Source of the DNA: Bispira polyomma
Lineage: Eukaryota
Assembly: GCA_965649765.1 (NCBI GenBank)
Contig: OZ287752.1
Location: forward strand, 79,670,001-79,734,000
Length of the DNA: 64,000 bases
Direction of reading: 5' to 3'
In this document: piece after piece, positions 1-64,000 of the stretch
Numbering within the stretch: position 1 is the first letter of the stretch
Layout of the letters: each line of letters starts with the position of its first letter
The notes under the pieces: generated by a model
The model's database searches: none
Told to the model about the DNA's origin: nothing
The model's input: only the letters and a program-made list of their open reading frames with translations
Made by a program: the position numbers and the translations under genes

Positions 1-920
1 AGTGAAATTTCTATTATCCGAACGAACTATTTATTCATGTGAGAAGGATCTTCAATGAAAAAAAAGGTAATTTACATAAAACAACTAAAAATAAAAACTC
101 TAGAATAATAACCAAGCTCATGAACACTAAATGGTCGGACAGAATATATTTTGGTTTCAAACAATAAGAAAACTACTTCAGGCTGAATGTCAAAGTAGCA
201 TCAAAAGTATGGTAGCAGAAGTTCGACTGTGTTAAGGTGATAAGTTACTGTTCCCAAAAGTTATTTTCAATATTAAGATAAAACCACACTATTGTCATTT
301 ACTGTTAAGATCATGTATCAATAAAGCTGAAACCGAATAGTAATTTTACTATCCTAAACAATTGGTGGAATTTTCAACCAAATATCGATTCCATGTATTT
401 GCTTTAGTGCAATATAAAGGAATTTCTATAGCAACTGGTTTAATTCTGACTTAAATTATGTTTAGAGTCATTAGTTTAAAATCATGTCGCAAAGATTTCT
501 GCACTTTCTAAGCTATAAAAATTTCTTGTTCAAAAGTGTTTATACCGTGCTGATTGTCAGTAGATTCTGTTTGGCAACCTGATGCAAAGTGACCATATTT
601 AATTACTACAAGTTCGACTACCCCATTAGTTGAAGTTTTCTTTGAGAAAATGGTATATTGTAGCCATTACTGCTGTTTGTATCGGTAGAACTGCTATGAG
701 CAGAATATGTTGGGAGAACAAGATTTTGTTTAGGCAGAAGTTTTATAACATGGAAGAGACACTTTTGTTTGACACAAATTTGGGAGTTTGGCAATGATTT
801 TATAAAACAAATAGTTGGAAAAGAAAGATTTTACTGTGTAATGCAATGCCACAATATATCCGCTGTAATGACACACATGCTTTAATTATAAAATAAATGT
901 TACTACAACTGTAAAGTCAA

Positions 921-957
921 GTTTCTGACTCTTTGTTTTCTTTATTTCTCTCCTCAG
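921..957 (+). promoter_or_regulatory. Branch point, polypyrimidine tract and 3' splice acceptor (near-identical before copies 1-7)
   Basis: TTCTGAC(T/G)CTTTGTTTTCTTTATTTCTCTCCTCAG; branch A about 29 nt upstream of the AG. Confidence 0.85.
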
Positions 958-3160
958 TGAAGAAATGAGGAAACCCCTAATACAGGAGTTGTGGAGCTCA
1001 GCAAATGCCCTTCGGATAGCTGCCTTGTGCAAAACGTTAGACAGTTGTGGCGATGTCAACCTTGCTAACCCATCTCCAATACCAAATACACTTTGCATGT
1101 CTGTGAGTAAACATATACCTGCCAGAGTCAAAGATGAACCTTGTTTTGATGACCATGACTTGTTAGACACTAGTGAGGTGGTAAGGCTAGGCAAAGTAAA
1201 TAAACAAACTGGCTTGGAATCAATGTTCAATTGCACATTGAGTAATATATTAAAAGAAGAAAGTGCCAGATTTATTTGCAATAGAGCCAATCCAAATCAT
1301 GCAACTGCTGAAAATGGGGGACTTAGTGACACTGCATTGATTAAAGTAGAATCCATTGAAAAAAACTGGCCTGTATCTGAAAATGGCACAGACATGGCTG
1401 ATGGTGATTCTGATGATACCATAGAATACTTTTCTGATGATAAACTTTCACAGGTGAAGAGCCATGGTAAATTGCAGACTTCTCCTAAGAGAGCAAGAGT
1501 CAGCAAGAATAAAAGTGGACATAAATCAGAAAGAAGAAGTGCTAAAAGTCCACGGAAAAGTATAGATAGTGTGAAGTTGAAACGCACGAGTGTTAAGGGT
1601 GTAAAATTAGAAAGGCACTTAGGAGACATGAAGTCAAAATGTGCTTATTGTGGTATGATATCTTATCACAGAAGAGTAAGAAAACATACATACGAGCAGC
1701 ATTATGATGAGTTTGTGCCAAAAGAATCTGAGGAAACTTCAGATGTTCATTGCAAAAAGCCGTTAAAAATCAGGTGTTTGAGCTGTGGGGAAGAGGTAGA
1801 AAGGCGGCACTATGCAGTGCATTTACTGACTGATCACCCCACTGACACTGTCAGAAAAACCAACCGAGGTAGACACTATAAAGTTAAAGTGGGCTGTTTG
1901 TTTTGTGACATTTCCATTAAGAATCTGAAGTATATGGAACACTTTGAACAGGTACACCCTGAAATGGGTTGTATGTTCAGTGAAACCAAATCAAATGTGG
2001 CAGCATCTAAATTCCTTGATCGTGTGAAGGTACCTGAAATTAAAAGAGTGGAGCATTTGATGATGTTTGCATGTGTCTATTGTGAAACAGATGAAATCAA
2101 AGTTACCTTCGAGGAGTATAAATCACATGTGTCGGAGTGCCATCCTAAGTTTTATGAAGTGAACATTAAGAACAAGCCCAATGTTACTCTTCATGATAAG
2201 ATTGAAACTGGCCTGGCAGAAATAACGGAGAACAAGGAAAAGATAGAAAAATCCAAATATCTTTATATAGATAGGAGTAGATACTTGCCAGAAGTGCCAC
2301 CACGTCCAAAAGAGTATGTCTGCTTCATATGTCAGCAGAAACTGCCTAATAGGAAGGCATACTACCAGCATGTAATGGACCAGCATGGGTTTAAGAAAAG
2401 AAAAACGTTGATGTGCCCATATTGTTATATATTTTTCTCTTGCCATCTGGCCAAAATAAATCATGAGGATGAGGCCCATGCCATTGAGAAATACATGTGT
2501 GAAACATGTGGCAAGGACTTTGTGCGGTCGTCTTCTCTGAAGATACACAAAGAACATGTGCACGTGGGCTATGTAAAGGAGTGCATGTTGAGGTACAAGC
2601 GGCGACCAAAGAACCTGCTGTGCAGCCATTGCGGTTCTCCATTCAAGACCACAACGAGTCTGAAGTACCACATCACAACAAAGCACAACAAGGAGAAGAA
2701 CTTTGTATGTTCCCAGTGTGACAAATCCTTCTCCAATTCCAGTGGACTCAAGAAGCACGAAATGACACACATGAGTGTCCAGAGCAGAAGGTTTTCCTGC
2801 ACGTTCTGCACATACAAAACCAACAGACGCCACGTCATGGAGTACCATCTGAGAATACACACTGGTGAGAAACCGTACAAGTGCAACTTGTGTGATTGCC
2901 GGTTTCGAATTAGTTTGACACTAAGGTGGCATCTGGAAAATAAACATGACATTAAAGAAACTGGTCAGGGAGTCTTTCATAAGTATTACCAGCCTGAACA
3001 TGGGCAGAAAAGTGAGGCAACAAGAATCATAGAGAGCATGTGTGTAGATTCTGAGGAAGATCTAGAAGTACCATTCTCAAGGACCACTGCAGATGATCAG
3101 GACATTGGACCAATGTCTGAGGACTTTGTTTTAAAAGAAGTAGAATTTCCCCAGTTTTAG
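958..3160 (+). CDS. Zinc-finger coding exon, copy 1 (BTB C-terminal helices + 4 atypical + 7 canonical C2H2 fingers)
   Basis: 731-aa ORF (ATG 965) with CxxC..HxxxH fingers and an HTGEKP linker. Preceded by CTGAC branch site (925-929), pyrimidine tract and CAG (AG 956-957); exon opens T-GAA-GAA-ATG (phase 2). Confidence 0.93.
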
Positions 3161-4324
3161 AATTCTTTCATACCTTGACTGACTTTGCAATATAGCTCTT
3201 GGTAATAGGTATTTCTGAACTTTGCATTACATAGTGTTAAAGTTATAATGGTGAAGTAGTTAAATTACTGGTGTCAGTTTTTTAAAATGGAAAGCGTTTA
3301 CAAGTTTGAATGACTAGAATGAGATATATCAGAAGAAAAATTAAATCAAAACATTAACTCATGTGAATCCTATCCCAAACTATGGGTGAATTGACTGTTT
3401 AACCAACCTAACTGACATGTCGATGTGTTAGGCAAGTTATAGTTTATTCTCCCTGAAGTTTATTCTCCCCAAGGTTTGAGTTCCACTAGATTGGCAATAG
3501 TAACTTCAAAACTAAATTGTCAAAGATAGTTGGAAATATGTAATGCTAGCAAAGTAGTTTTAACTAGAATTAAAATTTTTGAATGAAAAGCGGAAACTTT
3601 TTTTTTGAAAAATAGAAAAGCAGAGAGAAACTGGACATAAATATGCAAGCCGTTGATTCGCATTACAAATAGATTGTACACGTGAAGCATTTTGTGAAGT
3701 TCAGTACTTAGTGATATTACCATGGTTGAAGTCATTAGAATAGGTTATATGTGTGTCTTTTAAATCTGCTTGAAAATTAATATTTTAAGTTTGAATATTT
3801 TATATCTAATCTCTTTATTATTTTATCATGGTACATGTATAATCATTTGATAAATGTATTAATGAAGCATGCAAGGGCAATTGCAAGATTAATTGATGGC
3901 GTTATTTTCTATTGATGCCAATTGTAGGTGTGTAAAATATGTTCATCTTAAAACTTGCAGAAATACATAGACCTCAGTGTATGCATACACATATGTGGTA
4001 CACAAGAATAGCCTTTAAAGTAAAACACTGTACATAAACTCACTGCATTTATTGTGTTAATTCCCTTAACATTTGATGAATTGTTAAAGAACTTTCATTA
4101 GATGCTTTTGAGGTTAAAATGTACAATACACGTATAGATAAAAAAAATTAACATTGATTGACGATTGTGGCTTTAGCAAGAATTAAATTAGGGTCCCTTT
4201 AACCACTGGACCAACTCCCTTATTGCCAGGACACAAACCAATAATCCATGTTAGGGGCATCTATACATCAAATGTTTAATATAGATGCAGTTGAAATAAT
4301 TTTTGTACAAAAAATATTGCATGA

Positions 4325-5215
4325 TTGCTAGATCTCTTAGCAGCTATTGATACCATTGACCATGGTTTACTATTTGACACTCTAAAACAGGGGTTTGGAT
4401 GAAAAGGCACCGTCCTTGATTGAATTAGGTCTTCTCTGGCTCTCACAACCCCCAAAATTAAACTGGATCATCCCTTCTCATCCTCCTACAACCTACCTTT
4501 CGAAGTAACCCAGGGGTCATTCCTTTGTCCTCTACTTTTTACCATCAACACGCATCCCCTCAGCACAGTCGTCAAAAATCACGTGTTAAACACCACATGC
4601 TGACAACACTCCAATCTATCTCTCGACCCTCAGAATGCCCACATATTGGTCTGCTTGCTGAATGTCTCTTCTCAGTCCAGGTTTGAATGAATTACTCTTA
4701 ATTGAAATGACATCCTGATAAAATTGAAGTAGCAAGAAACACAGTGAGTACTTAAAATCATTAGTCCCGATTACACTTCTGGGCAATGATTTACAGCCAT
4801 CTGATAGTGTCATGAACCTTGGCGTCACTATGGACACCGCTTTCTCATTTGATACGCACATAAGCAACATTAGTCACTCGTATCACTTTTGTTATATCAG
4901 TGTGGCTAAGTACCTTGCTAGTAGCCGCTTCGACTACTGCTATTCCCTTCTGTTTGAGGTAAAACAGTCTTGAATAAACAAGTTACAGTCCATTCCAAAC
5001 TATCTCTGTGGATTAATTTTTCATCTGGAGATCCATATTGATGTCTCAAAAAATTATTTTGGCTTCCTATTCACTGTCAAATTTTGTTTGAAAAACCATG
5101 TAACCACTTTCAAATCTGTTTTTCCTCAACAGCCCTTCTAACTTGCTGCTCATCTTGCCTTGAGCAACCTTAAAAAGAGAAAGAGGCTTTCTGTGTCCTG
5201 TAAAACCTACCAAGT
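4325..5215 (+). mobile_element. Degenerate L2/CR1-group LINE reverse transcriptase fragment
   Basis: Manual translation gives LLDLLAAIDTIDH..FG*KGTVLD*..VTQGSFLCPLLF..HADNTPIYL..NLGVTMD..WLPIH, matching the LLDLSAAFDTIDH / PQGSVLGPLLF / YADD / HWLP motifs, with stops and frameshifts. Confidence 0.85.
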
Positions 5216-6172
5216 GGTAGCAAATGGGCCGGATCTGGAGTTTTCTCTAGTAACCTGTTTAGTAGTACATGTACTTTGATCTATGGACTTTCACCAGTGT
5301 TTATATAATTATGACCTAATAAATATTATTTGTTCTTCTTTGAAAATAATTATGATTGGTGTCAAAACTAATTAAGAGTTGCTTTAATTTGATTTAACAT
5401 TGGAATGCAGATAAAAGAAATAATGTGTGATTGATGTGCTGTGAACATTAACAGGTAGTTCAATTTGTTAGTTCACTGTGATTACCAATGTTATACATTT
5501 ATATACAATATTGCTGATATAAACTGTTCATATTCACTCTATATATTGAAGTTTCACCAATAATTATAAACTCTCTAACGTGAGAAGATTGTTTAGAAGA
5601 AGTGGTTATCTTAAAAGTGCCCTGATTTAAATGATTTTATTGTGTTACGTTTTGCCAATACTATTGTTGGAGTTTGAATATCCAATGGATGAAATAGAAT
5701 TTTTTTGTCTGCCAACTTAACTTCCAATTGGACCTTCTCCTGACAGACTTTAAAATTCTACTAAAACTTGGGTTTCTGTTATGGCAGATAATTATATATG
5801 ATATCTATGAAAGTAGACAGAGTAGATGGAATGTACTTTGTAAAGTGGAACTTCTATTATCTCCTAGAAATATTTATTTTGTTGAGAGAAGGATCTCTTA
5901 AAAAAGGTAATTATTTATAAAAAAATAAAAACTATGAATTTTTTTTTTTAATGTTTAAATATAACTGAAATAATATAACTGAAATATATTCTATCACACC
6001 ATTTAGTTTTCACAAGCTCAGATGTTTTCAAACAATAAAAAAAATAATCAAATTTAGGGCGAGTGTGAAAGTGAGTTGTTTAAATTACTTATGTCAGTAA
6101 TTTATCGCAGTGGGAGCAGAAGTTCTATTTTATTGAAGTGTTAAGCTCATGTTTCCAAAAGTTACCATAATA

Positions 6173-6958
6173 CAGTAGACTCTCTGTAAGTCGAATATGC
6201 AAGATCCATCAAATATGCGTCGACTTAGGCTAAATTCGACTTATATATTAAGGGGAGGGGGGGGCAGGGGCCGCCCGGAAGAGTGCTAGGTTTGACTAAA
6301 GTTAGCGTGAATGCATGGTAAGTATGGTCGATAATAAGAGATTTCATTAAAAACACTCAATAAACAACATACACTTATTGGTTTATTATCTGAAACAATT
6401 TTTATATACAATTATACTAATTTATCATCAAATAAAACGTAACTGTGAAGATTTGTCAGCAACCCTAATTGCACTTCTAGCAGTTAAAAAGGCGAGATCC
6501 TTTCCTTTGTTGTAAATTCAAATTAGATCAAAGATGGCCGCGCCCATAACGGCTGAAAACATGTCAAATAAAATTGGATTTCTGGTAAGTTAGTGTCTTG
6601 TTTGATGTTTGTAAGTGATCAGATGTTTAAACCCCCCTCAATACACAATATGATACCTCCTTTGTGTGGATTGTTTAACTTTCACAGCATTAAGTCACCG
6701 GTCCATGCCGATAACAATAGACAGCATTAATCCCTTGTTAAACAAATAAGATTGGTGGTTCAAGTTCGAAATATACCTTGAAAAACAGACTAAAAAAGGC
6801 TTTTTGGCCTTTAAAATAGGTTCGATATAGGCCTAAATTTTCGGTTCGAAGTTCGAGCAATACCTTTGATTTTAATAATAAATTGTTGGGACTTGCAATC
6901 TGGTTCGATATGTGCCAAAAATCGAGTTGTACAGAATCGACTTACAGAGAGTCTACTG
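6173..6958. mobile_element. Tc1/mariner (pogo/Tigger-type) MITE, 786 bp
   Basis: Perfect 22-bp TIR CAGTAGACTCTCTGTAAGTCGA, TA on both sides (6171-72, 6959-60). The paralogous empty site lies near 250-340. Confidence 0.9.
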
Positions 6959-7639
6959 TACATGTATTGAGAAGACAAAACCACTGTATCCTGTATCAAT
7001 AAAGCTGAAACTGAATACGTGTAGTAAATTTACTATCCCGAATAATTGGTGGAATGTTCAACTAAATATCAATTAAACATGTACATGTATTTGTTTATGG
7101 TGCAATATAAAAAAATTTCTGCACCAACTGGCATAATTGTGACTTAAATTATGTCAGCATTTAAAATTGTTTGTAGTATAAGACACGAAACTTTCAAAAA
7201 CAAATGTCTTGCTTTATTAAATTTTTGATTGTTACTTGCACCAGTTCAGGGGAAAGCCAAATATTCTAATATTCTCTTTCAGCTTTATGGATCAATATTG
7301 GAATATTTATCACTTAACTCCAGAATTTTTCTAATGTTGATGTAACCAGCTTAAAGATCAGTATAAAAAAATGGTTATTTTAACATGCTATTATTGTAGT
7401 GTAGCTGCATTACATTATTGTCTTAGCAGAACAGCTTATTTATTTGCTTGTTGCACATTTTTACCTGAGTTTAATTATTACAAAATTGTAACTGCTATTT
7501 TGTGTGTGCTTGTTTACATATATACAAAATCACTAAATCCCAACAAATTCTGGAAACTAATAAATCAAATTTTACCCTGAAAGTCTTGTATGAATTCACT
7601 TCAGTACTAATCAAACCCGCTTTTGATAAGTCTCTCTAG

Positions 7640-7920
7640 CTTTCTTTACATGCTGTTTCAAGTGATCTCGTGGGGACTTCCAAGGAGGAATCGTTTTCGA
7701 AATGTCTTATGTTATTTAATATTTATCTAACTTACAAGCACAGCGGAATTACAACTCTGTAAAGAGACCTGCCCAATTTATACCTAAATTTTGATGCAGT
7801 CACCAAGAAACATTTGGAATCGATTCACAGAAATTTTATTATGGATCGAGTCAATACATTGATCTTCTGTCAATTTGTTCCACCACTACCATGTACTATA
7901 CGATGCTAACTTATCTAACC
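7640..7920 (+). mobile_element. Possible eroded LINE ORF2 3' end
   Basis: Segment absent from other spacers; reads RDLPNLYLNFDAVTKKHL..CQFVPPLPCTIRC*, reminiscent of Cys-rich CR1-group C-termini. Weak. Confidence 0.3.
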
Positions 7921-8609
7921 TGTCTGTGAAAACAGGTTGTAGTAGATACAATATTTCTGGACAGTAGTTATTGGAATTTAAGCTGTTAAATTATCTTACC
8001 ATGTCAACCTATAATGCCCTATATGGTGGTGTATATTTGACTTGATATTTATTCATATAAACAATGGTAGCTGATATTGCTGACTGCAATAGATCTGACT
8101 TGATTTTGGAACACAACACAACTACTGCAGGATAGAATATTGCACTTGTGTGCAACCTATTTCTTTTTGATTGGTAATGAATTAAGGATTGTCATTAGTT
8201 TGAAATATTGTGCCAAAGAATTGTTTGTTTTCTAAGGTGTAAATATTTATGGTTCAAAAGTTCTCGTACTGTGCTGATTCTTAGTTAGATTTTGTTTAAG
8301 AATTTGATGCAAAATGAGCACATTTAATTGCTACAAGTTCTACTCCCCCAAGGTTGACGTTATCTTTGCAAAAATGGTTTATTGTAGCCATGACTGCTTT
8401 TTATCAGTAGAACTGCTATGAGCAGGACATGGGAACAAGATGTTTGGATAAAAGTTTTTTAACATTTTTGAGTGGCAATAAAAGTTTGTAGTACAATGCT
8501 AATATATGGCCCTGCTGTAATGACACACATGCTTTAATTGTAAAATAAATGTTGCTACAACTGTAAAGTTAAGTTTCTGACGCTTTGTTTTCTTTATTTC
8601 TCTCCTCAG

Positions 8610-10788
8610 TGAAGAAATGAGAAAAACCCTAATACAGGAGTTGTGGAGCTCATCAAATGCCCTTCGGATACCTGCTTTGTGCAGAATGTTAGACAGTTGT
8701 GGCGATGTCAACCTTGCTTACCTATCTCCAATACAAAATGCTCTTTGCACATCTGTGAGTAAACATATACCTGCCAGAGTTAAAGATGAACCTTGTTATG
8801 ATGACCATGACTCGTTAGACACTAGTGAGTTAGCAAGACCAGACATAGTAAATAAACAAACTGGCTTGGAATCGATGACCAATTGCACATTGAGTAATAT
8901 ATTGAAAGAAGAAAGTTGCAATAAAGCCATACCAAATCATGCAACTGCTCAAGATGGGGGACCCAGTGACACTACATTGATTAAAGTTGAATCTTTTGAA
9001 AAGAACTGGCCTGTATCTGAAAATGGCACAGACATGGGTGGTAGTGATTCTGATAATACCATAGAATACTTTTCTGATGATGATGAGAGCGATGGTAAAT
9101 TGCAGACAATTCCTAAGAGAGCAAGGGTCAGCAAGAATAGAAGTAGACATAAATCAGAAAGAAGTGCTAAAAGTCCTCGTAAAAGTGTAGATAGCGCGAA
9201 AAGGAGAACATTGAAATGCAGGAGTGTTAAGGGTGTAAAAATAGATAGGCATTTAGGAGACATGAAGTCAAAATGTGCTTATTGTGGTAATATATCTTCT
9301 CACAGCTTGGTAAGAAGACATACATACGAGCAGCATTATGATGAATTTATGCCAAAAGAATCTGAAAAAACTTCAGATGTTCAGTGCAAAAAGCAGTTGA
9401 AAATCAGGTGTTTAAGCTGTCGACAAGAGGTAGAGAGGCGGCATTATGCAGTGCATTTACTGACTGATCACCCCACTAATACTGCCAGAAAAACTAATCG
9501 AGGTAGACACCATAAAGTCAAAGTAGGCTGTCTATTTTGTGACAGTTCCATTAAGAATCTGAATTACATGGAACACTTTGAACAGGTACACCCTGAAATG
9601 GGTTCTATGTTCAGTGAAACCAAATCAAATGTGACAGCATCCAAGTTCCTTGATCGTGTGAAGGTATCTGAACTTAAAAGAGTGGAGCATATGATGATGT
9701 TTGCATGTGTCTATTGTGAAACAGATGAAATGAAATTTACCTTTGAGGAGTATAAATCACACGTATTAGAGTGCCATCCAAACTTTTATGAAGTGAACAT
9801 TAAGAACATTTATACTCTTCGTGATAAAATTGAAACTGGCCTGGCAGAGAAAACTGAGAACAAAGAAACAATAGAAAAATCCAAGTATCTCTACATAGAT
9901 AGGAGTAGATACCTGCCAGAATTGCCCCCACGTCCCAAAGAGTATGTCTGCTTCCTGTGTCAGCAGAAAGTGCACAATAGAAAGGCTTACTACCAGCATG
10001 CTGTGGACCAGCATGGGTTTAAGAAAAGAAGAACGTTTATGTGCCCATATTGTTATATCTTATTCTCATGCCATCAGACCAAAATGAACCATGAGGATGA
10101 GGCCCATGCTATTGAGAAATACATGTGTGAAACATGTGGCAAGGACTTTGTGAGGTCGTCTTCACTGAAGATACACAAAGAACATGTTCATTTGGGCTAT
10201 GTAAAGGAGTGTGTGCTGAGGTACAAGCGGAAGCCAAAGAACTTGCTGTGCAACCATTGCGGTTCTCCTTTCAAGACCACCAGAAGTCTGAAGTACCATA
10301 TCGCAACAAAGCACAGCAAGGAAAAGAATTTTGTATGTTCCCAGTGTAACAAATCCTTCTCTCATTCCAGTGGACTTAAGAAACATGAAAAGACACACTT
10401 AAGTGTCAAGAGCAGAAAGTTTTCGTGCACGTTCTGCACATTCAAAACCAACAGACGCCATGACATAAAGAACCATCTGAGAATACACACTGAGGAGAAA
10501 CCATATAAGTGCAACTTGTGTGATTGCCGGTTTCGAATTAGTTTGACACTAAGGTGGCATTTGGAAAATAAACACGATATCAAAGAAACTGGTCAGGGAG
10601 TCTTTCAGAAGTATTACCAGCCTGAACATGGGCAGAAAAGTGAGGCAACAAGAATTATGGAGAGCATGTATGTAGATTCTGAGGAAGATTTGGAAGTACC
10701 ATTCTCCAGAACCACTGCAGATGATCTGGACATTGGAACAATGTCTGAGGACTTTGGTCTGAAAGAAGTAGAGTTTCCCCAGTTTTAG
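8610..10788 (+). CDS. Zinc-finger coding exon, copy 2
   Basis: 723-aa paralog (ATG 8617); acceptor AG 8608-8609, phase 2. Small in-frame deletions; linker changed from TGEKP to TEEKP. Confidence 0.92.
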
Positions 10789-10817
10789 TATTCTTTCATG
10801 TCTTGACAGACATTGTA

Positions 10818-11264
10818 TGCCTACGCTTCCTTTCAGCACATTTCGACATCGGCTTATTTTAAGGTGTCCAAACCGATCCGACGTCGGCCAATTTTGTTTG
10901 TGCTTCCTTTCATCCGATATACACTCAAAATTCGTCGGATGGGGCAGAAGACAGCCTATTTTATTGTGATTACTTTTTTTCCATGACATTTTCAACTTCA
11001 ATATCCGATGAATATTGAGTATATATAGCATGAAAACTATACCCATTATAGTGTTTTTGTAGCCATTCTTGTTTCAAAATCACACAGTGCTCCCGATTTT
11101 TTCCCTCCCTGAGAGATAAATATGTTGGCTAAACAGACGTCAGCCGACGTCTTATCAGATCTGATGCAAATATACTGAAAGGAAGCACTTGGTTGTATTA
11201 TATAGTGAACAATAAAATCTGCTGACGTCGGCCGAGAAAAACATGCTGAAAGTAAGCGTGGGCT
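10818..11264. mobile_element. MITE inserted just after the copy 2 stop codon
   Basis: Imperfect TIR (T/A)GCC(T/C)ACGCTT(C/A)CTTTCAGCA with TA flanks and internal inverted repeats (ACGTCGGC, CTTCCTTTC). Absent from the same position in the other copies. Confidence 0.8.
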
Positions 11265-11755
11265 TATATAGCTCTTGGTAACAGGTAGTCAGTTTTTTAT
11301 AACGGAAAGCGTGTACAAGTTTAAATGACTAGAATTAGATTGATCAAAAGAAAAACCTTGTTAAAAGATTAAAACGTAAATCGTATCGGTCCTCAATTAA
11401 GGTTGAATTTACTTTTTATCCATCCTAGCTGACATCTCTTTGTTGATTACTCAAAGTTTTGGGAAAGTTATAGTTTATTCTCTTCACCCTGAAGCTAACC
11501 TAGAATGTTGTGCAAGTCTACTTTGCAACAACTTGCATGATTTGACTAAAAAATACATGCCATTTGTTTTTGTGGACGAGGTTTGAGTTGCACTAGATTG
11601 GCAATAGTAACTTAAACTAACTTCGAAACTAAATTGTCCAAGATAGGTTGAAATGTGTAATGCTAACAAAGTAGGTTTTAGCTAGAATAAAAACTGTAAC
11701 TGAAAAACCGGAACTCCTTAAAAAGTAGAAAAGCAGAGAGAAACTGGACATAAAT

Positions 11756-12352
11756 ATTGTAATTGTAATTAGACTTTTATAGCGCCAAATCTCCCCTTTA
11801 CGAAAGCGATTCTAAAGGCGCAACAGCACCAAGACAGTGATCCAGTTTCAAAATTTAGGGACAGAAAAAAGGCCAAGCACCAAAGAGAACGCCAGGTGAT
11901 GATTAATACCAAAGTGAGTATGCCTGGGTGTACAGGTGGGTTTTAAGCTGATTTCTGAAAGAGGCTAGAGAGGGGGACGCACGAATCACATCAGGAAGAG
12001 CATTCCAAACAATTGGAGCATCAAAAACAAAGCTATAACCAAACTCTTTAACTTTTGAGTAGACGGATAGAACTTTGGAACAACAAGGAAATTACCACCA
12101 CTCTGACTGTGCCTGGTGTTGTAAGAACTACTGTAAGAGTAAAGATATGGGGCAAAATACTCAAAAATGTCTTTTTGAATCAAAGAGTGTAAAACTCAGT
12201 CTTGTCAGGATTCAATTTGAGTTTACTAGTTGACATCCACTCTTTTTATATCATCAAGGCACCTGTTCAACTGTTCAAAGGCAGCAGATGTATTCTACTG
12301 GGATAAGTGCATGTAAACTTGGGTGTCATTTGCGTAAAAATGAACTTAGACT
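11756..12352 (-). mobile_element. 5'-truncated, internally deleted L2 LINE
   Basis: Minus strand reads HFYANDTQVY..LNRCLDDI..WMSTSKLKLNPDKTEF and APIVWNALPDVIRASPSLASFRNQLKTHLY, with a short (ATTACA)n tail. Interrupts the 3' flank shared by the paralogs. Confidence 0.87.
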
Positions 12353-14184
12353 TGCGTGTCATTGATTGACATTACAAATAGAATGTACGCATGGAGAATT
12401 TTGAGAAGTTTAGTACTTTGTGATATTACCATGGTTGAAGTCATTAGCATAGGTTGTTTATGTCTTATAAGTCTTCTTTAATAGTAAGAGTTTAAAGGTT
12501 GGAATATTGTATATCTTATCTAATCTGTTCTAAAATCAAAGGTGCATGGTGTAATCCTATAATGAATGTATTAATGAAACATGCACGCCATTTCAACAGC
12601 AATTCTTTTTGTATTTAATGGCGTTCTTTTCTGTTGATGCCAATTGTACTGTGAAAAATGTGTTCTGCTAAAAAAACTCGCAGACATATACACGAGAAGT
12701 TTTTCAAGTGAAACATAGTACATAAACTCACTGGATGCTTTGTGTTAAATACCTTACCATCTGGTGATTTCCTGAAGAACTTTCAGTAGCAACTTTTGAG
12801 GTTTAAAGGAACAATGTAGAAAAATATTTAAATTTGAGTGACCATTGTGGCTTTAGCAAGAATTAAAGAGTCCCTGTAAATATCGGACCAACTCTCAGAC
12901 CAAACCAATATCGCCAAAGCTAGGCGCATCTATTCAGCCAATGTTTAATATACATCCAATGTTTAATATACAAGTAGTTAAAGTGACTGAAATATTGCAT
13001 GTGGAGTTCTAACACAGACCTTTTGTTGCAGGAGAATGTTGTGCACAGATATGCACACGTTCTCATATTATACTGTCAGTTTGCATCCCCAAAAAGTGTC
13101 CACAAGCTAATATCAGAAGTGATTGGGAGATGTGGTCTCGAACTGGCACACCGGCATAGTCGAGCCCCTAGATTTGCCATACTTTTTGTTTCGATATAGT
13201 TGAGTTGGTCGTCAAGATTAGGCTTTTTATATGACTTTGTTAGCATGTCCATTCCTAATGTTTAATTGTTTCATTTAGCGATGGTTTCTTTACCTAGTGC
13301 TAAATGCCATTGCAGCAATTGAATTTAGATGGGCTTTACATCTCTTTCAATGGTTTGGGTCATATCACAGTGGAATTCAGGCCACTTCATTCTGTTCTTG
13401 TTTGTAAATAAAATACATATTTCTAGACAGTAGTTCATGGAATTCGGGTTGTTAATGATCTTTCTTATAAAGATTGTATGCCCTATATGGTGGTGTATAT
13501 TTGACTGTAAAAAATACTGGTAACTGGTATTATTGTCGGTACTAGATTTTATTTGTGAATTTATCTACTAGATGATTAAATATTGGTAAGATATGCTTCG
13601 ATTTGAGTTTGTCTACTAGATGATTATTAAATATACTACTAAATATTGGTAAAATATGCTGGTAAAATATGCTTTGAGTTCATATGTTTAACCTATTATC
13701 ATTGGTAATAAATTGAAGACAGTCGTTCATTTGAAATAATGTGTAAGAGTTTGTTCTTAAGTTCCTAAGCTATAAATATTTATGGTTCAAAAGTGTTCAT
13801 ATTGTGGTGATTGTTAGTTAGGTTATGTTTAGCAAATTGATGCAAAACGACAATATTTAATTGCTACAAGTGCTACATTTTAGCCATTACTGTTGTCTAT
13901 ATCAGTAGAACTACTATTGTCAGAACATGTTGGGAGAAGATTTTGTTTAGATAGTAAAAGTTTGAACATGGAAGAGACATTTTTGTTTAACACAAATTTG
14001 GGAGATTAGCAATTTTTGAGTTTATACAAGAAATAGTTAGAAAATAAAAGTTCTACTATATTTGTAATGCAATGCTACAATATGGCCCTGCTGTAATGAC
14101 ACATGGCATTAATTGTAAAATAAATATTACTACAACTGTGAAGTCAAGCTTCTGACTCTTTGTTTTCTTTATTTCTCTCCTCAG

Positions 14185-16372
14185 TGAAGAAATGAGGAAA
14201 CCCCTAATACAGGAGTTGTGGAGCTCAGCAAATGCCCTTCGGATAGCTGCTTTGTGCAAAATGTTAGAGACTTGTGATGATGTCAGCCTTGCTATCCCAT
14301 CTTCAATTCCAAATACACTTTGCACGTCTGTGAGTAAAGATATACCTTGCAGGGTCAAAGATGTACCTTGTAATGATGGCCATAACTTGTTAGACACTAG
14401 TGAGATAGCAAGGCTGGGCAAAGTAAATAAACAAACTGGCTTGGAATTGAAGTCCGATTACAAATTGAGTAATATATTGAAAGAAGAAAGTGCCAGATTT
14501 ATTTGCAATAGAGACATACCAAATCTTGCCACTGCTGAAAATGGTGAACCTAGTGACACTACATTGATTAAGGTAGAATCCTTTGAAGAAAGCTGGATTG
14601 TGTCTGAAAATGACACAGACATGGGTGGTAGTGATTCTGATGATACCATAGAATACTTTTCTGATGATAAACTTTCACAGGTGAAGAGCCATGGTAAATT
14701 GCAGACATCTTCTAAGAGAGCAAGGATCATCAAGAATAGAAGTAAACATGAATCAGAAAGAAGTGCTAAAAGTCCTTGTAAAAGTGTAAAAGGGAGAACA
14801 TTGAAACGCAGGAGTGTTAAGGGTGTTAAAAGGCATTTAGGAGACATGAAGTCAAAATGTGCTTATTGTGGTATGATATCATATCACAGGACAGTAAGAC
14901 ATCATACATACGAGCAGCATTATGATGAGTTTGTGCCAAAAGAATCTGAGGAAACTTTTGAAGTTCAATGCAAAAAGCCGTTAAAAATCAGGTGTTTAGG
15001 CTGTGGGATAGAAGTGGAAAGGCGGCGTTATGCAGTGCATTTACTGACTGATCACCCCACTGATACTGTCAGAAAAACTAATTCTGGTAGACACCATAAA
15101 GTCAAAGTAGGCTGTTTGTTTTGTGAAATCTCCATTAAGAATCTGAAGTATATGGAACATTTTGAACAGGTACACCCTGAAATGGGTTCTAAGTTCAGCG
15201 CAACCATTTCAAATGTGGCAGCGCCTAAGTTTCTCGATCGTGTGAACATTCCTGAAATTAAAAAAGTGGAGCATTTGATGATGTTTGCATGTGTCTATTG
15301 TGAAACAGATGAAATAAAACTCACCTTTGAGGAGTATAAATCGCATGTGTTACAGTGCCATCCTAAGTTTTATGAAGTGAACATTAAGAACATTTCTAAT
15401 CTTCATGATAAGATTGAAAGTGGCCTGGCAGGGAAAACAGAGAACAAGGAAAAGATAGAAAAATACAAGTATCTGTACATAGATAGGCGTAGATACCTGC
15501 CAGAAGTCCCACCACGACCTAAAGAGTACGTCTGCTTCCTGTGTCAGCAGAAAGTTCCTAATAGGAAAGCTTACTACCAGCATGCAATAGACCAGCATGG
15601 GTTTGAGAAAAGAAAAACGGTTATGTGCCCATATTGTTATATCTTATGCTCAAGCCATCACTCAAAATTAAATCATGAGGATGAGGCCCATGCCATTGAG
15701 AAATACATGTGTGAAACATGTGGCAAGGACTTTGTGAGATCATCTTCTCTGAAGTTACACAAAGAACATGTCCATTTAGGCTATGTAAAGGAGTGTGTGC
15801 TGAGGTACAAGCGGCAGCCGAAGAACTTGCTGTGCAGCCATTGCGGTTCTTCGTACAAGACCACCAAAAGTCTGAACTACCATATTGCAACAAAGCACAA
15901 TCAGGAGAGGAATTTTGTATGTTCCCAGTGTAACAAATGCTTCCTACATTCCAGTCATCTGAAGAAGCACAAAATGACACACATGAGTGCTAACAGCAAA
16001 AAGTTTTCTTGCTCGTTCTGCACATTCAAAACCAACAGACGCCATGACATGGAAAGCCATTTGAGAATACACACGGGTGAGAAACCATATAAGTGCAACT
16101 TGTGTGATTGCCGGTTTCGAATTAGTTTAACGCTAAGGTCGCACTTGGAAAATAAACATGATATTAAACAAACTGGTCAGGGAATCTTTCAGAAGTATTA
16201 CCAGCCTGAACATGGGCAGAAAAGTGAGGCAACAAGAATCCTAGAGAGCATGTGTGAGGATTCTGAGGAAGCCCTGGAATTACCATTCTCAAGGACCACT
16301 GCAGATGATCAGGACATTGTACCAATTTCTGAGCACATTGCTCTGAAAGACGTAGAATTCCCCCAGTTTTAG
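14185..16372 (+). CDS. Zinc-finger coding exon, copy 3
   Basis: 726-aa paralog (ATG 14192); acceptor AG 14183-14184, phase 2. Confidence 0.92.
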
Positions 16373-18813
16373 AAGTCTTTTAATTTCTTGACAGACGTGG
16401 CAATATAGCTCTTGGTAATCGGTATTTTTAAACGTTGTTTTAAATAGTTTTAGAGTTATAATTTTAGTAAATTTATTAGATTACTAGTGTCAGTTTGTTA
16501 TAAGGGAAAGCATTTACAAGTTTGAATGACTAGAATGAGATATATCAAAAGAAAAACTAAATCAAAAGTTTAAAACATGTAAATCATATCGGTCCTCAAA
16601 AAAGGTTGAATTGACTGTTAGCCATCCTGTCATCTCTTTCTCGATTGCTCAATGTGTTATGCAAGTTATAGTTAATTCTCTTCACCCTGAAGCTAATGTA
16701 GAATGTTGTGAAAGTTAACTTTGCAACAACTTGCATTATCTGGATAAAAAGTACATGCCATTTGTTTCTGTGGACGAGGTTTGAGTTCCACTATATTGGC
16801 AATAGTAACTTCAAATCTAAATTGCCCAATATAATTGGAAATATGTAATGCTAGCAAAGTAGTTTTTAGTTAGATTTAAAATAGTATGTCAAAAACATGA
16901 ACTTCTTTTAAAAAATAGAGTGAAACGGAAAATTTATAAGCAAGTCATTGATTCAAATTATAAATAAAATGTACATGGGCCATATTGTGAAGTTCAGAAC
17001 TTGTAAATATTATCATGGTTTATGGTCATTACCATATTAGGGTATTTATATGATTTTTAAGTTGTTAAATTGTATATCTAATCTGTTGTTAAATCAATCA
17101 TGCATGGTGTAATCATATAATAAGTGGATTAATGAAACTTACCAGGGCAATTTTTAGTGAATTTCTTTGATTAAATGATGGCGTTATTTTCTATTGATGT
17201 CAATTGTAGGTGTGTAAAATGTGTTCAGCTAAAAAATCTTTTAATCAACGGACCAACTTCTTTTCAGCGAGGCCAAAAACCAGTTTTTCTAGGTTCATTC
17301 TGTTTAATTTACATGTAGTTAAAATTATTTTTGCACAGAAATATTGCATGTGGGGTTCTCACAGAGACCTTTTGTTGCACACATATGCTGTGCACAGATA
17401 TGTTATACTCTCAGATCTGCATCAGTATCCCAAGTGACGTTTTATGATTTTGTAGGCAAATTTGATGGTTTCATTTTGTATTGGTTTCTTTTCCAAGTAC
17501 CAAATGTCATTATGTTTGTGATTTATAAATTAAAATAGTTTATAAGTTAATATGAAGTGAGTACTGTGTAGTTGTACTACATTATATATTTTTGATTGCT
17601 GTGTAGTGATCCATAACATGGGAATTGGAGGCGCATACTAAACCATCAAATTTATAAAAATTTACTTCATTAATGGCTGTATTTATGTGAACATTCAACC
17701 TAAAATTTTTGTTTTGGTTTCACCAGAAAGCTAATGTTTTGTGATTTCTGACAGTTCAACTGTTTTCAAATTTTGATGTATATTGTGTGCAAGATAATAC
17801 CATCTCAACTACATGTATATATATACAGCCCAAAAGAACAAAAAATCAGGATGAACTCCATTGGTTAAATTTTTACATGTATATCCATGATTTTTGAAGC
17901 TAGATATTAGCTACTTCTATATATTAAAAGCTGGGGTCATACACTTTGTGATTGTGTTTATAGAATTAAAATACGATTAATATTTGAGAAAAAAAAAGCT
18001 ATGGTAAAAAATTAAAATGTTTTTGGTTGAATATATATTGATTGAAGTTTTAGATGTCTGTAAATTTTGTCGCTAGAAATTTAAGAATTATATGTCCAAA
18101 AAGAGCAATTAATGCTCTTTGTGGTCCTTTTTACGTAGTTAAATATATTGGCTGAAATATTTGAATGCAAAGGATGTACATTCTAAAACATATAAAATAC
18201 GTACCTTGTCTTTCTTGATCACAATGTCCATACTCAGAATATTGCGTCCTTGCAAAAATATTTGCACCTTGTGTCCATACATAGTACGCACGAACAAAGG
18301 GCTTGGCTGATCTGTAAAATATGTCCGCAAATGAACTTCAATATTGTTAGGATTGGCTAAATTCTAGAATTGCCCTACTTTCGGCCATTTTGAAAAGTAA
18401 TTCTAAATAAAGTAGACCATCTTAGCGTAGTACACCCAGTTTCACATACTCTATTACCATAATTTAAAATTTTTTACATGTTCTGACCTCATATATGTTG
18501 AAATTATAAGAAAATGTTATGTTTGATCTATCATATGTATAATGGCGGCCTGAAATGGTGTCATTGTCGCGAAACGAAACAATGTTTAAACTGTGTCCAG
18601 TAAAAGCAATTGTCCGCTAACGGGAGGATATATTATTTTATATAATATCAACCAATACACAGGTAGACGGGTCGACATGTCATTTAAAAAATTAAATTTT
18701 CTAAAAAAAAATTTCAATCTTTATTATAATTATTTTTTTTCAATGTTCACTTTTTTATATAAAGTTATTATTTGACGAAATTGCCACTTAATTGTTGTAA
18801 TACCAGCCGGTGT

Positions 18814-19248
18814 AGGGAAGGTTGTGTTAAAAAAAAAAAAGTTTTACTCTCCGAAGGTTGTGTTAAAATAAAAAAATTTTACCCTCCGTGCAAACTTGGC
18901 CCCTAGTCCTGCAAATGGTGTATGGACATGTCCAGCAATTTAGCTTGGATAAAAAATCTGCCTATCATTTTCGCTTTCTAGCTCAGCATTGTGGGTTCAA
19001 ATCTTAACTCAACTGTAGCATGCATGAGTGCAGGGAAGGTTGTGTTAAAATAAAAAATGTTCAATTTTTGTGTTTAAATCAAAAATGTTCAATTTTTGCC
19101 CTCTGTGCAAACTTAGCCCCTTGTCCTGCAAATGGTGTATGGACGTGTCCAGCAATTTAGCTTGGATCTAATATCTGCCTATCACTTTTGCCATCTAACT
19201 CTGCATTTATGGGTTCCAATCATAACTCTACTGTAGCATGCACGAGTT
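18814..19248. repeat. Two diverged tandem copies of about 220 bp
   Basis: AGGGAAGGTTGTGTTAAAA...GTAGCATGCA(T/C)GAGT occurs twice; a single homolog lies near 28190-28350. Confidence 0.75.
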
Positions 19249-20054
19249 GAATTTAGTTGCGCTACACATCTTTTCAATGGCCTTGGTCATATCACAGTGG
19301 GATTCAGGCCACTCTGTTCTTGTTTGTAGATATGATACATATTTCTAGACATTAGTTATTGGAATTCCAGATGTTTAATGATCTTTCTATATCAACCTAT
19401 AATGTCCTATATGGTGGTGTATATTTGACTGATATAAATACTGGTAACAGCTAACTGGTATTGCTGCTTGCACTAGATCTGATTATATGTTGAAACTCGC
19501 CTACTACGGTATAAAATATTAGTGAAATATGCATGTACTTAAAATGTTTAACTTATTTTCTTTGGTAATGAATTGAGGATAGTCTTCAGTTTGAAATAAT
19601 GTCTCAAATATTTGTTCGTTTTCAAGTCTACAAATTTTTACCGGTTTAAAAGTATTCATACTGTGCTGATTCTCAGTCAGATTTTGTGGAGAAAGTTGAT
19701 GCAAAATGACAAATATCTAATTGATACATGTTTTATTATACCATTGTTTTTTGTTGTTGACACCAATATCGCATATTGTAGGCATTATCAGTAGAACTGC
19801 TATTATCAAAACATTTTGGGAGAACAAGATTTTGTTTAGATATTAGACGTTTTATAATTTCTGTTTGACACAAACTTGGGAGAGTGATAATGGAGTTCAT
19901 AAGGAAATAGTTGGAATATAAAAGTTCTACTATATTTGTGGTACAATGCTAAATATGTCCCTGCTGTAATGACACACTTTAATTGTAAAGTGAATCTCAC
20001 TACAACTGTAAAGTCGAGTTTCTGACTCTTTGTTTTGTTTATTTCTCTCCTCAG

Positions 20055-22206
20055 TGAAGAAATGAGGAAACCCCTAATACAGGAGTTGTGGAGTTCATCA
20101 AATGCCCTTCGGATACCTGCTTTGTGCAAAATGTTAGACAGTTGTGGCGATGTCAACCTTGCTAACCCATCTCCAAGAACAAATGCACTTTGCATGTCTG
20201 TGAGTAAACATATACCTGCTGGAGTCAAAGATGAACCTTGTAATGATGACCAGGACTCATTCAACACTAATGAGGTAGCAAGGCTAGGCATAGTAAATAA
20301 TGAAACTGGCTTGGAATCGATGTCCGATTGCAAATTGAGTAATATATTGAAAGAAGAAAGTGCCAGATTTATTTGCAGTAGAGCCATACCAGATCATGCA
20401 ACTGCTGAAAATGGGGGACCTAGTGACACTACATTGATTAAAGTAGAATCCTTTGAAAAAAACTGGTCTGTATCTGAAAGTGGCACAGACATGGCTGATA
20501 GTGATTCTGATGATACCATAGAATACTTTTCTGATGATAAACTTTCACAGGTGAAGAGACATGGTAAATTGCATACATCTCCTAAGAGAGCGGGGGTGGG
20601 CAGCAATAGAACTGGAAATAAGTCCGAAAGAAGAAGTGCTAAAAGTCAACGTAAAAGTGTGGATAGCATGAAAAGGAGAACATTGAAATGCAGGATTGTT
20701 AAGAGTGTAAAAATAGGAAGCCATTTAGGAGACATGAAGGCAAAATGTGCTTATTGTGGTATGATATCTTATCACAGGACAGTAAGACAACATACATACG
20801 AGCAGCATTATGATCAGTTTATGCCAAAAGAATCTGAGGAAGCTTCTGAAGTTCAGTGCAAAAAGCCATTGAAAATCAGGTGTTTAAGCTGTGGGGAAGA
20901 GGTAGAAAGGCGGCGTTATGCAGTTCATTTGCTAACTGATCACCCCACTGACACTGTCAGAAAAACTAATTATGGTAGACACCACAAAGTTAAAGTAGGC
21001 TGTTTGTTTTGTGACATTTCCATAAAGAATCTGAAGTATATGGAACACTTTGAACAAGTACATCCTGAAATGGGTTGTATGTTCAGTGATAAAACCAAAT
21101 CAAATGTGACAGCATCTAAGTTCCTTGATCGTGTGAAGGTATCTGAACTTAAAAGAGTGGAGCATATGATGATGTTTGCATGTGTCTATTGTGAAACAGA
21201 TGAAATCAAACTTACCTTTGAGGAGTATAAATCGCACGTGTTAGGGTGCCATCCTAAGTTTTATGAAGTGAACATTAAGAACATTTCTAATCTTCGTGAT
21301 AAGATTGAAACTGGCCTGGCAGATAAAACTGAAAACAAGGAAAAGATTGAAAAATCAAAGTATCTTTACATAGATAGGCGCAGATACCTGCCAGAAGTCC
21401 CACCACGTCCAAAAGAATATGTCTGCTTCCTGTGTCAGCAGAGAGTTCCTAATAGGAAAGCTTACTACCAGCATGCAATAGACCAACATGGGTTTGAGAA
21501 AAAAAAAACGGTTATGTGCCCATATTGTTATATCTTATTCTCAAGCCATTGTTCAAAATTAAATCATGAGGATGAGACGCATGCCATTGAGAAATACATG
21601 TGTGAAACATGTGGCAAGGACTTTGTGAGGGCGTCTTCTCTGAGGTTACACAAAGAACATGTCCATTTAGGCTATGTAAAGGAGTGTGTGCTGAGGTACA
21701 AGCGGAAACCAAAGAACTTGCTGTGCAATCAATGCGGTTCTTCATTCAAGACCACCTGGACTCTGAACTGCCATATTGCAACAAAGCACAATCAAGAGGA
21801 GAAGAATTTTGTATGTTCCCAGTGTAACAAATCCTTCTTACATTCCCGTTATCTGAAGAGGCATGAAAAGACGCACATTAGTGCTAACAACAGAAAGTTT
21901 TCCTGCATGTTCTGCACATTCAAAACCAATATGCGCCATGACTTGGAGAGCCATTTGAGAATACACACGGGTGAGAAACCATATAAGTGCAACTTGTGTG
22001 ATTGCCGGTTTCGAATAGGTTTGACACTAAGATGGCATCTGGAAAATAAACATGATATTAAACAGACTGGTCAGGGAGTCTTTCAGAAGTATTACCAGCC
22101 TGAACATGGGCAGAAAAGTGAGGCAACAAGAATCATAGAGAGCATGTATGTGGATTCTGAGGAAGATTTGGAATTACCATTCTCAAGGACCCCTGCAGAT
22201 AATTAA
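20055..22206 (+). CDS. Zinc-finger coding exon, copy 4 (C-terminal tail truncated)
   Basis: Acceptor AG 20053-20054, ATG 20062; the ORF-track start at 20035 lies in the pyrimidine tract. CAG>TAA stop about 20 codons early; all fingers intact. Confidence 0.9.
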
Positions 22207-24172
22207 GACATTAGACCACTTTTGAAGACTTTGGTCTGAAAGACATAGAATTTCCCCAGTTTTAGAAGTCTTGACAGATTTAGTAATATAGCTCTTTGTA
22301 ATAGGTATTTCTGAACATTGTTTACATGGTGTTAGAGTTGTAATTATGGTGAAGTTGTTAAATTTCTAGTGTCAGTCTTTTGTAAGGGGAAGTATTTACA
22401 AGTTTGAATGACTAGAATGAGATATATCAAAAGAAAAACCAAATCAAAAGTATAAAACATGTGAATTGTATCGGTCCTCAATTAAGGTTGAATTTACTTT
22501 TTATCCATCCTATCTAACATCTCTTTGTTGATTATTCAAGTTTTAGTCAAGTTTTTGTTGATTCTCTTCACCCTGAAGCTAACCTAGAATGTTGTGTAAG
22601 TCTACTTTGCAACACCTTGCATGATTTGGATAAAAAATACATGCCATTTTTTTCTGTGGATGAGGTTTACGTTCCACTGGATTGGCAATAGTAACTTCAA
22701 AACTAAATTGTCAAAGATAGTTGGAAATATGTAATGCTGGCAAAGTAGTTTTTAGCTAGAATTAAAATTTGATATCGTAAATGGGACATCCTTTTAAAAA
22801 GTAGAAAAGCTGAGAGAAACTAAACATAAATATGCGAGTCGTTGATTCACATTACAAATAAAATGCACATTCACCATTTAGGGAAGTTCAGATCTTGTTG
22901 ATATTACCATGGTCATTACCATATTAGGGTATTTATATGATTTAAGTTGTAATATCATATATCAAATCTGTTCTTAATCAAATATGCATGGTGTAATCAT
23001 ATAATATAAGGGCAATTCTTAGTGAATCTCTTGGATTAATTTATGGCGTTATTTCCTATTCATGTCAATTGCAAGTGTGTGCTAAAACAATCGCCAGAAG
23101 TACATAGATAGGGAGGTCTTCGATATTAGGCTTTTGCTGTGAATTTGTTAGCATGTCTATTCCTAATGGTTGATGGTTTCATTCTGTGTTGCTTTCTTTA
23201 TCGATTACTGAATGCCATTTTGATTTGTGATTCAAGGGGAGGGGCTGATCTCGACACCAAAAAGTTGAAAGGATTGCTTTTATTTTTAAAGTTTGCCCAA
23301 TAATATACAGTAGAATATGTCCACAAAAGAACTTAAATATTATTAGGATTGGCTAAATTCTAGTTGTTAAAAAGAAATTTTAAATTTTTTTTTTTTTTAA
23401 ATCTTCACTATTTATAACCATTTAATTGTTTTAGGGAAGATTGTTTGCCAGGTTGAAAATACTTCTAAACGATACATAGTCCTAGACATTAGTTATTGGA
23501 AGTCAGGTTGTTAATGATCTTTCCATATCGACCTATAATGCCCTATATGGTGGTGTATATTTGACTGATATAAATACTGGTAGCTAGTATTGCTGCCTGC
23601 TCTTGATCTGATTATATTTTGGAATTCCCCTACTACAGGATCAAATAGTGGTAAAATATGCATGTACTTGAAATGTTTAACCTATTTTCATTGGTAATGA
23701 ATTGAGGATAGTCATCAGTTTTAAATATTTTTTACTGTTCAAAAGTGTTCATACTGTGCTAATTTTCAGTTAGATTTTGTTGAGAAAGTTGAGGCAAAAT
23801 AACCATAATAAATTGCTACATGTTGTACTATACCATACGTTGAAGTTGTTTTTTTTTGGTTGACAAAATGGTATATTGTAGCCATTACTGCTATTTGTAT
23901 CGGTAGAACTGCTATTATCAGAACATTTTGGGAGAACAAGATTTTGTTTAGATAGTAGACGTTTTATAATTTCTGTTTGACATAAACTTGGGAGGGTGAC
24001 AATGGAGTTCATAAGGAAATAGTTGTAAAATAAAATAAAAGTTCTACTATATTTGTGGTACAATGCTAAATATGTCACTGCTGTAATGGCACACTTTAAT
24101 TGTAAAGTAAATTTTACAACAACTGTAAAGTCAAGTTTCTGACTCTTTTGTTTTCTTTATTTCTCTCCTCAG

Positions 24173-26375
24173 TGATCAAATGAGGAAACCCCTAATACAG
24201 GAGTTGTGGAGCTCATCAAATACCCTCCGGATACCTACTTTGTGCAAAATGTTAGAGAGTTGTGGTGATGTCAACCTTGCTAATCCATCCCCAATACCAA
24301 ATGCACTTTGCATATCTGTGAGTAAACATATACCTGCCAGAGTCAAAGATGAACCTTGTAATGACGACCATTACTCATTCAACACTAGTGAGGTAGCAAG
24401 GCTAGGTATGGTAAATACACAAACCGACTTGGAATCGATGTCCGATTGCAAATTGAGTAATATATTGAAAGAAGAAAGTGCCAGATTTATTTGCAATAGA
24501 GCCATACCAGATCATGCAACTGCTGAAATTGGGGGACCTAGTGACACTACATTGATTAAAGTAGAATCCTTTGAAAAAAACTGGTCTGTATCTGAAAATG
24601 GCACAGACATGGGTGGTAGTGATTCTGATGATACTATAGAATATTTTTCTGATGATAAAATTTCACAGGTGAAGAGACATGGTAAATTGCAAACAACTTC
24701 TAAGAGAGCAAGGGTCAGTAAGAATAGAAGTAAACATGAATCAGAAAGAATTGCTAAAAGTCCACGTAAAAGTGTAGATCGTGTGAAAAGCAAAACATTG
24801 AAATGCAGGAGTGTTAAGGGTGTAAAAATAGGAAGGCATTTAGGAGACATGAAGTCAAAATGTGCTTATTGTGGTATGATATCTTATCATAGGACAGTAA
24901 GACAACATACATACGAACAGCATTGTGATCAGTTTATGCCAAAAGAATTTAAGGAAACTTCTGAAGTTCAATGCAAAAAGCCGTTAAAAATCAGGTGTTT
25001 AAGCTGTGGGAAAGAGGTAGAAAGGCGGCGTTATGCAGTGCATTTACTGACTGATCACCCCACTGACACTGTCAGAAAAACTAATTCTGGTAGACACCAT
25101 AAAGTCAAAGTAGGCTGTTTGTTTTGTGACATTTCCATTAAGAATCTGAAGTATATGGAACACTTTGAACAGGTACATCCTGAAATGGGTTCTAAGTTCA
25201 GCGAAACCATAATGAATGTGGCAGCTCCCAAGTTTCTTGATCGTGTAAACATTCCTGAAATTAAAAGAGTGGAGCATTTGATGATGTTTGCGTGTGTCTA
25301 TTGTGAAGCAGATGAAATCAAATTTACCTTTGAGGAGTATAAATTGCACGTGTTAGAGTGCCATCCTAAGTTTTATGAAGTGAACATTAAGAACATTTCT
25401 AATCTTCGTGATAAGATTGAAACTGGCCTGGCAGAGAAAACTGAGAACAAGGAAAAGATAGAAAAATCAAAGTATCTTTACATAGATAGGCGCAGATACC
25501 TGCCAGAAGTCCCACCACGTCCCAAAGAGTATGTCTGCTTCCTGTGTCAGCAGAAAGTTCCTAATAGGAAAGCTTACTACCAGCATGCAATAGACCAGCA
25601 TGGGTTTGAGAAAAGAAAGACTGTTATGTGCCCATATTGTTATATCTTATGCTCAAGCCATCACTCAAAATTAAATCACGAGGATGAGGCCCATGCCATT
25701 GAGAAATACATGTGTGAAACATGTGGCAAGGACTTTGTGAGATCATCTTCTCTGAAGTTACACAAAGAACATGTCCATTTAGGCTATGTAAAGGAGTGTG
25801 TGCTGAGGTACAAGCGGAAGCCAAAGAACTTGCTGTGCAGCCATTGCGGTTGTTCGTACAAAACCACAGCGAGGCTGAACTACCATATTGCGACAAAGCA
25901 CAATCAGGAGAGGAAGTTTGTATGTTGCCAGTGTAACAAAACCTTCTTACATTCCAGTCGTCTGAAGAATCACGAAAAGACGCACATTAGTGCTAACAAC
26001 AGAAAGTATTCCTGCACGTTCTGCACATTCAAAACCAACAGACGCCATGACATGGAAAGCCATTTGAGAATACACACTGGTGAGAAACCATATAAGTGCA
26101 ACTTGTGTGTATGTCGGTTTCGAATAAGTTTGACATTAAGGTGGCATCTGGAAAATAAACACGATATCAAAGAAACTGGTCACGGAGTCTTTCAGAAGTA
26201 TTACGAGCCTGAACATGGGCAGAAAAGTGAGGCAACAAGAATCGTAGAGAGCATGTGTGTGGATTCCGAGGAAGATCTGGAAGTACCGTTCTCTAGGACC
26301 ACCGCAGATGATCAGGACATTGGACCAATTTCTGAGGACTTTGGTCTAAAAGAAGTAGAATTTTCCCAGTTTTAG
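24173..26375 (+). CDS. Zinc-finger coding exon, copy 5
   Basis: 731-aa paralog (ATG 24180); acceptor AG 24171-24172; opens T-GAT-CAA-ATG (phase 2). Confidence 0.92.
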
Positions 26376-29138
26376 ATGTCGTTCATGTCTTGACTGACTT
26401 AATAATATAGCTCTTGGTAATCAGTATTTTTGAATATTGTTTTACATAATGTTAGAGTTATAATTATGGTAAAGTTGTTAAATTTCTAGTGTTATTTTTT
26501 GATAAGGGAAAGTGTTTACAAGTTTGAATGACTAGAATGAGATATATAAAAAAAAATCAAAAGTTTAAAACATATGAATCGTATTGGTTCTCAAATAAGG
26601 ATGAATTTACTTTTCATCCATTCTATCTGACATCTCTTGGTTGATTACTCAAAGTTTTGGGAAAGTTATAGTTGATTCTTTTCACCCTGAAGCTATTGTA
26701 GAATGTTGTGAAAGTCTACTTTGCAACAGCTTGCATGATTTGAATAAAAAATACATGCTTCTTTGGACGACGTTTGAGTTCAATAGACTGGCAATAGTAA
26801 CTTCAAATCTAAATGGTCCAAGATAGTTGGAAATATGTAATGCTAGCAAAGTAGATTTTAGCTATAATTAAAATATTATGTCAAAAACAAGAACTCCTTT
26901 TGAATAGTAGCAAAGCAGAGAGAAAGTAGACATACCTACCATCTGCTGGGTTCTTAAGAAATTTAGTTGCAACTTTTGAGGTTTAAATGAACAATATGGA
27001 AAAACATTTAACATTGAGTGACATTGTGGCTTTAGCAAGAATTACATTAGGGTCCCTTTAACCACGGGACCAACTCCTGATCAAAGGCCACAAACCAGTT
27101 TCTCTAGCTTAGGAGAGTCTATTTATTCAATGTTTAATTAACATGTACTTAAAATCATTTTTTGCACAGAAATATTACATGTGGAGTTCTCGCATAGACC
27201 TTTTATTGGATACAAATGCTGTGCATAGATATGTTATACTATCAGTATCTGCAGTTTTCTTTCTAAAAAGTATTGATAAGCTAATATCTCAAGTGGTTGG
27301 GAGCTGTGGTGTAACTTGACACAAGGACATAGCTGAGTCCCCAGATGTGCCATATTTTTTGTGTCGATATAGTTAGGGAGGTTGTTGATATTAGGCTTTT
27401 TCTGTGATTTTGTGTAGTTGTACAGATTCTATATTTTTGACTACTCCGTAGTGATAGATAACATCGGCACAGAAAGAGAGGCATACGAAACCATCAAATT
27501 TATATATCTTACTTCATGAAATGGCTGTATCTATGTGAATATTTAACCTAAATTTTTTTGTTCTGGTTTGACCAGAAAGCTAATTTTTTGTGCTTTTTGA
27601 TAGTTGAAACTGTTTTCAAATTTAATTTATATTATGCAAGATATTATCAGCTGAACTATTCAAGCCAAATTTGCAATAACCAAAAATTGAAAGGAACTCT
27701 ATTGGTTAAATTTGTATAGCCCTAGTTTATTAGCTACTTCTATATATTAAAACCTGGGATTATACAATTTGTGATTGTATTGATAGAATTAAAATACAAT
27801 TTATATTGGCTGAGATGTTTAAAAAAAAGAGATATGGTAAAAAATTTAAATGTTTTGGGTTATATTTATATTTAATAAAGTTTTATATCTCTGTATTTTC
27901 TAAAGCTAGAAATTCAAGGATTATATGTCCAGAAGGAGCAATTAATACACTCTGGGACGCTTTTAACAGAATAAAAATCCATTAAATATTAGCAGACATA
28001 TTTAAAGGCAAAAGATATACACATTCTACAATATGTAAAATACGTACCTTGTCTTCCTGGATCGCAATGAGAAGGCTTAGAATATTGCATCATTTGACAA
28101 AAATATTTGTGTCCATACATAGTGCCCACACAAAAAGGGAGTGGCTGATCTTGACAACGAAAATTTAAAACGATCGCTTAAAATAATAAAAGGTTCAATT
28201 TTTGCCTCCCATGCAAACTCGGCCCCTAATCCTGCATGTCTTGATGGACATGTCCAGCAAATTAGCTTTGATCAAATATCTGCCTTGCAGTTTCGCCTTT
28301 TAACTCTAATTATGGGTTCAAATCTTCAGTCTACTGCAGAATGCATGAGTTAAATTTAGTTGGGCTTTACATCACCTCTAATGGCATAATTATATCTCAT
28401 CACAGTGGGATTCAGGCCATTCTGTTCTTGTTTGTAGATATGATACATATTTCTATACATTAGTTATTGGAATTCAAGATGTTTAATGATCTTTCCATAT
28501 CAACCTATAATGTCTTATATAGTGTATATTTGACTGATATAAATACTGGTAACTGCTAACTGGTATTGCTGCTTGCACTAGATCTGATTATATATTGGAA
28601 CTCACCTAAAATATTGGAAAATATGCATGCACTTAAAATGTTTAATCTATTTTCATTGGTAGTGAATTGAGAATAGTCATTAGTTAAAAATAATGTCCCA
28701 GATATTTGTTCATTTTGTAATCTACAAAATTTTACCGGTTCAAAAGTGTTCATACTGTGCTGATTGTCAGTCATATTTTGTTGAGAAAGCTGATGCAAAA
28801 TGACCATATTTAACTGCTACAAGTTGTACTATCCCATTGTTGACAATTTGGCATATTGTAGCCATTATTGCTGTTTATATCAGTGGAACTGCTATTATCA
28901 GAACATGTTAGGAGAACAAGATTTTGTTTAGATAGAAGACGTTTTATAATTTCTGTTTGACACAAACTTGGGCGAGTGACAATGGAGTTCATAAAAGAAA
29001 TAGTTCTAATATGTTTGTGGTACAATACTAAATATGTCTCTGCTGTAATGACACACATACTTTATTTATAAAGCAAATGTTACTACAACTGTAAAGTCAA
29101 GTTTCTGACTCTTTTGTTTTGTTTATTTCTCTCCTCAG

Positions 29139-31314
29139 TGAAGAAATGAGGAAACCCCTAATACAGGAGTTGTGGAGCTCAGCAAATGCCCTTCGGATAC
29201 CTGCTTTGTGCAAAATGTTAAAGAGTTGTGATGATGTCAACCTTGCTATCCCATCTTCAATTCCAAATACACTTTGCATGTCTGTGAGTAAACATATACC
29301 TGCCAGAGTCAAAGATGAACCTTGTAACGACGACCATGACTCATTCAACACTAGTGAGGTAGCAAGGCTAGGCATAGTAAATAATCAAACTGGCTTGGAA
29401 TTGATGTCTGATTGCAAATTGAGTAATATATTGAAAGATGAAAGTGCAAGATTTATTTGCAATAGAGACATACCAAATCTTGCAACTGCTGAAAATGGGG
29501 GACCTAGTGACACTACATTGATTAAAGTAGAATCCTTGGAAAAAAGCTGGTCTGTATCTGAAAATGGCATAGACATGGGTGGTAGTGATTCTGATGATAC
29601 CATAGAATACTTTTCTGATGATAAACTTTCACAGGTGAGGAGACATGGTAAATTGCAGACATCTTCAAAGAGAGCAAGGGTCAGCAAGAATAGAAGTATA
29701 CACAAATCAGAAAGCAAAAGTGCTAAAAATCCACGTAAAAGTTTAGATCGTGTAAAAGGGAGAACATTGAAAAGCAGGAATGTTAAAGGTGTAAAAATAG
29801 AAAGGCATTCAGGAGACATGAAGTCAAAATGTGCTTATTGTGGTATGATATCTTACCACAGAAGAGTAAGACAACATACATACAAACAGCATTGTGATCA
29901 GTTTATGCCAAAAGAATCTGAGGAAGCTTCTGAAGTTCAGTTCAAAAAGCCATTGAAAATCAGGTGTTTAAGCTGTGGGGAAGAGGTAGAGAGGCGACAT
30001 TATGCAGTGCATTTACTGACTGATCACCCCACTAACACTGTCAGAAAAACTAATCGGGGTAGACACCATCAAGTCAAAGTAGGCTGTTTGTTCTGTGATA
30101 TTTCCATTAAGAATCGGAAGTATATGGAACACTTTGAACAGGTACACCCTGAAATGGGTTCTAACTTTAGCGAAACCAAATCAAATGTGGCAGTGCCCAA
30201 GTTCCTTGATCGTGCAAACATTAAAAGAGTGGATGGTTTGATGATGTTTGCGTGTGTCTATTGTGAAACAGATGAAATCAAACTTACCTTTAAGGAGTAT
30301 ATATCACACGTGTTAGAGTGCCATCCTAAGTTTGATGAAATTGACGTTAAAAAGATTGAAACTGGCCTGGCAGAGAAAACTGAGAACAAGGAAGAGATAG
30401 AAAAAGCCAAGTATCTTTACATAGACAGGAGTAGATACCTGCCAGAAGTCCCACAACACCCCAAAGAGTATGTATGTTTCCTGTGTGAGCAGAAAGTGCC
30501 TAATAGGAAGGCATACTTCCAGCATGCAGTGGACCAGCATGGGTTTAAGAAAGGAAAAATGGTTATGTGCCCATATTGTTATACGTTATTCTCAAGCTAT
30601 CTAACAAAAATAAATCACGAGGATGAGACCCATGCCATTGAGAAATACATGTGTGAAACATGTGGCAAGGACTTTGTGAGATCATCTTCTCTGAAGATAC
30701 ACAAAGAACATGTCCATTTGGGTTATGTAAAGGAGTGTGTGCTGAGGTACAAGCGGAAGCCAAAGAACTTGCTGTGCAACCAATGCGGTTCTTCATACAA
30801 GACCACCTGGAGTCTGAACTACCATATTACAACAAAGCACAATCAGGAGAGGAACTTTGTATGTTCCCAGTGTAAGAAAGCCTTCTCTCATGCCAATGGT
30901 CTCAGGAGACATGAAAAGACGCACATGAGTGCTAACAGCAGAAAGTTTTCCTGCACTTTCTGCACATTCAAAACCAACAGATGCATTGACATGAAGAGCC
31001 ATTTGAGAATACACACGGGTGAGAAACCTTATAAGTGCAACTTGTGTGATTGCCGGTTTCGAATTGGTTTGACGCTAAGGTCGCATCTAGAAAATAAACA
31101 TGATATTAAACAAACTGGTCAGGGAGTCTTTCAGAAGTATTACCAACCTGAACATGGGCAGAAAAGTGAAGCAACAAGAATCCTAGAAAGCATGTGTGTG
31201 GAATCTGAGGAAGATCTTGAATTGCCATTCTCAAGGACCCCTGCAGATGATCAGGACATTGGACCAATCTCTGAGGACTTTGGTCTGAAAGAAGTAGAAT
31301 TTCCCCAGTTTTAG
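29139..31314 (+). CDS. Zinc-finger coding exon, copy 6
   Basis: Acceptor AG 29137-29138, ATG 29146, phase 2; intact fingers, short in-frame deletions. Confidence 0.92.
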
Positions 31315-33528
31315 AATTCTTTCGTGTCTTGACTGACTTAGTAATATAGCCCTTGGTAATCAGTATTTTTGAACATTGTTTACATGGTGTTAGAGTTATA
31401 TTTATGGTAAAGTTGTTTAAATTACTGGTCTTTTTTTATAAGGGAAATAATTTACAAGTTTGAATGACTTGAATGAGACATCAAAAGAAAAACTTAATCA
31501 AAACTTTAAAACATGTGAATCGAATCTGTCCTTAAATAAAGTTGAATTCACTTTTTAACCATCCTAGCTGACATCTGTTTGTTGATTACTCAAAATTTTA
31601 GGCAAGTTATAGTTGATTCTCTTCACCCTGAATCTAATGTAGAATGTTGTGCAAGTCTCCTTCACAACAACTTGCATAATTTGGAGGTTTAAATTGCACT
31701 AAATCAATAATAGTAACTTTAAAACTAAATTGTTTATGATAGTAGGAAATATGTAATGCTAAGAAAGTAGTTTTTAGCTAGAATATAAAACGGAGAGAAA
31801 GAAGAGAGAAACTGGACATAAATATACAAGTCATTAATTTACATTACAAATAAGATGTACATAATCCATTTTGTAAAGTTCACAACTTGTTGATACTATC
31901 TTTGTTTAAGTCACTAGCATACCGGTATTAGGTTATTTATATGTCTTTTAAATCGGCGTTAATCCAAAGAGTTTAAGTTCTAATATTGTATACCTAACCT
32001 GCTCTAAAATAGAATATGCTTGGTGTAATCGTATAATGACTAGATTACTGAAGCCTACAAGGGAGATTGTTTGTGAATTTTTTTGATTAATTTGTAGTGT
32101 CAATTTTAGTTTTGTAAAATGTGTTAAGGTCACCAAAAATACATAGGCATATGCCTATTTTAAAAGTGAAACATAGTGGAAAGACTTATTCCATGCAATA
32201 ATTAATAAATTGCATTTATTACTTGGCCACCTGGTGAGTTCTTAAAGAACTTTTAGCAGCAGCAGGTTTAAATGAACAATATATAAAAATAGTTGACATT
32301 GAGAGACCATTGTGGCTTCAGCAAGAATTAAATTTCGTTCCCTATTATCACTGCATTAACTCCCTTACCGCCACGCCATAAACCAATATCTCACAAGTTA
32401 GGAGCAACGATCCATACATCCATCGAGTCACTAGATGTGCCATATTTTTTTGTGTCTATAGTTAGGGAGGTTGTTGATATTAGGCTTTTTTTGTGATTTT
32501 TTCGGCATGTCCATTCCTAATGTTTGATGGTTTCATTTCGTGTTAGTTTCTGTACCGAGTACCAAACTCCATTGTGCTTTGTGATTCTAGATTTATAAAA
32601 AATTAAATATGAAGGGACTACTGTGTAGTTGTATACATTATATATTTTTGATAACTGTGTAGTGATACAGAACGTCACAACAGTGGAGGCGTATACTAAA
32701 CCATCCAATTCATATATGTTACTTCATTAAATGGCTTGATATATGTGATTATCCACCAGAAGACTAATGTTTTGTGCTGTTCGACAGTTCCAACTGTTTT
32801 CAAATCTCCTGAATATTATGAAGGAATTTGTAAGAAAAATTTGCAACAAAAAATTGTGTTAGATATTTACTACTTGTATGTATTAAAATCTGGGATCACA
32901 CACTTTGTATTTATGTTTACAGAATTAAAATGCAATTAATTTTGTATTAGACATTAAACTAAAAATGATTGTAAAAATCTAAAAGTTGAAATGATTGCTT
33001 ATATTTTTAAGTTCGCCCAATAATTTATGGTAAAATATTTCTATAATAATTGTAGAATTCTAGAATTCCCCTTATTTCCTCAATTTTAAAAAGTACTTCT
33101 AAATAAAATTAGTCTGTAATTTTTTGTTTTGTATAATATATACCAATAGAAAGGTGTACCGATCGACAGGTCATCCAAAAACTATGCAGATCTTAAAGAA
33201 TTTTTTTTTTAAAGTTTTTCTTTTCAACATTACCTTCATTATTTATTTCGGAACTAGATTTTCTTACTGGCATGTACTCTTACACAGAAATACCTGTATT
33301 CATACAGAGGACTGGGAATTTTAGAATACTTCTTTAGGATTATATGAAAATGGCATTTGTGAAAGTACACAATAAGAGGTAACAAATTGTTTAGCTTAAG
33401 TATTCACTTAATTGGAAAATAAAGCACTACTGTACTTGTAGTGCAATGCTAAAATATGTCTGCTGTAATGACACATATTCTGTAAAGTCAAGTTTCTGAC
33501 GCTTTGTTTTCTTTGTTTCTCTCCTCAG

Positions 33529-35725
33529 TGATCAAATGAGGAAACCCTTAATACAGGAGTTGTGGAGCTCAGCAAATACCCTTCGGATACCTGCTTTGTG
33601 CAAAATGTTAGAGAGTTGTGATGATGTCAACCTTGCTATCCCATCTTCAATTCCAAATACACTTTGCATGTCTGTGAGTAAACATATACCTGCTGGGGTC
33701 AAAGATGAACCTTGTAATGATGACCAGGACTCAATCAACACTAGTGAGGTAGCAAGGCTAGGCATAGTAAATAATGAAACTGGCACACCATCATTGTCCG
33801 ATTGCAAATTAAGTAATATATTGAAAGAAGAAAATGCCAGATTTATTTGCAATAGAGACATACCAAATCTTGCCACTGCTGAAAATGGGGGACCTAGTGA
33901 CACTACATTGATTAAAGTAGAATCCTTTGAAAAAAACTGGTCTGTATCTGAAAACGACACAGACATGGGTGGTAGTGATTCTGATGATACCATAGAATAC
34001 TTTTCTGATGATAAACTTTCACAGGGAAAGAGCCATGGTAAATTGCAGACATCTTCTAAGAGAGCAAGGGTCAGCAAGAATAGAAGTAAACATGAATCAG
34101 GAAGAAGTACTAAAAGTCCTCATAAAAGTGTCGATAATGTAAAAGGGAAAACATTGAAACGCAGGAGTGTTAAGGGTGTGAAAGTAGAAGGGCATTTAGG
34201 AGACATGAAGTCAAAATGTGCTTATTGTGGTATCATTTCATTTCACACCGTAGTAAGAAGACATACATATGAGCAACATTATGATCAGTTTATGCCAACA
34301 GAATCTGAGGAAGCCTCTGAAGTTCAGTGCAAAAAGCCATTGAAAATCAGGTGTTTAAGCTGTGGGGAAGAGGTAGAAAGGCGACATTATGCAGTGCATT
34401 TACTGACTGATCACCCCACTGACACTGTCAGAAAAACTGATCATGGTAGACACCTTAAAGTTAAAGTAGGCTGTTTGTTTTGTGAAATCTCCATTAAGAA
34501 TCGGAAGTATATGGAACACTTTGAACAGGTACACCCTGAAATGGGTTCTAAGTTCAGCGAAACCAAATCAAATGTGGCAGCTCCCAAGTTTCTTGATCGT
34601 GTAAACATTCCTGAACTTAAAAGAGTGGAGCATTTGATGATGTTTGCATGTGTCTATTGTGAAACAGATGAAATAAAATTTACCTTTGAGGAGTACAAGT
34701 CTCACGTGTTAGAGTGCCATCCTAAGTTTTATGAAGTGAATATTAAAAACATTTCTAATCTTCATGATAAGATTGAAACTGGCCTGGCAGAGAAAAGTAA
34801 GAAGAAAGAAGAGATAGAAAAAGCCAAGTATCTTCACATAGACAGGAGTAGATACCTGCCAGAAGTTCCACCCCATCCTAAAGAGTATGTCTGCTTCCTG
34901 TGTCAGCAGAAACTGCCTAATAGAAAGGCTTACTACCAGCATGCAATGGACCAGCATGGGTTTAAGAGAAGAAAAACTGTTATGTGCCCATATTGTTATA
35001 TCTTATTTTCAAGCCATCATACCAAAAGAAGCCACGAAGACGAAGCCCATGCTATTGAGAAGTACATGTGTGAAACATGTGGCAAGGACTTTGTGCGGTC
35101 GTCTTCTCTGAAGATACACAAAGAACATGTCCATTTGGGCTATGTACAAGAGTGTGTACTGAGGTACAAGCGGCAGCCAAAGAACTTGCTGTGCAATCAA
35201 TGCGGTTCTTCATTTAAGACCACCTGGAGGCTTAACTACCATATTGCAACGAAGCACAACAAGGAGAGGAACTTTGTATGTTCCCAGTGTGACAAATCCT
35301 TCTTACATTCGGCTAGCCTCAAGCAACACGAAAAGACGCACATTAGTGCAAACAACAGAAAGTTTTCCTGCACATTCTGTACATTCAAAACCAACAGACG
35401 CCATGACTTGGAGAGCCATTTGAGAATACACACTGGTGAGAAACCATATAGGTGCAACTTGTGTGATTGCCGGTTTCGAATTAGTTTGACGCTAAGGTCG
35501 CATCTGGAAAATAAACATGATATAAAACTTACTGGTCAGGGAGTCTTTCAGAAGTATTACCAGCCTGAACATGGGCAGAAAAGTGAGGCAACAAGAATTA
35601 TAGAGAGGATGTGCTTGGAATCTGAGGAAGGCCTGGAATTACCATTCTCGAGGACCACTGCAGATGATCAGGACATTGGACCAATTTCTGAGAATTTTCG
35701 TCTGAAAGAAGTAGAATTTCCCTAG
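33529..35725 (+). CDS. Zinc-finger coding exon, copy 7
   Basis: 729-aa paralog (ATG 33536); acceptor AG 33527-33528, phase 2; CAG>TAG removes the last 2 residues. Confidence 0.92.
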
Positions 35726-37492
35726 CTTTAAAATTTTTTCATGTCTTGACAGACTTGGTAATATAGCTCTTTGTAATAGGTATTTCTGAAAATTGTGTTT
35801 ATTATATAGTGGTGAATTAGCCAAATTACTGGTGGCAGTTTTTTTATAAGGAAAAGCATTTACAAGTTTGAATGACTAGAATGGGACATACCAACGAAAA
35901 GTCGAATCAAAACTTTAAAACATGTGAATCATAAACATCAAATAAGGTTGAATTGACTTTTAGCCATCCTAGCTGACATATTTTTTGTTGATTTGTTTTT
36001 AGGTTTGTTGGCTTCACCCTGAAGCTAAGCTAGAATATTGTTCAAGTTTACTTTGCATCATTTGGATCAAAAGTCATGCCATTTGTTTCTGTGGACAGGG
36101 TTTAAGTTACACTAGTTCTTGATTCCTAGTATAAATAGAATATACATGGAGTATCTTGTGAAGTTCAGTATTAGGTAATGTTGCGATGGTTTTAAGTCAT
36201 TAGCATAGGTTATTTATGTGTCCTAATCGAAAACTGTGAGCTTCAAAAAGATTTCAAGTTCTAATATTGTATTTCTAATCTAATCTAAATCAAAGATGCA
36301 TGGTGTAATCATATAATGGATGGATTATTGAAACCTACATGGCCAATTGTGTGATTAATTGATGGGGCTATTTTCTATTGATGCCAATTGTAGGTGTGTA
36401 AAATATGTCGAGCTTAAAACTTACTAGAAATACTTCAAATATATAGACATGAGTGTATGCATACACCTGTACACAAGAAAAGGTTTAAAAGTAAAACACA
36501 CTACATAAACTCACTGCATCTGTTGCGTGAATTACCTTACCATCCAGTAGGGAGTTCTTAATGCATGTTACGCAAAGCTTTGTACGCCTACGAAAACACT
36601 TGCCTTTCATTCTAGTGCAGAATATAAAGAATCTTCCAGGATCTGGTCCTTTTGCTTGTTTTGGACATTTTGCGTTCAACATGCAGATGTTTTATCTGAC
36701 GATTACCTCATTTTGTGACAATTTAGGCTGCCCTTTTAACAATTAATACATATACCTCATTAAGTAAACTGGTTTATGGATCAATCCATACTTTGAAAGA
36801 TCTAACTTGATTTTATAATGGGGTGACTCACTGACTTGGATTCCAATCGCTATGTACATGTTTATGGAATAGTTGGAGAAGTTGCGTCAAAATTTCCACT
36901 TTTAATACCTGCCAATCAATTTCATTGCTGTCCTCTGGGTGTGTGTATTCAAAATTTAATTGTCAGACTGAAGCAGATTCATCAGTATAAATTTTTTTTA
37001 TGAAGTTCTGTTTTAATAGATTAAAAAATTTCTAGTGTTGTCATACAAGATAGTGATATCACTGTACTTTTGAGCATTAAAATGTAATCGGTCATAATTT
37101 ATAACTACAATATTTGTGTATTTTATTTGGTTAGGTTGCTAGTTTGTTTTACTGATGTAAGGTTTATTATTTATGCAACTGTTTTAGTGCAGTATTCAAA
37201 CGTAGCCTTTCTAGTACAAATCCTTAAAAATTGTTTGGATTGTGTGGTAGTGATAAGGTTGTGTTTATTTGGTTCTAGTTTATACTAACTAGTAATGATA
37301 GGTGAAAGAAACTTTAGAAAGCTGATATCAGGCATGTTCATTTTGAGGATATATACATGCCCACGTAAGGCCATCAGTTTTTTAGAACTTTTGAAATGTT
37401 CTGTCTGGGGTGATGGTACACATATTGAACAAGGATATTTAATTTAGGTAAAAATTTAAAGTACTCTTTGTTTTTTGTTTCTGTCCCCTCAG

Positions 37493-39923
37493 CTTTATGG
37501 ATGAATGCAGACTTATACAGGAGATAAAAGACTTAGTGACTGTTCTACAGGTTACAGAGATGCTTGAAAATATGCTTGAACATGTGATAAAAACTGCCAT
37601 GAAGGAAACCATGACCAAGCCATGTTCTATACAATTGGATAGGCTAACCACCGTATCATCAAGAAAGAACACTTCCAAGGAAGCCAGTGCTGTTAGTAGG
37701 GCTGTCGAAAATGTTGTGAAAAATATCAAGTCAGAATGTGGCGAAGCAGAGCAAGTTGGAGCAACAAAAGTCAAGCTAAAGAGAAGAATGTCGGACGATC
37801 CGACTAATGCTGAAACTGGTGGGAACGAAGAGATGAAGGAATTTATGGAAGATGCTTTGCAAGGCTCTGACTATCACAGTGATTCTAGTGACACAGTGGA
37901 CTATTTTTCCGATGACCCAGACTATGAGGTAACTAAGCCAAAGCCAAGAAAGCTGAAAAAGGCTGTCTTGAATGTGGCCACATTGGATTCAAATAGTACT
38001 ACTGAACCTATTGAATTGCCCAGCGGAACAGAGCCCAAATTACCAAAATCAAGTTTGGTAAAGGCAAAATGCAGTTTGTGTGGAATGATATCAAGATATG
38101 ACGTTATGAGAAGACATGTTTATGAGCAGCACTTGGATGAGTTTGTGCACAAGAAAAGTGTGGTCAAAGAGCTTGTAAAGATCAGATGTTTGGTGTGCAG
38201 AGAGGAAATCGCTAGAAACGATTATGATGTGCACCTGTTGCTTCAACATCCCGCCCCAGTGGAAAAGAAGACAAACCGCGGGCGCTACCACAAGATGAAA
38301 GTGGGCTGTTTGTACTGCAACATAGTCGTGAGAAATGTGTTCTATATGGAGCACTTAAAAAATGCTCATCCTGAAGAGGCACAGAAATTTGTGGAGCCAA
38401 AACCCAGGAGCATCGGTCCAAAGTTTGAACATGCTAGAGTGGGTGATGTCAATGCTGTCATTCATTTGTTATTTGTGACGTGTGTATATTGTGAAAACCC
38501 CACAGAAGTAAGTTGTGACCAGTACAAGGCCCATGTTCTCGAGTACCATCCAAATTATGCTGACGTACATATCAGTAACATCAACACCACCCGGGCAGTG
38601 CCAAATACTACACCCGATCAGATAGTAAGGCCTACCAAAGAGATGACCGAAAAAGCCAAGTATCTGTTTGTTGATAGAAGCAGGTATCTTCCTGAAAAAC
38701 CCCCTCCGCCGGACGTCTACGTCTGCAATCTTTGTGGTGAAGGATGTCGATATAGAAAGTACTTCTACGATCATGCCAGACAAAAACACGGCTTCAAGAA
38801 GGTCAATAGCTGTAATTTTTGCCACAAGCTGTTCAGAACTGGGGCAGAAAAGATAAACCATGAAGACGAGAACCACGCAAAAGAAAAGTACTTGTGTGAA
38901 ACTTGTGGGAAGGACTTTGTAAGGTCAACATCTCTGAAAATTCACAAGGCAAATGTTCACCTTGGCCTGATACGAAACTGTGAACTCTTCAAGAAGAAGC
39001 CTTTGCGGAAGGAAAATCTGTTGTGTAGCTACTGTGGCGTATCCTACAACAGAGCGTCCAGCCTGGCAAACCATATTGCATCTAAGCACCATAAAGTGAG
39101 GAAGTTCAAGTGTAACTTCTGCAACAAGGCTTTTTTTAGCAGCAGTTCCATGCGGACGCATAAAAAAATACACATGGAAGTCACAAAGAGGAAGTATGCC
39201 TGCCCATTCTGCTCGTACAGAAATAACAGACGCCATGTGATGCACGCCCACCTGAGAATCCACACTGGTGAGAAGCCTTTTAGGTGCAGCCTTTGTGGGA
39301 GTCGTTTTCGGATCAGTTTGACCCTCAGGTGGCACCTGGAAAATAAGCACGACATGAAACTAACCGGCCAAGGAGTCTTTCAGGAGTATTACGAGCCTGA
39401 AAACGGGGAACATAGTGAAGCCACCCGGATACTTGAGAGCATGCCCAGCGACTCAGAAGATGAAGAAGGTCTGAAGTTTAGCCTGGGAAAAGTAGACAAT
39501 ATGACACGAGAGGAGGAACTCAGCCAAGAAGAGATCGTCTTTATGGAAAACCACGAAGCTAAGATTGCCCATTCGTCTTCTGTGGCCGCCGCTGCCGCTG
39601 CTGCAACTACTAGTAGTAATAGTAGCAGTAGTACAACAACTGAGCTCAGGGAAGGGCAGAGGGCTGAGAGTCAAAGAGAAGAGTCGACCGCAGTCAAAAC
39701 TCTAATGGATAACTCTCTGAGTGGACAAGGTGACGAGCGCCTGCCATTGATGCATCCGCCAGTTTCTGAACAGTTGGAGGAGGTGACTGAAGCCTTCGAT
39801 AGTAGAAGGACCCAGCTTATGCACAACCAAGCCACTTCTAGTAGCCAGAATAGTGCCGAGAATGAACCGTCGTATTACCCCTATGCTGCAGTTTATCAGC
39901 CACCCTATAATATGTATTATTAA
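37493..39923 (+). CDS. Diverged zinc-finger coding exon, copy 8
   Basis: 808-aa ORF with the same 4+7 finger layout. Pyrimidine tract and CAG (AG 37491-37492); opens C-TTT-ATG (phase 2). N-terminus LIQEIKDLVTVLQVTEM; Ala/Ser/Glu-rich tail. Confidence 0.92.
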
Positions 39924-40568
39924 GATTTGAGGGCGACAACATGACATGGCATATACACGTATAGTAGTTGAATGGTCGTCATAGGATATGATGCATGCGG
40001 TTGTTTAGTTAAGGGGTGTGGGTGTAATGGACGGGGTAATATCGTGATTATCAAAAATGTGATGTGACAGTATCAGATCCTACATATATATATGATCATT
40101 GTCATCATCAAAAAAAAAGAACAGAAGATGCCATTTACAAATGATTGAGAGCTGTCGACAACTATATGGGTTAAAGTTAGAACCATGGCACAGATGTAGA
40201 TATGAATTATCAGTCTCATCGTATTTTGGCCTTTAATCTAGGAGTTATAACCTTGACCTTACTTGTAACTAAAAACAAAGACTGTGTATATGAGGGCTGA
40301 ATTATGTAAAGATAGTTGTGAATGATAATAAAAGTGCAATATCTAGTGTGTTGAAAATAAAAAAAAATGTAAAGAAAAATGGAATTAATGTTTCATCTAA
40401 ATTAAAAATAATTAAATGTCAAGACATTGCAATTTGTCCACATAAATGGTAGGTTACACTATGTTTTTACATATATCAATCCGATGTTTGTTGTAAATAT
40501 GTTTGTTATATAAAGACACAGTCTGTGCCTGGTCTGCCAAATAACACTTGTACTAAAAGGCCGAGGTA

Positions 40569-40765
40569 GGGCCGTGTTGACCTAGTGGTTTGAAGCACCT
40601 GCTTAACCCTCGCTGGCCTCTACCCAATGTTCGCTCCTTCAAGTGGAAAGGTATGTCCGGTACTTGCCATAGGTTTTCAGCAGTGGTTTCTCCCACCATT
40701 GAATCTGGCCTTTGTGATGTGACCTAAGCGTTGTTGCAAGCGACGTAAAACCCACTAAATTCAAA
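40569..40765 (+). mobile_element. tRNA-derived SINE (V-SINE-like 3' part)
   Basis: A-box-like TGACCTAGTGG head; GGTTTCTCCCACCA..CTGGCC..GTTGTTGCAAGCGACGTAAAACCC tail resembles mollusc SINE 3' ends (from memory, not searched). Confidence 0.6.
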
Positions 40766-41701
40766 AGGAAGAGTTATTTTATATCTGCGAGTAGGTGTAT
40801 GATGTTGTCAGCAAGAAATGATTTCTTTGTACTGTTAATGAATCACTTGCATTTATGTGTGTATATATATGTTAAAATATCGTGAACACTCAGTGTAAAA
40901 ATGCTCTTTAGAATATTGTCATTATTTTCTGTAGTTTAGTCGTCTACTAGTTAACCATCAACATGTGTAGTTAGGAGCCTGTATATATTGACTATGCGGT
41001 ATTGTTTTCTCCCAGGGGTCATTCGCCAGGATTTCCTGGGCTAGTTGTTGTAAACCACGAGGCTGAGAATTGTTGATATTTGATACATTTATTCCTTGGG
41101 TGTGAAACAATGTCCTGGTCTGATTTCACCCAAAGGCTGTAGGGTTTCTTTATTTTTTTAAAACTTTTATTGTCTGAATAATATACAATGTAATATTCAA
41201 CTATTTTCAACTGGTTCCACTCTCCCAGAACTTTTATGTTTCTACTAAATTTCAAGTATTTCTATTTTAAAATCTTTTTATCATCTGATCTTATTCCAAT
41301 TACACAAATAATCATTATTCAAATCTCTCGCTTCTTTCTGTATTACAAAGCTTTTATAATCTAAAAGAAATCTTGTTCTCGCAACACGTTTAAATAATCG
41401 AGGCAATGCTGTACAGTAATCCATCATATAAATGGTGTTTTTTGTTTTTTAATGTGTTCTATATTACTTGTAGTAATTGTAGTGAAAGATGTGCTTAACT
41501 GCTTATCTTGTATAGTTCTTGCATACTGCGTTTGTGCATTAGTTGTTTATATATCCCTTGTATTTTGTATACCAATGTAATTTTATACACACATACTCCA
41601 TCAGTGGGCAGTTCGACAACAACTTATTTGGGCGAATTGACTTCAAAAAGATGAGTTGTCAAAAATGGAACAAAGTAATTTCATCATGTGTGTGCTGTAT
41701 A

Positions 41702-41868
41702 CCCTAAACTCTCGCAATAGCCCATGCTCTCATAATAGCCCACCCCTAGTTTCCTCTACATGCTGTTAAAATTTTGACTGGAAGAACCACATTCTCTTTA
41801 GAGCCCATCCCCTACATTTCCTTAAATTCAAGTTAAAAGCCCATGGGCTTTTCGGAGAGAGTTTAGGG
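41702..41868. mobile_element. 167-bp TA-flanked MITE
   Basis: TA-CCCTAAACTCTC ... GAGAGTTTAGGG-TA with subterminal AGCCCA repeats. Confidence 0.8.
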
Positions 41869-42675
41869 TATACGTATTGTATTATGTGTATTTTTCACTT
41901 GATATATAATGTTATCTCTTGTATTCTGTCAGTGAAACAGTTTTCAAAAAGTATCGCACATAATTTTGGATATAAGGCATCATATATTAAGTCTATATCA
42001 CATTTTAAATTAGGCTTTAGTAAATGTATCAGAATTTCACAAAACCATTGACATAATCTTTAATGCTGTTATATTTGGGGGCCAGAAATGATCCCATTTG
42101 TTGATGTACATAAATGTTACTGATTGTCGCTTTATTGGTAGCCGTTTTGAACTGCATGATCAATTGTAATTTTGCCAAAAAAACAAAAAAAAAGCAAAAA
42201 AAATGTAGAATGATAGAATTAGTTAAAAGTGTAATAAATAATTAAGAATAATTGTAAGTTGCTATTGCTAATATTTTACTATTGAATCTTTTTTCAGTTA
42301 TAGTTAGACTATAGTAGTTACAACTTAGAAATAGTTAAGTAGGATATTAAAACTTTGTGTACTATTTTACAGATTTTTAAAAATTGACTTAATATTTTCC
42401 ATTATAGAGCGTGTGTAAAATTAATTCATCTGAGTTTCTGTTCAAGTCGGTTGCGTTACATTTTTAAAGAATTGAGTTTATGTCAGTAAAATAAGTATTG
42501 ACGAAGTGAAACAAAAGTTCCCTGAAGTTTGATGTAGGCTTTTCTTTTTCCAGCTCGAATCATGCAGAAGCTGTATTATTTAATTATATTTATGTACGTA
42601 TTTTGAATAAAAAAATGTCAAAAATATTCTTAGTTTTGACTATAGTTTGAATATTTACCGGTTGGAACTTTAGGA

Positions 42676-42728
42676 TGGGGGGGGTGGGGGTGGGGGGGTG
42701 GTGGTGGTGGGGGGGGGGGGGGGGGGGG
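42676..42728 (+). repeat. Poly-G/GGT tract
   Basis: About 53 nt almost entirely G; a C-rich tract lies at 43173-43199. Confidence 0.9.
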
Positions 42729-43745
42729 TTTAGATGTTCCGGTGATACAGACTACTTTCGGTTCCACCTTGGAAAAAACCTTGGGAGTTTTTTTATTACA
42801 AACTGCTGTTCATAGGAACTTTAAAGTTGGTACAAACTTCTATTATCCAAATATTTCATTTCACGAACCCATTTCCACTCGCCCAAATTTAGGTTTTCCT
42901 ATTGTTTTGTACACAGAGGCCTCTTTCTATTTGATGAACCTTCTATTATCCAAACAAAATCTTGGTGATAGAGGTTCCACTGTAGTAATGATGGGGATAT
43001 GTGATCTGTCTGCAAGTATTTGCCAAAGGAAATTTCCATTTGGTACTGTAATTAGCGTATTCTATCATATCCAACCCCTCTCATATGCAACCCCTCAAAG
43101 ACCTTATATGTTGAGTAGCAGTCCAAACTAAAGTGTATTTTTCCAGTACTGGGTCTTTCAGCAAGCAGTCGACCCCCCCCACCCCCCCCACTCCACCCCA
43201 ACATTGGTTTACTTTCCTTTAGTACCACACGTTTGCAATGTGCTGCATAATTCCTCGCTTTAAACATTATAGGAGGCCATTATGAAATGCTGAAAGTCTC
43301 CTGTTGGTGTTTTTAGTGACCCAAGCTATCTGCAACCTGTTACTGGAGGAGTTCCTTTGTTATAGTGGAATACCGCTCCATTAGTGCAAAAAGGGCTTAA
43401 GACTTCTTAAGTATAACCACTGCTCTGTGGTTTGAAAGTAGATAAAAAAAAATCAATTCTAGCATGTTTATCAAGAGAAGCATTATATATAGACGAACAG
43501 CTTTTAAGTCTAGACCAAGCCTTCGAACACAGAATTCACAAAAAAGCAGTTGTCCAGTCCTGGGGACCCATAATTTGGGGATCTGTAGGTTTTCAGTGTC
43601 CTATTTGTTTTTAATATTTCTTTGTAAACACTGCTTACAGCTCATATTTGACAGAAATCTTTACTTATAGGGCCTTCACACCATCACGTTCTCTAGACCC
43701 GTTTGAGCTCTGAAAAGCACATCTTGAGAGAACTGGAGACAAGGG

Positions 43746-43885
43746 GTGTGGTCATAAACTAGATGAACTTCTTAGATCTAGTCTGGTGTGGGCATAAACT
43801 AGTTGAAGTGCTTAGATCTAGTCTAGTGTGGGCATAAACTAGATAACTGCTTTGATCTAGTCTGGTGTGAACATAAACTAGTCAT
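43746..43885. repeat. About 40-bp minisatellite, roughly 3.5 units
   Basis: GTGTGGGCATAAACTAG..GATCTAGTCTG repeated. Confidence 0.85.
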
Positions 43886-44308
43886 AAACTGGTGAGGTCT
43901 GGTCAAACTGAATATCCTGGGCATGAACAGGGCATGCAAATATATGCAAATCCACATTTTGCTCCATTCTCTCTTGACCAGCCAAGTTCTAATAGTCGGG
44001 AGTAAACTGGTATAAACGTGGTGAGAACTTAGGACAGTGTAATTGCAGCATTAGCTGGTAATAAATTCCAAAATTATGTATGTATACATTTAATATATTA
44101 GCGCTAAGTGGTGTAGTTGAAAGCCTATCGTGAAGACTTCCAGATTTTAATACTTCAATATTATGGAGAACAATGATGCTCGAGAAACTTGGATCTTGAC
44201 GTTGGACAAAGATGCATTAAAACATCATACACGGCCTCACACGCAGACATAAAAACAGCACATAAAGCACATGACCATTTAAGTGCACAGTGTAATTACA
44301 AAATGTTT

Positions 44309-44468
44309 TCTTGAAACTTAATCTGAAATTTTCTTTCAAAGTTTGGTAACTATTAACTGCAATTGGATGTGACATACACATATATTGTCTTGAAACTTAA
44401 TCTGAAATTTTCTTTCAAAGTTTGGTAAGTATTAACTGCAAATGGATGTGACATACACATATATTGTA
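44309..44468. repeat. 79-bp tandem duplication
   Basis: TCTTGAAACTTAATCTG...ACATATATTG twice, 2 mismatches. Confidence 0.9.
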
Positions 44469-46858
44469 CAACACTTCTAGTATGAGCGGTCGTGGGAACT
44501 GTCCAGCTCTAGCTAAAATATGCCGTTGGTGAGGACAAATAAATCTCAAACTGTGGTTACCTTAAAATTATCTGATTAATACACACTTTTGATGGAAGTG
44601 ACGTAGGTGTATCTGAAGGTTTTGTGTGGGTTGATCATTTGTATGTATGGAGCAAAGCAAGTAGCCTGGCTTCTTGGATCAGTAAGTCATGAAAAGTTGC
44701 GTCATTGAACTTAAAACTGAGAACAGAATTGAAGAGTTTTAAGGTTTGCAAATAGGTAACTGGAATTCTTAGAGATGTCCTCATTATTGAGAAACCTGGA
44801 GTTTTTACAATGCTACCAAGGGATTTGTGTGGGGAAAAGCCTGGTGTCTCAGATTACCATCATCCCTGCATCCAGTTTACTACAGTACTATAATACTACT
44901 GCACTAGAGGGTGAGATGTTTATGTAGCCTTCAAACAAATAACAACTAAAAAGATGGATTTCACTCCACACAGTGGATATAATTAAACGGTTTACTTTTG
45001 ATGGGTAATTCATAGTATACAGATCATTCCTATGCCAAAATAATAATTTGAAAACGGTTTTTGATAACAAAAATGAAGCGTCCCAGAAGTTAAAACAATA
45101 ATGAAGTTGTTAAGTGTACAAGGTTTAAAATTGTTTGAAAACTCAACATATAAACAAAATCAGCCCTGTGGGTAAAAAATCTCTATCTAGCACCTAGATC
45201 TCTATACCAAAAATCTCTAGCTAGCACCGTTTCTAAAATAACGGGGCTAAATCAGCCATGTGGGTAGGAAATGAGCTCGAAATTGCTCTATCTAGCCAAA
45301 AAATTCCTGAATTTTCAACAATTTTAAAATTTGATTAATTTTATATCGGTAAAAGTTGTATATTTTTGGACAGGTAAAAAATTTAATAAAAATTAAGGCT
45401 TATTTTTTGAAACTTGCTTGCTGCATGTACTGGTCTAAAATGAAAAATAAATGAAGCCCTACATACTGAAAAAAGCACCCATCAACATTTTTTTTTTCCA
45501 TTTTGTACGGTTTATCGACCCCGTCAATCAGTTAATTATCACCAGATTAATCTAAAAATTTAAAGACATCTATCCTTTAGTATTTGCAATGTGCACTTCA
45601 AATTTTAATGAACTATTAGAAGTACTTCAAAAGGAAAGTTAATAAAAGTGCAAGACAGCAAAATAGAGCAAACTGCTCATTTGAAGTACTCGAAACTCCT
45701 TAAGTACTACACTTAGAACCATGAGATTTTCACATCATAGATAAAATGAAAAAGTAGATGAATAACTTATACCAATAAAAAGCCCAAATCCCAATAGTTT
45801 CTGAGATAGCAAAAATGTACAGATTTTTCACATTTTAATAAAAAAACAATCGATTGACAATCGGTCAATTTTCAGCTGATTGATCTCAACAGCGTCTCCT
45901 TTCCATAATTTGCCTTACAAAATTACATGCCAAATTTCATTGAGCTATGACATACTTTTGAGAAAATATAGTGACAAGCACTTTTACACCCCCAAGGTCA
46001 CCTGACATTTAAGTAAGCCAAAGTTCAAATCCAAGAATTAAAAAAAAAATTCCTACTCCTGGTTAAGATAACTGCCAAAATGCAGATAATATTGAAGGAG
46101 ATATTCAAAGACCATGCGATGGCGGCATAGGTGGCAGCGAGGAAACTAGGGGTGAAACCAAATAAGCACCATTTTCAAAGGACGCTTATTTAGGGAGGAT
46201 GCGCTTAACTGGTCATTTACTAAAATGGTGATCTATTTAAAAAAAAAAAGAACTATGCAGCCACAGTAGCCACCGAGCTGATGTGTAGTTACAATAAAGT
46301 CATCCTACAGGAAGCCGGGTCTGTGGTTTTTGGTAAAAACTTTAGTTAAGCTTGACATATTCCATTTTGTTTATAAAACTAAGTTTGTTTCCAAACAACT
46401 TTTAATGATTGAAACTTTACCTGTACAATTTGTAGCTTGGGGTTTACCTATGAAATATTTATGAGCTAAGAACAATCCACATAATTTATAGTTTTTACAG
46501 TTGCAAATGTTATGTAAAAGGTTATCATTGTAATACAGAGGCTATATTTTATAATTGTTGAGTATTTTTAGTGAGATTTATTGTTCATAAACATCTGGTT
46601 TACATTGTACTGAACTTTGCAAGAAAATTTACATTTTATCTTAGCAATAGTTAGATATTTTAGTAAAGGATTTATTGTTTCAATATAGTTCCACGTTTAT
46701 CAAGTGCCAAGTCTTAAGTGCTAAGTAGGGTAGTTAAGGCCATTAATAAATGACATCATAGTTAAAAACCAGGTAATAAAATTACTCTTCCTTGCATTTT
46801 TTTAATCTTTTATTTGTGTATTGTTTCCAACTGACAATGAGCTGTAAGTGTTGTACTA

Positions 46859-46932
46859 AATTTATATATTTACAGAGATGAAGAGCTGAATACAGAATTT
46901 ATATATTTACAGAGATGAAAAGCTGAATACAG
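46859..46932 (+). repeat. 37-bp tandem duplication spanning the copy 9 splice acceptor
   Basis: AATTTATATATTTACAGAGATGAA(G/A)AGCTGAATACAG twice. Confidence 0.95.
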
Positions 46933-49900
46933 ATATTGTGGATCTGTTGTTTGAAGTGCAAGTAAAGAATATTGCCCAGACTCTAGAAAATGCCACAAGA
47001 AAACTTAAACAAAAGACAAAAGGTCAAGCACCAGACGAGGAGGATGAAGAGACGGAAGATGAGATTCCGGCTGACTTTTCAGTGCCTCCCATAAAGGCAG
47101 AATCCCCAACTGATGGCTCTGAGTACAGCGAAGGGGACAATACAACTACCCGTGTAGTGGATAACAGGGGGTACTGTAGTCAAAGGGTAAAGGAGAGTAA
47201 TCAACTGATAAGTATCGATAAAGTGATTAAAGCAGAAAAGATCAATGTGAGTGAAGAAGAGGGAACCATCTCTGATGATGAGGAGGAGGTTGTTGAAAAG
47301 AAGAGACTCAAAAGAGGTGATTCAGTAAAAGGTAGATGTATCTACTGTGGTCTGGTGGCAACTCCGAACAGGTTGACATCACATATATATGAGCAACACT
47401 ATGAGGCAATTTTGTCTCAGGACGAAACATTATTCGATCACAATTTAAGTGACACCACAAGAATGGCCAACAAGGTAAAATGCTTGTCGTGTGATTCTGT
47501 TATTTTAAGGAAGTTCTTTGTGGGACATTTGGAGGCTCATCATTCTGAGAAACTTCTACCAGACGTCTCACTCACTAATTTAAGACTGAAAGTAATGTGT
47601 CTGATTTGTAAAGAGACTGTAGACCAAAATATTTATAGCGAGCACTTGAGAAAGGTTCATCCCAATGAAGGAAACAGTTTGGAAGAATTAATGAAGAAAC
47701 TGGTTAGTGGGGAAAAGCAGGCAGAGGGATTTAGAATGAAAGACGTTGAGGATATGTTATTGTTGGAATGTATATATTGTGACCGTGGCAATATCTTAAG
47801 ATGTAGGGATTATGACATGCATATACTTGGTACACATTCTCCAAACAGTGGGCTACAGAAGAAGAATAACAAGAAACAAACCCCTGAAAGTGAAGAGTAT
47901 AAAGGAAACAGGAAGAGGGCAAGAAAAAAAAGTACTAAAGGGGGAAGGAACACACGGAAGGTGACTAAGGTGCCTGCAAAACGGAAGAAACGCATTTCAA
48001 GTAACATAGAATCACTTCAATCAAACGTTGAGGAAATTGAAGAAGAACATTTAGCTTCACACATCTCCAAAAGCAAGGTTTTTAAGGAGGAGTCCATAAA
48101 TGATGGTTATTCTGATGATTCTAATGACACAGTATATTATGCTGGGGAAGATGATGATGAAATGTCAGTTGAAAACACAGCTACAGAGTTTGATGATATT
48201 AATAATGAACAGAACAAAGATCTGCCACCACAGCCAGTAAAAGGTCAGTGTCCCTATTGTGGCATGATCTCAGTGTATACAACAGTAAAAGTTCACATGT
48301 ACAAAACCCACTATGAGGAAATATTAGAAGAAGACGAGCCCGGCGGCATTGAGCGTTCCGATAAGAGAGTGTTGAAGGTTTTGTGCCAGCTGTGCAACAA
48401 GGAAGTGTTCAGGAAATATCTGCCCATTCATATGGGATCACAACATCCTGAATGTTACGATGGGGGTACAACGTGTACTGTAGATGTGGGCTGCCTTTTG
48501 TGTGACCAGACAATAAAGAATAGACAGTATCGTCCCCATTTAAAAGAGAAGCACCCGCAGATGTTGAAGAAGTTGGACATACTGGTAAGAAACACCGGTA
48601 CCAGTGGCACTGTAAAGTCAAAGAAAATAGACGAGACAGTCAGTTTCATGGAGATTAACTGCGTGTACTGCCCTGGTAACAAGACAATAAATTACATGAA
48701 GTACCGAGATCATGTGGGCTCCAGCCATCCAAGTTACAGTAAAATTATGGTCAATAATATCAGTATAGTCAAGAGGACACTGAATCCCAAGAAGCCAGTT
48801 GGTAAGAAAACCCAGAAGGTACCCAGAAATGCACCAAACCCTGTACTGCAGAAGAACAGGGAGTATCTAACGATTGACAGGGTTGCCTGCTTACCGCCGC
48901 TCCCGACTCCACCACGTGAGTACTACTGTGCGGCATGTGATGAGAAGTTCTTTACAAAGCGGAGCTACAAGAAACACGCCAGTGAAGTACACAACTATCC
49001 CAAAGACCATGTCTATGTGTGCAACTACTGTTACCAGTTGTTTGAAACTGTGGCCAAAGGTCAGAATCACGAAGATGAAGTGCATGCACTTGAAAAGTAT
49101 CAGTGCGAAACCTGCGGTAAGCTCTTTACCAGAGCGAGCTCATTGCGGATGCACAAGGAGTGCATTCATTTGGGTATCAAGCGGATTCGGAAAAGTCCTA
49201 GGAGGTTTCGAGATCATATCTGTAGTTATTGTGGGAAAATATTCAAATTGGCAGCGGTGCTGGAAAATCACATTATGAGAGCCCACAAGCATGAGAAGAA
49301 TATGTGTTGTGACGTGTGTGACAAAAGGTTCGTGGATAAATCCGAACTGACCAAGCACAAGTTGACCCACCTGGACAAGAAGGACTATAAGTATTCATGT
49401 GCGTATTGTTCCTATAAAGCCGTCAGGAAGCATATTATGGTCTACCACGAGAGGATCCATACTGGTGAAAAGCCTTACCTGTGTAACTTGTGTGGAAGCA
49501 GACATCGCATTGGGTTGACCTTCAGGAGTCACATGTTGAACAAGCATTGTGTAGAACTTCACGGCAGTGAGGACCACCAGAAATACTACCACCCAGAAAC
49601 ACCAGTCAGTCTGGGTGGAAACTTGATTGAGGATTTGAAGGAGCCCTCACCGGATATGGAAGATAAGCAGGAGCTGGAACAGTCCTGCCCTCCTGAGACC
49701 ATGCTTCCTTTGCCACCAGAAGAGAAACAAAAGTCTCCAGTGAGCAGCAGTAGTAGCAGAATCCAAGTGACCACTGATATACAACATTCCCAGCCTCCTG
49801 AAAGAAGTGTTCACATTCCAAAAGAGTTGCCCAGTCCAGTAGTGGAAAGGATTGATACAAACCTACCAAGTGAGCAGAGTATGGATATGCGTGTTCAAGG

Positions 49901-50234
49901 ACAGAGTATGCCGGTGGGGTACTTGAAGCCTCCTAGCAGCAGTAGTACATATCAAGCAGATACATTCCAACATTCCAATGTAGCACATTACAGTACAACA
50001 GGTTTCCCTCAGATGGCTCATTCAGATAGCTCTTTCCTCGATTACTCGCGCATGTCAAGCCTTCCTGCACAGGAATGGACTCACGATACAGCAGGTTTGT
50101 CCCTGGATAGGTTCAGTGAACTGAACCATCAAGCCTACAGGTACTACGCAAGCACGCTGCAAGGTAGCATGGACAAAGCGGGAAGGACGCAGCAAAACAA
50201 CCTTGGACCAAAAGACTACAGTGACCACCACTGA
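46913..50234 (+). CDS. Most diverged zinc-finger coding exon, copy 9 (atypical 4-finger block duplicated, about 15 fingers)
   Basis: About 1100-aa frame with no nearby ATG (track starts at GTG 46938). Acceptor TTTACAG (AG 46911-46912); opens A-GAT-GAA-AAG (phase 2). HTGEKP linker; Pro/Ser/Gln-rich tail. Confidence 0.92.
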
Positions 50235-50276
50235 CAGAAGCTAAACATATGTGGTGAGTTACTTCTTAGTAATCCT

Positions 50277-50488
50277 CTGGCCATTTTCTCAAGACATTTC
50301 AAGCTCAATTCAGATTCAAATGACAGATCGTAATACCTCTGGCTAGAGTGAAGTAAACTCTGACTGTATATTTGAATTGAGCACTGAAAGCTCTTCTAAA
50401 TTGAGTAGTTACAAGTACAGGTTATTTCCATCTGCAAGGAATTCTCCATAGCCCTAATTTGAGTCAAGTCTAGAGAATATGGGCCCAG
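50277..50488. mobile_element. Probable small MITE just after the copy 9 stop
   Basis: Imperfect TIR CTGG(G)CCAT(T/A)TTCTC(A/T)AGAC; internal inverted repeat GCTCAATTCA/TGAATTGAGC. Confidence 0.5.
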
Positions 50489-51870
50489 TAGAACTCTTTT
50501 AAGTAAACCATGTTCTTAATGTGAAAACCTAAATTATTATGTGTACACTATCTAACTATACTATGCTAAATATATATAGTCAACAGTCAATAGTGTAAAG
50601 AATTTTTAATTTTGTCAACAAAATGTTGAAATACATACCTCTACTTCATCTTCAGCATAATTACTGATTTGACTTATCTTATTGTCTGTATTTAATATGT
50701 ATCACTGGCTTTGTGCAGATAAGTTTTTGCTATAAAAATATTCATTTGTGGTTGTATTTTTTCAAAAATCTCAACTGATTTAAGCTTAAGTCTAAGGCCT
50801 ACCTATCTTAGACCTATAAAGTGAAAATTGGCAAAATCTAACTATAATTGGATTCAGGAACTTAACCTCTACGAAAATGGATGGTCACAGTTAAAGTAGG
50901 AGAGTAGTGACTTGGTTTAGTGGCTTGGTAGTACATATTTGCAGATAGTGCTTGAAGTATTATAGAACTATTCAAAGTTAATTTGTAAGTATCATGTTCA
51001 ATTTATACATGTTACATATACTGAACTGCTATGCGTTATATGAAAATTTAGTACATTTTTTCTTACATTTACACATTTTTTTCAAATACATTAATGTATC
51101 TACACTTTGTTATTGAACATGTATTTATGGAATAGTGCAATGTATTGGTACATGGTATTATACAGGCCACAGGACTAGTAAAGACGCATATGGAAAAGTA
51201 GTTGTGTATCTGTCCTGTAACATTATGAAGTAAATCTTGGTGGTATTTACCTTGTCAATGTGCCGAGAGTACCGTAAAAAATTACACAATTTTTTATTAT
51301 TTGAACAGTTACAAAAACATACACAGGTGATAAGAACATACACAGGTGATAAAAAATTATTAGCGAAAGAAGATTTAAAACATTTTTGTAATTTATACTT
51401 TGTAAGAAAATACCTACTACTTCCCAACATGGAAGTTAGGAATTATAAGAAATAAATGCTTGTTACACAGGCATTTCTATTACCTGAACACCAAATAAAA
51501 AAATGGTCTGTTGTTTTCATCAAAATATCATTTTGATATATTTATATATCTTGACATATATTTATATACGCTTCTTAAATACAAATTTTCAGTAATTTCA
51601 GTGTTGTAACTACTACTAACAAGCGATAGTTTGTGGTGTTTGGTATAAGAAGCCTGTGTAAAAATTGTATATGATTAATTGTCTATTCTAGAATATGTAA
51701 TAAACAATCCCTTATTGTTTTCTAGTTTAGTAAATACACATAGTTTCTATTGAGTCGATATATCTCTGGAACATAGATTAGATGTAGTTGTAAGTTTGAA
51801 GAAAAAAGCTTTTGTCAGTTCACACTGTAAGAGGGAAAAAATTTATACTGAAGTGAAAGACACTTGTGTG

Positions 51871-52143
51871 CAGGCATGGGGTATTCGTATTCTGCATTCA
51901 TATTCGAATACATTTTTTAAAGTATTCGTATTCGAATACATTTCTATTTTTGGCAGAGTATTCGCATTCGTAAGAATACTTTCATGAATACATTTTTACT
52001 TTTTTTGAATAAATAAAATAAAATCAGCAAAATGAAATCTGGTAAATAATGCAGTGAATATATTAAAACCCTAACAAATAGTGTGTAGACATATATACCT
52101 GAGAGACTCGATATAATAGAAAAATAAATAAAACCCAAGCCAT
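51871..52143. mobile_element. Possible hAT-type non-autonomous element remnant
   Basis: Begins CAGGCATGGG, followed by clustered GTATTCG/CGAATAC repeats; CCCAAGCC at the far end; no clear TSD. Confidence 0.4.
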
Positions 52144-52787
52144 ATGCATTGCCATTGAAGTGTAACTACATTATTTTCTAATAATGTAGCATTAGAAAAT
52201 AATGTAGTGGTAGCGTTTTTTTTTTACCATTTAATAAAGTAGATATTTAAAGAAGCATTCTTAATTTAATTTCAATTTTCATTCAAAAATGTTGTGTTGG
52301 GTTTTATAATAAACACCTTGTGGCGCTTACATTATGTAAACTTAAAGGCCTTAAACAATAGGTGCCAGACCACTGAATAGAAGGGCCTCTAATTCAACAT
52401 TTGTGTGGCTAGTGTCACTATTTCCTGTATTTGAGGGCTTAATGTTTATGAATGCAGTACAAAGCAATATTTACCATATTTTGAGAAAAACATTCAATGA
52501 TAGACCTGTGCTATAATATGGTATTTACTTTACCTTTTCTTAAGGAAAAACCTTTTTGTATTAAATAATACATAACTATTGAATACAGGTGTATGAAGCT
52601 ATTATTTATTATCAGGATTCTGCAACTTGTTAATCATTTTTTTTAAAATCAAATTTGGAGCTGCAGCAAGCGATGCTTCTGGCAACGAAAATTTAACTTT
52701 TATGTTCACAGCATTTTTTGGGAGTACATCCCTCCCTTACCAAAATCCCTGATCCAGCTAACTATATCATTCTGTTCATACAGTAGT

Positions 52788-52905
52788 CTTTGTGGCCTAA
52801 TGATAAGTGTGGTGGACTTTGGATCTCAGGTATCTCGAGAGCCAAGGTTCGATCCTCGCCTGCGGCCTGGAGATTGTACCCTTGGACAAGGTGTTTTACA
52901 TAAAG
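52788..52905 (+). mobile_element. tRNA-derived SINE 5' fragment
   Basis: A box TGGCCTAATGAT, B box GGTTCGATCC, then CCCTTGGACAAGG (CORE-like). Does not form a full cloverleaf. Confidence 0.6.
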
Positions 52906-53963
52906 TTGAAAAACATGCAAATTTACATTTACACATTCAGCTTGAATGTTGCGCTAACGCTTGATAAAAGTGTTGAAATAGATTGCTATTTGCCATTTTC
53001 TGTTTTCTTCCTCGTTATTTGCACAAATAAAAGCTATTTTTTTTTTATTTGTGTACAACTGATGGTGTACTACAACCTCTGTTAATATAAACTTGTCATC
53101 CAAATGTTCAATTTTATGAATTGCCTTTCACTTCCCCAAATTAATTTTTTTCCTATTGCTTTACAGTGAACTGTCTTTTACTTTATGACCCCTTTGTGTT
53201 ATCTGAAACAAATAAATCAAAAACATTTCTGGATGATAGATGTTTTACTGTACATTGTTCTGCATCCAACTTCTTAGATGCTGAAGATGTTTTGTATGTA
53301 ATCTTATAAATTTAATGCAAATTCTGTACAATGTTGATTGTTTTTTTTAAACCATTATATGTATTCAGTACTTCTGTAACCAGTAATTGCAATTAAATAA
53401 CTGCTACTGTAGCATTTGTGTTCATTGTACTTTGTTTTATTTGTCTTTTAACTGCAGGTGCAGTGTTATTATAAAAAAAACAACAAATAAGTGCCTGAAT
53501 AGACACAATGTCAGCCTCATTAGGAATAAAAATGAAACACACAAGGAAATTCTTCTTGAATTTATTACATATAGCAATGGTAAACAAGATAATTGATCAC
53601 CTGCGGCTCAAACAATTGGTCAATGTCTATGTGAGCATCCACAAAATACTTAATTGAAATGCACAATAGTCTTTATGTTCCTGAGAGTGACCATGGCATT
53701 ACGTTGCTTGATCCTGGCAAAGAAGATACAAATGAGAACTAGCCTCTTTCAGGCTTTGGGGTCACGGGAGTGACAAAATGCAGTAGAACATCATTCTATT
53801 ATCTGAAAATTTGATTTTACGCACACACTTTCACTCCCAAATTTACAGTGTCCTATTGTTTTATAATAAAATGCCTTTTCTATATTACGAATTTTCGAAC
53901 ATCCGCACAAAATGTAGCTCTCTTACCATGTTCAGATAATGGAGATTTTACTCTGTGCATATA

Positions 53964-54146
53964 CAGTAGAACTTATATTCTACGGACATCTTGGGAGAGT
54001 GAGAGTTTGGATAATAGAAGGTCCATAAAAAAAAGAAGTGGCATTTTAGTGTAAATCAATGGCAAAAAAAATAAGTTTGGGAAACAGAAAGTGAGTTTTT
54101 AAAATTAAATATTTGGGTAATAGAGGGTCGGATAATAGAGGTTCTG
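53964..54146. mobile_element. Degenerate Tc1/mariner-type MITE
   Basis: TA-CAGTAGAACTT...GGATAATAGAGGTTCTG-TA. Related eroded copies near 1-230, 5840-6130 and 42830-42985. Confidence 0.5.
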
Positions 54147-55245
54147 TATATATCTCCAGGATACAAAACCTTACTAGTGTTTTTGACCTTTGAAGAGTTA
54201 GGCTCAACAAGATTAATGACTTTCACTTCCTTTTGAAATCTTACATCAAATATAGCCATTTGGCCTGTACCACCCCAGCATGACCTTTAACCAAAGGTCA
54301 AATCTTTTTGCAGAGGTTCAAGATATCCACTATGACACAACACCTATACTGCAATACACAAATGTCAACCTGTGACACACATGAAATTCTCTATTGACAC
54401 TGCCACAGTATAGTGTACATAAGTTCAAGGTCACACCAACCCTAATACACATGATCCTCCGATACTGAAAACTAATACCTGCTTCCACTAACAATAAATC
54501 TGGTTGTCACAATATGACTAAAGATGTATAAAGTGACTTGGAAACCCATATAAATTCTCAATTCCTAGTGATGGCCAGGCATAAAACCTTGCGTCGAACT
54601 ATTTATACTGGAAACCACCAACCTATGGCAACTATACCTGGCAAACTTTGCCACACGAAGGAAGTAGTGCAAGTTGAACCCACTGTCCTTCGAGATGAGT
54701 GATATGTCATTAAGATAAGACCCAGTCAATATAGAATACAATAATGATCACTAGAGCACAAACACACCTAGGATGAGAAATGGGAATAATACCCCATCAC
54801 ATTACACATTAAAACTAGAAATAGGACGCCCTGTTAAGAGTAGCTGCAACATATGAAAAGAAACAGGATAGCATAGAAGAACACACATTAGCATGTGTAA
54901 TGTCCACCCCATGAACCTTTTGGAACAATTGCACAGTAGTCTTACAGGACTGTTTTGTTTGTAAAATATATCAACAATGCTCCAAAATTTATTAGTATAC
55001 ATGTAAATTATTTCAACTGCACGGACAAAATGTCGTCGGACAAAATACCGAGGGGACAAAGCGGCAGTCAAAATTGCAAGGGGGACAAAATGCTGTGCAA
55101 CTAAATGAAAATATATGCGTATAAGATAGCAATATATATCAGTACATTAGAGTAATAAGAGACCTAGCAAGACTAGGTACTAGGCTAGGTTTGCATAGAC
55201 ATAGGCATTGCTAGAACTAAAATACAAGAATCGTCTGCTGTGTGT

Positions 55246-55309
55246 GGGCGGGCTTGAATAACTCTGGTGAACCATATGACGTTTTCCCGCAATTATTTGA
55301 TCTATATAG
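55246..55309 (+). promoter_or_regulatory. Putative element promoter
   Basis: GGGCGGG (55246), TGACGT (55277) and TATATAG (55303), about 130 nt before the gag ATG. Confidence 0.4.
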
Positions 55310-55438
55310 CCCTCAGCATTGCTACACTCGAGGAGTATTCTGGTTGTGCCGTGTGTACCTGAAGCAAGTGAAGGGGGCCTGAGAGAATTGGACACAGAGT
55401 GGAGTAGTTTAAACACGTGCGATTTTAAGTCCGCCGAT

Positions 55439-56419
55439 ATGCCACGTGTAGGTAGTAAAACGCAAACTTCACAGAGTGAAGCTGTAACAGACACTGATAC
55501 AGTTGATCCATTACAAGACATTTTAAAAGGACTGGCTGCTATTACTGAACGTTTAGATTCTCAGGAAAAACGTTTAAAGAACCAGGAAGAGAAGTTGGTA
55601 TTACAGGAAGTGTCTAGATCCGGCCCGTCAGCGCAGAGTTCCACGAAGGCAGACAGAAGTCAGAAGGAAGACAGGACTGAGCTGCCATCCTTGGATTTGT
55701 TGAAATCCGACTCCCGTGTGCAGGCTGAGGTGGACAAGAGGCTGAGAGCATATCAGTACACTTCACGTACGGATGCCAAAGGTACGAATTCAGACAAGGT
55801 TATTAAATCAGGGCGATTTAGGGCGGGTATGCATGTCATTACACGTAATATTGCCTGGCCTCATGATTATTGTAGCCTCCCAGCAGGTGTCGTAAAGCAG
55901 CCTACTTACGACGATCTGAGTGCCCCTCAGTGGTTTCAGGGTTTACTGTTTTCTATACTCGAGGAAACTAGTAGTCAAAGAAAGAACAATATGTTATTGT
56001 ATTATACGAATCTAATGCAAGACGCAGTAGAACTATCCCTACCCACAGCCAAGAAGGCTCATGCCTTAGTCCTAACGGAAATGGAAAAAGGTAAGCTTGA
56101 TTGGGATAATACAGATTTAATAGACAAGGTCAGGGCTAGGGCTACGCAAAGGATAGTTACCCCGGCTAGCTATGGTTTTTCTGCAAAAAATCATGTAAAA
56201 GACAGTAATACTGAGACCAAGGCTGAGATCTGTAGATATTACAACAAAAATACTTGTAAATTCACGGAAGATCATGTTAAAGACGGGGTCATGTTCAATC
56301 ATGCATGTTCGTATTGTTTCAAAGTGGTAGGCAGGAAAATAGAGCATAGGGTAGTTAACTGTATGAGAAAGAAAAAGGAAAGTAACACAACCACAGACAG
56401 GCCTAATCAGCAGGTTTAA
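55439..56419 (+). CDS. gag: Gag-like ORF1
   Basis: First ATG 55439; coiled-coil-like N-terminus, KSGRFR motif, C-terminal CRYYNKNTC..H..HACSYC..H....C zinc finger. Confidence 0.8.
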   Translation: MPRVGSKTQTSQSEAVTDTDTVDPLQDILKGLAAITERLDSQEKRLKNQEEKLVLQEVSRSGPSAQSSTKADRSQKEDRTELPSLDLLKSDSRVQAEVDKRLRAYQYTSRTDAKGTNSDKVIKSGRFRAGMHVITRNIAWPHDYCSLPAGVVKQPTYDDLSAPQWFQGLLFSILEETSSQRKNNMLLYYTNLMQDAVELSLPTAKKAHALVLTEMEKGKLDWDNTDLIDKVRARATQRIVTPASYGFSAKNHVKDSNTETKAEICRYYNKNTCKFTEDHVKDGVMFNHACSYCFKVVGRKIEHRVVNCMRKKKESNTTTDRPNQQV

Positions 56420-59400
56420 AAAAGGTATTAACCTAACATCTCAAAACACTAAAAGTATAAAGTGTAACAGATTACGGGAAAATGTTGGTATAACAGTTTA
56501 TGATGAAGTATGTTTAAACAGTATTTCAAAAGACGTAGATTTAACTACTAGTTTTGAAAATAGTAAAAGCACATATTTAGAAAATATTGATAGTGTAGTA
56601 GAGAGTGTAGATTTAAATACTATTTCTCGAAATACTAAAGTACTCGATACGGAAAGTTTGGTATGTACAGTATATACTGATGAAAACAAAAGCACGTGTA
56701 TTGGTTATGACAGTCATGCCGGCAATAAAGCATACACTTGTATGGCCACTACTGATTTACATGGCAGTAGTGAATATAATGTGACAAATTATATGTCTGT
56801 GTATGCCTACGTGGGTAATGAGGTCAGTTACCAAAGTGCTAGACAAGCAAATATTTTCGCCAACAGACGTGTACATAAAAACTCTAATTCAGGAAAACAC
56901 GTGGTGGGTTATGTAGAAAGGGACATCACCGGTAATACAAAATTCTGTAATTGCCACAATTACATCAGTGGCTTGGGAAAAAAAATTGTATACACACAAT
57001 AGTTCTACACGTGATATACCGTGCAGGTGTTGCAATATCCACACTTGGCAGAACAGCCATATAAGGCGGGGAGGTTGTACAAATATGGCCAATATATCTA
57101 CAAGCGAAGTAACTAGTGTTAATACGGGTTTTGCTGAAAAAACATTAAATAAAGAATGTGCAAGTATTTATGACACTTGGGATATGGCCTCGTGTCAAGA
57201 GTATTATGTTTTCAATAAAGGAAACGCAAACAACTGTTATGATACTGCTTTCACAACTTACACCAATGACACTGATAATGGGTTAAAAGCCTATAAAGTG
57301 CACACTGGCATAACCAGTTATTCTTATAGTATAAGTACTAATAATTTTAAACACACAAACTACAATAGTAGTATAGAATATAGTGCAGTACACTCTAGTA
57401 AAGATCTTAGTACTCATGGTTTTAATCATGTTGGTTTTACTAATAAAATTGACAAGGAAAGGTACACTATATATAATACTAAAGAATTTAGTGGTTTTAT
57501 GGAAACTTTGAATTTTAGTAGTTTTACACACACAAACTACAATAATAGTATAGCATATAGTGCAATACACTCTAGTAAAGATCTTAGTACTCATGGTTTT
57601 AATCATGTTGATTTTACAAATAAAATTGATAGGGAAAGGTACACTATATATACTACTAACGAATTTAGTGGTTTTATGGAAACTTTGAATGTTAGTATAA
57701 ATACAAACAATACATATAATTCAACAATTGTCGAGTACAATTTAGATCAGGATTTTACAGGGTGGGAGCTTAGTGATGACTTCATGAATACAAAAGCTGT
57801 TACCAATACGGGCATACATGTTTTGAACAAACGTGGCACAAGGTATACATATAAAGCCACTTGTACAAGTGAACAAAATATAGTTAACATTGAAAGTAAT
57901 AATGTACGTGAAACTGCTATAGGCAGAAACAAACAAAATTTAATACATATAAGTGATAATTGCAACTATAATGTACACATTCCCAATGTTTCAAGTAAAA
58001 AAAATAATGGACAGTACACTGTTCGGGTAACAAATCATAGTGTACACATCCCTACTAAGAGTGTAAATCATAATGCCCTCATGGGCCGTGATGATGACTT
58101 ACGTGATGGAGAAAGTAACAATTTAAAAATGTGTACAATAAGTCATAGTGCACACATCCTTAAGGATATATCAGGAAAGGGGGTTTATATGGGCTGTGAC
58201 TTGCGAACTGGGGAAAATGGAAACTCTAGTACAAGTGTAAAAAGTCATAATACACACATGCCTAAGGATATACTAAATCATAATGTGTACATGGGTTATA
58301 AGTTAAGTAATGGCAACAACAAAAAACTTATAACTTGTACAACAAATCATAATGTACCCACGGCTATTGATATTTCACACATGGCCACTTGTGACGTAAT
58401 TGGCAAAAATGGAAGTCATGAGGATCTCGTTTATGGTTTCAATTGGTATGGAATTCCGGAAGCCATAACGTCTTCTGCACACAATGCTCTTGCATATAAT
58501 AACTTAAAGGAATGGGTGGCTAAGGCAAATGGTATTGTTGCTAGAGCAAATGTACCCAATTATGTTGGCGCTCAACTCAAGGTTCCTTCACAACTTAATA
58601 TAAAAAATTGGCGTCTTTACCTGAAAGACTATAAATACAAAATTATTTGTGATTTTTTGGAATATGGATTCCCGCTTGACATCAATTATAATAACTTTGT
58701 CCATAATGCCGATATTGTTAATCATAAATCTGCTCTTCAGGAACCAACAGGAGTTGAAAATTATTTTTAAACGGAAATTAAACATGAGGCTATTATTGGG
58801 CCATATTCTAAGTTTCCTTTCGAGAAAACACATGTTTCACCTATGATGGCTAGACCTAAACCTGATGGGGCCACCAGAGTAATCATAGATTTATCATGGC
58901 CACATGGAATGTCTGTTAACGACAGTGTTCAAAAAGATGTTTATATGGGGATGGAATATAAATTGTCCTACCCTACAGTAGATCATATAGTAAAACGTAT
59001 TAATAAGTTAGGACATAATGCACTCATATATAAAGTGGATATTAAGAGGGCATTTAGAAACCTGCGTATAGATCCACTAGATTACCCTGTTTTGGGGCTT
59101 ATCTGGAAAGATAAGAACTTTATTGACATCGCGCTTCCATTTGGATTTTGTACGGGGGCGGGAATTTGCCAATTAGTAACAGACAGTATAAGACACCTTA
59201 TGGAAACATAAAGATACTGGCTTATAAATTATATCGACGATTTCATTGGGGTAGAGGATCCTGCGCATGTGCAGGGTGCTTACAACTCTCTCTGTGTTTT
59301 GTTGGAAAAACTTGGTATTCCTATTAGCGTTTCTAAACTCGAAAGCCCTAAAAAAGAAGTAGTATGTATGGGTATTTGTGTAAACGCGGCTTTAGGTACG

Positions 59401-60162
59401 CTAACTATACCACAGGAAAAAATTAAACAAATTAAAACAATATGTAAACAGTGGACCTATAAAACAACGGCCACCAAGCATCAACTCCAAAAACTCACTG
59501 GCAAATTGTTATATTTGCATAGGTGTGTTAAACCTGCGCGTTTATTTGTTAATCGAATTTTACAAGCTCTTAGGGACTCCTCTAAAAATGGTACTATTAA
59601 ATTATCACCAGAGTTCCATAGGGATATCAATTGGTTCAATGTATTTTTGGACAAATTTAATGGTTCAATAGAAATGCACATTGACGAAAGTAACCGTACA
59701 GAGCATGTATATGTAGATGCGTCGTTATTTGCTGTGGGTGCCAAGTATGGCAATAAAGTGTATACTCTGGACATACCAGAAGATATGAAATTGTATTTGA
59801 CAATTGTACATTTCGAAATGGCAAATGTGATGTTGGCCATAAGAACATGGGTAAAGCATTTTAATAAGAAGTGTGTCACAATTTGGTGTGATAATCTGGC
59901 AGTAGTAAACGTGCTAAATTCACATAAAATTAAAGATACATTTCTTATGGCATGTGCCAGAAGTATCTGGTTATTAATGGCCTCCTATGATATACAGGTT
60001 GAATTTAAACATATAAAAGGTGAAAGTAACACTTATGCGGATATTTTATCTCGCTGGTGCAACTACAGTATGAACGTAGACAACCCTTATGTTAGAAATT
60101 TATATAAATGCGAATGGTGGCAGTCAAAAGCTGCAGAATTATACCCTAATTGGCTTATTTAG
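56415..60162 (+). pseudogene. pol: Disrupted pol (RT + RNase H) with a long low-complexity N-terminal extension
   Basis: ORFs at 56968, 58843 and 59269 share one frame, split by TAA at 58768 and 59209. Motifs RVIIDLS, KVDIKRAFR, LPFG, YIDD (59230-59241), YVDAS, CDN, NTYADILSR. Probable frameshift at the A8 run 56978-56985. Confidence 0.88.
57352..57697 (+). repeat. 177-bp (59-aa) in-frame tandem duplication in the pol extension
   Basis: HTNYNSSIEYSAVHSSKDLSTHGFNHV..GFMETLN at 57352 and 57529. Confidence 0.92.
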
Positions 60163-60418
60163 ATACTAAATTTGTTCCCTTAAACCTTGCAGGCGATTGT
60201 ATCATTTGAAATAAGTTCGAAATAATATGTCAACTTTATTGCTACCTGCAAGGTTTTGTGAAGTTCCCTATTTCATTATATACTGGGTTTCATACTGTGT
60301 AAATGCATAAGTGTCTTTGACATGTATACTGCCTGTCCTGCTGTCTGAATTCGTTTGGCTCAGCAGGCAACAGGCGGAAATAAAGCAAAATTCTGCTCTC
60401 CGTCTGTTGTATTTTCAG

Positions 60419-61395
60419 AAAATAAACCCCTGGATATGCTGCTGCAGCAAGTGGACAAGCGGATTGCAGCTGCTCTGAGGCCCAGGACTGCTGCAGCTTA
60501 TGCTGCTAAATTTAGACAGTTTGTCACTTTTGTGGTTGCCTATGATGTGCCTATCCCTCATGAACACTCGTCTGTATTGGCTTATGTTGAACTATTGTGT
60601 AAAAATGGACTTAGAGCTTCTTCTATTCAGAATGTACTAGCAGTTTTGAACCACTATTTTCAATTGTTTGGTTGGCCAATTGTGGCTTTGAAAAGTAGAA
60701 AGTTACAACTGATGATTAAAGCTACACAAATTAATGCTCCTCTGTTACTAAAAATTAAAGGGGTCATCTCAATTCAAATGTTAACTGAGCTCATAGGCAG
60801 AACTGGTTTGCTTTCAAATGCTTCTGTATTTCAGGCATTGTTCCTTGTAGCATTCTTTGGCTTTCTTAGGTTAGCCTCATTGGTATCACCTCTGGCCTCC
60901 TCCTATGATAAATCGAGATTGCCTGTACTTTCGGATATTGTGTATGGTCAACCAGGCTTACATTTAATTCAAAAACATGCAAAGAATATGCAGACCTCTG
61001 GTGCATATCATGTGGTACAGTTACCGGAATTAAAAAGTTCAAAGTTGTGTCCTGTAAGTGCTGTTAGAAAAATGACAAAATTTCTGAAATTGGCTCCTGA
61101 CCAACCTCTTTTCCAAATTTATAATAGTAGTAAGCTTACAATCCTTACAGCTAGCAAGGCTAGAAGTATTTTTAAAACCTTGATAATACAAATGGGACTC
61201 GAACCCTCTGAGTATGGGTTCCATACATTTCGTAGAAGTGGGGCTGCTTTGGCCTTCAACAATAACCTTTCCTTAGACAAGCTGAAAGTACATGGCAACT
61301 GGCGAAGCGATGCCATCTGGGCCTATTTAAATTCAACCCCCAAGGCAGCAAGTGCTGTACCACAAGCATTTAAAAAGATAATTCTACAACATTAA
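60419..61395 (+). CDS. Tyrosine recombinase (YR)
   Basis: FFGFLR (R), HAKN (K), HTFRRSGA (HxxR) and HGNWRSDAIWAY (W/Y) are all intact. First ATG 60436; acceptor-like TTTTCAG ends at 60418. Confidence 0.92.
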
Positions 61396-61593
61396 TACAA
61401 CAACAATTTGGGTTTGGCAATTATAACACAAACAGATTTTAAATGCTACCCACTATAGGGATATACAAAGTATAAAAGTTTAAAATATGTGTAAATTTTC
61501 TAAGGCCGGGTTAGTCTTAGGCTCACACGTTGTAAAGTAATCCTAAAGGAAAACACCCACCTTAGTCAGCTAAGGGTGCTTAAGGTTTAATGT

Positions 61594-61787
61594 GGTCACC
61601 TCAATTAAAAGTGAGGTTAAGGTGAGGTAACTAGAAGTTTGGGTTTAAGGTCAACTTAAAGTGAACTCTCAGAAGTTCAAGTTACGGCTACCTCAATTAA
61701 ATGAGGTTAAGGTGAAGTAACTAGAAGTTTGAGTTTAAGGTCTACTTAAAAGTGAACCCTCAGAAGTTCAAGTTATGGCCACCTCAT
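61594..61787. repeat. 91-92-bp tandem repeat (2 units plus a partial) downstream of YR
   Basis: GG(T/C)(C/T)ACCTCAATTAAA..TGAGGTTAAGG..CAGAAGTTCAAGTTA; units start at 61594, 61686 and 61777. Confidence 0.9.
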
Positions 61788-62091
61788 TGTGAGTTTCCAC
61801 TTAGCTTAGGATATGATTACCTTAAAGTGAGGTCTTTCCTACTTAACCTCTTTAGCTGTGTACAGTATGTTATGTGTCTGTTAGTAGTTTCTAACTTGTC
61901 TTAGTAGTTTTTAACATTATTGTTATGTCATCCCAAACAAGTTGTGTATTCAATAAAATTTGTTAATAGTGAAAAAGTTGATTCTTTTCCATATGTCTTC
62001 ACATTTCATATATTATCTTATGGACTGTGGTACATAACACATTTACACAAGCACTGCCTAGTAGTGTACGCCATGTAACAGATTCCTGAAA

Positions 62092-62200
62092 AAAGCCCAT
62101 CAGGAAAAATGTCCATCAAGTGAATCCCATCAGCAAAAAATCCCATCAGGAAAATTGGCCATCAGCTAAAGTGATGGGTGGGAAAATTGGCCATCAATTT
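62092..62200. repeat. Short CCATCA motif cluster (about 16-bp period)
   Basis: AAAA..CCATCAG repeated about 6 times, plus one inverted copy (TGATGGG); probably TE subterminal repeats. Confidence 0.6.
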
Positions 62201-62564
62201 TGCAAAATTTCTTCACAACAGATAATTTAACTATTATTTATAAAAATCTGATGTAAGGTAATGATAAACTACATTTACAATTGATTAAGGTCCACTTTTA
62301 TTTCAGGTTTATGTATAAGTTTCATAAGTTTATTTATTTAAATCAAAGGAATAGTGCATAAATTTCATATTATTTTATTTGCATCAAAAGAAGGGGCACA
62401 AGTTTCCTAATTTTTTATTTACACCAAAGGAAGGGCGTGTGTGGTGTGTCTACTCAGGCGAGATCAAGAAAAAGCTATTGTTCATTGTATAATCTGTGCG
62501 TGAATTCTTTGAAAGCTCAGAAGAAATCAATTGATGGGAAGTGTGTGAGAGTAATAACAAATTG

Positions 62565-63770
62565 CTCTATCTGGCACGGTTCAGGAGATAGAAGCAAATT
62601 TGTGTTTTTCCATTTTTGGCAAAAATTCGAAAAATCAAAATGGCCGCCATTTTTGGGGAGAGGAAAACTTTTTGAAAATTGCCAAGAGCACGTTGATGAG
62701 ATACCTTTTGGATCTAAAATTTCAACGAAATCGCTCTATCTCGCACGGTTAAGGAGATAGAAGCAAATTTGTGTATTTCCAGTTTTGGCAAAAATTTGAA
62801 AATTCAAAATGGCCGCCATTTTTGGGGAGAGTAAAATTTTTAGAAAATTGCCTATAGTACATTTTTTAGATACCCTGTGGGTCGAAAATTTCGACGAAAT
62901 CACTCTATCTCGCACGGTTAAGGAGATAGAAGCAAATTTGTGTTTTTCCATTTTTGGCAAAAATTCGAAAAATCAAAATGGCCGCCATTTTTGGGGAGAG
63001 GAAAACTTTTTGAAAATTGCCAAGAGCACGTTGATGAGATACCTTTTGGATCTAAAATTTCAACGAAATCGCTCTATCTCGCACGGTTAAGGAGATAGAA
63101 GCAAATTTGTGTGTTTCCAGTTTTGGCAAAAATTTGAAAATTCAAAATGGCCGCCATTTTTGGGGAGAGTAAAATTTTTAGAAAATTGCTTATAGTACAT
63201 TTTTTAGATACCCTGTGGGTCGAAAATTTCGACGAAATCACTCTATCTCGCACGGTTAAGGAGATAGAAGCAAATTTGTGTTTTTCCATTTTTGGCAAAA
63301 ATTCGAAAATTCAAAATGGCCGCCATTTTTGGGGAGAGGAAATTTTTTGAAAATTGCCAATAGTACATTTTTTTAGATACCCTGTGGGTCGAAAATTTCG
63401 ACGAAATCACTTTATCTCGCACGATTAAGGAGATAGAAGCAAATTTACGTTTTTCCATTTTTGGCAAAAATTCAAAATGGCCGCCATTTTTGGGGAGAGG
63501 AAATTTTTTGAAAATTGCCAATAGTACATTTTTTTAGATACCCTGCGGGTCGAAAATTTCGACGAAATCACTCTATCTGGCACGGTTAAGGAGATAGAAG
63601 CAAATTTACGTTTTTCCATTTTTGGCAAAAATTCGAAAATTCAAAATGGCCGCCATTTTTGGGGAGAGTAAATTTTTTTTCAAAATTGGCAAGAGTACAT
63701 TGCTCAAATACCCTGAGTGTCGAAAATTTCGACGAAATCGCTCTATCTCGCACGGTTTAGGAGATAGACA
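62565..63770. repeat. 169-bp satellite-like array, about 7 units
   Basis: Unit starts at 62565, 62734, 62903, 63072, 63241, 63410, 63571 and 63741 (CTCTATCTCGCACGGTTAAGGAGATAG...). Confidence 0.96.
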
Positions 63771-64000
63771 TATTTATGTTTTTTGCTATGTAGCTATTAC
63801 TACTAAAAGTAGCTAAGTAGCTATTGCTGAGTCAATTATATAGCTATTATCATTAAAAGCAATCCCAATCAAGCTATTGACCTAACTATTGGTCATACCA
63901 AATTTGGTAAAGATATGTCAAATATTTTCCCTTAAAATGCCCGGAAACAAAAGTAAGTAGCTATTACTCAGTTAGCTATGGAGCTATCTTCACTAAAAGC

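Follow-up and report, generated by a model that had tools for sequence, protein, structure and literature searches.

Ten side-by-side zinc-finger open reading frames in a marine segmented worm are best read as the alternative last exons of one gene with a single shared BTB start, an arrangement known from the fly genes lola and mod(mdg4) that seems to have arisen again independently. We are fairly confident of this reading, although the splicing itself is inferred from the anatomy of the locus and not from RNA. The window analysed is a stretch of 64,000 nucleotides from Bispira polyomma (assembly GCA_965649765.1, contig OZ287752.1, hereafter C5), whose position 1 corresponds to C5:79670001. 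A sequence-only reading of the window had proposed that nine open reading frames, each starting after a phase-2 acceptor, were alternative terminal exons of a single gene whose constant BTB exon lay 5' of the window. The observation was confirmed and extended to ten copies, and its interpretation was supported.

All the exons lie on the forward strand. Within the window, the variable exons V1 (958 to 3160, 733 codons), V2 (8610 to 10788, 725 codons), V3 (14185 to 16372, 728 codons), V4 (20055 to 22206, 716 codons), V5 (24173 to 26375, 733 codons), V6 (29139 to 31314, 724 codons) and V7 (33529 to 35725, 731 codons) belong to class A, V8 (37493 to 39923, 809 codons) to class B, and V9 (46913 to 50234, 1106 codons) to class C. 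V4 stops about 19 codons earlier than its sisters, but its fingers are intact. The tenth copy, V0 (C5:79665741-79667865, 707 codons), lies 4.3 kb upstream, in such a way that positions 1 to 957 of the window are the end of the spacer that follows it. With a loose pattern, 11 fingers were counted in each of V0-V8 and 15 in V9, seven of them canonical in each exon, and a four-finger block is present twice in V9. No other family members were found in the 1.04-Gb genome.

All nine exon starts in the window follow CAG, and the long frame begins at the second base of the exon, which corresponds to intron phase 2. For V0-V8 this AG has by far the most pyrimidine-rich tract between -150 and +60 nt (16-18 of 20 positions), whereas V9 has an AT-rich tract (10 of 20) and a rival AG 37 nt upstream in another phase. 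A 37-bp tandem duplication lies over the V9 acceptor (46859 to 46933), and use of the upstream AG (exon start 46876) would shift the frame and produce a stop after 13 codons. The sequence-only reading had estimated that the phase agreement could arise by chance 1 time in 9, but this is not the right test because the copies share one ancestor. The spacers, of 1.8-7.0 kb, are made of duplicated 3' flank and pre-acceptor intron among V1-V7 and contain no copy of the constant exons.

The predicted constant exons were found 10-12 kb upstream of the window. The first, E1 (C5:79657688-79657877), has an ATG at 79657716, contains 54 BTB codons, covers positions 4-38 of the Pfam BTB profile (PF00651), and ends in a phase-0 donor. 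The second, E2 (C5:79659980-79660083), covers positions 53-78 of 110 and ends after YTG in a phase-2 GTAAGT donor, in such a way that the BTB domain is cut before its last helices. Both exons are single-copy in the genome, and no copy of them was detected between the variable exons in 264 kb. The E2 donor and all ten acceptors are in compatible phase, each variable exon ends in a stop, and no strong donor was found inside or just after any of them.

The host is probably a polychaete annelid, as the best named hits of the neighbouring SIK exon are Paralvinella and Capitella, ahead of molluscs and arthropods. A second species has the same order, with the SIK kinase followed by E1 and E2 (76% and 88% identical, same phases) and then by 13 variable exons of classes A, B and C, and all eight acceptors checked are phase 2. 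No second E1 or E2 was found in the 137 of 185 kb read in that species. Different classes expanded in each of them, with seven versus one exon in one class and one versus 11 in another, the 11 being co-orthologues of V8, and the arrays extend over 57 kb here and 161 kb in the second species. A class B exon of a third species also has a phase-2 acceptor. A family-specific profile found only these two other species among 1.84 billion representatives, E1 found only its orthologue in the second species, and searches of JGI metagenomes gave no match. Ten kilobases around SIK in Capitella and Paralvinella held no match to E1, E2 or the variable exons, although this flank is too short to mean absence.

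Start methionines are not conserved, while the 40 nt before most acceptors and the ATG-less start of V9 are. The first Met falls anywhere from codon 2 to codon 184 across 18 exons, and V9 has none until codon 184. Nevertheless, the first 32 codons of V9 show a dN of 0.13 and a dS of 1.65 against the orthologue although no ATG precedes them. The 40 nt before the acceptors are 70-74% identical between species for classes A and B, while the next window is at background (41-52%). Before V1 (918 to 957), a branch-point-like CTGAC and a pyrimidine tract are shared by V1-V7 and are 73-74% identical to the orthologue in the second species, and the pyrimidine tract before V8 (37451 to 37492) is 70-73% identical to the class B acceptors of that species. 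V1-V7 have intact frames and dN/dS values of 0.28-0.43, although in their first 32 codons the ratio is only 0.65.

These data are best explained by a single promoter region that transcribes E1 and E2, with the phase-2 donor of E2 spliced to one of the ten tandem last exons. Each of these would supply a two-helix segment that probably completes the BTB fold, an acidic/basic linker, four atypical fingers (eight in V9), seven canonical C2H2 fingers, a stop and presumably its own poly(A) site. This would give up to ten transcription-factor isoforms of about 800-1200 residues, with a shared dimerisation core and different DNA-contact residues, and new isoforms would arise by tandem duplication of a unit of acceptor, exon and 3' flank. 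Regarding BTB completion, the start of V1 is predicted to fold as two helices (4-17 and 21-28, pLDDT 82), but the exon starts on their own gave blank or unspecific results in Pfam, PDB profile, Atlas and fold searches, so that their homology to BTB helices 5-6 is inferred. The predicted fold of the four atypical fingers was of low confidence (pLDDT 54) and was not used. AATAAA or ATTAAA sequences occur after every stop, but are too common in AT-rich DNA to count as evidence. Three sequencing runs covered the intron evenly along the E2-V0 stretch and showed no splice joint, so they are DNA.

Joining is most simply, and more likely than not, in cis, with competition between poly(A) use and downstream acceptors, although trans-splicing as in lola remains possible. 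No motif conserved above shuffles was found in the first 1.5 kb of the last constant intron, nor any conserved pseudo-donor, in an analysis made without RNA data on promoters. Competing docking and selector sequences, as in the 3' variable regions of the PGRP-LC type (PMC6191721), were not found either, as the best complements between the first 3 kb of intron 2 and the 600 nt before each acceptor scored 24-30 against shuffle means of 26-27, though short or G-U-rich pairings would be missed.

Among the alternatives, it is conceivable but unlikely that only one or a few exons per class, such as V0, V8 and V9, are really joined to E2, and that most of the young class A copies are rarely used by-products of tandem duplication. 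V1-V7 are recent (dS 0.19-0.32), show relaxed constraint in their first 224 codons (dN/dS 0.65), include the early stop of V4 and lack expression data. However, all seven keep frames of more than 700 codons, all 11 fingers and the acceptor, their finger regions show a dN/dS of about 0.25 at a dS of about 0.3, and no decayed copy exists in 264 kb. Still less likely is that the variable exons are separate genes, each with its own promoter and non-coding first exon or a spliced leader, making BTB-less zinc-finger proteins from the ATG next to the acceptor. V1-V8 have an ATG within 4-10 nt of the acceptor, the class A Met is conserved in the second species, and the duplicated unit includes 500-750 bp upstream of the acceptor that could hold a promoter. 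By contrast, no such ATG is present in V9, in its orthologue or in four of six class B exons checked in the second species, and the frames stay open and in phase 2 up to the acceptor in all 19 exons examined. This alternative also leaves a conserved half-BTB gene without an end, and spliced leaders were not found in the annelid Dimorphilus, "similar to other annelids" (PMC7854359). An assembly artefact from haplotypes or mis-joined contigs, which tandem similar copies could suggest, is largely refuted, as the copies differ by a dS of 0.19-0.32 or more, DNA contigs from two samples cover the E2-V0 stretch without a relevant joint, and an independent assembly of another species has the same layout.

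We compared the locus with known systems of similar design. In Drosophila lola, common N-terminal BTB exons are joined to one of many unique C-terminal zinc-finger exons, giving at least 20 isoforms by cis and trans splicing (PMC1947980). However, the BTB domain held by the lola common exons is probably TTK-type, a type confined to arthropods (PMC11426971), whereas the constant part described here stops at Pfam position 78 of 110, its E1 lacks the FxLRWN TTK motif, and each variable exon is 2.1-3.3 kb long with 11-15 fingers, where lola exons appear to carry one or a few. Thus, the similarity to lola and mod(mdg4) proposed in the sequence-only reading holds as an analogy only. Drosophila mod(mdg4) also has a constant BTB region and a long array of alternative 3' exons (31 isoforms, PMC13490949), but these sit in five clusters with their own promoters, some on the opposite strand, and are joined only in trans, whereas here all exons are on one strand in one array, and no conserved U1-like or pairing motif was found in the part of the last constant intron searched. 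The genes broad, fruitless and tramtrack share a BTB core with alternative zinc-finger last exons (e.g., broad Z1-Z6, PMC4175664), probably few and ancient, while here lineage-specific bursts of 7 and 11 copies are found. Vertebrate-type ZBTB proteins also combine a non-TTK BTB with many C2H2 fingers, as do mammalian BTB-C2H2 proteins, but these and the tandem KRAB/ZAD zinc-finger clusters expand as whole genes, whereas here only the last exon is duplicated and the start of the effector domain is shared.

No earlier report of this locus, or description of such a system in annelids, was found in the literature searched, which was incomplete. A non-TTK annelid case would show convergence towards the constant-BTB/alternative-finger design, and represents a different way to grow a zinc-finger repertoire, by exon duplication under one promoter. 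More speculatively, this could be an independently evolved annelid system in which a poly-zinc-finger repertoire expands exon by exon behind one shared half-BTB, and in which the choice of last exon changes both the DNA target and the final BTB helices, in such a way that splicing sets which isoforms can dimerise with which. Seven different contact-residue sets were found at fingers 8 and 9 among V1-V7. Positive selection at contact residues is not claimed, as pN is higher there (0.18 versus 0.095) but so is pS (0.41 versus 0.21). In practice, gene callers annotate these exons as separate BTB-less genes.

In order to know if the series of zinc-finger frames in the window behaves as expected for alternative last exons, as proposed by the sequence-only reading, the frame borders were analyzed first. 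The window holds nine long plus-strand frames (V1-V9) with seven canonical C2H2 fingers each (Pfam zf-C2H2). At all nine proposed exon starts a CAG precedes the frame, and the frame starts at the second base of the exon, so the intron is phase 2. For V1-V8 this AG has much the best pyrimidine tract nearby, while for V9 the tract is AT-rich and duplicated. A 37-bp tandem duplication (window positions 46859-46933) gives V9 two acceptors, the upstream one of which would end the protein after 13 codons, leaving a finger-less BTB product, and it is not present in the second species described below (species 2). In V4 an early stop was detected (22204-22263), with the homologous tail continuing about 19 codons beyond it. 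A tenth copy, V0 (C5:79665741-79667865, C5 being the contig that carries the window), starts 4.3 kb before the window with the same kind of acceptor. A profile of the family-specific four-finger block finds only these ten exons in the 1.04-Gb genome, V9 twice. These four N-terminal fingers (1631-2308 in V1, and equivalents) have unusual spacing, often end in His-Pro, and form a block with no close relative outside three species among 1.84 billion representatives. V9 carries this atypical block twice (47328-47930 and 48240-48914), and so does its species-2 orthologue.

The sequence-only reading also placed a constant exon 5' of the window. A genome-wide BTB scan gave a hit 12 kb upstream of the window, where two constant exons were found. 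E1 (C5:79657688-79657877) has an acceptor, a 28-nt leader, an ATG and 54 codons, and ends in a phase-0 donor, whereas E2 (C5:79659980-79660083) has 34 codons plus two bases and ends four residues past the YTG motif in GA/GTAAGT, phase 2. E1 matches Pfam BTB positions 4-38 and E2 positions 53-78 of 110, although the E2 match is weak (E 0.067, and 0.006 for its orthologue). An intron near this BTB position is not itself odd, as several other BTB hits in the genome also end at profile positions 75-79. E1 is single-copy by protein and DNA search and E2 by DNA search, and tblastn finds no further copy of either in 264 kb that include the whole array. What is duplicated among V1-V7 is about 500-750 bp of intron, the exon and its 3' flank.

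The conservation of this layout was investigated next. The upstream neighbour is a SIK kinase gene, with a 2.7-kb last exon (C5:79624614-79627322) 30 kb upstream of E1, whose best named relatives are Paralvinella and Capitella, so the host is probably a polychaete. V8 found eleven close relatives and one class A relative on a 1.095-Mb contig of ENA assembly ERZ22147071 (species 2), and the profile search added a V9 orthologue on the same contig. Walking that contig gave SIK at 248 kb, E1 at 331 kb (76% identical, phase-0 donor), E2 at 339 kb (88%, GA/GTGAGT), one class A exon at 356 kb, class B exons from 376 to 487 kb and the class C exon at 501 kb, in such a way that SIK lies here 80 kb upstream. 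A class B exon from the metagenome of a marine biofilm study also has a phase-2 acceptor. Synonymous sites between the two species are near saturation (dS 1.5-2.3). The tree has three groups, with A expanded to seven in the window's species and B to eleven in species 2, although A itself is not firmly supported and V0 is a long branch loosely attached to it. V0 is 44% identical to V1 and has no counterpart between E2 and the class A exon in species 2, so it was lost there or diverged fast here.

Different data support that the exons are read from upstream. The first Met falls at codon 2 to 184 across 18 exons, and the ATG of V8 is GTG in several species-2 co-orthologues. V9 has no Met for 183 codons, yet its first 20 residues are nearly the same in species 2, and its first 32 codons give dN 0.13 and dS 1.65. 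The 40 nt before class A and B acceptors are 70-74% identical between species, and the next 40 nt only 41-52%; part of this is shared base composition, but the shuffle test keeps composition and gave p = 0.003. V1-V7 keep intact frames with dN/dS of 0.28-0.43, about 0.25 in the fingers and 0.65 in the first 224 codons. All seven recognition helices of V9 are identical between species, whereas V1-V7 have seven different contact-residue sets at fingers 8 and 9, for which we do not claim positive selection.

By subtraction, BTB positions 79-110 must come from the variable exons if the domain is complete. The exon starts share a loose pattern of hydrophobic residues, and the start of V1 is predicted as two helices, which would fit the last two helices of the BTB fold. 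However, these 40-residue pieces match no BTB on their own, so completion of the domain by the variable exons remains a hypothesis.

Taken together, the feature is real and the proposal of a single gene with alternative last exons is well supported, although the sequencing runs found were DNA and the splicing itself is inferred. Most likely, one transcript starts upstream of E1, the donor of E2 is joined to one of ten acceptors, and that exon ends the protein and, presumably, the mRNA. No V exon has a strong donor, so each acts as a last exon and the choice would be exclusive without special pairing, in such a way that using the poly(A) site of an exon would remove all later ones, and reaching a later one would need read-through. 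Neither docking/selector complementarity (first 3 kb) nor a conserved motif (first 1.5 kb) was found in the last constant intron. Trans-splicing as in lola or mod(mdg4) remains possible, since mod(mdg4) also lacks complementary sequences (PMC13490949).

We compared the locus with these known systems. It appears to work like lola (PMC1947980) and mod(mdg4), but it is not a member of their family: TTK-type BTBs are confined to arthropods and carry FxLRWN (PMC11426971), which E1 lacks. It also differs in the cut inside the BTB, in the size and finger number of the exons, and in the recent bursts of duplication. In our literature searches no paper on such a locus in annelids was found.

Downstream of the V9 exon, the window holds a tyrosine-recombinase (DIRS-type) retrotransposon at 55300-61400 (+), with a gag-like ORF, reverse transcriptase and RNase H pieces separated by stops, and a recombinase ORF, although all Pfam hits were weak. 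A 169-bp tandem repeat with 7.3 copies was also detected at 62565-63783. Arrays 77-84% identical to it lie in the constant introns of the species-2 locus, far closer than synonymous sites between the species, so it is a conserved or transferred mobile repeat.

Follow-up and report, generated by a model that had tools for sequence, protein, structure and literature searches.

A BTB gene of Bispira polyomma with ten probable alternative zinc-finger ends, the seven youngest of which change fastest at DNA-contacting residues

A stretch of 64,000 nucleotides from Bispira polyomma (contig OZ287752.1, positions 79,670,001 to 79,734,000; hereafter the window) carries a row of long, similar zinc-finger reading frames, and raises the question of whether these are separate genes or alternative ends of a single one, and what has driven the changes in their recognition helices. 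The best overall explanation, which we consider rather likely, is one BTB gene with ten alternative finger ends, of which the seven young ones change fastest at the DNA contacts and give isoforms with differing targets.

Ten finger exons are arranged in a row, one of them (c0) upstream of the window, and each comprises 700-1,100 codons with four atypical and seven canonical C2H2 fingers (F1 to F7). The features are the following (G000:C5 denotes contig coordinates, all others are window positions).

G000:C5:79657689-79657877, + strand, shared BTB exon 1, about 12.2 kb upstream of window base 1; ATG at 79657716, phase-0 GT donor
G000:C5:79659980-79660083, + strand, shared BTB exon 2 of 104 nt; phase-0 acceptor, phase-2 GT donor
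start G000:C5:79665741, + strand, finger exon c0, upstream of the window; 707 codons with BTB tail, atypical fingers and 7 C2H2 fingers
914..957, + strand, 3' splice-site block, example of c1; branch-point-like motif, pyrimidine tract, AG
958..3160, + strand, finger exon c1, phase-2 acceptor to stop; F4-F6 at 2621-2860
8610..10788, + strand, finger exon c2; F4-F6 at 10249-10488
14185..16372, + strand, finger exon c3; F4-F6 at 15833-16072
20055..22206, + strand, finger exon c4; F4-F6 at 21724-21966, stop about 20 codons early
24173..26375, + strand, finger exon c5; F4-F6 at 25836-26075
29139..31314, + strand, finger exon c6; F4-F6 at 30775-31014
33529..35725, + strand, finger exon c7; F4-F6 at 35192-35431
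37493..39923, + strand, finger exon c8, an older paralogue
46913..50234, + strand, finger exon c9, last and longest; first Met is codon 184

An earlier note on this DNA had called the copies c1-c7 near-identical, which overstates their likeness, as pairwise identities are only 79-87% at the amino acid and 88-92% at the nucleotide level. A haplotype or assembly artefact is rejected, because the seven versions are distinct, their spacers differ and no N is present. In a structure model of c1 the fingers adopt the beta-beta-alpha fold with pLDDT of about 60-90, the mean of the whole model being 49.

Every one of the ten finger ORFs starts with a phase-2 splice acceptor followed by the final pair of BTB helices (residues 3-15 and 19-26 in the c1 model), and the remainder of the domain is encoded by the two shared exons, which are single-copy and lie 10-12 kb ahead of the window. 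Exon 1 matched Pfam PF00651 positions 4-38 above the cut-off (E 1.8e-8), exon 2 matched BTB positions 50-78 with an E-value of 0.026, alone below the cut-off, and the tails on their own returned no Pfam match in the four of the ten that were searched. Exon 1 was located by a genome-wide BTB scan and had a single match in the genome among 21 scored candidates, and exon 2 was single-copy within 264 kb. Against the PDB, exon 1 was weakly similar to the BTB domains of Kaiso, MIZ1/ZBTB17, ZBTB9 and SPOP (E 4e-4 to 0.03).

Exon 2 joins in frame to all ten finger exons, with predicted proteins of 796-1195 aa. A BTB profile built from the genome is matched up to position 72 without the tails and up to 96-106 with them, the predicted exon 1-2-tail products covering 2 to 96-106 of its 110 positions. 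Joined domains scored 62.5-66.1 bits versus 56.6 without tail and 58.1 +/- 1.7 with 300 random in-protein chunks in place of the tail; the per-copy gain is small, and the best random control (67.7) and the best shuffled tail (71.8) outscore all real joins. The tail is conserved in a relative, with 15-18 of 26 residues identical to those of its protein P0001, the next linker being only about 27-31% identical.

On this anatomy, the ten finger exons probably serve a single BTB gene as alternative last exons and are not separate genes, a reading absent from the earlier note. Exon 2 would be spliced to whichever of the ten acceptors is used, each finger exon would supply its own stop and 3' end, and the isoforms would dimerise through the BTB domain. 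BTB dimerisation is established for ZBTB proteins. The splice-site block before c1-c7 is nearly invariant while the DNA further upstream drifts, and 19-20 of 22 positions of the acceptor tract are pyrimidines in c1-c8. An in-frame ATG is found at most 3 codons from the acceptor in c1-c8 and at codon 8 in c0, so additional BTB-less products are possible from these exons. A conserved motif is located 67-97 nt ahead of c1-c7, the complement of which is absent from the head region. When intron 2 was compared with the 200 nt before each acceptor for docking/selector pairing, none of the ten convincingly beat all controls (best rank p 0.06, for c8 and c9, with 16 control regions). Two sequencing runs over the BTB region gave flat, DNA-like depth through the introns, which has no bearing on splicing.

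The same proteins might be made by another route, through trans-splicing from internal promoters or by stepwise or recursive splicing instead of one long cis-splice of up to about 57 kb to c9, which we regard as unlikely. It would suit the ten strong acceptors in competition, and mod(mdg4) isoforms are described as products of trans-splicing (PMC13490949). However, all exons share one strand and follow in order, no GT follows the acceptors, and the BTB profile is continuous over the junction, which leaves no space for coding linker exons. Separate tandem genes, each with its own promoter or spliced leader and translated from the ATG behind the acceptor into a BTB-less protein with the tail as a relic, are improbable: an ATG at codon 2-3 in c1-c8 and 500-1,200 nt of common upstream DNA in c1-c6 would fit them, but a single head serves ten tails, the phase is identical at 10/10 acceptors, the tail is conserved across species, c7 and the other copies have just some 50-120 nt ahead of the acceptor in common, and c9 has 183 open codons ahead of its first Met.

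The predicted one-gene products resemble vertebrate-type ZBTB proteins (Kaiso, MIZ1/ZBTB17, ZBTB9) in their N-terminal BTB domain and C-terminal C2H2 array; to our knowledge, ten alternative finger exons in an array are not known for the latter. One BTB head with many alternative ends is likewise the design of Drosophila lola, with 20 isoforms of which 17 have different C2H2 ends (PMC11426971), and of mod(mdg4), with at least 30 isoforms (PMC13490949); here it is predicted from genomic anatomy, with 10/10 exons fitting. The two fly genes belong to the arthropod TTK group, the BTB domains of which carry an N-terminal FxLRWN motif described in PMC11426971 as not found outside arthropods, whereas exon 1 of this probable annelid encodes a BTB domain without it. 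A check for zf-AD, taken as a marker of arthropods, gave no match and is uninformative. Moreover, and unlike in lola and mod(mdg4), the variable exon holds part of the BTB fold, and the ends are 700-1,100 codons long with four atypical and seven C2H2 fingers, seven of the ends being young duplicates.

With copies 1-7 of the earlier note taken as c1-c7 and helices read in register -1 to 6, all 21 helices it had listed for F4, F5 and F6 were found exactly as given. In order of copy these are TTTSLKY, TTRSLKY, TTKSLNY, TTWTLNC, TTARLNY, TTWSLNY and TTWRLNY in F4; NSSGLKK, HSSGLKK, HSSHLKK, HSRYLKR, HSSRLKN, HANGLRR and HSASLKQ in F5; and RRHVMEY, RRHDIKN, RRHDMES, MRHDLES, RRHDMES, RCIDMKS and RRHDLES in F6. 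The F4-F6 contact fingerprints differ among all seven copies, the contacts of c4 being the most changed. F2 is variable, as had been claimed, and F3 is nearly fixed (RSSSLK in 6/7 copies, similar in c8, c9 and c0). The same constancy had been reported for F7, which holds for ISLTLR (5/7 copies, similar in c8, c9 and c0) but not for position 6, split between Trp (4) and Ser (3). F6 is less hypervariable than implied, with a dN/dS (w) of 0.9, Asp at position 3 in 6/7 and Ser at position 6 in 5/7 copies.

Contact residues in C2H2 fingers are positions -1, 2, 3 and 6 of the helix, and these 28 columns of the seven fingers were fixed in advance. Codon models were run with an in-house implementation rather than PAML (GY94, F3x4, empirical posteriors, fixed branch proportions for M7/M8). 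The contact columns hold 32 extra amino-acid states, whereas 20,000 random draws of non-Cys/His finger columns averaged 16.3 (p 2.5e-4), and w is 0.90 at contacts versus 0.28 in the finger scaffold (p about 2e-8), or 0.69 versus 0.22 with local trees (p about 4e-8). The rate of change at contact residues is thus about three times that of the scaffold, and the excess over other sites on which the earlier note had made its reading depend was found with both sets of trees. Per-position values (-1, 0.23; +1, 0.57; +2, 1.6; +3, 0.96; +5, 0.69; +6, 1.0) bear out its statement that changes concentrate at base-contacting positions. In comparisons of old paralogues no such excess is seen, with differences at 50-57% of contact and 44-53% of scaffold sites.

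A w above 1 at the contacts is only hinted at. For all contacts w does not exceed 1 (0.90, p 0.53; 0.69 with local trees), and for the hand-picked contacts of F2, F4, F5 and F6 it is 1.06 with local trees (p 0.77; 16 codons), or 1.5 post hoc with gene-wide branch lengths (p 0.029). Contacts of F1, F3 and F7 have a w of 0.14 in c1-c7. Tree-free dN/dS relative to local dS was 0.56 (0.32-0.90) over all contacts and 0.94 (0.59-1.45) over those of F2, F4, F5 and F6. The diversifying selection proposed in the earlier note is favoured by part of the tests, as M7/M8 (p 0.024-0.036) and M8a/M8 (p 0.016-0.034) are nominally significant, but not by M1a/M2a (p 0.10-0.13) nor by the local-tree w. By an incompatibility test (p 5e-4) the alignment of c1-c7 is mosaic, and the observed M1a/M2a statistic was reached in 11 of 87 simulations under a mosaic null; with only seven sequences, power is low either way. 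Contact codons make up the top three M8 sites of the finger array, and F4 +2, F2 +2 and F5 +3 are candidates for positive selection. All copies are intact, and purifying selection acts on each of them, with terminal-branch w of 0.26-0.47, in every case below 1 (p<=0.0011). The finger array has the higher synonymous divergence; a peak at F4-F6, which would suggest resisted gene conversion, was not significant (p 0.08, scan-corrected 0.16), and single conversion tracts, nominal (p<0.05) in 4/21 pairs, did not survive correction in any.

The relative retains the array, with four family proteins and the SIK kinase P0008 apparently on the same contig. Helices closest to those of its orthologue P0001 are found in c1. 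The unduplicated c9 and its orthologue P0130 differ at 0/28 contact and 11/179 scaffold positions, which alone is not significant (p 0.37), c9 being slow overall; pairs among c1-c7 differ on average at 33% of contact versus 14% of scaffold positions. The c8 lineage in turn is duplicated in the relative, and its two products, P0002 and P0135, differ at 7/12 contacts of F4-F6 and at 0/8 of F3 and F7.

Most likely, constraint was relaxed once the exons had duplicated, and positive selection acted at a few codons in addition. Drift alone, by which partly redundant exons would keep their fold while the F2, F4, F5 and F6 contacts are free (w about 1) and gain no useful new targets, is possible, though we doubt it. 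The w of 1.06 over the 16 codons, a bootstrap interval that includes 1 and the raised local synonymous divergence are consistent with it, but contacts of F1, F3 and F7 are constrained in the same copies, none of which has decayed, and seven of seven fingerprints are distinct.

An arms race, in which positive selection keeps altering F2, F4, F5 and F6 and every copy comes to silence a new transposon family in the manner of KRAB-ZFPs, is rather unlikely. The nominal site-model results, the post hoc w of 1.5, multi-nucleotide changes at F4 +2 and F5 +3, and the F4-F6 changes that the duplicates of the relative show in parallel would agree with it, as would the like signature of zebrafish FiNZ-ZNF clusters, described as tandemly duplicated and fastest at base-contacting residues (PMC10547256). 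Nevertheless, w drops with local trees, the signal lies inside the mosaic null, and no KRAB domain was matched in c1, c8 or c9 (E<=0.01), the upstream head being BTB; the transposon analogy of the earlier note thus lacks direct support. The array is like KRAB-ZFP and FiNZ-ZNF clusters in that tandem duplicates change fastest at base-contacting residues, and unlike them in that its units are probably exons of one gene with a constant set of seven canonical fingers. A KRAB-ZFP-like adaptive repertoire in one annelid gene, with F4-F6 of duplicated exons positively re-tuned, the expanding exon differing between species, and isoforms pairing via the common BTB domain into up to 55 dimers from ten ends aimed at fast-changing DNA such as transposons, is a speculative and improbable extension.

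F4-F7 would form the main DNA-reading module, with F7 nearly fixed and F4-F6 changing the bases read next to it. As the seven youngest exons differ most at DNA-reading residues, at the contacts of fingers 2, 4, 5 and 6, their isoforms would probably read different target sequences, and one gene probably reads several DNA sequences. Fast contact-residue change among duplicated zinc fingers is already known; as the duplicates at this locus probably belong to a single gene as its exons, new DNA specificities would arise without a new promoter or effector domain. A literature search thin on subscription journals found no annelid paper on the lola/mod(mdg4) design, which is described from arthropods.

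Seven isoforms on one scaffold, with F3 and F7 nearly fixed and F4-F6 naturally varied, offer a ready series for following specificity change after duplication, and are also suited to asking if finger proteins outside the vertebrates pursue transposons. Gene prediction from ORFs only would call the locus ten BTB-less genes. Among 36 metagenome loci with DNA context, identity was at most 34% and none fitted the family's atypical-finger profile, which had only 5 matches among all proteins retrieved. Two features are additional to the earlier note: F1 is likewise fixed, and an atypical N-terminal finger varies at helix positions 3 and 6.

Nine long plus-strand ORFs were identified in the window, each encoding seven canonical C2H2 fingers (F1-F7) and, in every protein, four further atypical N-terminal fingers with a predicted beta-beta-alpha fold; in the first of these, helix residues 3 and 6 are variable. 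Linkers are short within F4-F7 and long between F3 and F4. The 21 helices given in the earlier note for F4-F6 of the seven young duplicates (c1-c7) matched the sequence exactly; calling these copies near-identical was an overstatement, as identities were 79-87% for protein and 88-92% for DNA. The last copy, c9 (46913-50234), carries an additional N-terminal block of atypical fingers, shared with its orthologue P0130 in a relative species.

Variation was counted in 28 columns chosen beforehand (helix positions -1, 2, 3 and 6, which we take from C2H2 structure to be the DNA contacts), and these held 32 extra amino-acid states versus 16.3 in random finger columns (p 2.5e-4). Per-finger dN/dS (w) in c1-c7 was, from F1 to F7, 0, 1.57, 0.12, 1.83, 1.89, 0.9 and 0.41. 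Of the four fingers earlier named as hypervariable, F2, F4 and F5 did vary most, F6 less; F3 and F7 (0.12 and 0.41) were constrained, as had been noted, and F1 likewise.

Every one of the seven terminal branches of c1-c7 showed purifying selection (w 0.26-0.47, p≤0.0011 for each by an approximate test), and the overall w was 0.37. Contact codons reached 0.90, versus 0.28 in the finger scaffold (p 2e-8) and 0.39 in disordered parts (p 7e-6); a contact value above 1 was not supported (p 0.53). When branch lengths were gene-wide and the fingers picked after the data were seen, the contacts of F2, F4, F5 and F6 gave w 1.5 (p 0.029), a value undercut because the c1-c7 alignment is mosaic (p 5e-4, trees differing between segments) and dS is raised in the finger array (0.36 vs 0.27 overall). 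With own trees and lengths for two finger segments, contact w was 0.69 vs 0.22 (p 4e-8); for the contacts of F2, F4, F5 and F6 it fell to 1.06 (p 0.77 against 1). The earlier suggestion of diversifying selection is partly supported: contact w exceeded scaffold w (0.69-0.90 vs 0.22-0.28), and the four fingers were not distinguishable from 1 with segment trees.

Site models were borderline, both for the whole exon (M1a/M2a p 0.097, M7/M8 p 0.024, M8a/M8 p 0.016) and for the fingers only (p 0.13, 0.036 and 0.034, respectively). In mosaic-tree simulations lacking w>1, which covered the M1a/M2a statistic and not the M8 tests, 11 of 87 reached the observed 4.04. Of about 210 finger codons, the three ranked highest all encode contacts (F4 +2, 0.97; F2 +2, 0.86; F5 +3, 0.73), which together with multi-nucleotide changes at the top contact codons favours some adaptive change, and positive selection at three codons is suggestive. 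Pure drift is a rather unlikely account. The codon ranked fourth in the whole-exon models, alignment column 304, lies in the basic stretch that separates atypical finger 2 from 3 and shows five residue states in c1-c7.

In the tree, the relative's P0001 was the sister of c1-c7 (support 95), P0002, P0135 and P0134 grouped with c8 (99), and P0130 with c9 (100). Searches of the relative returned one c1-c7-like protein and no orthologue of c0, the tenth copy upstream of the window; these matches do not prove copy number, and suggest that exon expansions differ between the two species. A SIK-family kinase exon (L005, G000:C5:79624614-79627319) lies upstream of the BTB head, its best named matches coming from Capitella and Paralvinella, both annelids. 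Together with erythrocruorin-linker matches in the genome, this makes the host a probable annelid. In the relative, the kinase orthologue P0008 and P0001, P0002, P0130 and P0135 all lie on contig(s) of 1,095,274 nt, and P0134, the fifth family protein, on short contigs; synteny of kinase and finger array is probably kept.

Contact residues of the unduplicated c9 were kept across species (28/28). Compared with P0001, 4 of the 12 contacts in F4-F6 differed in c1 and 6-11 in c2-c7; c1 seems to have retained the old specificity. The relative's own duplicates had changed at 7 of 12 F4-F6 contacts and at none of eight in F3 and F7. Since c9 is unchanged while c1-c7 and these duplicates changed, F4-F6 change follows duplication in both lineages. 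Between c8 and its relatives 7-9 of 12 differed, and no contact excess was found between old paralogues. The contact-residue pattern resembles that of KRAB and FiNZ clusters in the available text of PMC10547256; unlike the KRAB clusters, this family gave no KRAB match in c1, c8 or c9, and its pattern is known from sequence. An arms race of the fingers with transposons appears unlikely.

All ten family members found (genome search, 150 of 1,173 candidates scored) lie in the array, nine in the window plus c0. At the start of each stand a pyrimidine tract and an AG, in identical phase in 10/10, then a two-helix segment resembling the last part of a BTB domain. A genome BTB scan gave a match about 8 kb upstream of c0, in a region with two BTB exons:

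C5:79657689-79657877, exon 1, Pfam BTB positions 4-38
C5:79659980-79660083, exon 2, Pfam BTB positions 50-78, ending with a phase-2 GT donor

Exon 1 had a single genome-wide match among 21 candidates scored, and no second copy of either exon was found in 264 kb around the array. Joined in silico to each acceptor, exon 2 gave an open frame in 10/10 cases (796-1195 aa), and a profile assembled from 24 of the genome's BTB domains was then matched as far as position 96-106 of 110 instead of 72. The gain in score was modest (62.5-66.1 bits vs 58.1 ± 1.7 for 300 random chunks), the best random chunk (67.7) and best shuffled tail (71.8) exceeding all real joins; the one-gene case depends on consistency among features. 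The splice-site block is nearly invariant among copies while the DNA upstream of it drifts, c7 sharing almost no further upstream sequence with the others; the BTB tail is identical to P0001 at 15-18 of 26 residues, the following linker at only about 27-31%. Every exon brings a stop codon of its own, and AATAAA or ATTAAA hexamers occur within 1.5 kb, which counts as weak evidence where DNA is A+T-rich. The ten copies are thus probable alternative last exons of a single split-BTB gene, with splicing predicted from genomic DNA. The robust result is that the young endings of this probable ten-ending gene have diverged at DNA-contact residues.

Most likely, one ZBTB gene selects one last exon out of ten, and the BTB core common to every isoform would be completed by two final helices from the chosen exon; these helices may also tune pairing. 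A single site is probably read by F4-F7, with F7 nearly constant and F4-F6 variable; F4-F7 are treated as one reading unit because short linkers join them beyond the long F3-F4 linker. In duplicated exons the fold would be kept and contact residues released from constraint, a few contact codons probably also being pushed by positive selection. No docking/selector pairing for choosing among ten acceptors was found between intron 2 and the 200 nt before each acceptor. Trans- or stepwise splicing, which would give the same proteins, has a low probability. Separate BTB-less genes are improbable. An ATG no more than three codons from the acceptor in c1-c8 speaks for them and counts against the one-gene model; the first Met of c9, in favour of one gene, follows 183 open codons. 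All five family proteins of the relative start in the BTB tail or directly after, and no BTB head shares an ORF with any of them.

The one-gene arrangement would work as in Drosophila lola and mod(mdg4), as far as the available text of PMC11426971, PMC13490949 and PMC4208683 describes them. The BTB here differs from the Tramtrack group in lacking the FxLRWN motif; outside arthropods no member of that group was found, according to the available part of PMC11426971. Literature searches found no publication on alternative BTB/finger exons for annelids or polychaetes, nor a relevant one on selection on tandem fingers in lophotrochozoans.

A short motif 67-97 nt before the acceptors (e.g. window about 845-875) was kept in all seven young copies and not seen before c0, c8 and c9; its complement was not found in the head region. 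The c9 acceptor lies inside a 37-bp tandem duplication (46859-46933), the upstream copy of which has an out-of-frame acceptor that would lead to a stop after 102 codons. Further downstream were a DIRS-like retroelement (55310-61392, plus strand) with gag-like, RT/RNase H and tyrosine recombinase ORFs, the RT frame with two in-frame stops, and a tandem repeat (62565-63783; 169-bp unit, 7.3 copies).

A second BTB-finger locus (L034-L036, G000:C3:101915321-101935537) contains one BTB and one finger exon, both ending in GT donors, then two finger exons (35% identical), each with a stop, and is possibly a second alternative-ending gene; related loci were at C1:38.62-38.68 Mb and C3:73.61 Mb. Two nearly identical finger ORFs of 1,164 codons, each near a partial BTB exon, were located 30 Mb apart (G000:C1:10869770-10873261 and C1:41291194-41294685).

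What the first reader, a model, noticed from the sequence alone, without database searches (positions are those of the whole stretch)
958..1050. Each variable exon carries only the last helices of a BTB/POZ domain
EEMRKPLIQELWSSANALRIPALCKMLES (consensus of copies 1-7), FMDECRLIQEIKDLVTVLQVTEMLEN (copy 8) and DEKLNTDIVDLLFEVQVKNIAQTLEN (copy 9) align by eye, without gaps, to the BTB C-terminal pattern nv.ell.aA..Lqi..L...c. In the known insect loci the whole BTB is constant. Here the C-terminal helices would differ per isoform. In ZBTB-type BTBs that region contributes to the dimer interface, so exon choice could couple DNA specificity to dimer or co-repressor preference (inference).
Basis: partly seen in the sequence, partly recalled or inferred. 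Interest (0 to 1): 0.8.

Follow-up and report, generated by a model that had tools for sequence, protein, structure and literature searches.

The report
Worm BTB gene, swappable end helices
One gene of a marine worm appears to build ten different zinc-finger transcription factors from a shared front part plus one of ten alternative last exons, and, unlike similar insect genes, the splice point falls inside the pairing (BTB) domain, so each version gets its own last two helices; no RNA has yet shown the splicing.

Summary
Confirmed and completed. Two single-copy exons 12 and 10 kb upstream of the window encode the BTB N-terminus up to Pfam position 78 of 110 and end in a phase-2 donor. Ten tandem terminal exons follow (nine in the window, one just upstream). 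All have phase-2 acceptors and begin with the missing two BTB helices, then a linker and about 11-15 Cys/His fingers. Alone, the helices miss Pfam and PDB. Against two independent BTB proteins, copies 1-8 rank 1-7 and 9 of 39,741 window peptides; copy 9 is weak (rank 44) but conserved. A second species has the same layout, and a third has one such exon.

The coupling idea is only partly supported. The main dimer interface lies in the constant exons; only the last helix reaches the partner. Helices form four old classes (5-50% identical), while recent copies 1-7 share near-identical helices but differ in finger recognition residues. Exon choice most likely switches DNA specificity first; helix class may tune the beta1-alpha6 surface. 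Probably an annelid; a non-Tramtrack parallel of lola. No RNA available. The scan noted this locus and a similar split-domain BEN array in this genome before.

The parts
958..3160 (+). Variable exon 1: phase-2 acceptor, BTB end helices (core 980-1045), linker, atypical fingers (about 1628-2494), C2H2 array, stop. Three further parts lie upstream, outside the window: constant exon A (G000:C5:79657716-79657877), constant exon B (C5:79659980-79660083, phase-2 donor) and variable exon 0 (C5:79665741-79667865)
   Evidence: exon A Pfam BTB 4-38, E 1.8e-8, exon B 53-78, E 0.067; exon 0
980..1045 (+). 22-codon helix-turn-helix core (BTB A4-A5 = alpha5-alpha6) of copy 1; the finding itself
8610..10788 (+). 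Variable exon 2 (class I; helix core 8632-8697)
14185..16372 (+). Variable exon 3 (class I; core 14207-14272)
20055..22206 (+). Variable exon 4 (class I; core 20077-20142); tail about 17 codons shorter than its sisters'
24173..26375 (+). Variable exon 5 (class I; core 24195-24260)
29139..31314 (+). Variable exon 6 (class I; core 29161-29226)
33529..35725 (+). Variable exon 7 (class I; core 33551-33616)
37493..39923 (+). Variable exon 8 (class II; core 37515-37580); this class is expanded to at least 9 copies in species B
46913..50234 (+). Variable exon 9 (class III; core 46926-46991); most conserved exon, with an extra atypical finger block; first Met only at residue 184
46859..46933 (+). 37-nt tandem duplication of the copy 9 acceptor; the upstream copy (exon start 46876) meets a stop after 13 codons

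Best explanation
One BTB-zinc-finger gene with two constant coding exons and ten mutually exclusive terminal exons. SHOWN at DNA level: the constant exons cover Pfam BTB 4-78 and end in phase 2; each terminal exon starts in phase 2 with the last two BTB helices; the layout is conserved in a second species. INFERRED: the exon B donor is spliced to one acceptor per transcript (junction codon Asp or Glu) and the transcript ends after that exon's stop, giving BTB-ZF proteins of about 800-1,200 aa. Origin (inferred): the ancestral gene had an intron between the beta5 strand and helix A4, so duplicating its last exon carried the two helices along. The helices stayed under folding constraint (buried hydrophobic positions kept) while surfaces drifted into four old classes. 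Recent, lineage-specific expansions diversified the recognition helices of three C2H2 fingers instead. So exon choice mainly switches DNA-binding specificity, as in lola. All isoforms keep the core dimer interface and probably can pair with each other; helix class may secondarily change the beta1-alpha6 surface (stability, E3 or co-repressor binding). Odds: about 0.87 for the architecture, about 0.3 that helix class is functionally selective.
For: A single exon A in the genome, exactly ten variable exons, all in this cluster, and no BTB exon between them. Of 48 strong acceptors in the window, the eight followed by ORFs over 300 codons are all in the donor's phase; all 21 exons examined in three species are too. 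No better 'helix exon' in the intron after exon B in species A; in species B (intron partly covered) the best intronic score is 23 against 40 for the first variable exon. The helices lie upstream of the first Met in copy 9 and its orthologue (Met 184 and 118), in four species B class II copies (Met 44-81) and in species C (Met 27), yet copy 9's core keeps pN/pS 0.22 across species. The only cross-species noncoding conservation upstream of the exons is branch point, pyrimidine tract and CAG. Spacing from the YxG motif to the core is 10 residues in class III, equal to the natural protein P0071, and 12-15 in the others. Among copies 1-7, recognition positions of fingers 2-4 are 51% identical (pN/pS 0.83) against 77-83% for the finger scaffold.
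Against: No RNA run holds the locus and the three runs laid were DNA, so no junction is observed. No spliced full-length relative was found among 1.84 billion representatives. Variable N-termini have no Pfam or PDB hit on their own. Class I and II helices evolve fast (pN/pS 0.5-0.6 between species; 1.07 among copies 1-7, on very few changes), so some may be relaxed. Copies 0-8 have a Met within 8 codons and could also be made as BTB-less proteins.
Confidence: 0.85

Rival explanations
1. Selective coupling: each helix class gives the BTB its own dimer, co-repressor or E3-ligase preference, and selection keeps helix class and finger set together.
For: Classes are only 5-50% identical in the core, mostly under 25%, and classes I-III are each kept in two species. 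A5/alpha6 is in the ZBTB interface (PMC9468604). An alpha6 swap switches FBXO22 binding between BACH1 and BACH2 (PMC11185555).
Against: The main interface elements are constant (PMC1257465, mapped). No correlation between helix and recognition-residue differences in either expansion (rho -0.14 and 0.07). Copies 1-7 share near-identical helices. The class 0 exon appears decayed in species B.
Confidence: 0.3
2. Independent BTB-less zinc-finger genes: only one exon is spliced to the BTB exons; the others are tandem gene copies with their own promoters and vestigial helices.
For: Copies 1-8 have an ATG at codon 2-3. About 0.5-0.7 kb upstream of the acceptors is shared among copies 1-7. No RNA evidence either way.
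Against: Many orthologous exons have no Met before or within the helices. Acceptors are conserved while neighbouring intron is not. The hydrophobic pattern is kept in all lineages. The exon nearest the BTB exons is decayed in species B while more distant ones are intact.
Confidence: 0.1
3. Same products, but made partly by trans-splicing from separately transcribed variable exons, as in mod(mdg4) and lola.
For: Known for the insect analogues (PMC4387717). The array spans about 60 kb here and about 170 kb in species B, with possible poly(A) signals after every exon.
Against: All exons lie on one strand downstream of the donor, so cis-splicing suffices. No conserved intronic element after exon B between species. 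Only one 9/11 U1-complementary site in each intron, at unrelated positions.
Confidence: 0.12

Closest known systems
Drosophila lola (also mod(mdg4), broad, fruitless, tramtrack)
   Same: Constant BTB-coding 5' exons joined to one of many zinc-finger 3' exons (PMC1947980, PMC11426971).
   Different: In lola the BTB is in the common region; here the splice point is inside it. No FxLRWN Tramtrack motif in exon A, and that motif is reported absent from annelids (PMC11426971). Variable exons carry about 11-15 fingers, whereas insect isoforms carry few (own knowledge). All exons are on one strand and trans-splicing is not indicated. Non-TTK BTB-C2H2 genes of Drosophila have one isoform each (PMC11426971). 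Probably convergent.
ZBTB/POK factors (PLZF, BCL6, Miz1, Kaiso, ZBTB8A) and BACH1
   Same: Long-form N-terminal BTB, linker, C-terminal C2H2 array. Exon A and B best PDB hits include SPOP, Miz1/NAC1, ZBTB9, Kaiso and ZBTB8A.
   Different: One BTB core with four kinds of A4-A5 hairpin. The basic residue of the charged pocket is Ser in both species (AHS). An atypical Cys/His finger block with no relatives beyond three species.
Domain-splitting alternative exons (FGFR IgIIIb/IIIc, Dscam1 half-Ig exons; own knowledge)
   Same: Alternative duplicated exons supply one part of a folded domain.
   Different: Those are internal cassettes in extracellular Ig domains; here they are terminal exons that tie part of a dimerisation domain to a whole DNA-binding array.

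Membership tests
BTB/POZ domain (PF00651) | N-terminal and central core (B1-B2-A1 to A3-beta5) | tested here: met
   Exon A Pfam 4-38, E 1.8e-8, above cut-off; exon B 53-78, E 0.067, and 45-78, E 0.018, in species B
BTB/POZ domain (PF00651) | C-terminal helices A4-A5 (Pfam about 79-110) | tested here: met
   Not by direct Pfam/PDB search, but by hhalign to P0071, rank tests, spacing and predicted helix-turn-helix; weakest for copy 9
BTB/POZ domain (PF00651) | Whole-domain match or fold of the joined protein | not tested
ZBTB/POK | Long-form BTB at the N-terminus, linker, C-terminal C2H2 array | tested here: met
   About 25 residues precede the CD motif; Pfam zf-C2H2 in the variable exons; depends on the inferred splicing
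ZBTB/POK | Charged pocket: Asp at the start of B1 plus Lys/Arg at the start of A1 (PMC9468604) | tested here: not met
   Asp present; the basic position is Ser in both species
ZBTB/POK | BTB homodimerisation, co-repressor binding | not testable with these tools
   Monomer prediction only; needs biochemistry
Tramtrack-group BTB (lola, mod(mdg4)) | N-terminal FxLRWN motif | tested here: not met
   Absent from exon A in both species (PMC11426971)
lola-like alternative 3' exon locus | Single constant BTB region with many in-phase terminal finger exons | tested here: met
   species B
lola-like alternative 3' exon locus | Entire BTB in the constant exons | tested here: not met
   Constant part ends at Pfam 78/110; no hidden helix exon found
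lola-like alternative 3' exon locus | Transcripts joining constant to several variable exons | not testable with these tools
   No RNA run on record
mod(mdg4)/lola trans-splicing | Conserved U1-binding pseudo-donor in the last common intron; exons on both strands | tested here: not met
   one species pair only, species B intron partly covered

The most novel reading that the evidence does not exclude
A single gene builds several structurally distinct BTB domains by splicing: one invariant core packs against four very different alpha5-alpha6 hairpins, and hairpin class sets which isoforms pair or which co-repressor or ubiquitin ligase they meet, linked in the same exon to a distinct zinc-finger DNA specificity. 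It would be a natural domain-swap experiment on BTB partner choice, evolved independently of insect lola.
Probability: 0.27. Interest if true: 0.8.

Novelty: new variant of a known kind. Interest (0 to 1): 0.6.

Why it matters
BTB genes with many alternative zinc-finger ends are described as a hallmark of arthropod Tramtrack-group genes. A non-Tramtrack example in a probable annelid would show that the design arose twice. Splitting the BTB itself gives natural chimeras that isolate the last two helices on a fixed core. How ZBTB domains choose homo- versus heterodimers, and how the beta1-alpha6 surface is read by co-repressors and E3 ligases, are open questions, and four hairpin classes on one core make them directly testable. 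Lineage-specific exon expansions (class I seven times here, class II at least nine times in species B) with fast-changing recognition residues resemble KRAB-ZF-type turnover inside one gene (inference).

Tried and rejected
Pfam scans of single variable N-termini and PDB profile searches: no BTB hit, only chance coiled-coil matches. hhalign against the lizard BTB P0090: no alignment. Word search with exon A: no candidates. RNA search: no RNA holder; the reads laid were DNA, and their joints were repeat artefacts without GT-AG ends. ESM Atlas on the atypical finger block: only generic C2H2 clusters. The big profile search gave four true relatives, all unspliced genomic ORFs; insect hits share only finger patterns. 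Rejected: a separate BTB exon set per copy; a hidden constant helix exon; ZAD or KRAB upstream exon; Dscam-type docking/selector complementarity (none at E 0.01); strong donors early in the variable exons (none of 9/11 or better); more copies elsewhere. Five paper searches for a split-BTB or non-arthropod lola-like locus found none; the library is incomplete.

Full report
Setting. The window is G000:C5:79670001-79734000 of a 1.035 Gb genome. The neighbouring SIK kinase exon has its best named hits in Paralvinella and Capitella and groups with them in a quick tree with support of 85-89, so the animal is probably an annelid. An earlier scan note calls it a fan worm; I did not test that. The window holds nine long single-exon ORFs on the + strand, each with about 11 Cys/His finger motifs (15 in the last) by a loose pattern and Pfam C2H2 hits.

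The constant part (outside the window). A Pfam BTB scan of the whole genome hit C5:79657773-79657880, 12 kb upstream, on the same strand. The fetched DNA shows exon A (C5:79657716-79657877; ATG, 54 codons, phase-0 donor) and exon B (C5:79659980-79660083; 104 nt, phase-2 donor GA|gtaagt). Exon A matches Pfam BTB 4-38 (E 1.8e-8) and exon B 53-78 (E 0.067). Exon B's orthologue aligns to ZBTB8A residues 68-91, ending just past the YxG motif. About 30 profile positions, the last two helices, are missing. Exon A is single-copy. A tenth variable exon (copy 0, C5:79665741-79667865) lies between exon B and the window. Whole-genome searches find exactly ten variable exons, all here.

Phases. Every variable exon has one base before its first full codon, which completes the donor's GA to Asp or Glu. 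Of 48 strong acceptors on the window's + strand, the eight followed by ORFs above 300 codons are copies 1-8, all in this phase; copy 9 has a weaker, AT-rich acceptor. The copies share descent, so the phase match counts about once (1 in 3 by chance), not ten times.

Are the N-termini BTB helices? By direct search, no: Pfam and PDB give nothing, as expected for 30 residues. Two natural full-length BTB-ZF proteins turned up among the finger hits and were identified through exon A alone: P0071 (Logan contig, Pfam 8-107) and P0090 (lizard). hhalign placed the N-terminal alignment on P0071 residues 110-134 (E 4.3e-4), the stretch that aligns to the last two helices of Miz1 and ZBTB9; it failed on P0090. 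In 15 of 20 exons the N-terminal window is the best of about 700 windows against P0071's helices, and it is within the top 5 in the rest. Across both strands of the window, copies 1-8 rank 1-7 and 9 of 39,741 peptides, copy 9 ranks 44, and leave-class-out scoring ranks all ten tested N-termini first in their exons. Hydrophobic residues are kept at core positions 1, 4, 8, 11, 13, 16, 17 and 20 in 8-9 of 9 representatives. AlphaFold2 gives two helices with the turn at the L-Q/R-I motif. No better candidate exon was found in the intron after exon B.

Other species. An ENA contig (ERZ22147071, ctg30993l; unnamed animal, species B) carries the SIK orthologue, exon A (76% identical), exon B (88%, same phase-2 donor), a decayed copy-0-like remnant (weak, E 0.002), one class I exon, at least nine class II exons and one class III exon, in the same order; two gaps were not sampled. 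A 3.9 kb contig from a third sample has a phase-2 exon with clearly BTB-like helices. Upstream of the exons, only branch point, pyrimidine tract and CAG are conserved between species. In copy 9, its orthologue, four class II copies and species C the helices lie before the first Met, and copy 9's core has pN/pS 0.22, so they must be translated from an upstream exon. No further relatives appeared among 1.84 billion representatives.

What varies. The helix cores form four classes: 0, I (copies 1-7), II (copy 8) and III (copy 9). Identity is 50% between 0 and I and 5-23% between other pairs. Within copies 1-7 the cores are 85% identical, while recognition positions of C2H2 fingers 2-4 are 51% identical with pN/pS 0.83, against about 0.3 for the finger scaffold; helix and recognition differences do not correlate here or in species B. 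This shows faster change at recognition positions, not proof of positive selection. Copy 9's C2H2 array is 96% identical between species, so it may be the ancestral form (inference). Class I and II helices change two to three times faster than constant exon A, class III no faster; synonymous rates near the acceptors are low, which inflates their ratios.

Mechanism. In PLZF and BCL6 the interface is the beta1-beta5 sheet plus alpha1 against alpha1 and A1/A2 (PMC1257465); by alignment all of these fall in exons A and B (inference). A wider survey adds A5 (PMC9468604). In BACH1, beta1 runs along alpha6 of the partner, an alpha6 swap with BACH2 switches FBXO22 binding, and an NCOR1 fragment competes for the site (PMC11185555, preprint). 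So all isoforms should share the dimer core, while the variable hairpin alters one peripheral, biologically used surface. The simplest origin is duplication of a last exon whose intron happened to sit inside the BTB; several other BTB hits in this genome also end near profile positions 75-79 (not examined). I put the architecture at about 0.87 and functional selectivity of hairpin classes at about 0.3. Splicing is inferred: no RNA run was available.

Comparison. It works like lola: common BTB exons plus alternative finger exons (PMC1947980). It is not a Tramtrack-group member (no FxLRWN; PMC11426971), lacks the basic charged-pocket residue, shows no sign of the mod(mdg4) trans-splicing element (PMC4387717), and splits the BTB. 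I found no paper describing this. Verdict: real; a new variant of a known kind; interest 0.6.

Noticed in passing
window 46859-46933: 37-nt duplication of the copy 9 acceptor, absent in species B; the upstream twin leads to a stop after 13 codons and could lower copy 9 output.
   Followed up: partly
window about 55300-61700: DIRS-like retrotransposon remnant (YIDD reverse transcriptase motif, RNase H-like, tyrosine recombinase; Pfam hits), with stops between segments.
   Followed up: no
window 62565-63768: 169-bp tandem repeat, 7.2 copies; a similar-looking repeat lies in the species B intron after exon B.
   Followed up: no
window 1628-2494 and homologous blocks; doubled in copy 9 (about 47325-47880 and 48237-49100): Atypical Cys/His finger block ahead of the C2H2 array, with invariant ligands, found in only three species in a search of 1.84 billion proteins.
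   Followed up: partly
L026 reverse strand about 15250-16180 (species B): Decayed copy-0-like exon with stops, suggesting birth and death of exons in the array.
   Followed up: partly
G000:C5:79624614-79627319: Large SIK kinase exon 30 kb upstream of exon A; its orthologue is on the same species B contig (synteny).
   Followed up: partly
L002:7716-7877 and L027:2091-2252: The basic residue of the BTB charged pocket is Ser in both species.
   Followed up: no
G000 C10:30999481, C10:6999256, C10:25209754, C1:36078354, C4:26218708: Other BTB hits stop at profile positions 75-79; they may share this intron position and could be checked for similar exon arrays.
   Followed up: no
L030 (Logan SRR29645014), P0071: Intronless or spliced BTB-ZF protein whose BTB resembles exon A (E 1.3e-10 in a local search) and has the same short central loop; possibly the same subfamily without a known array.
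   Followed up: partly
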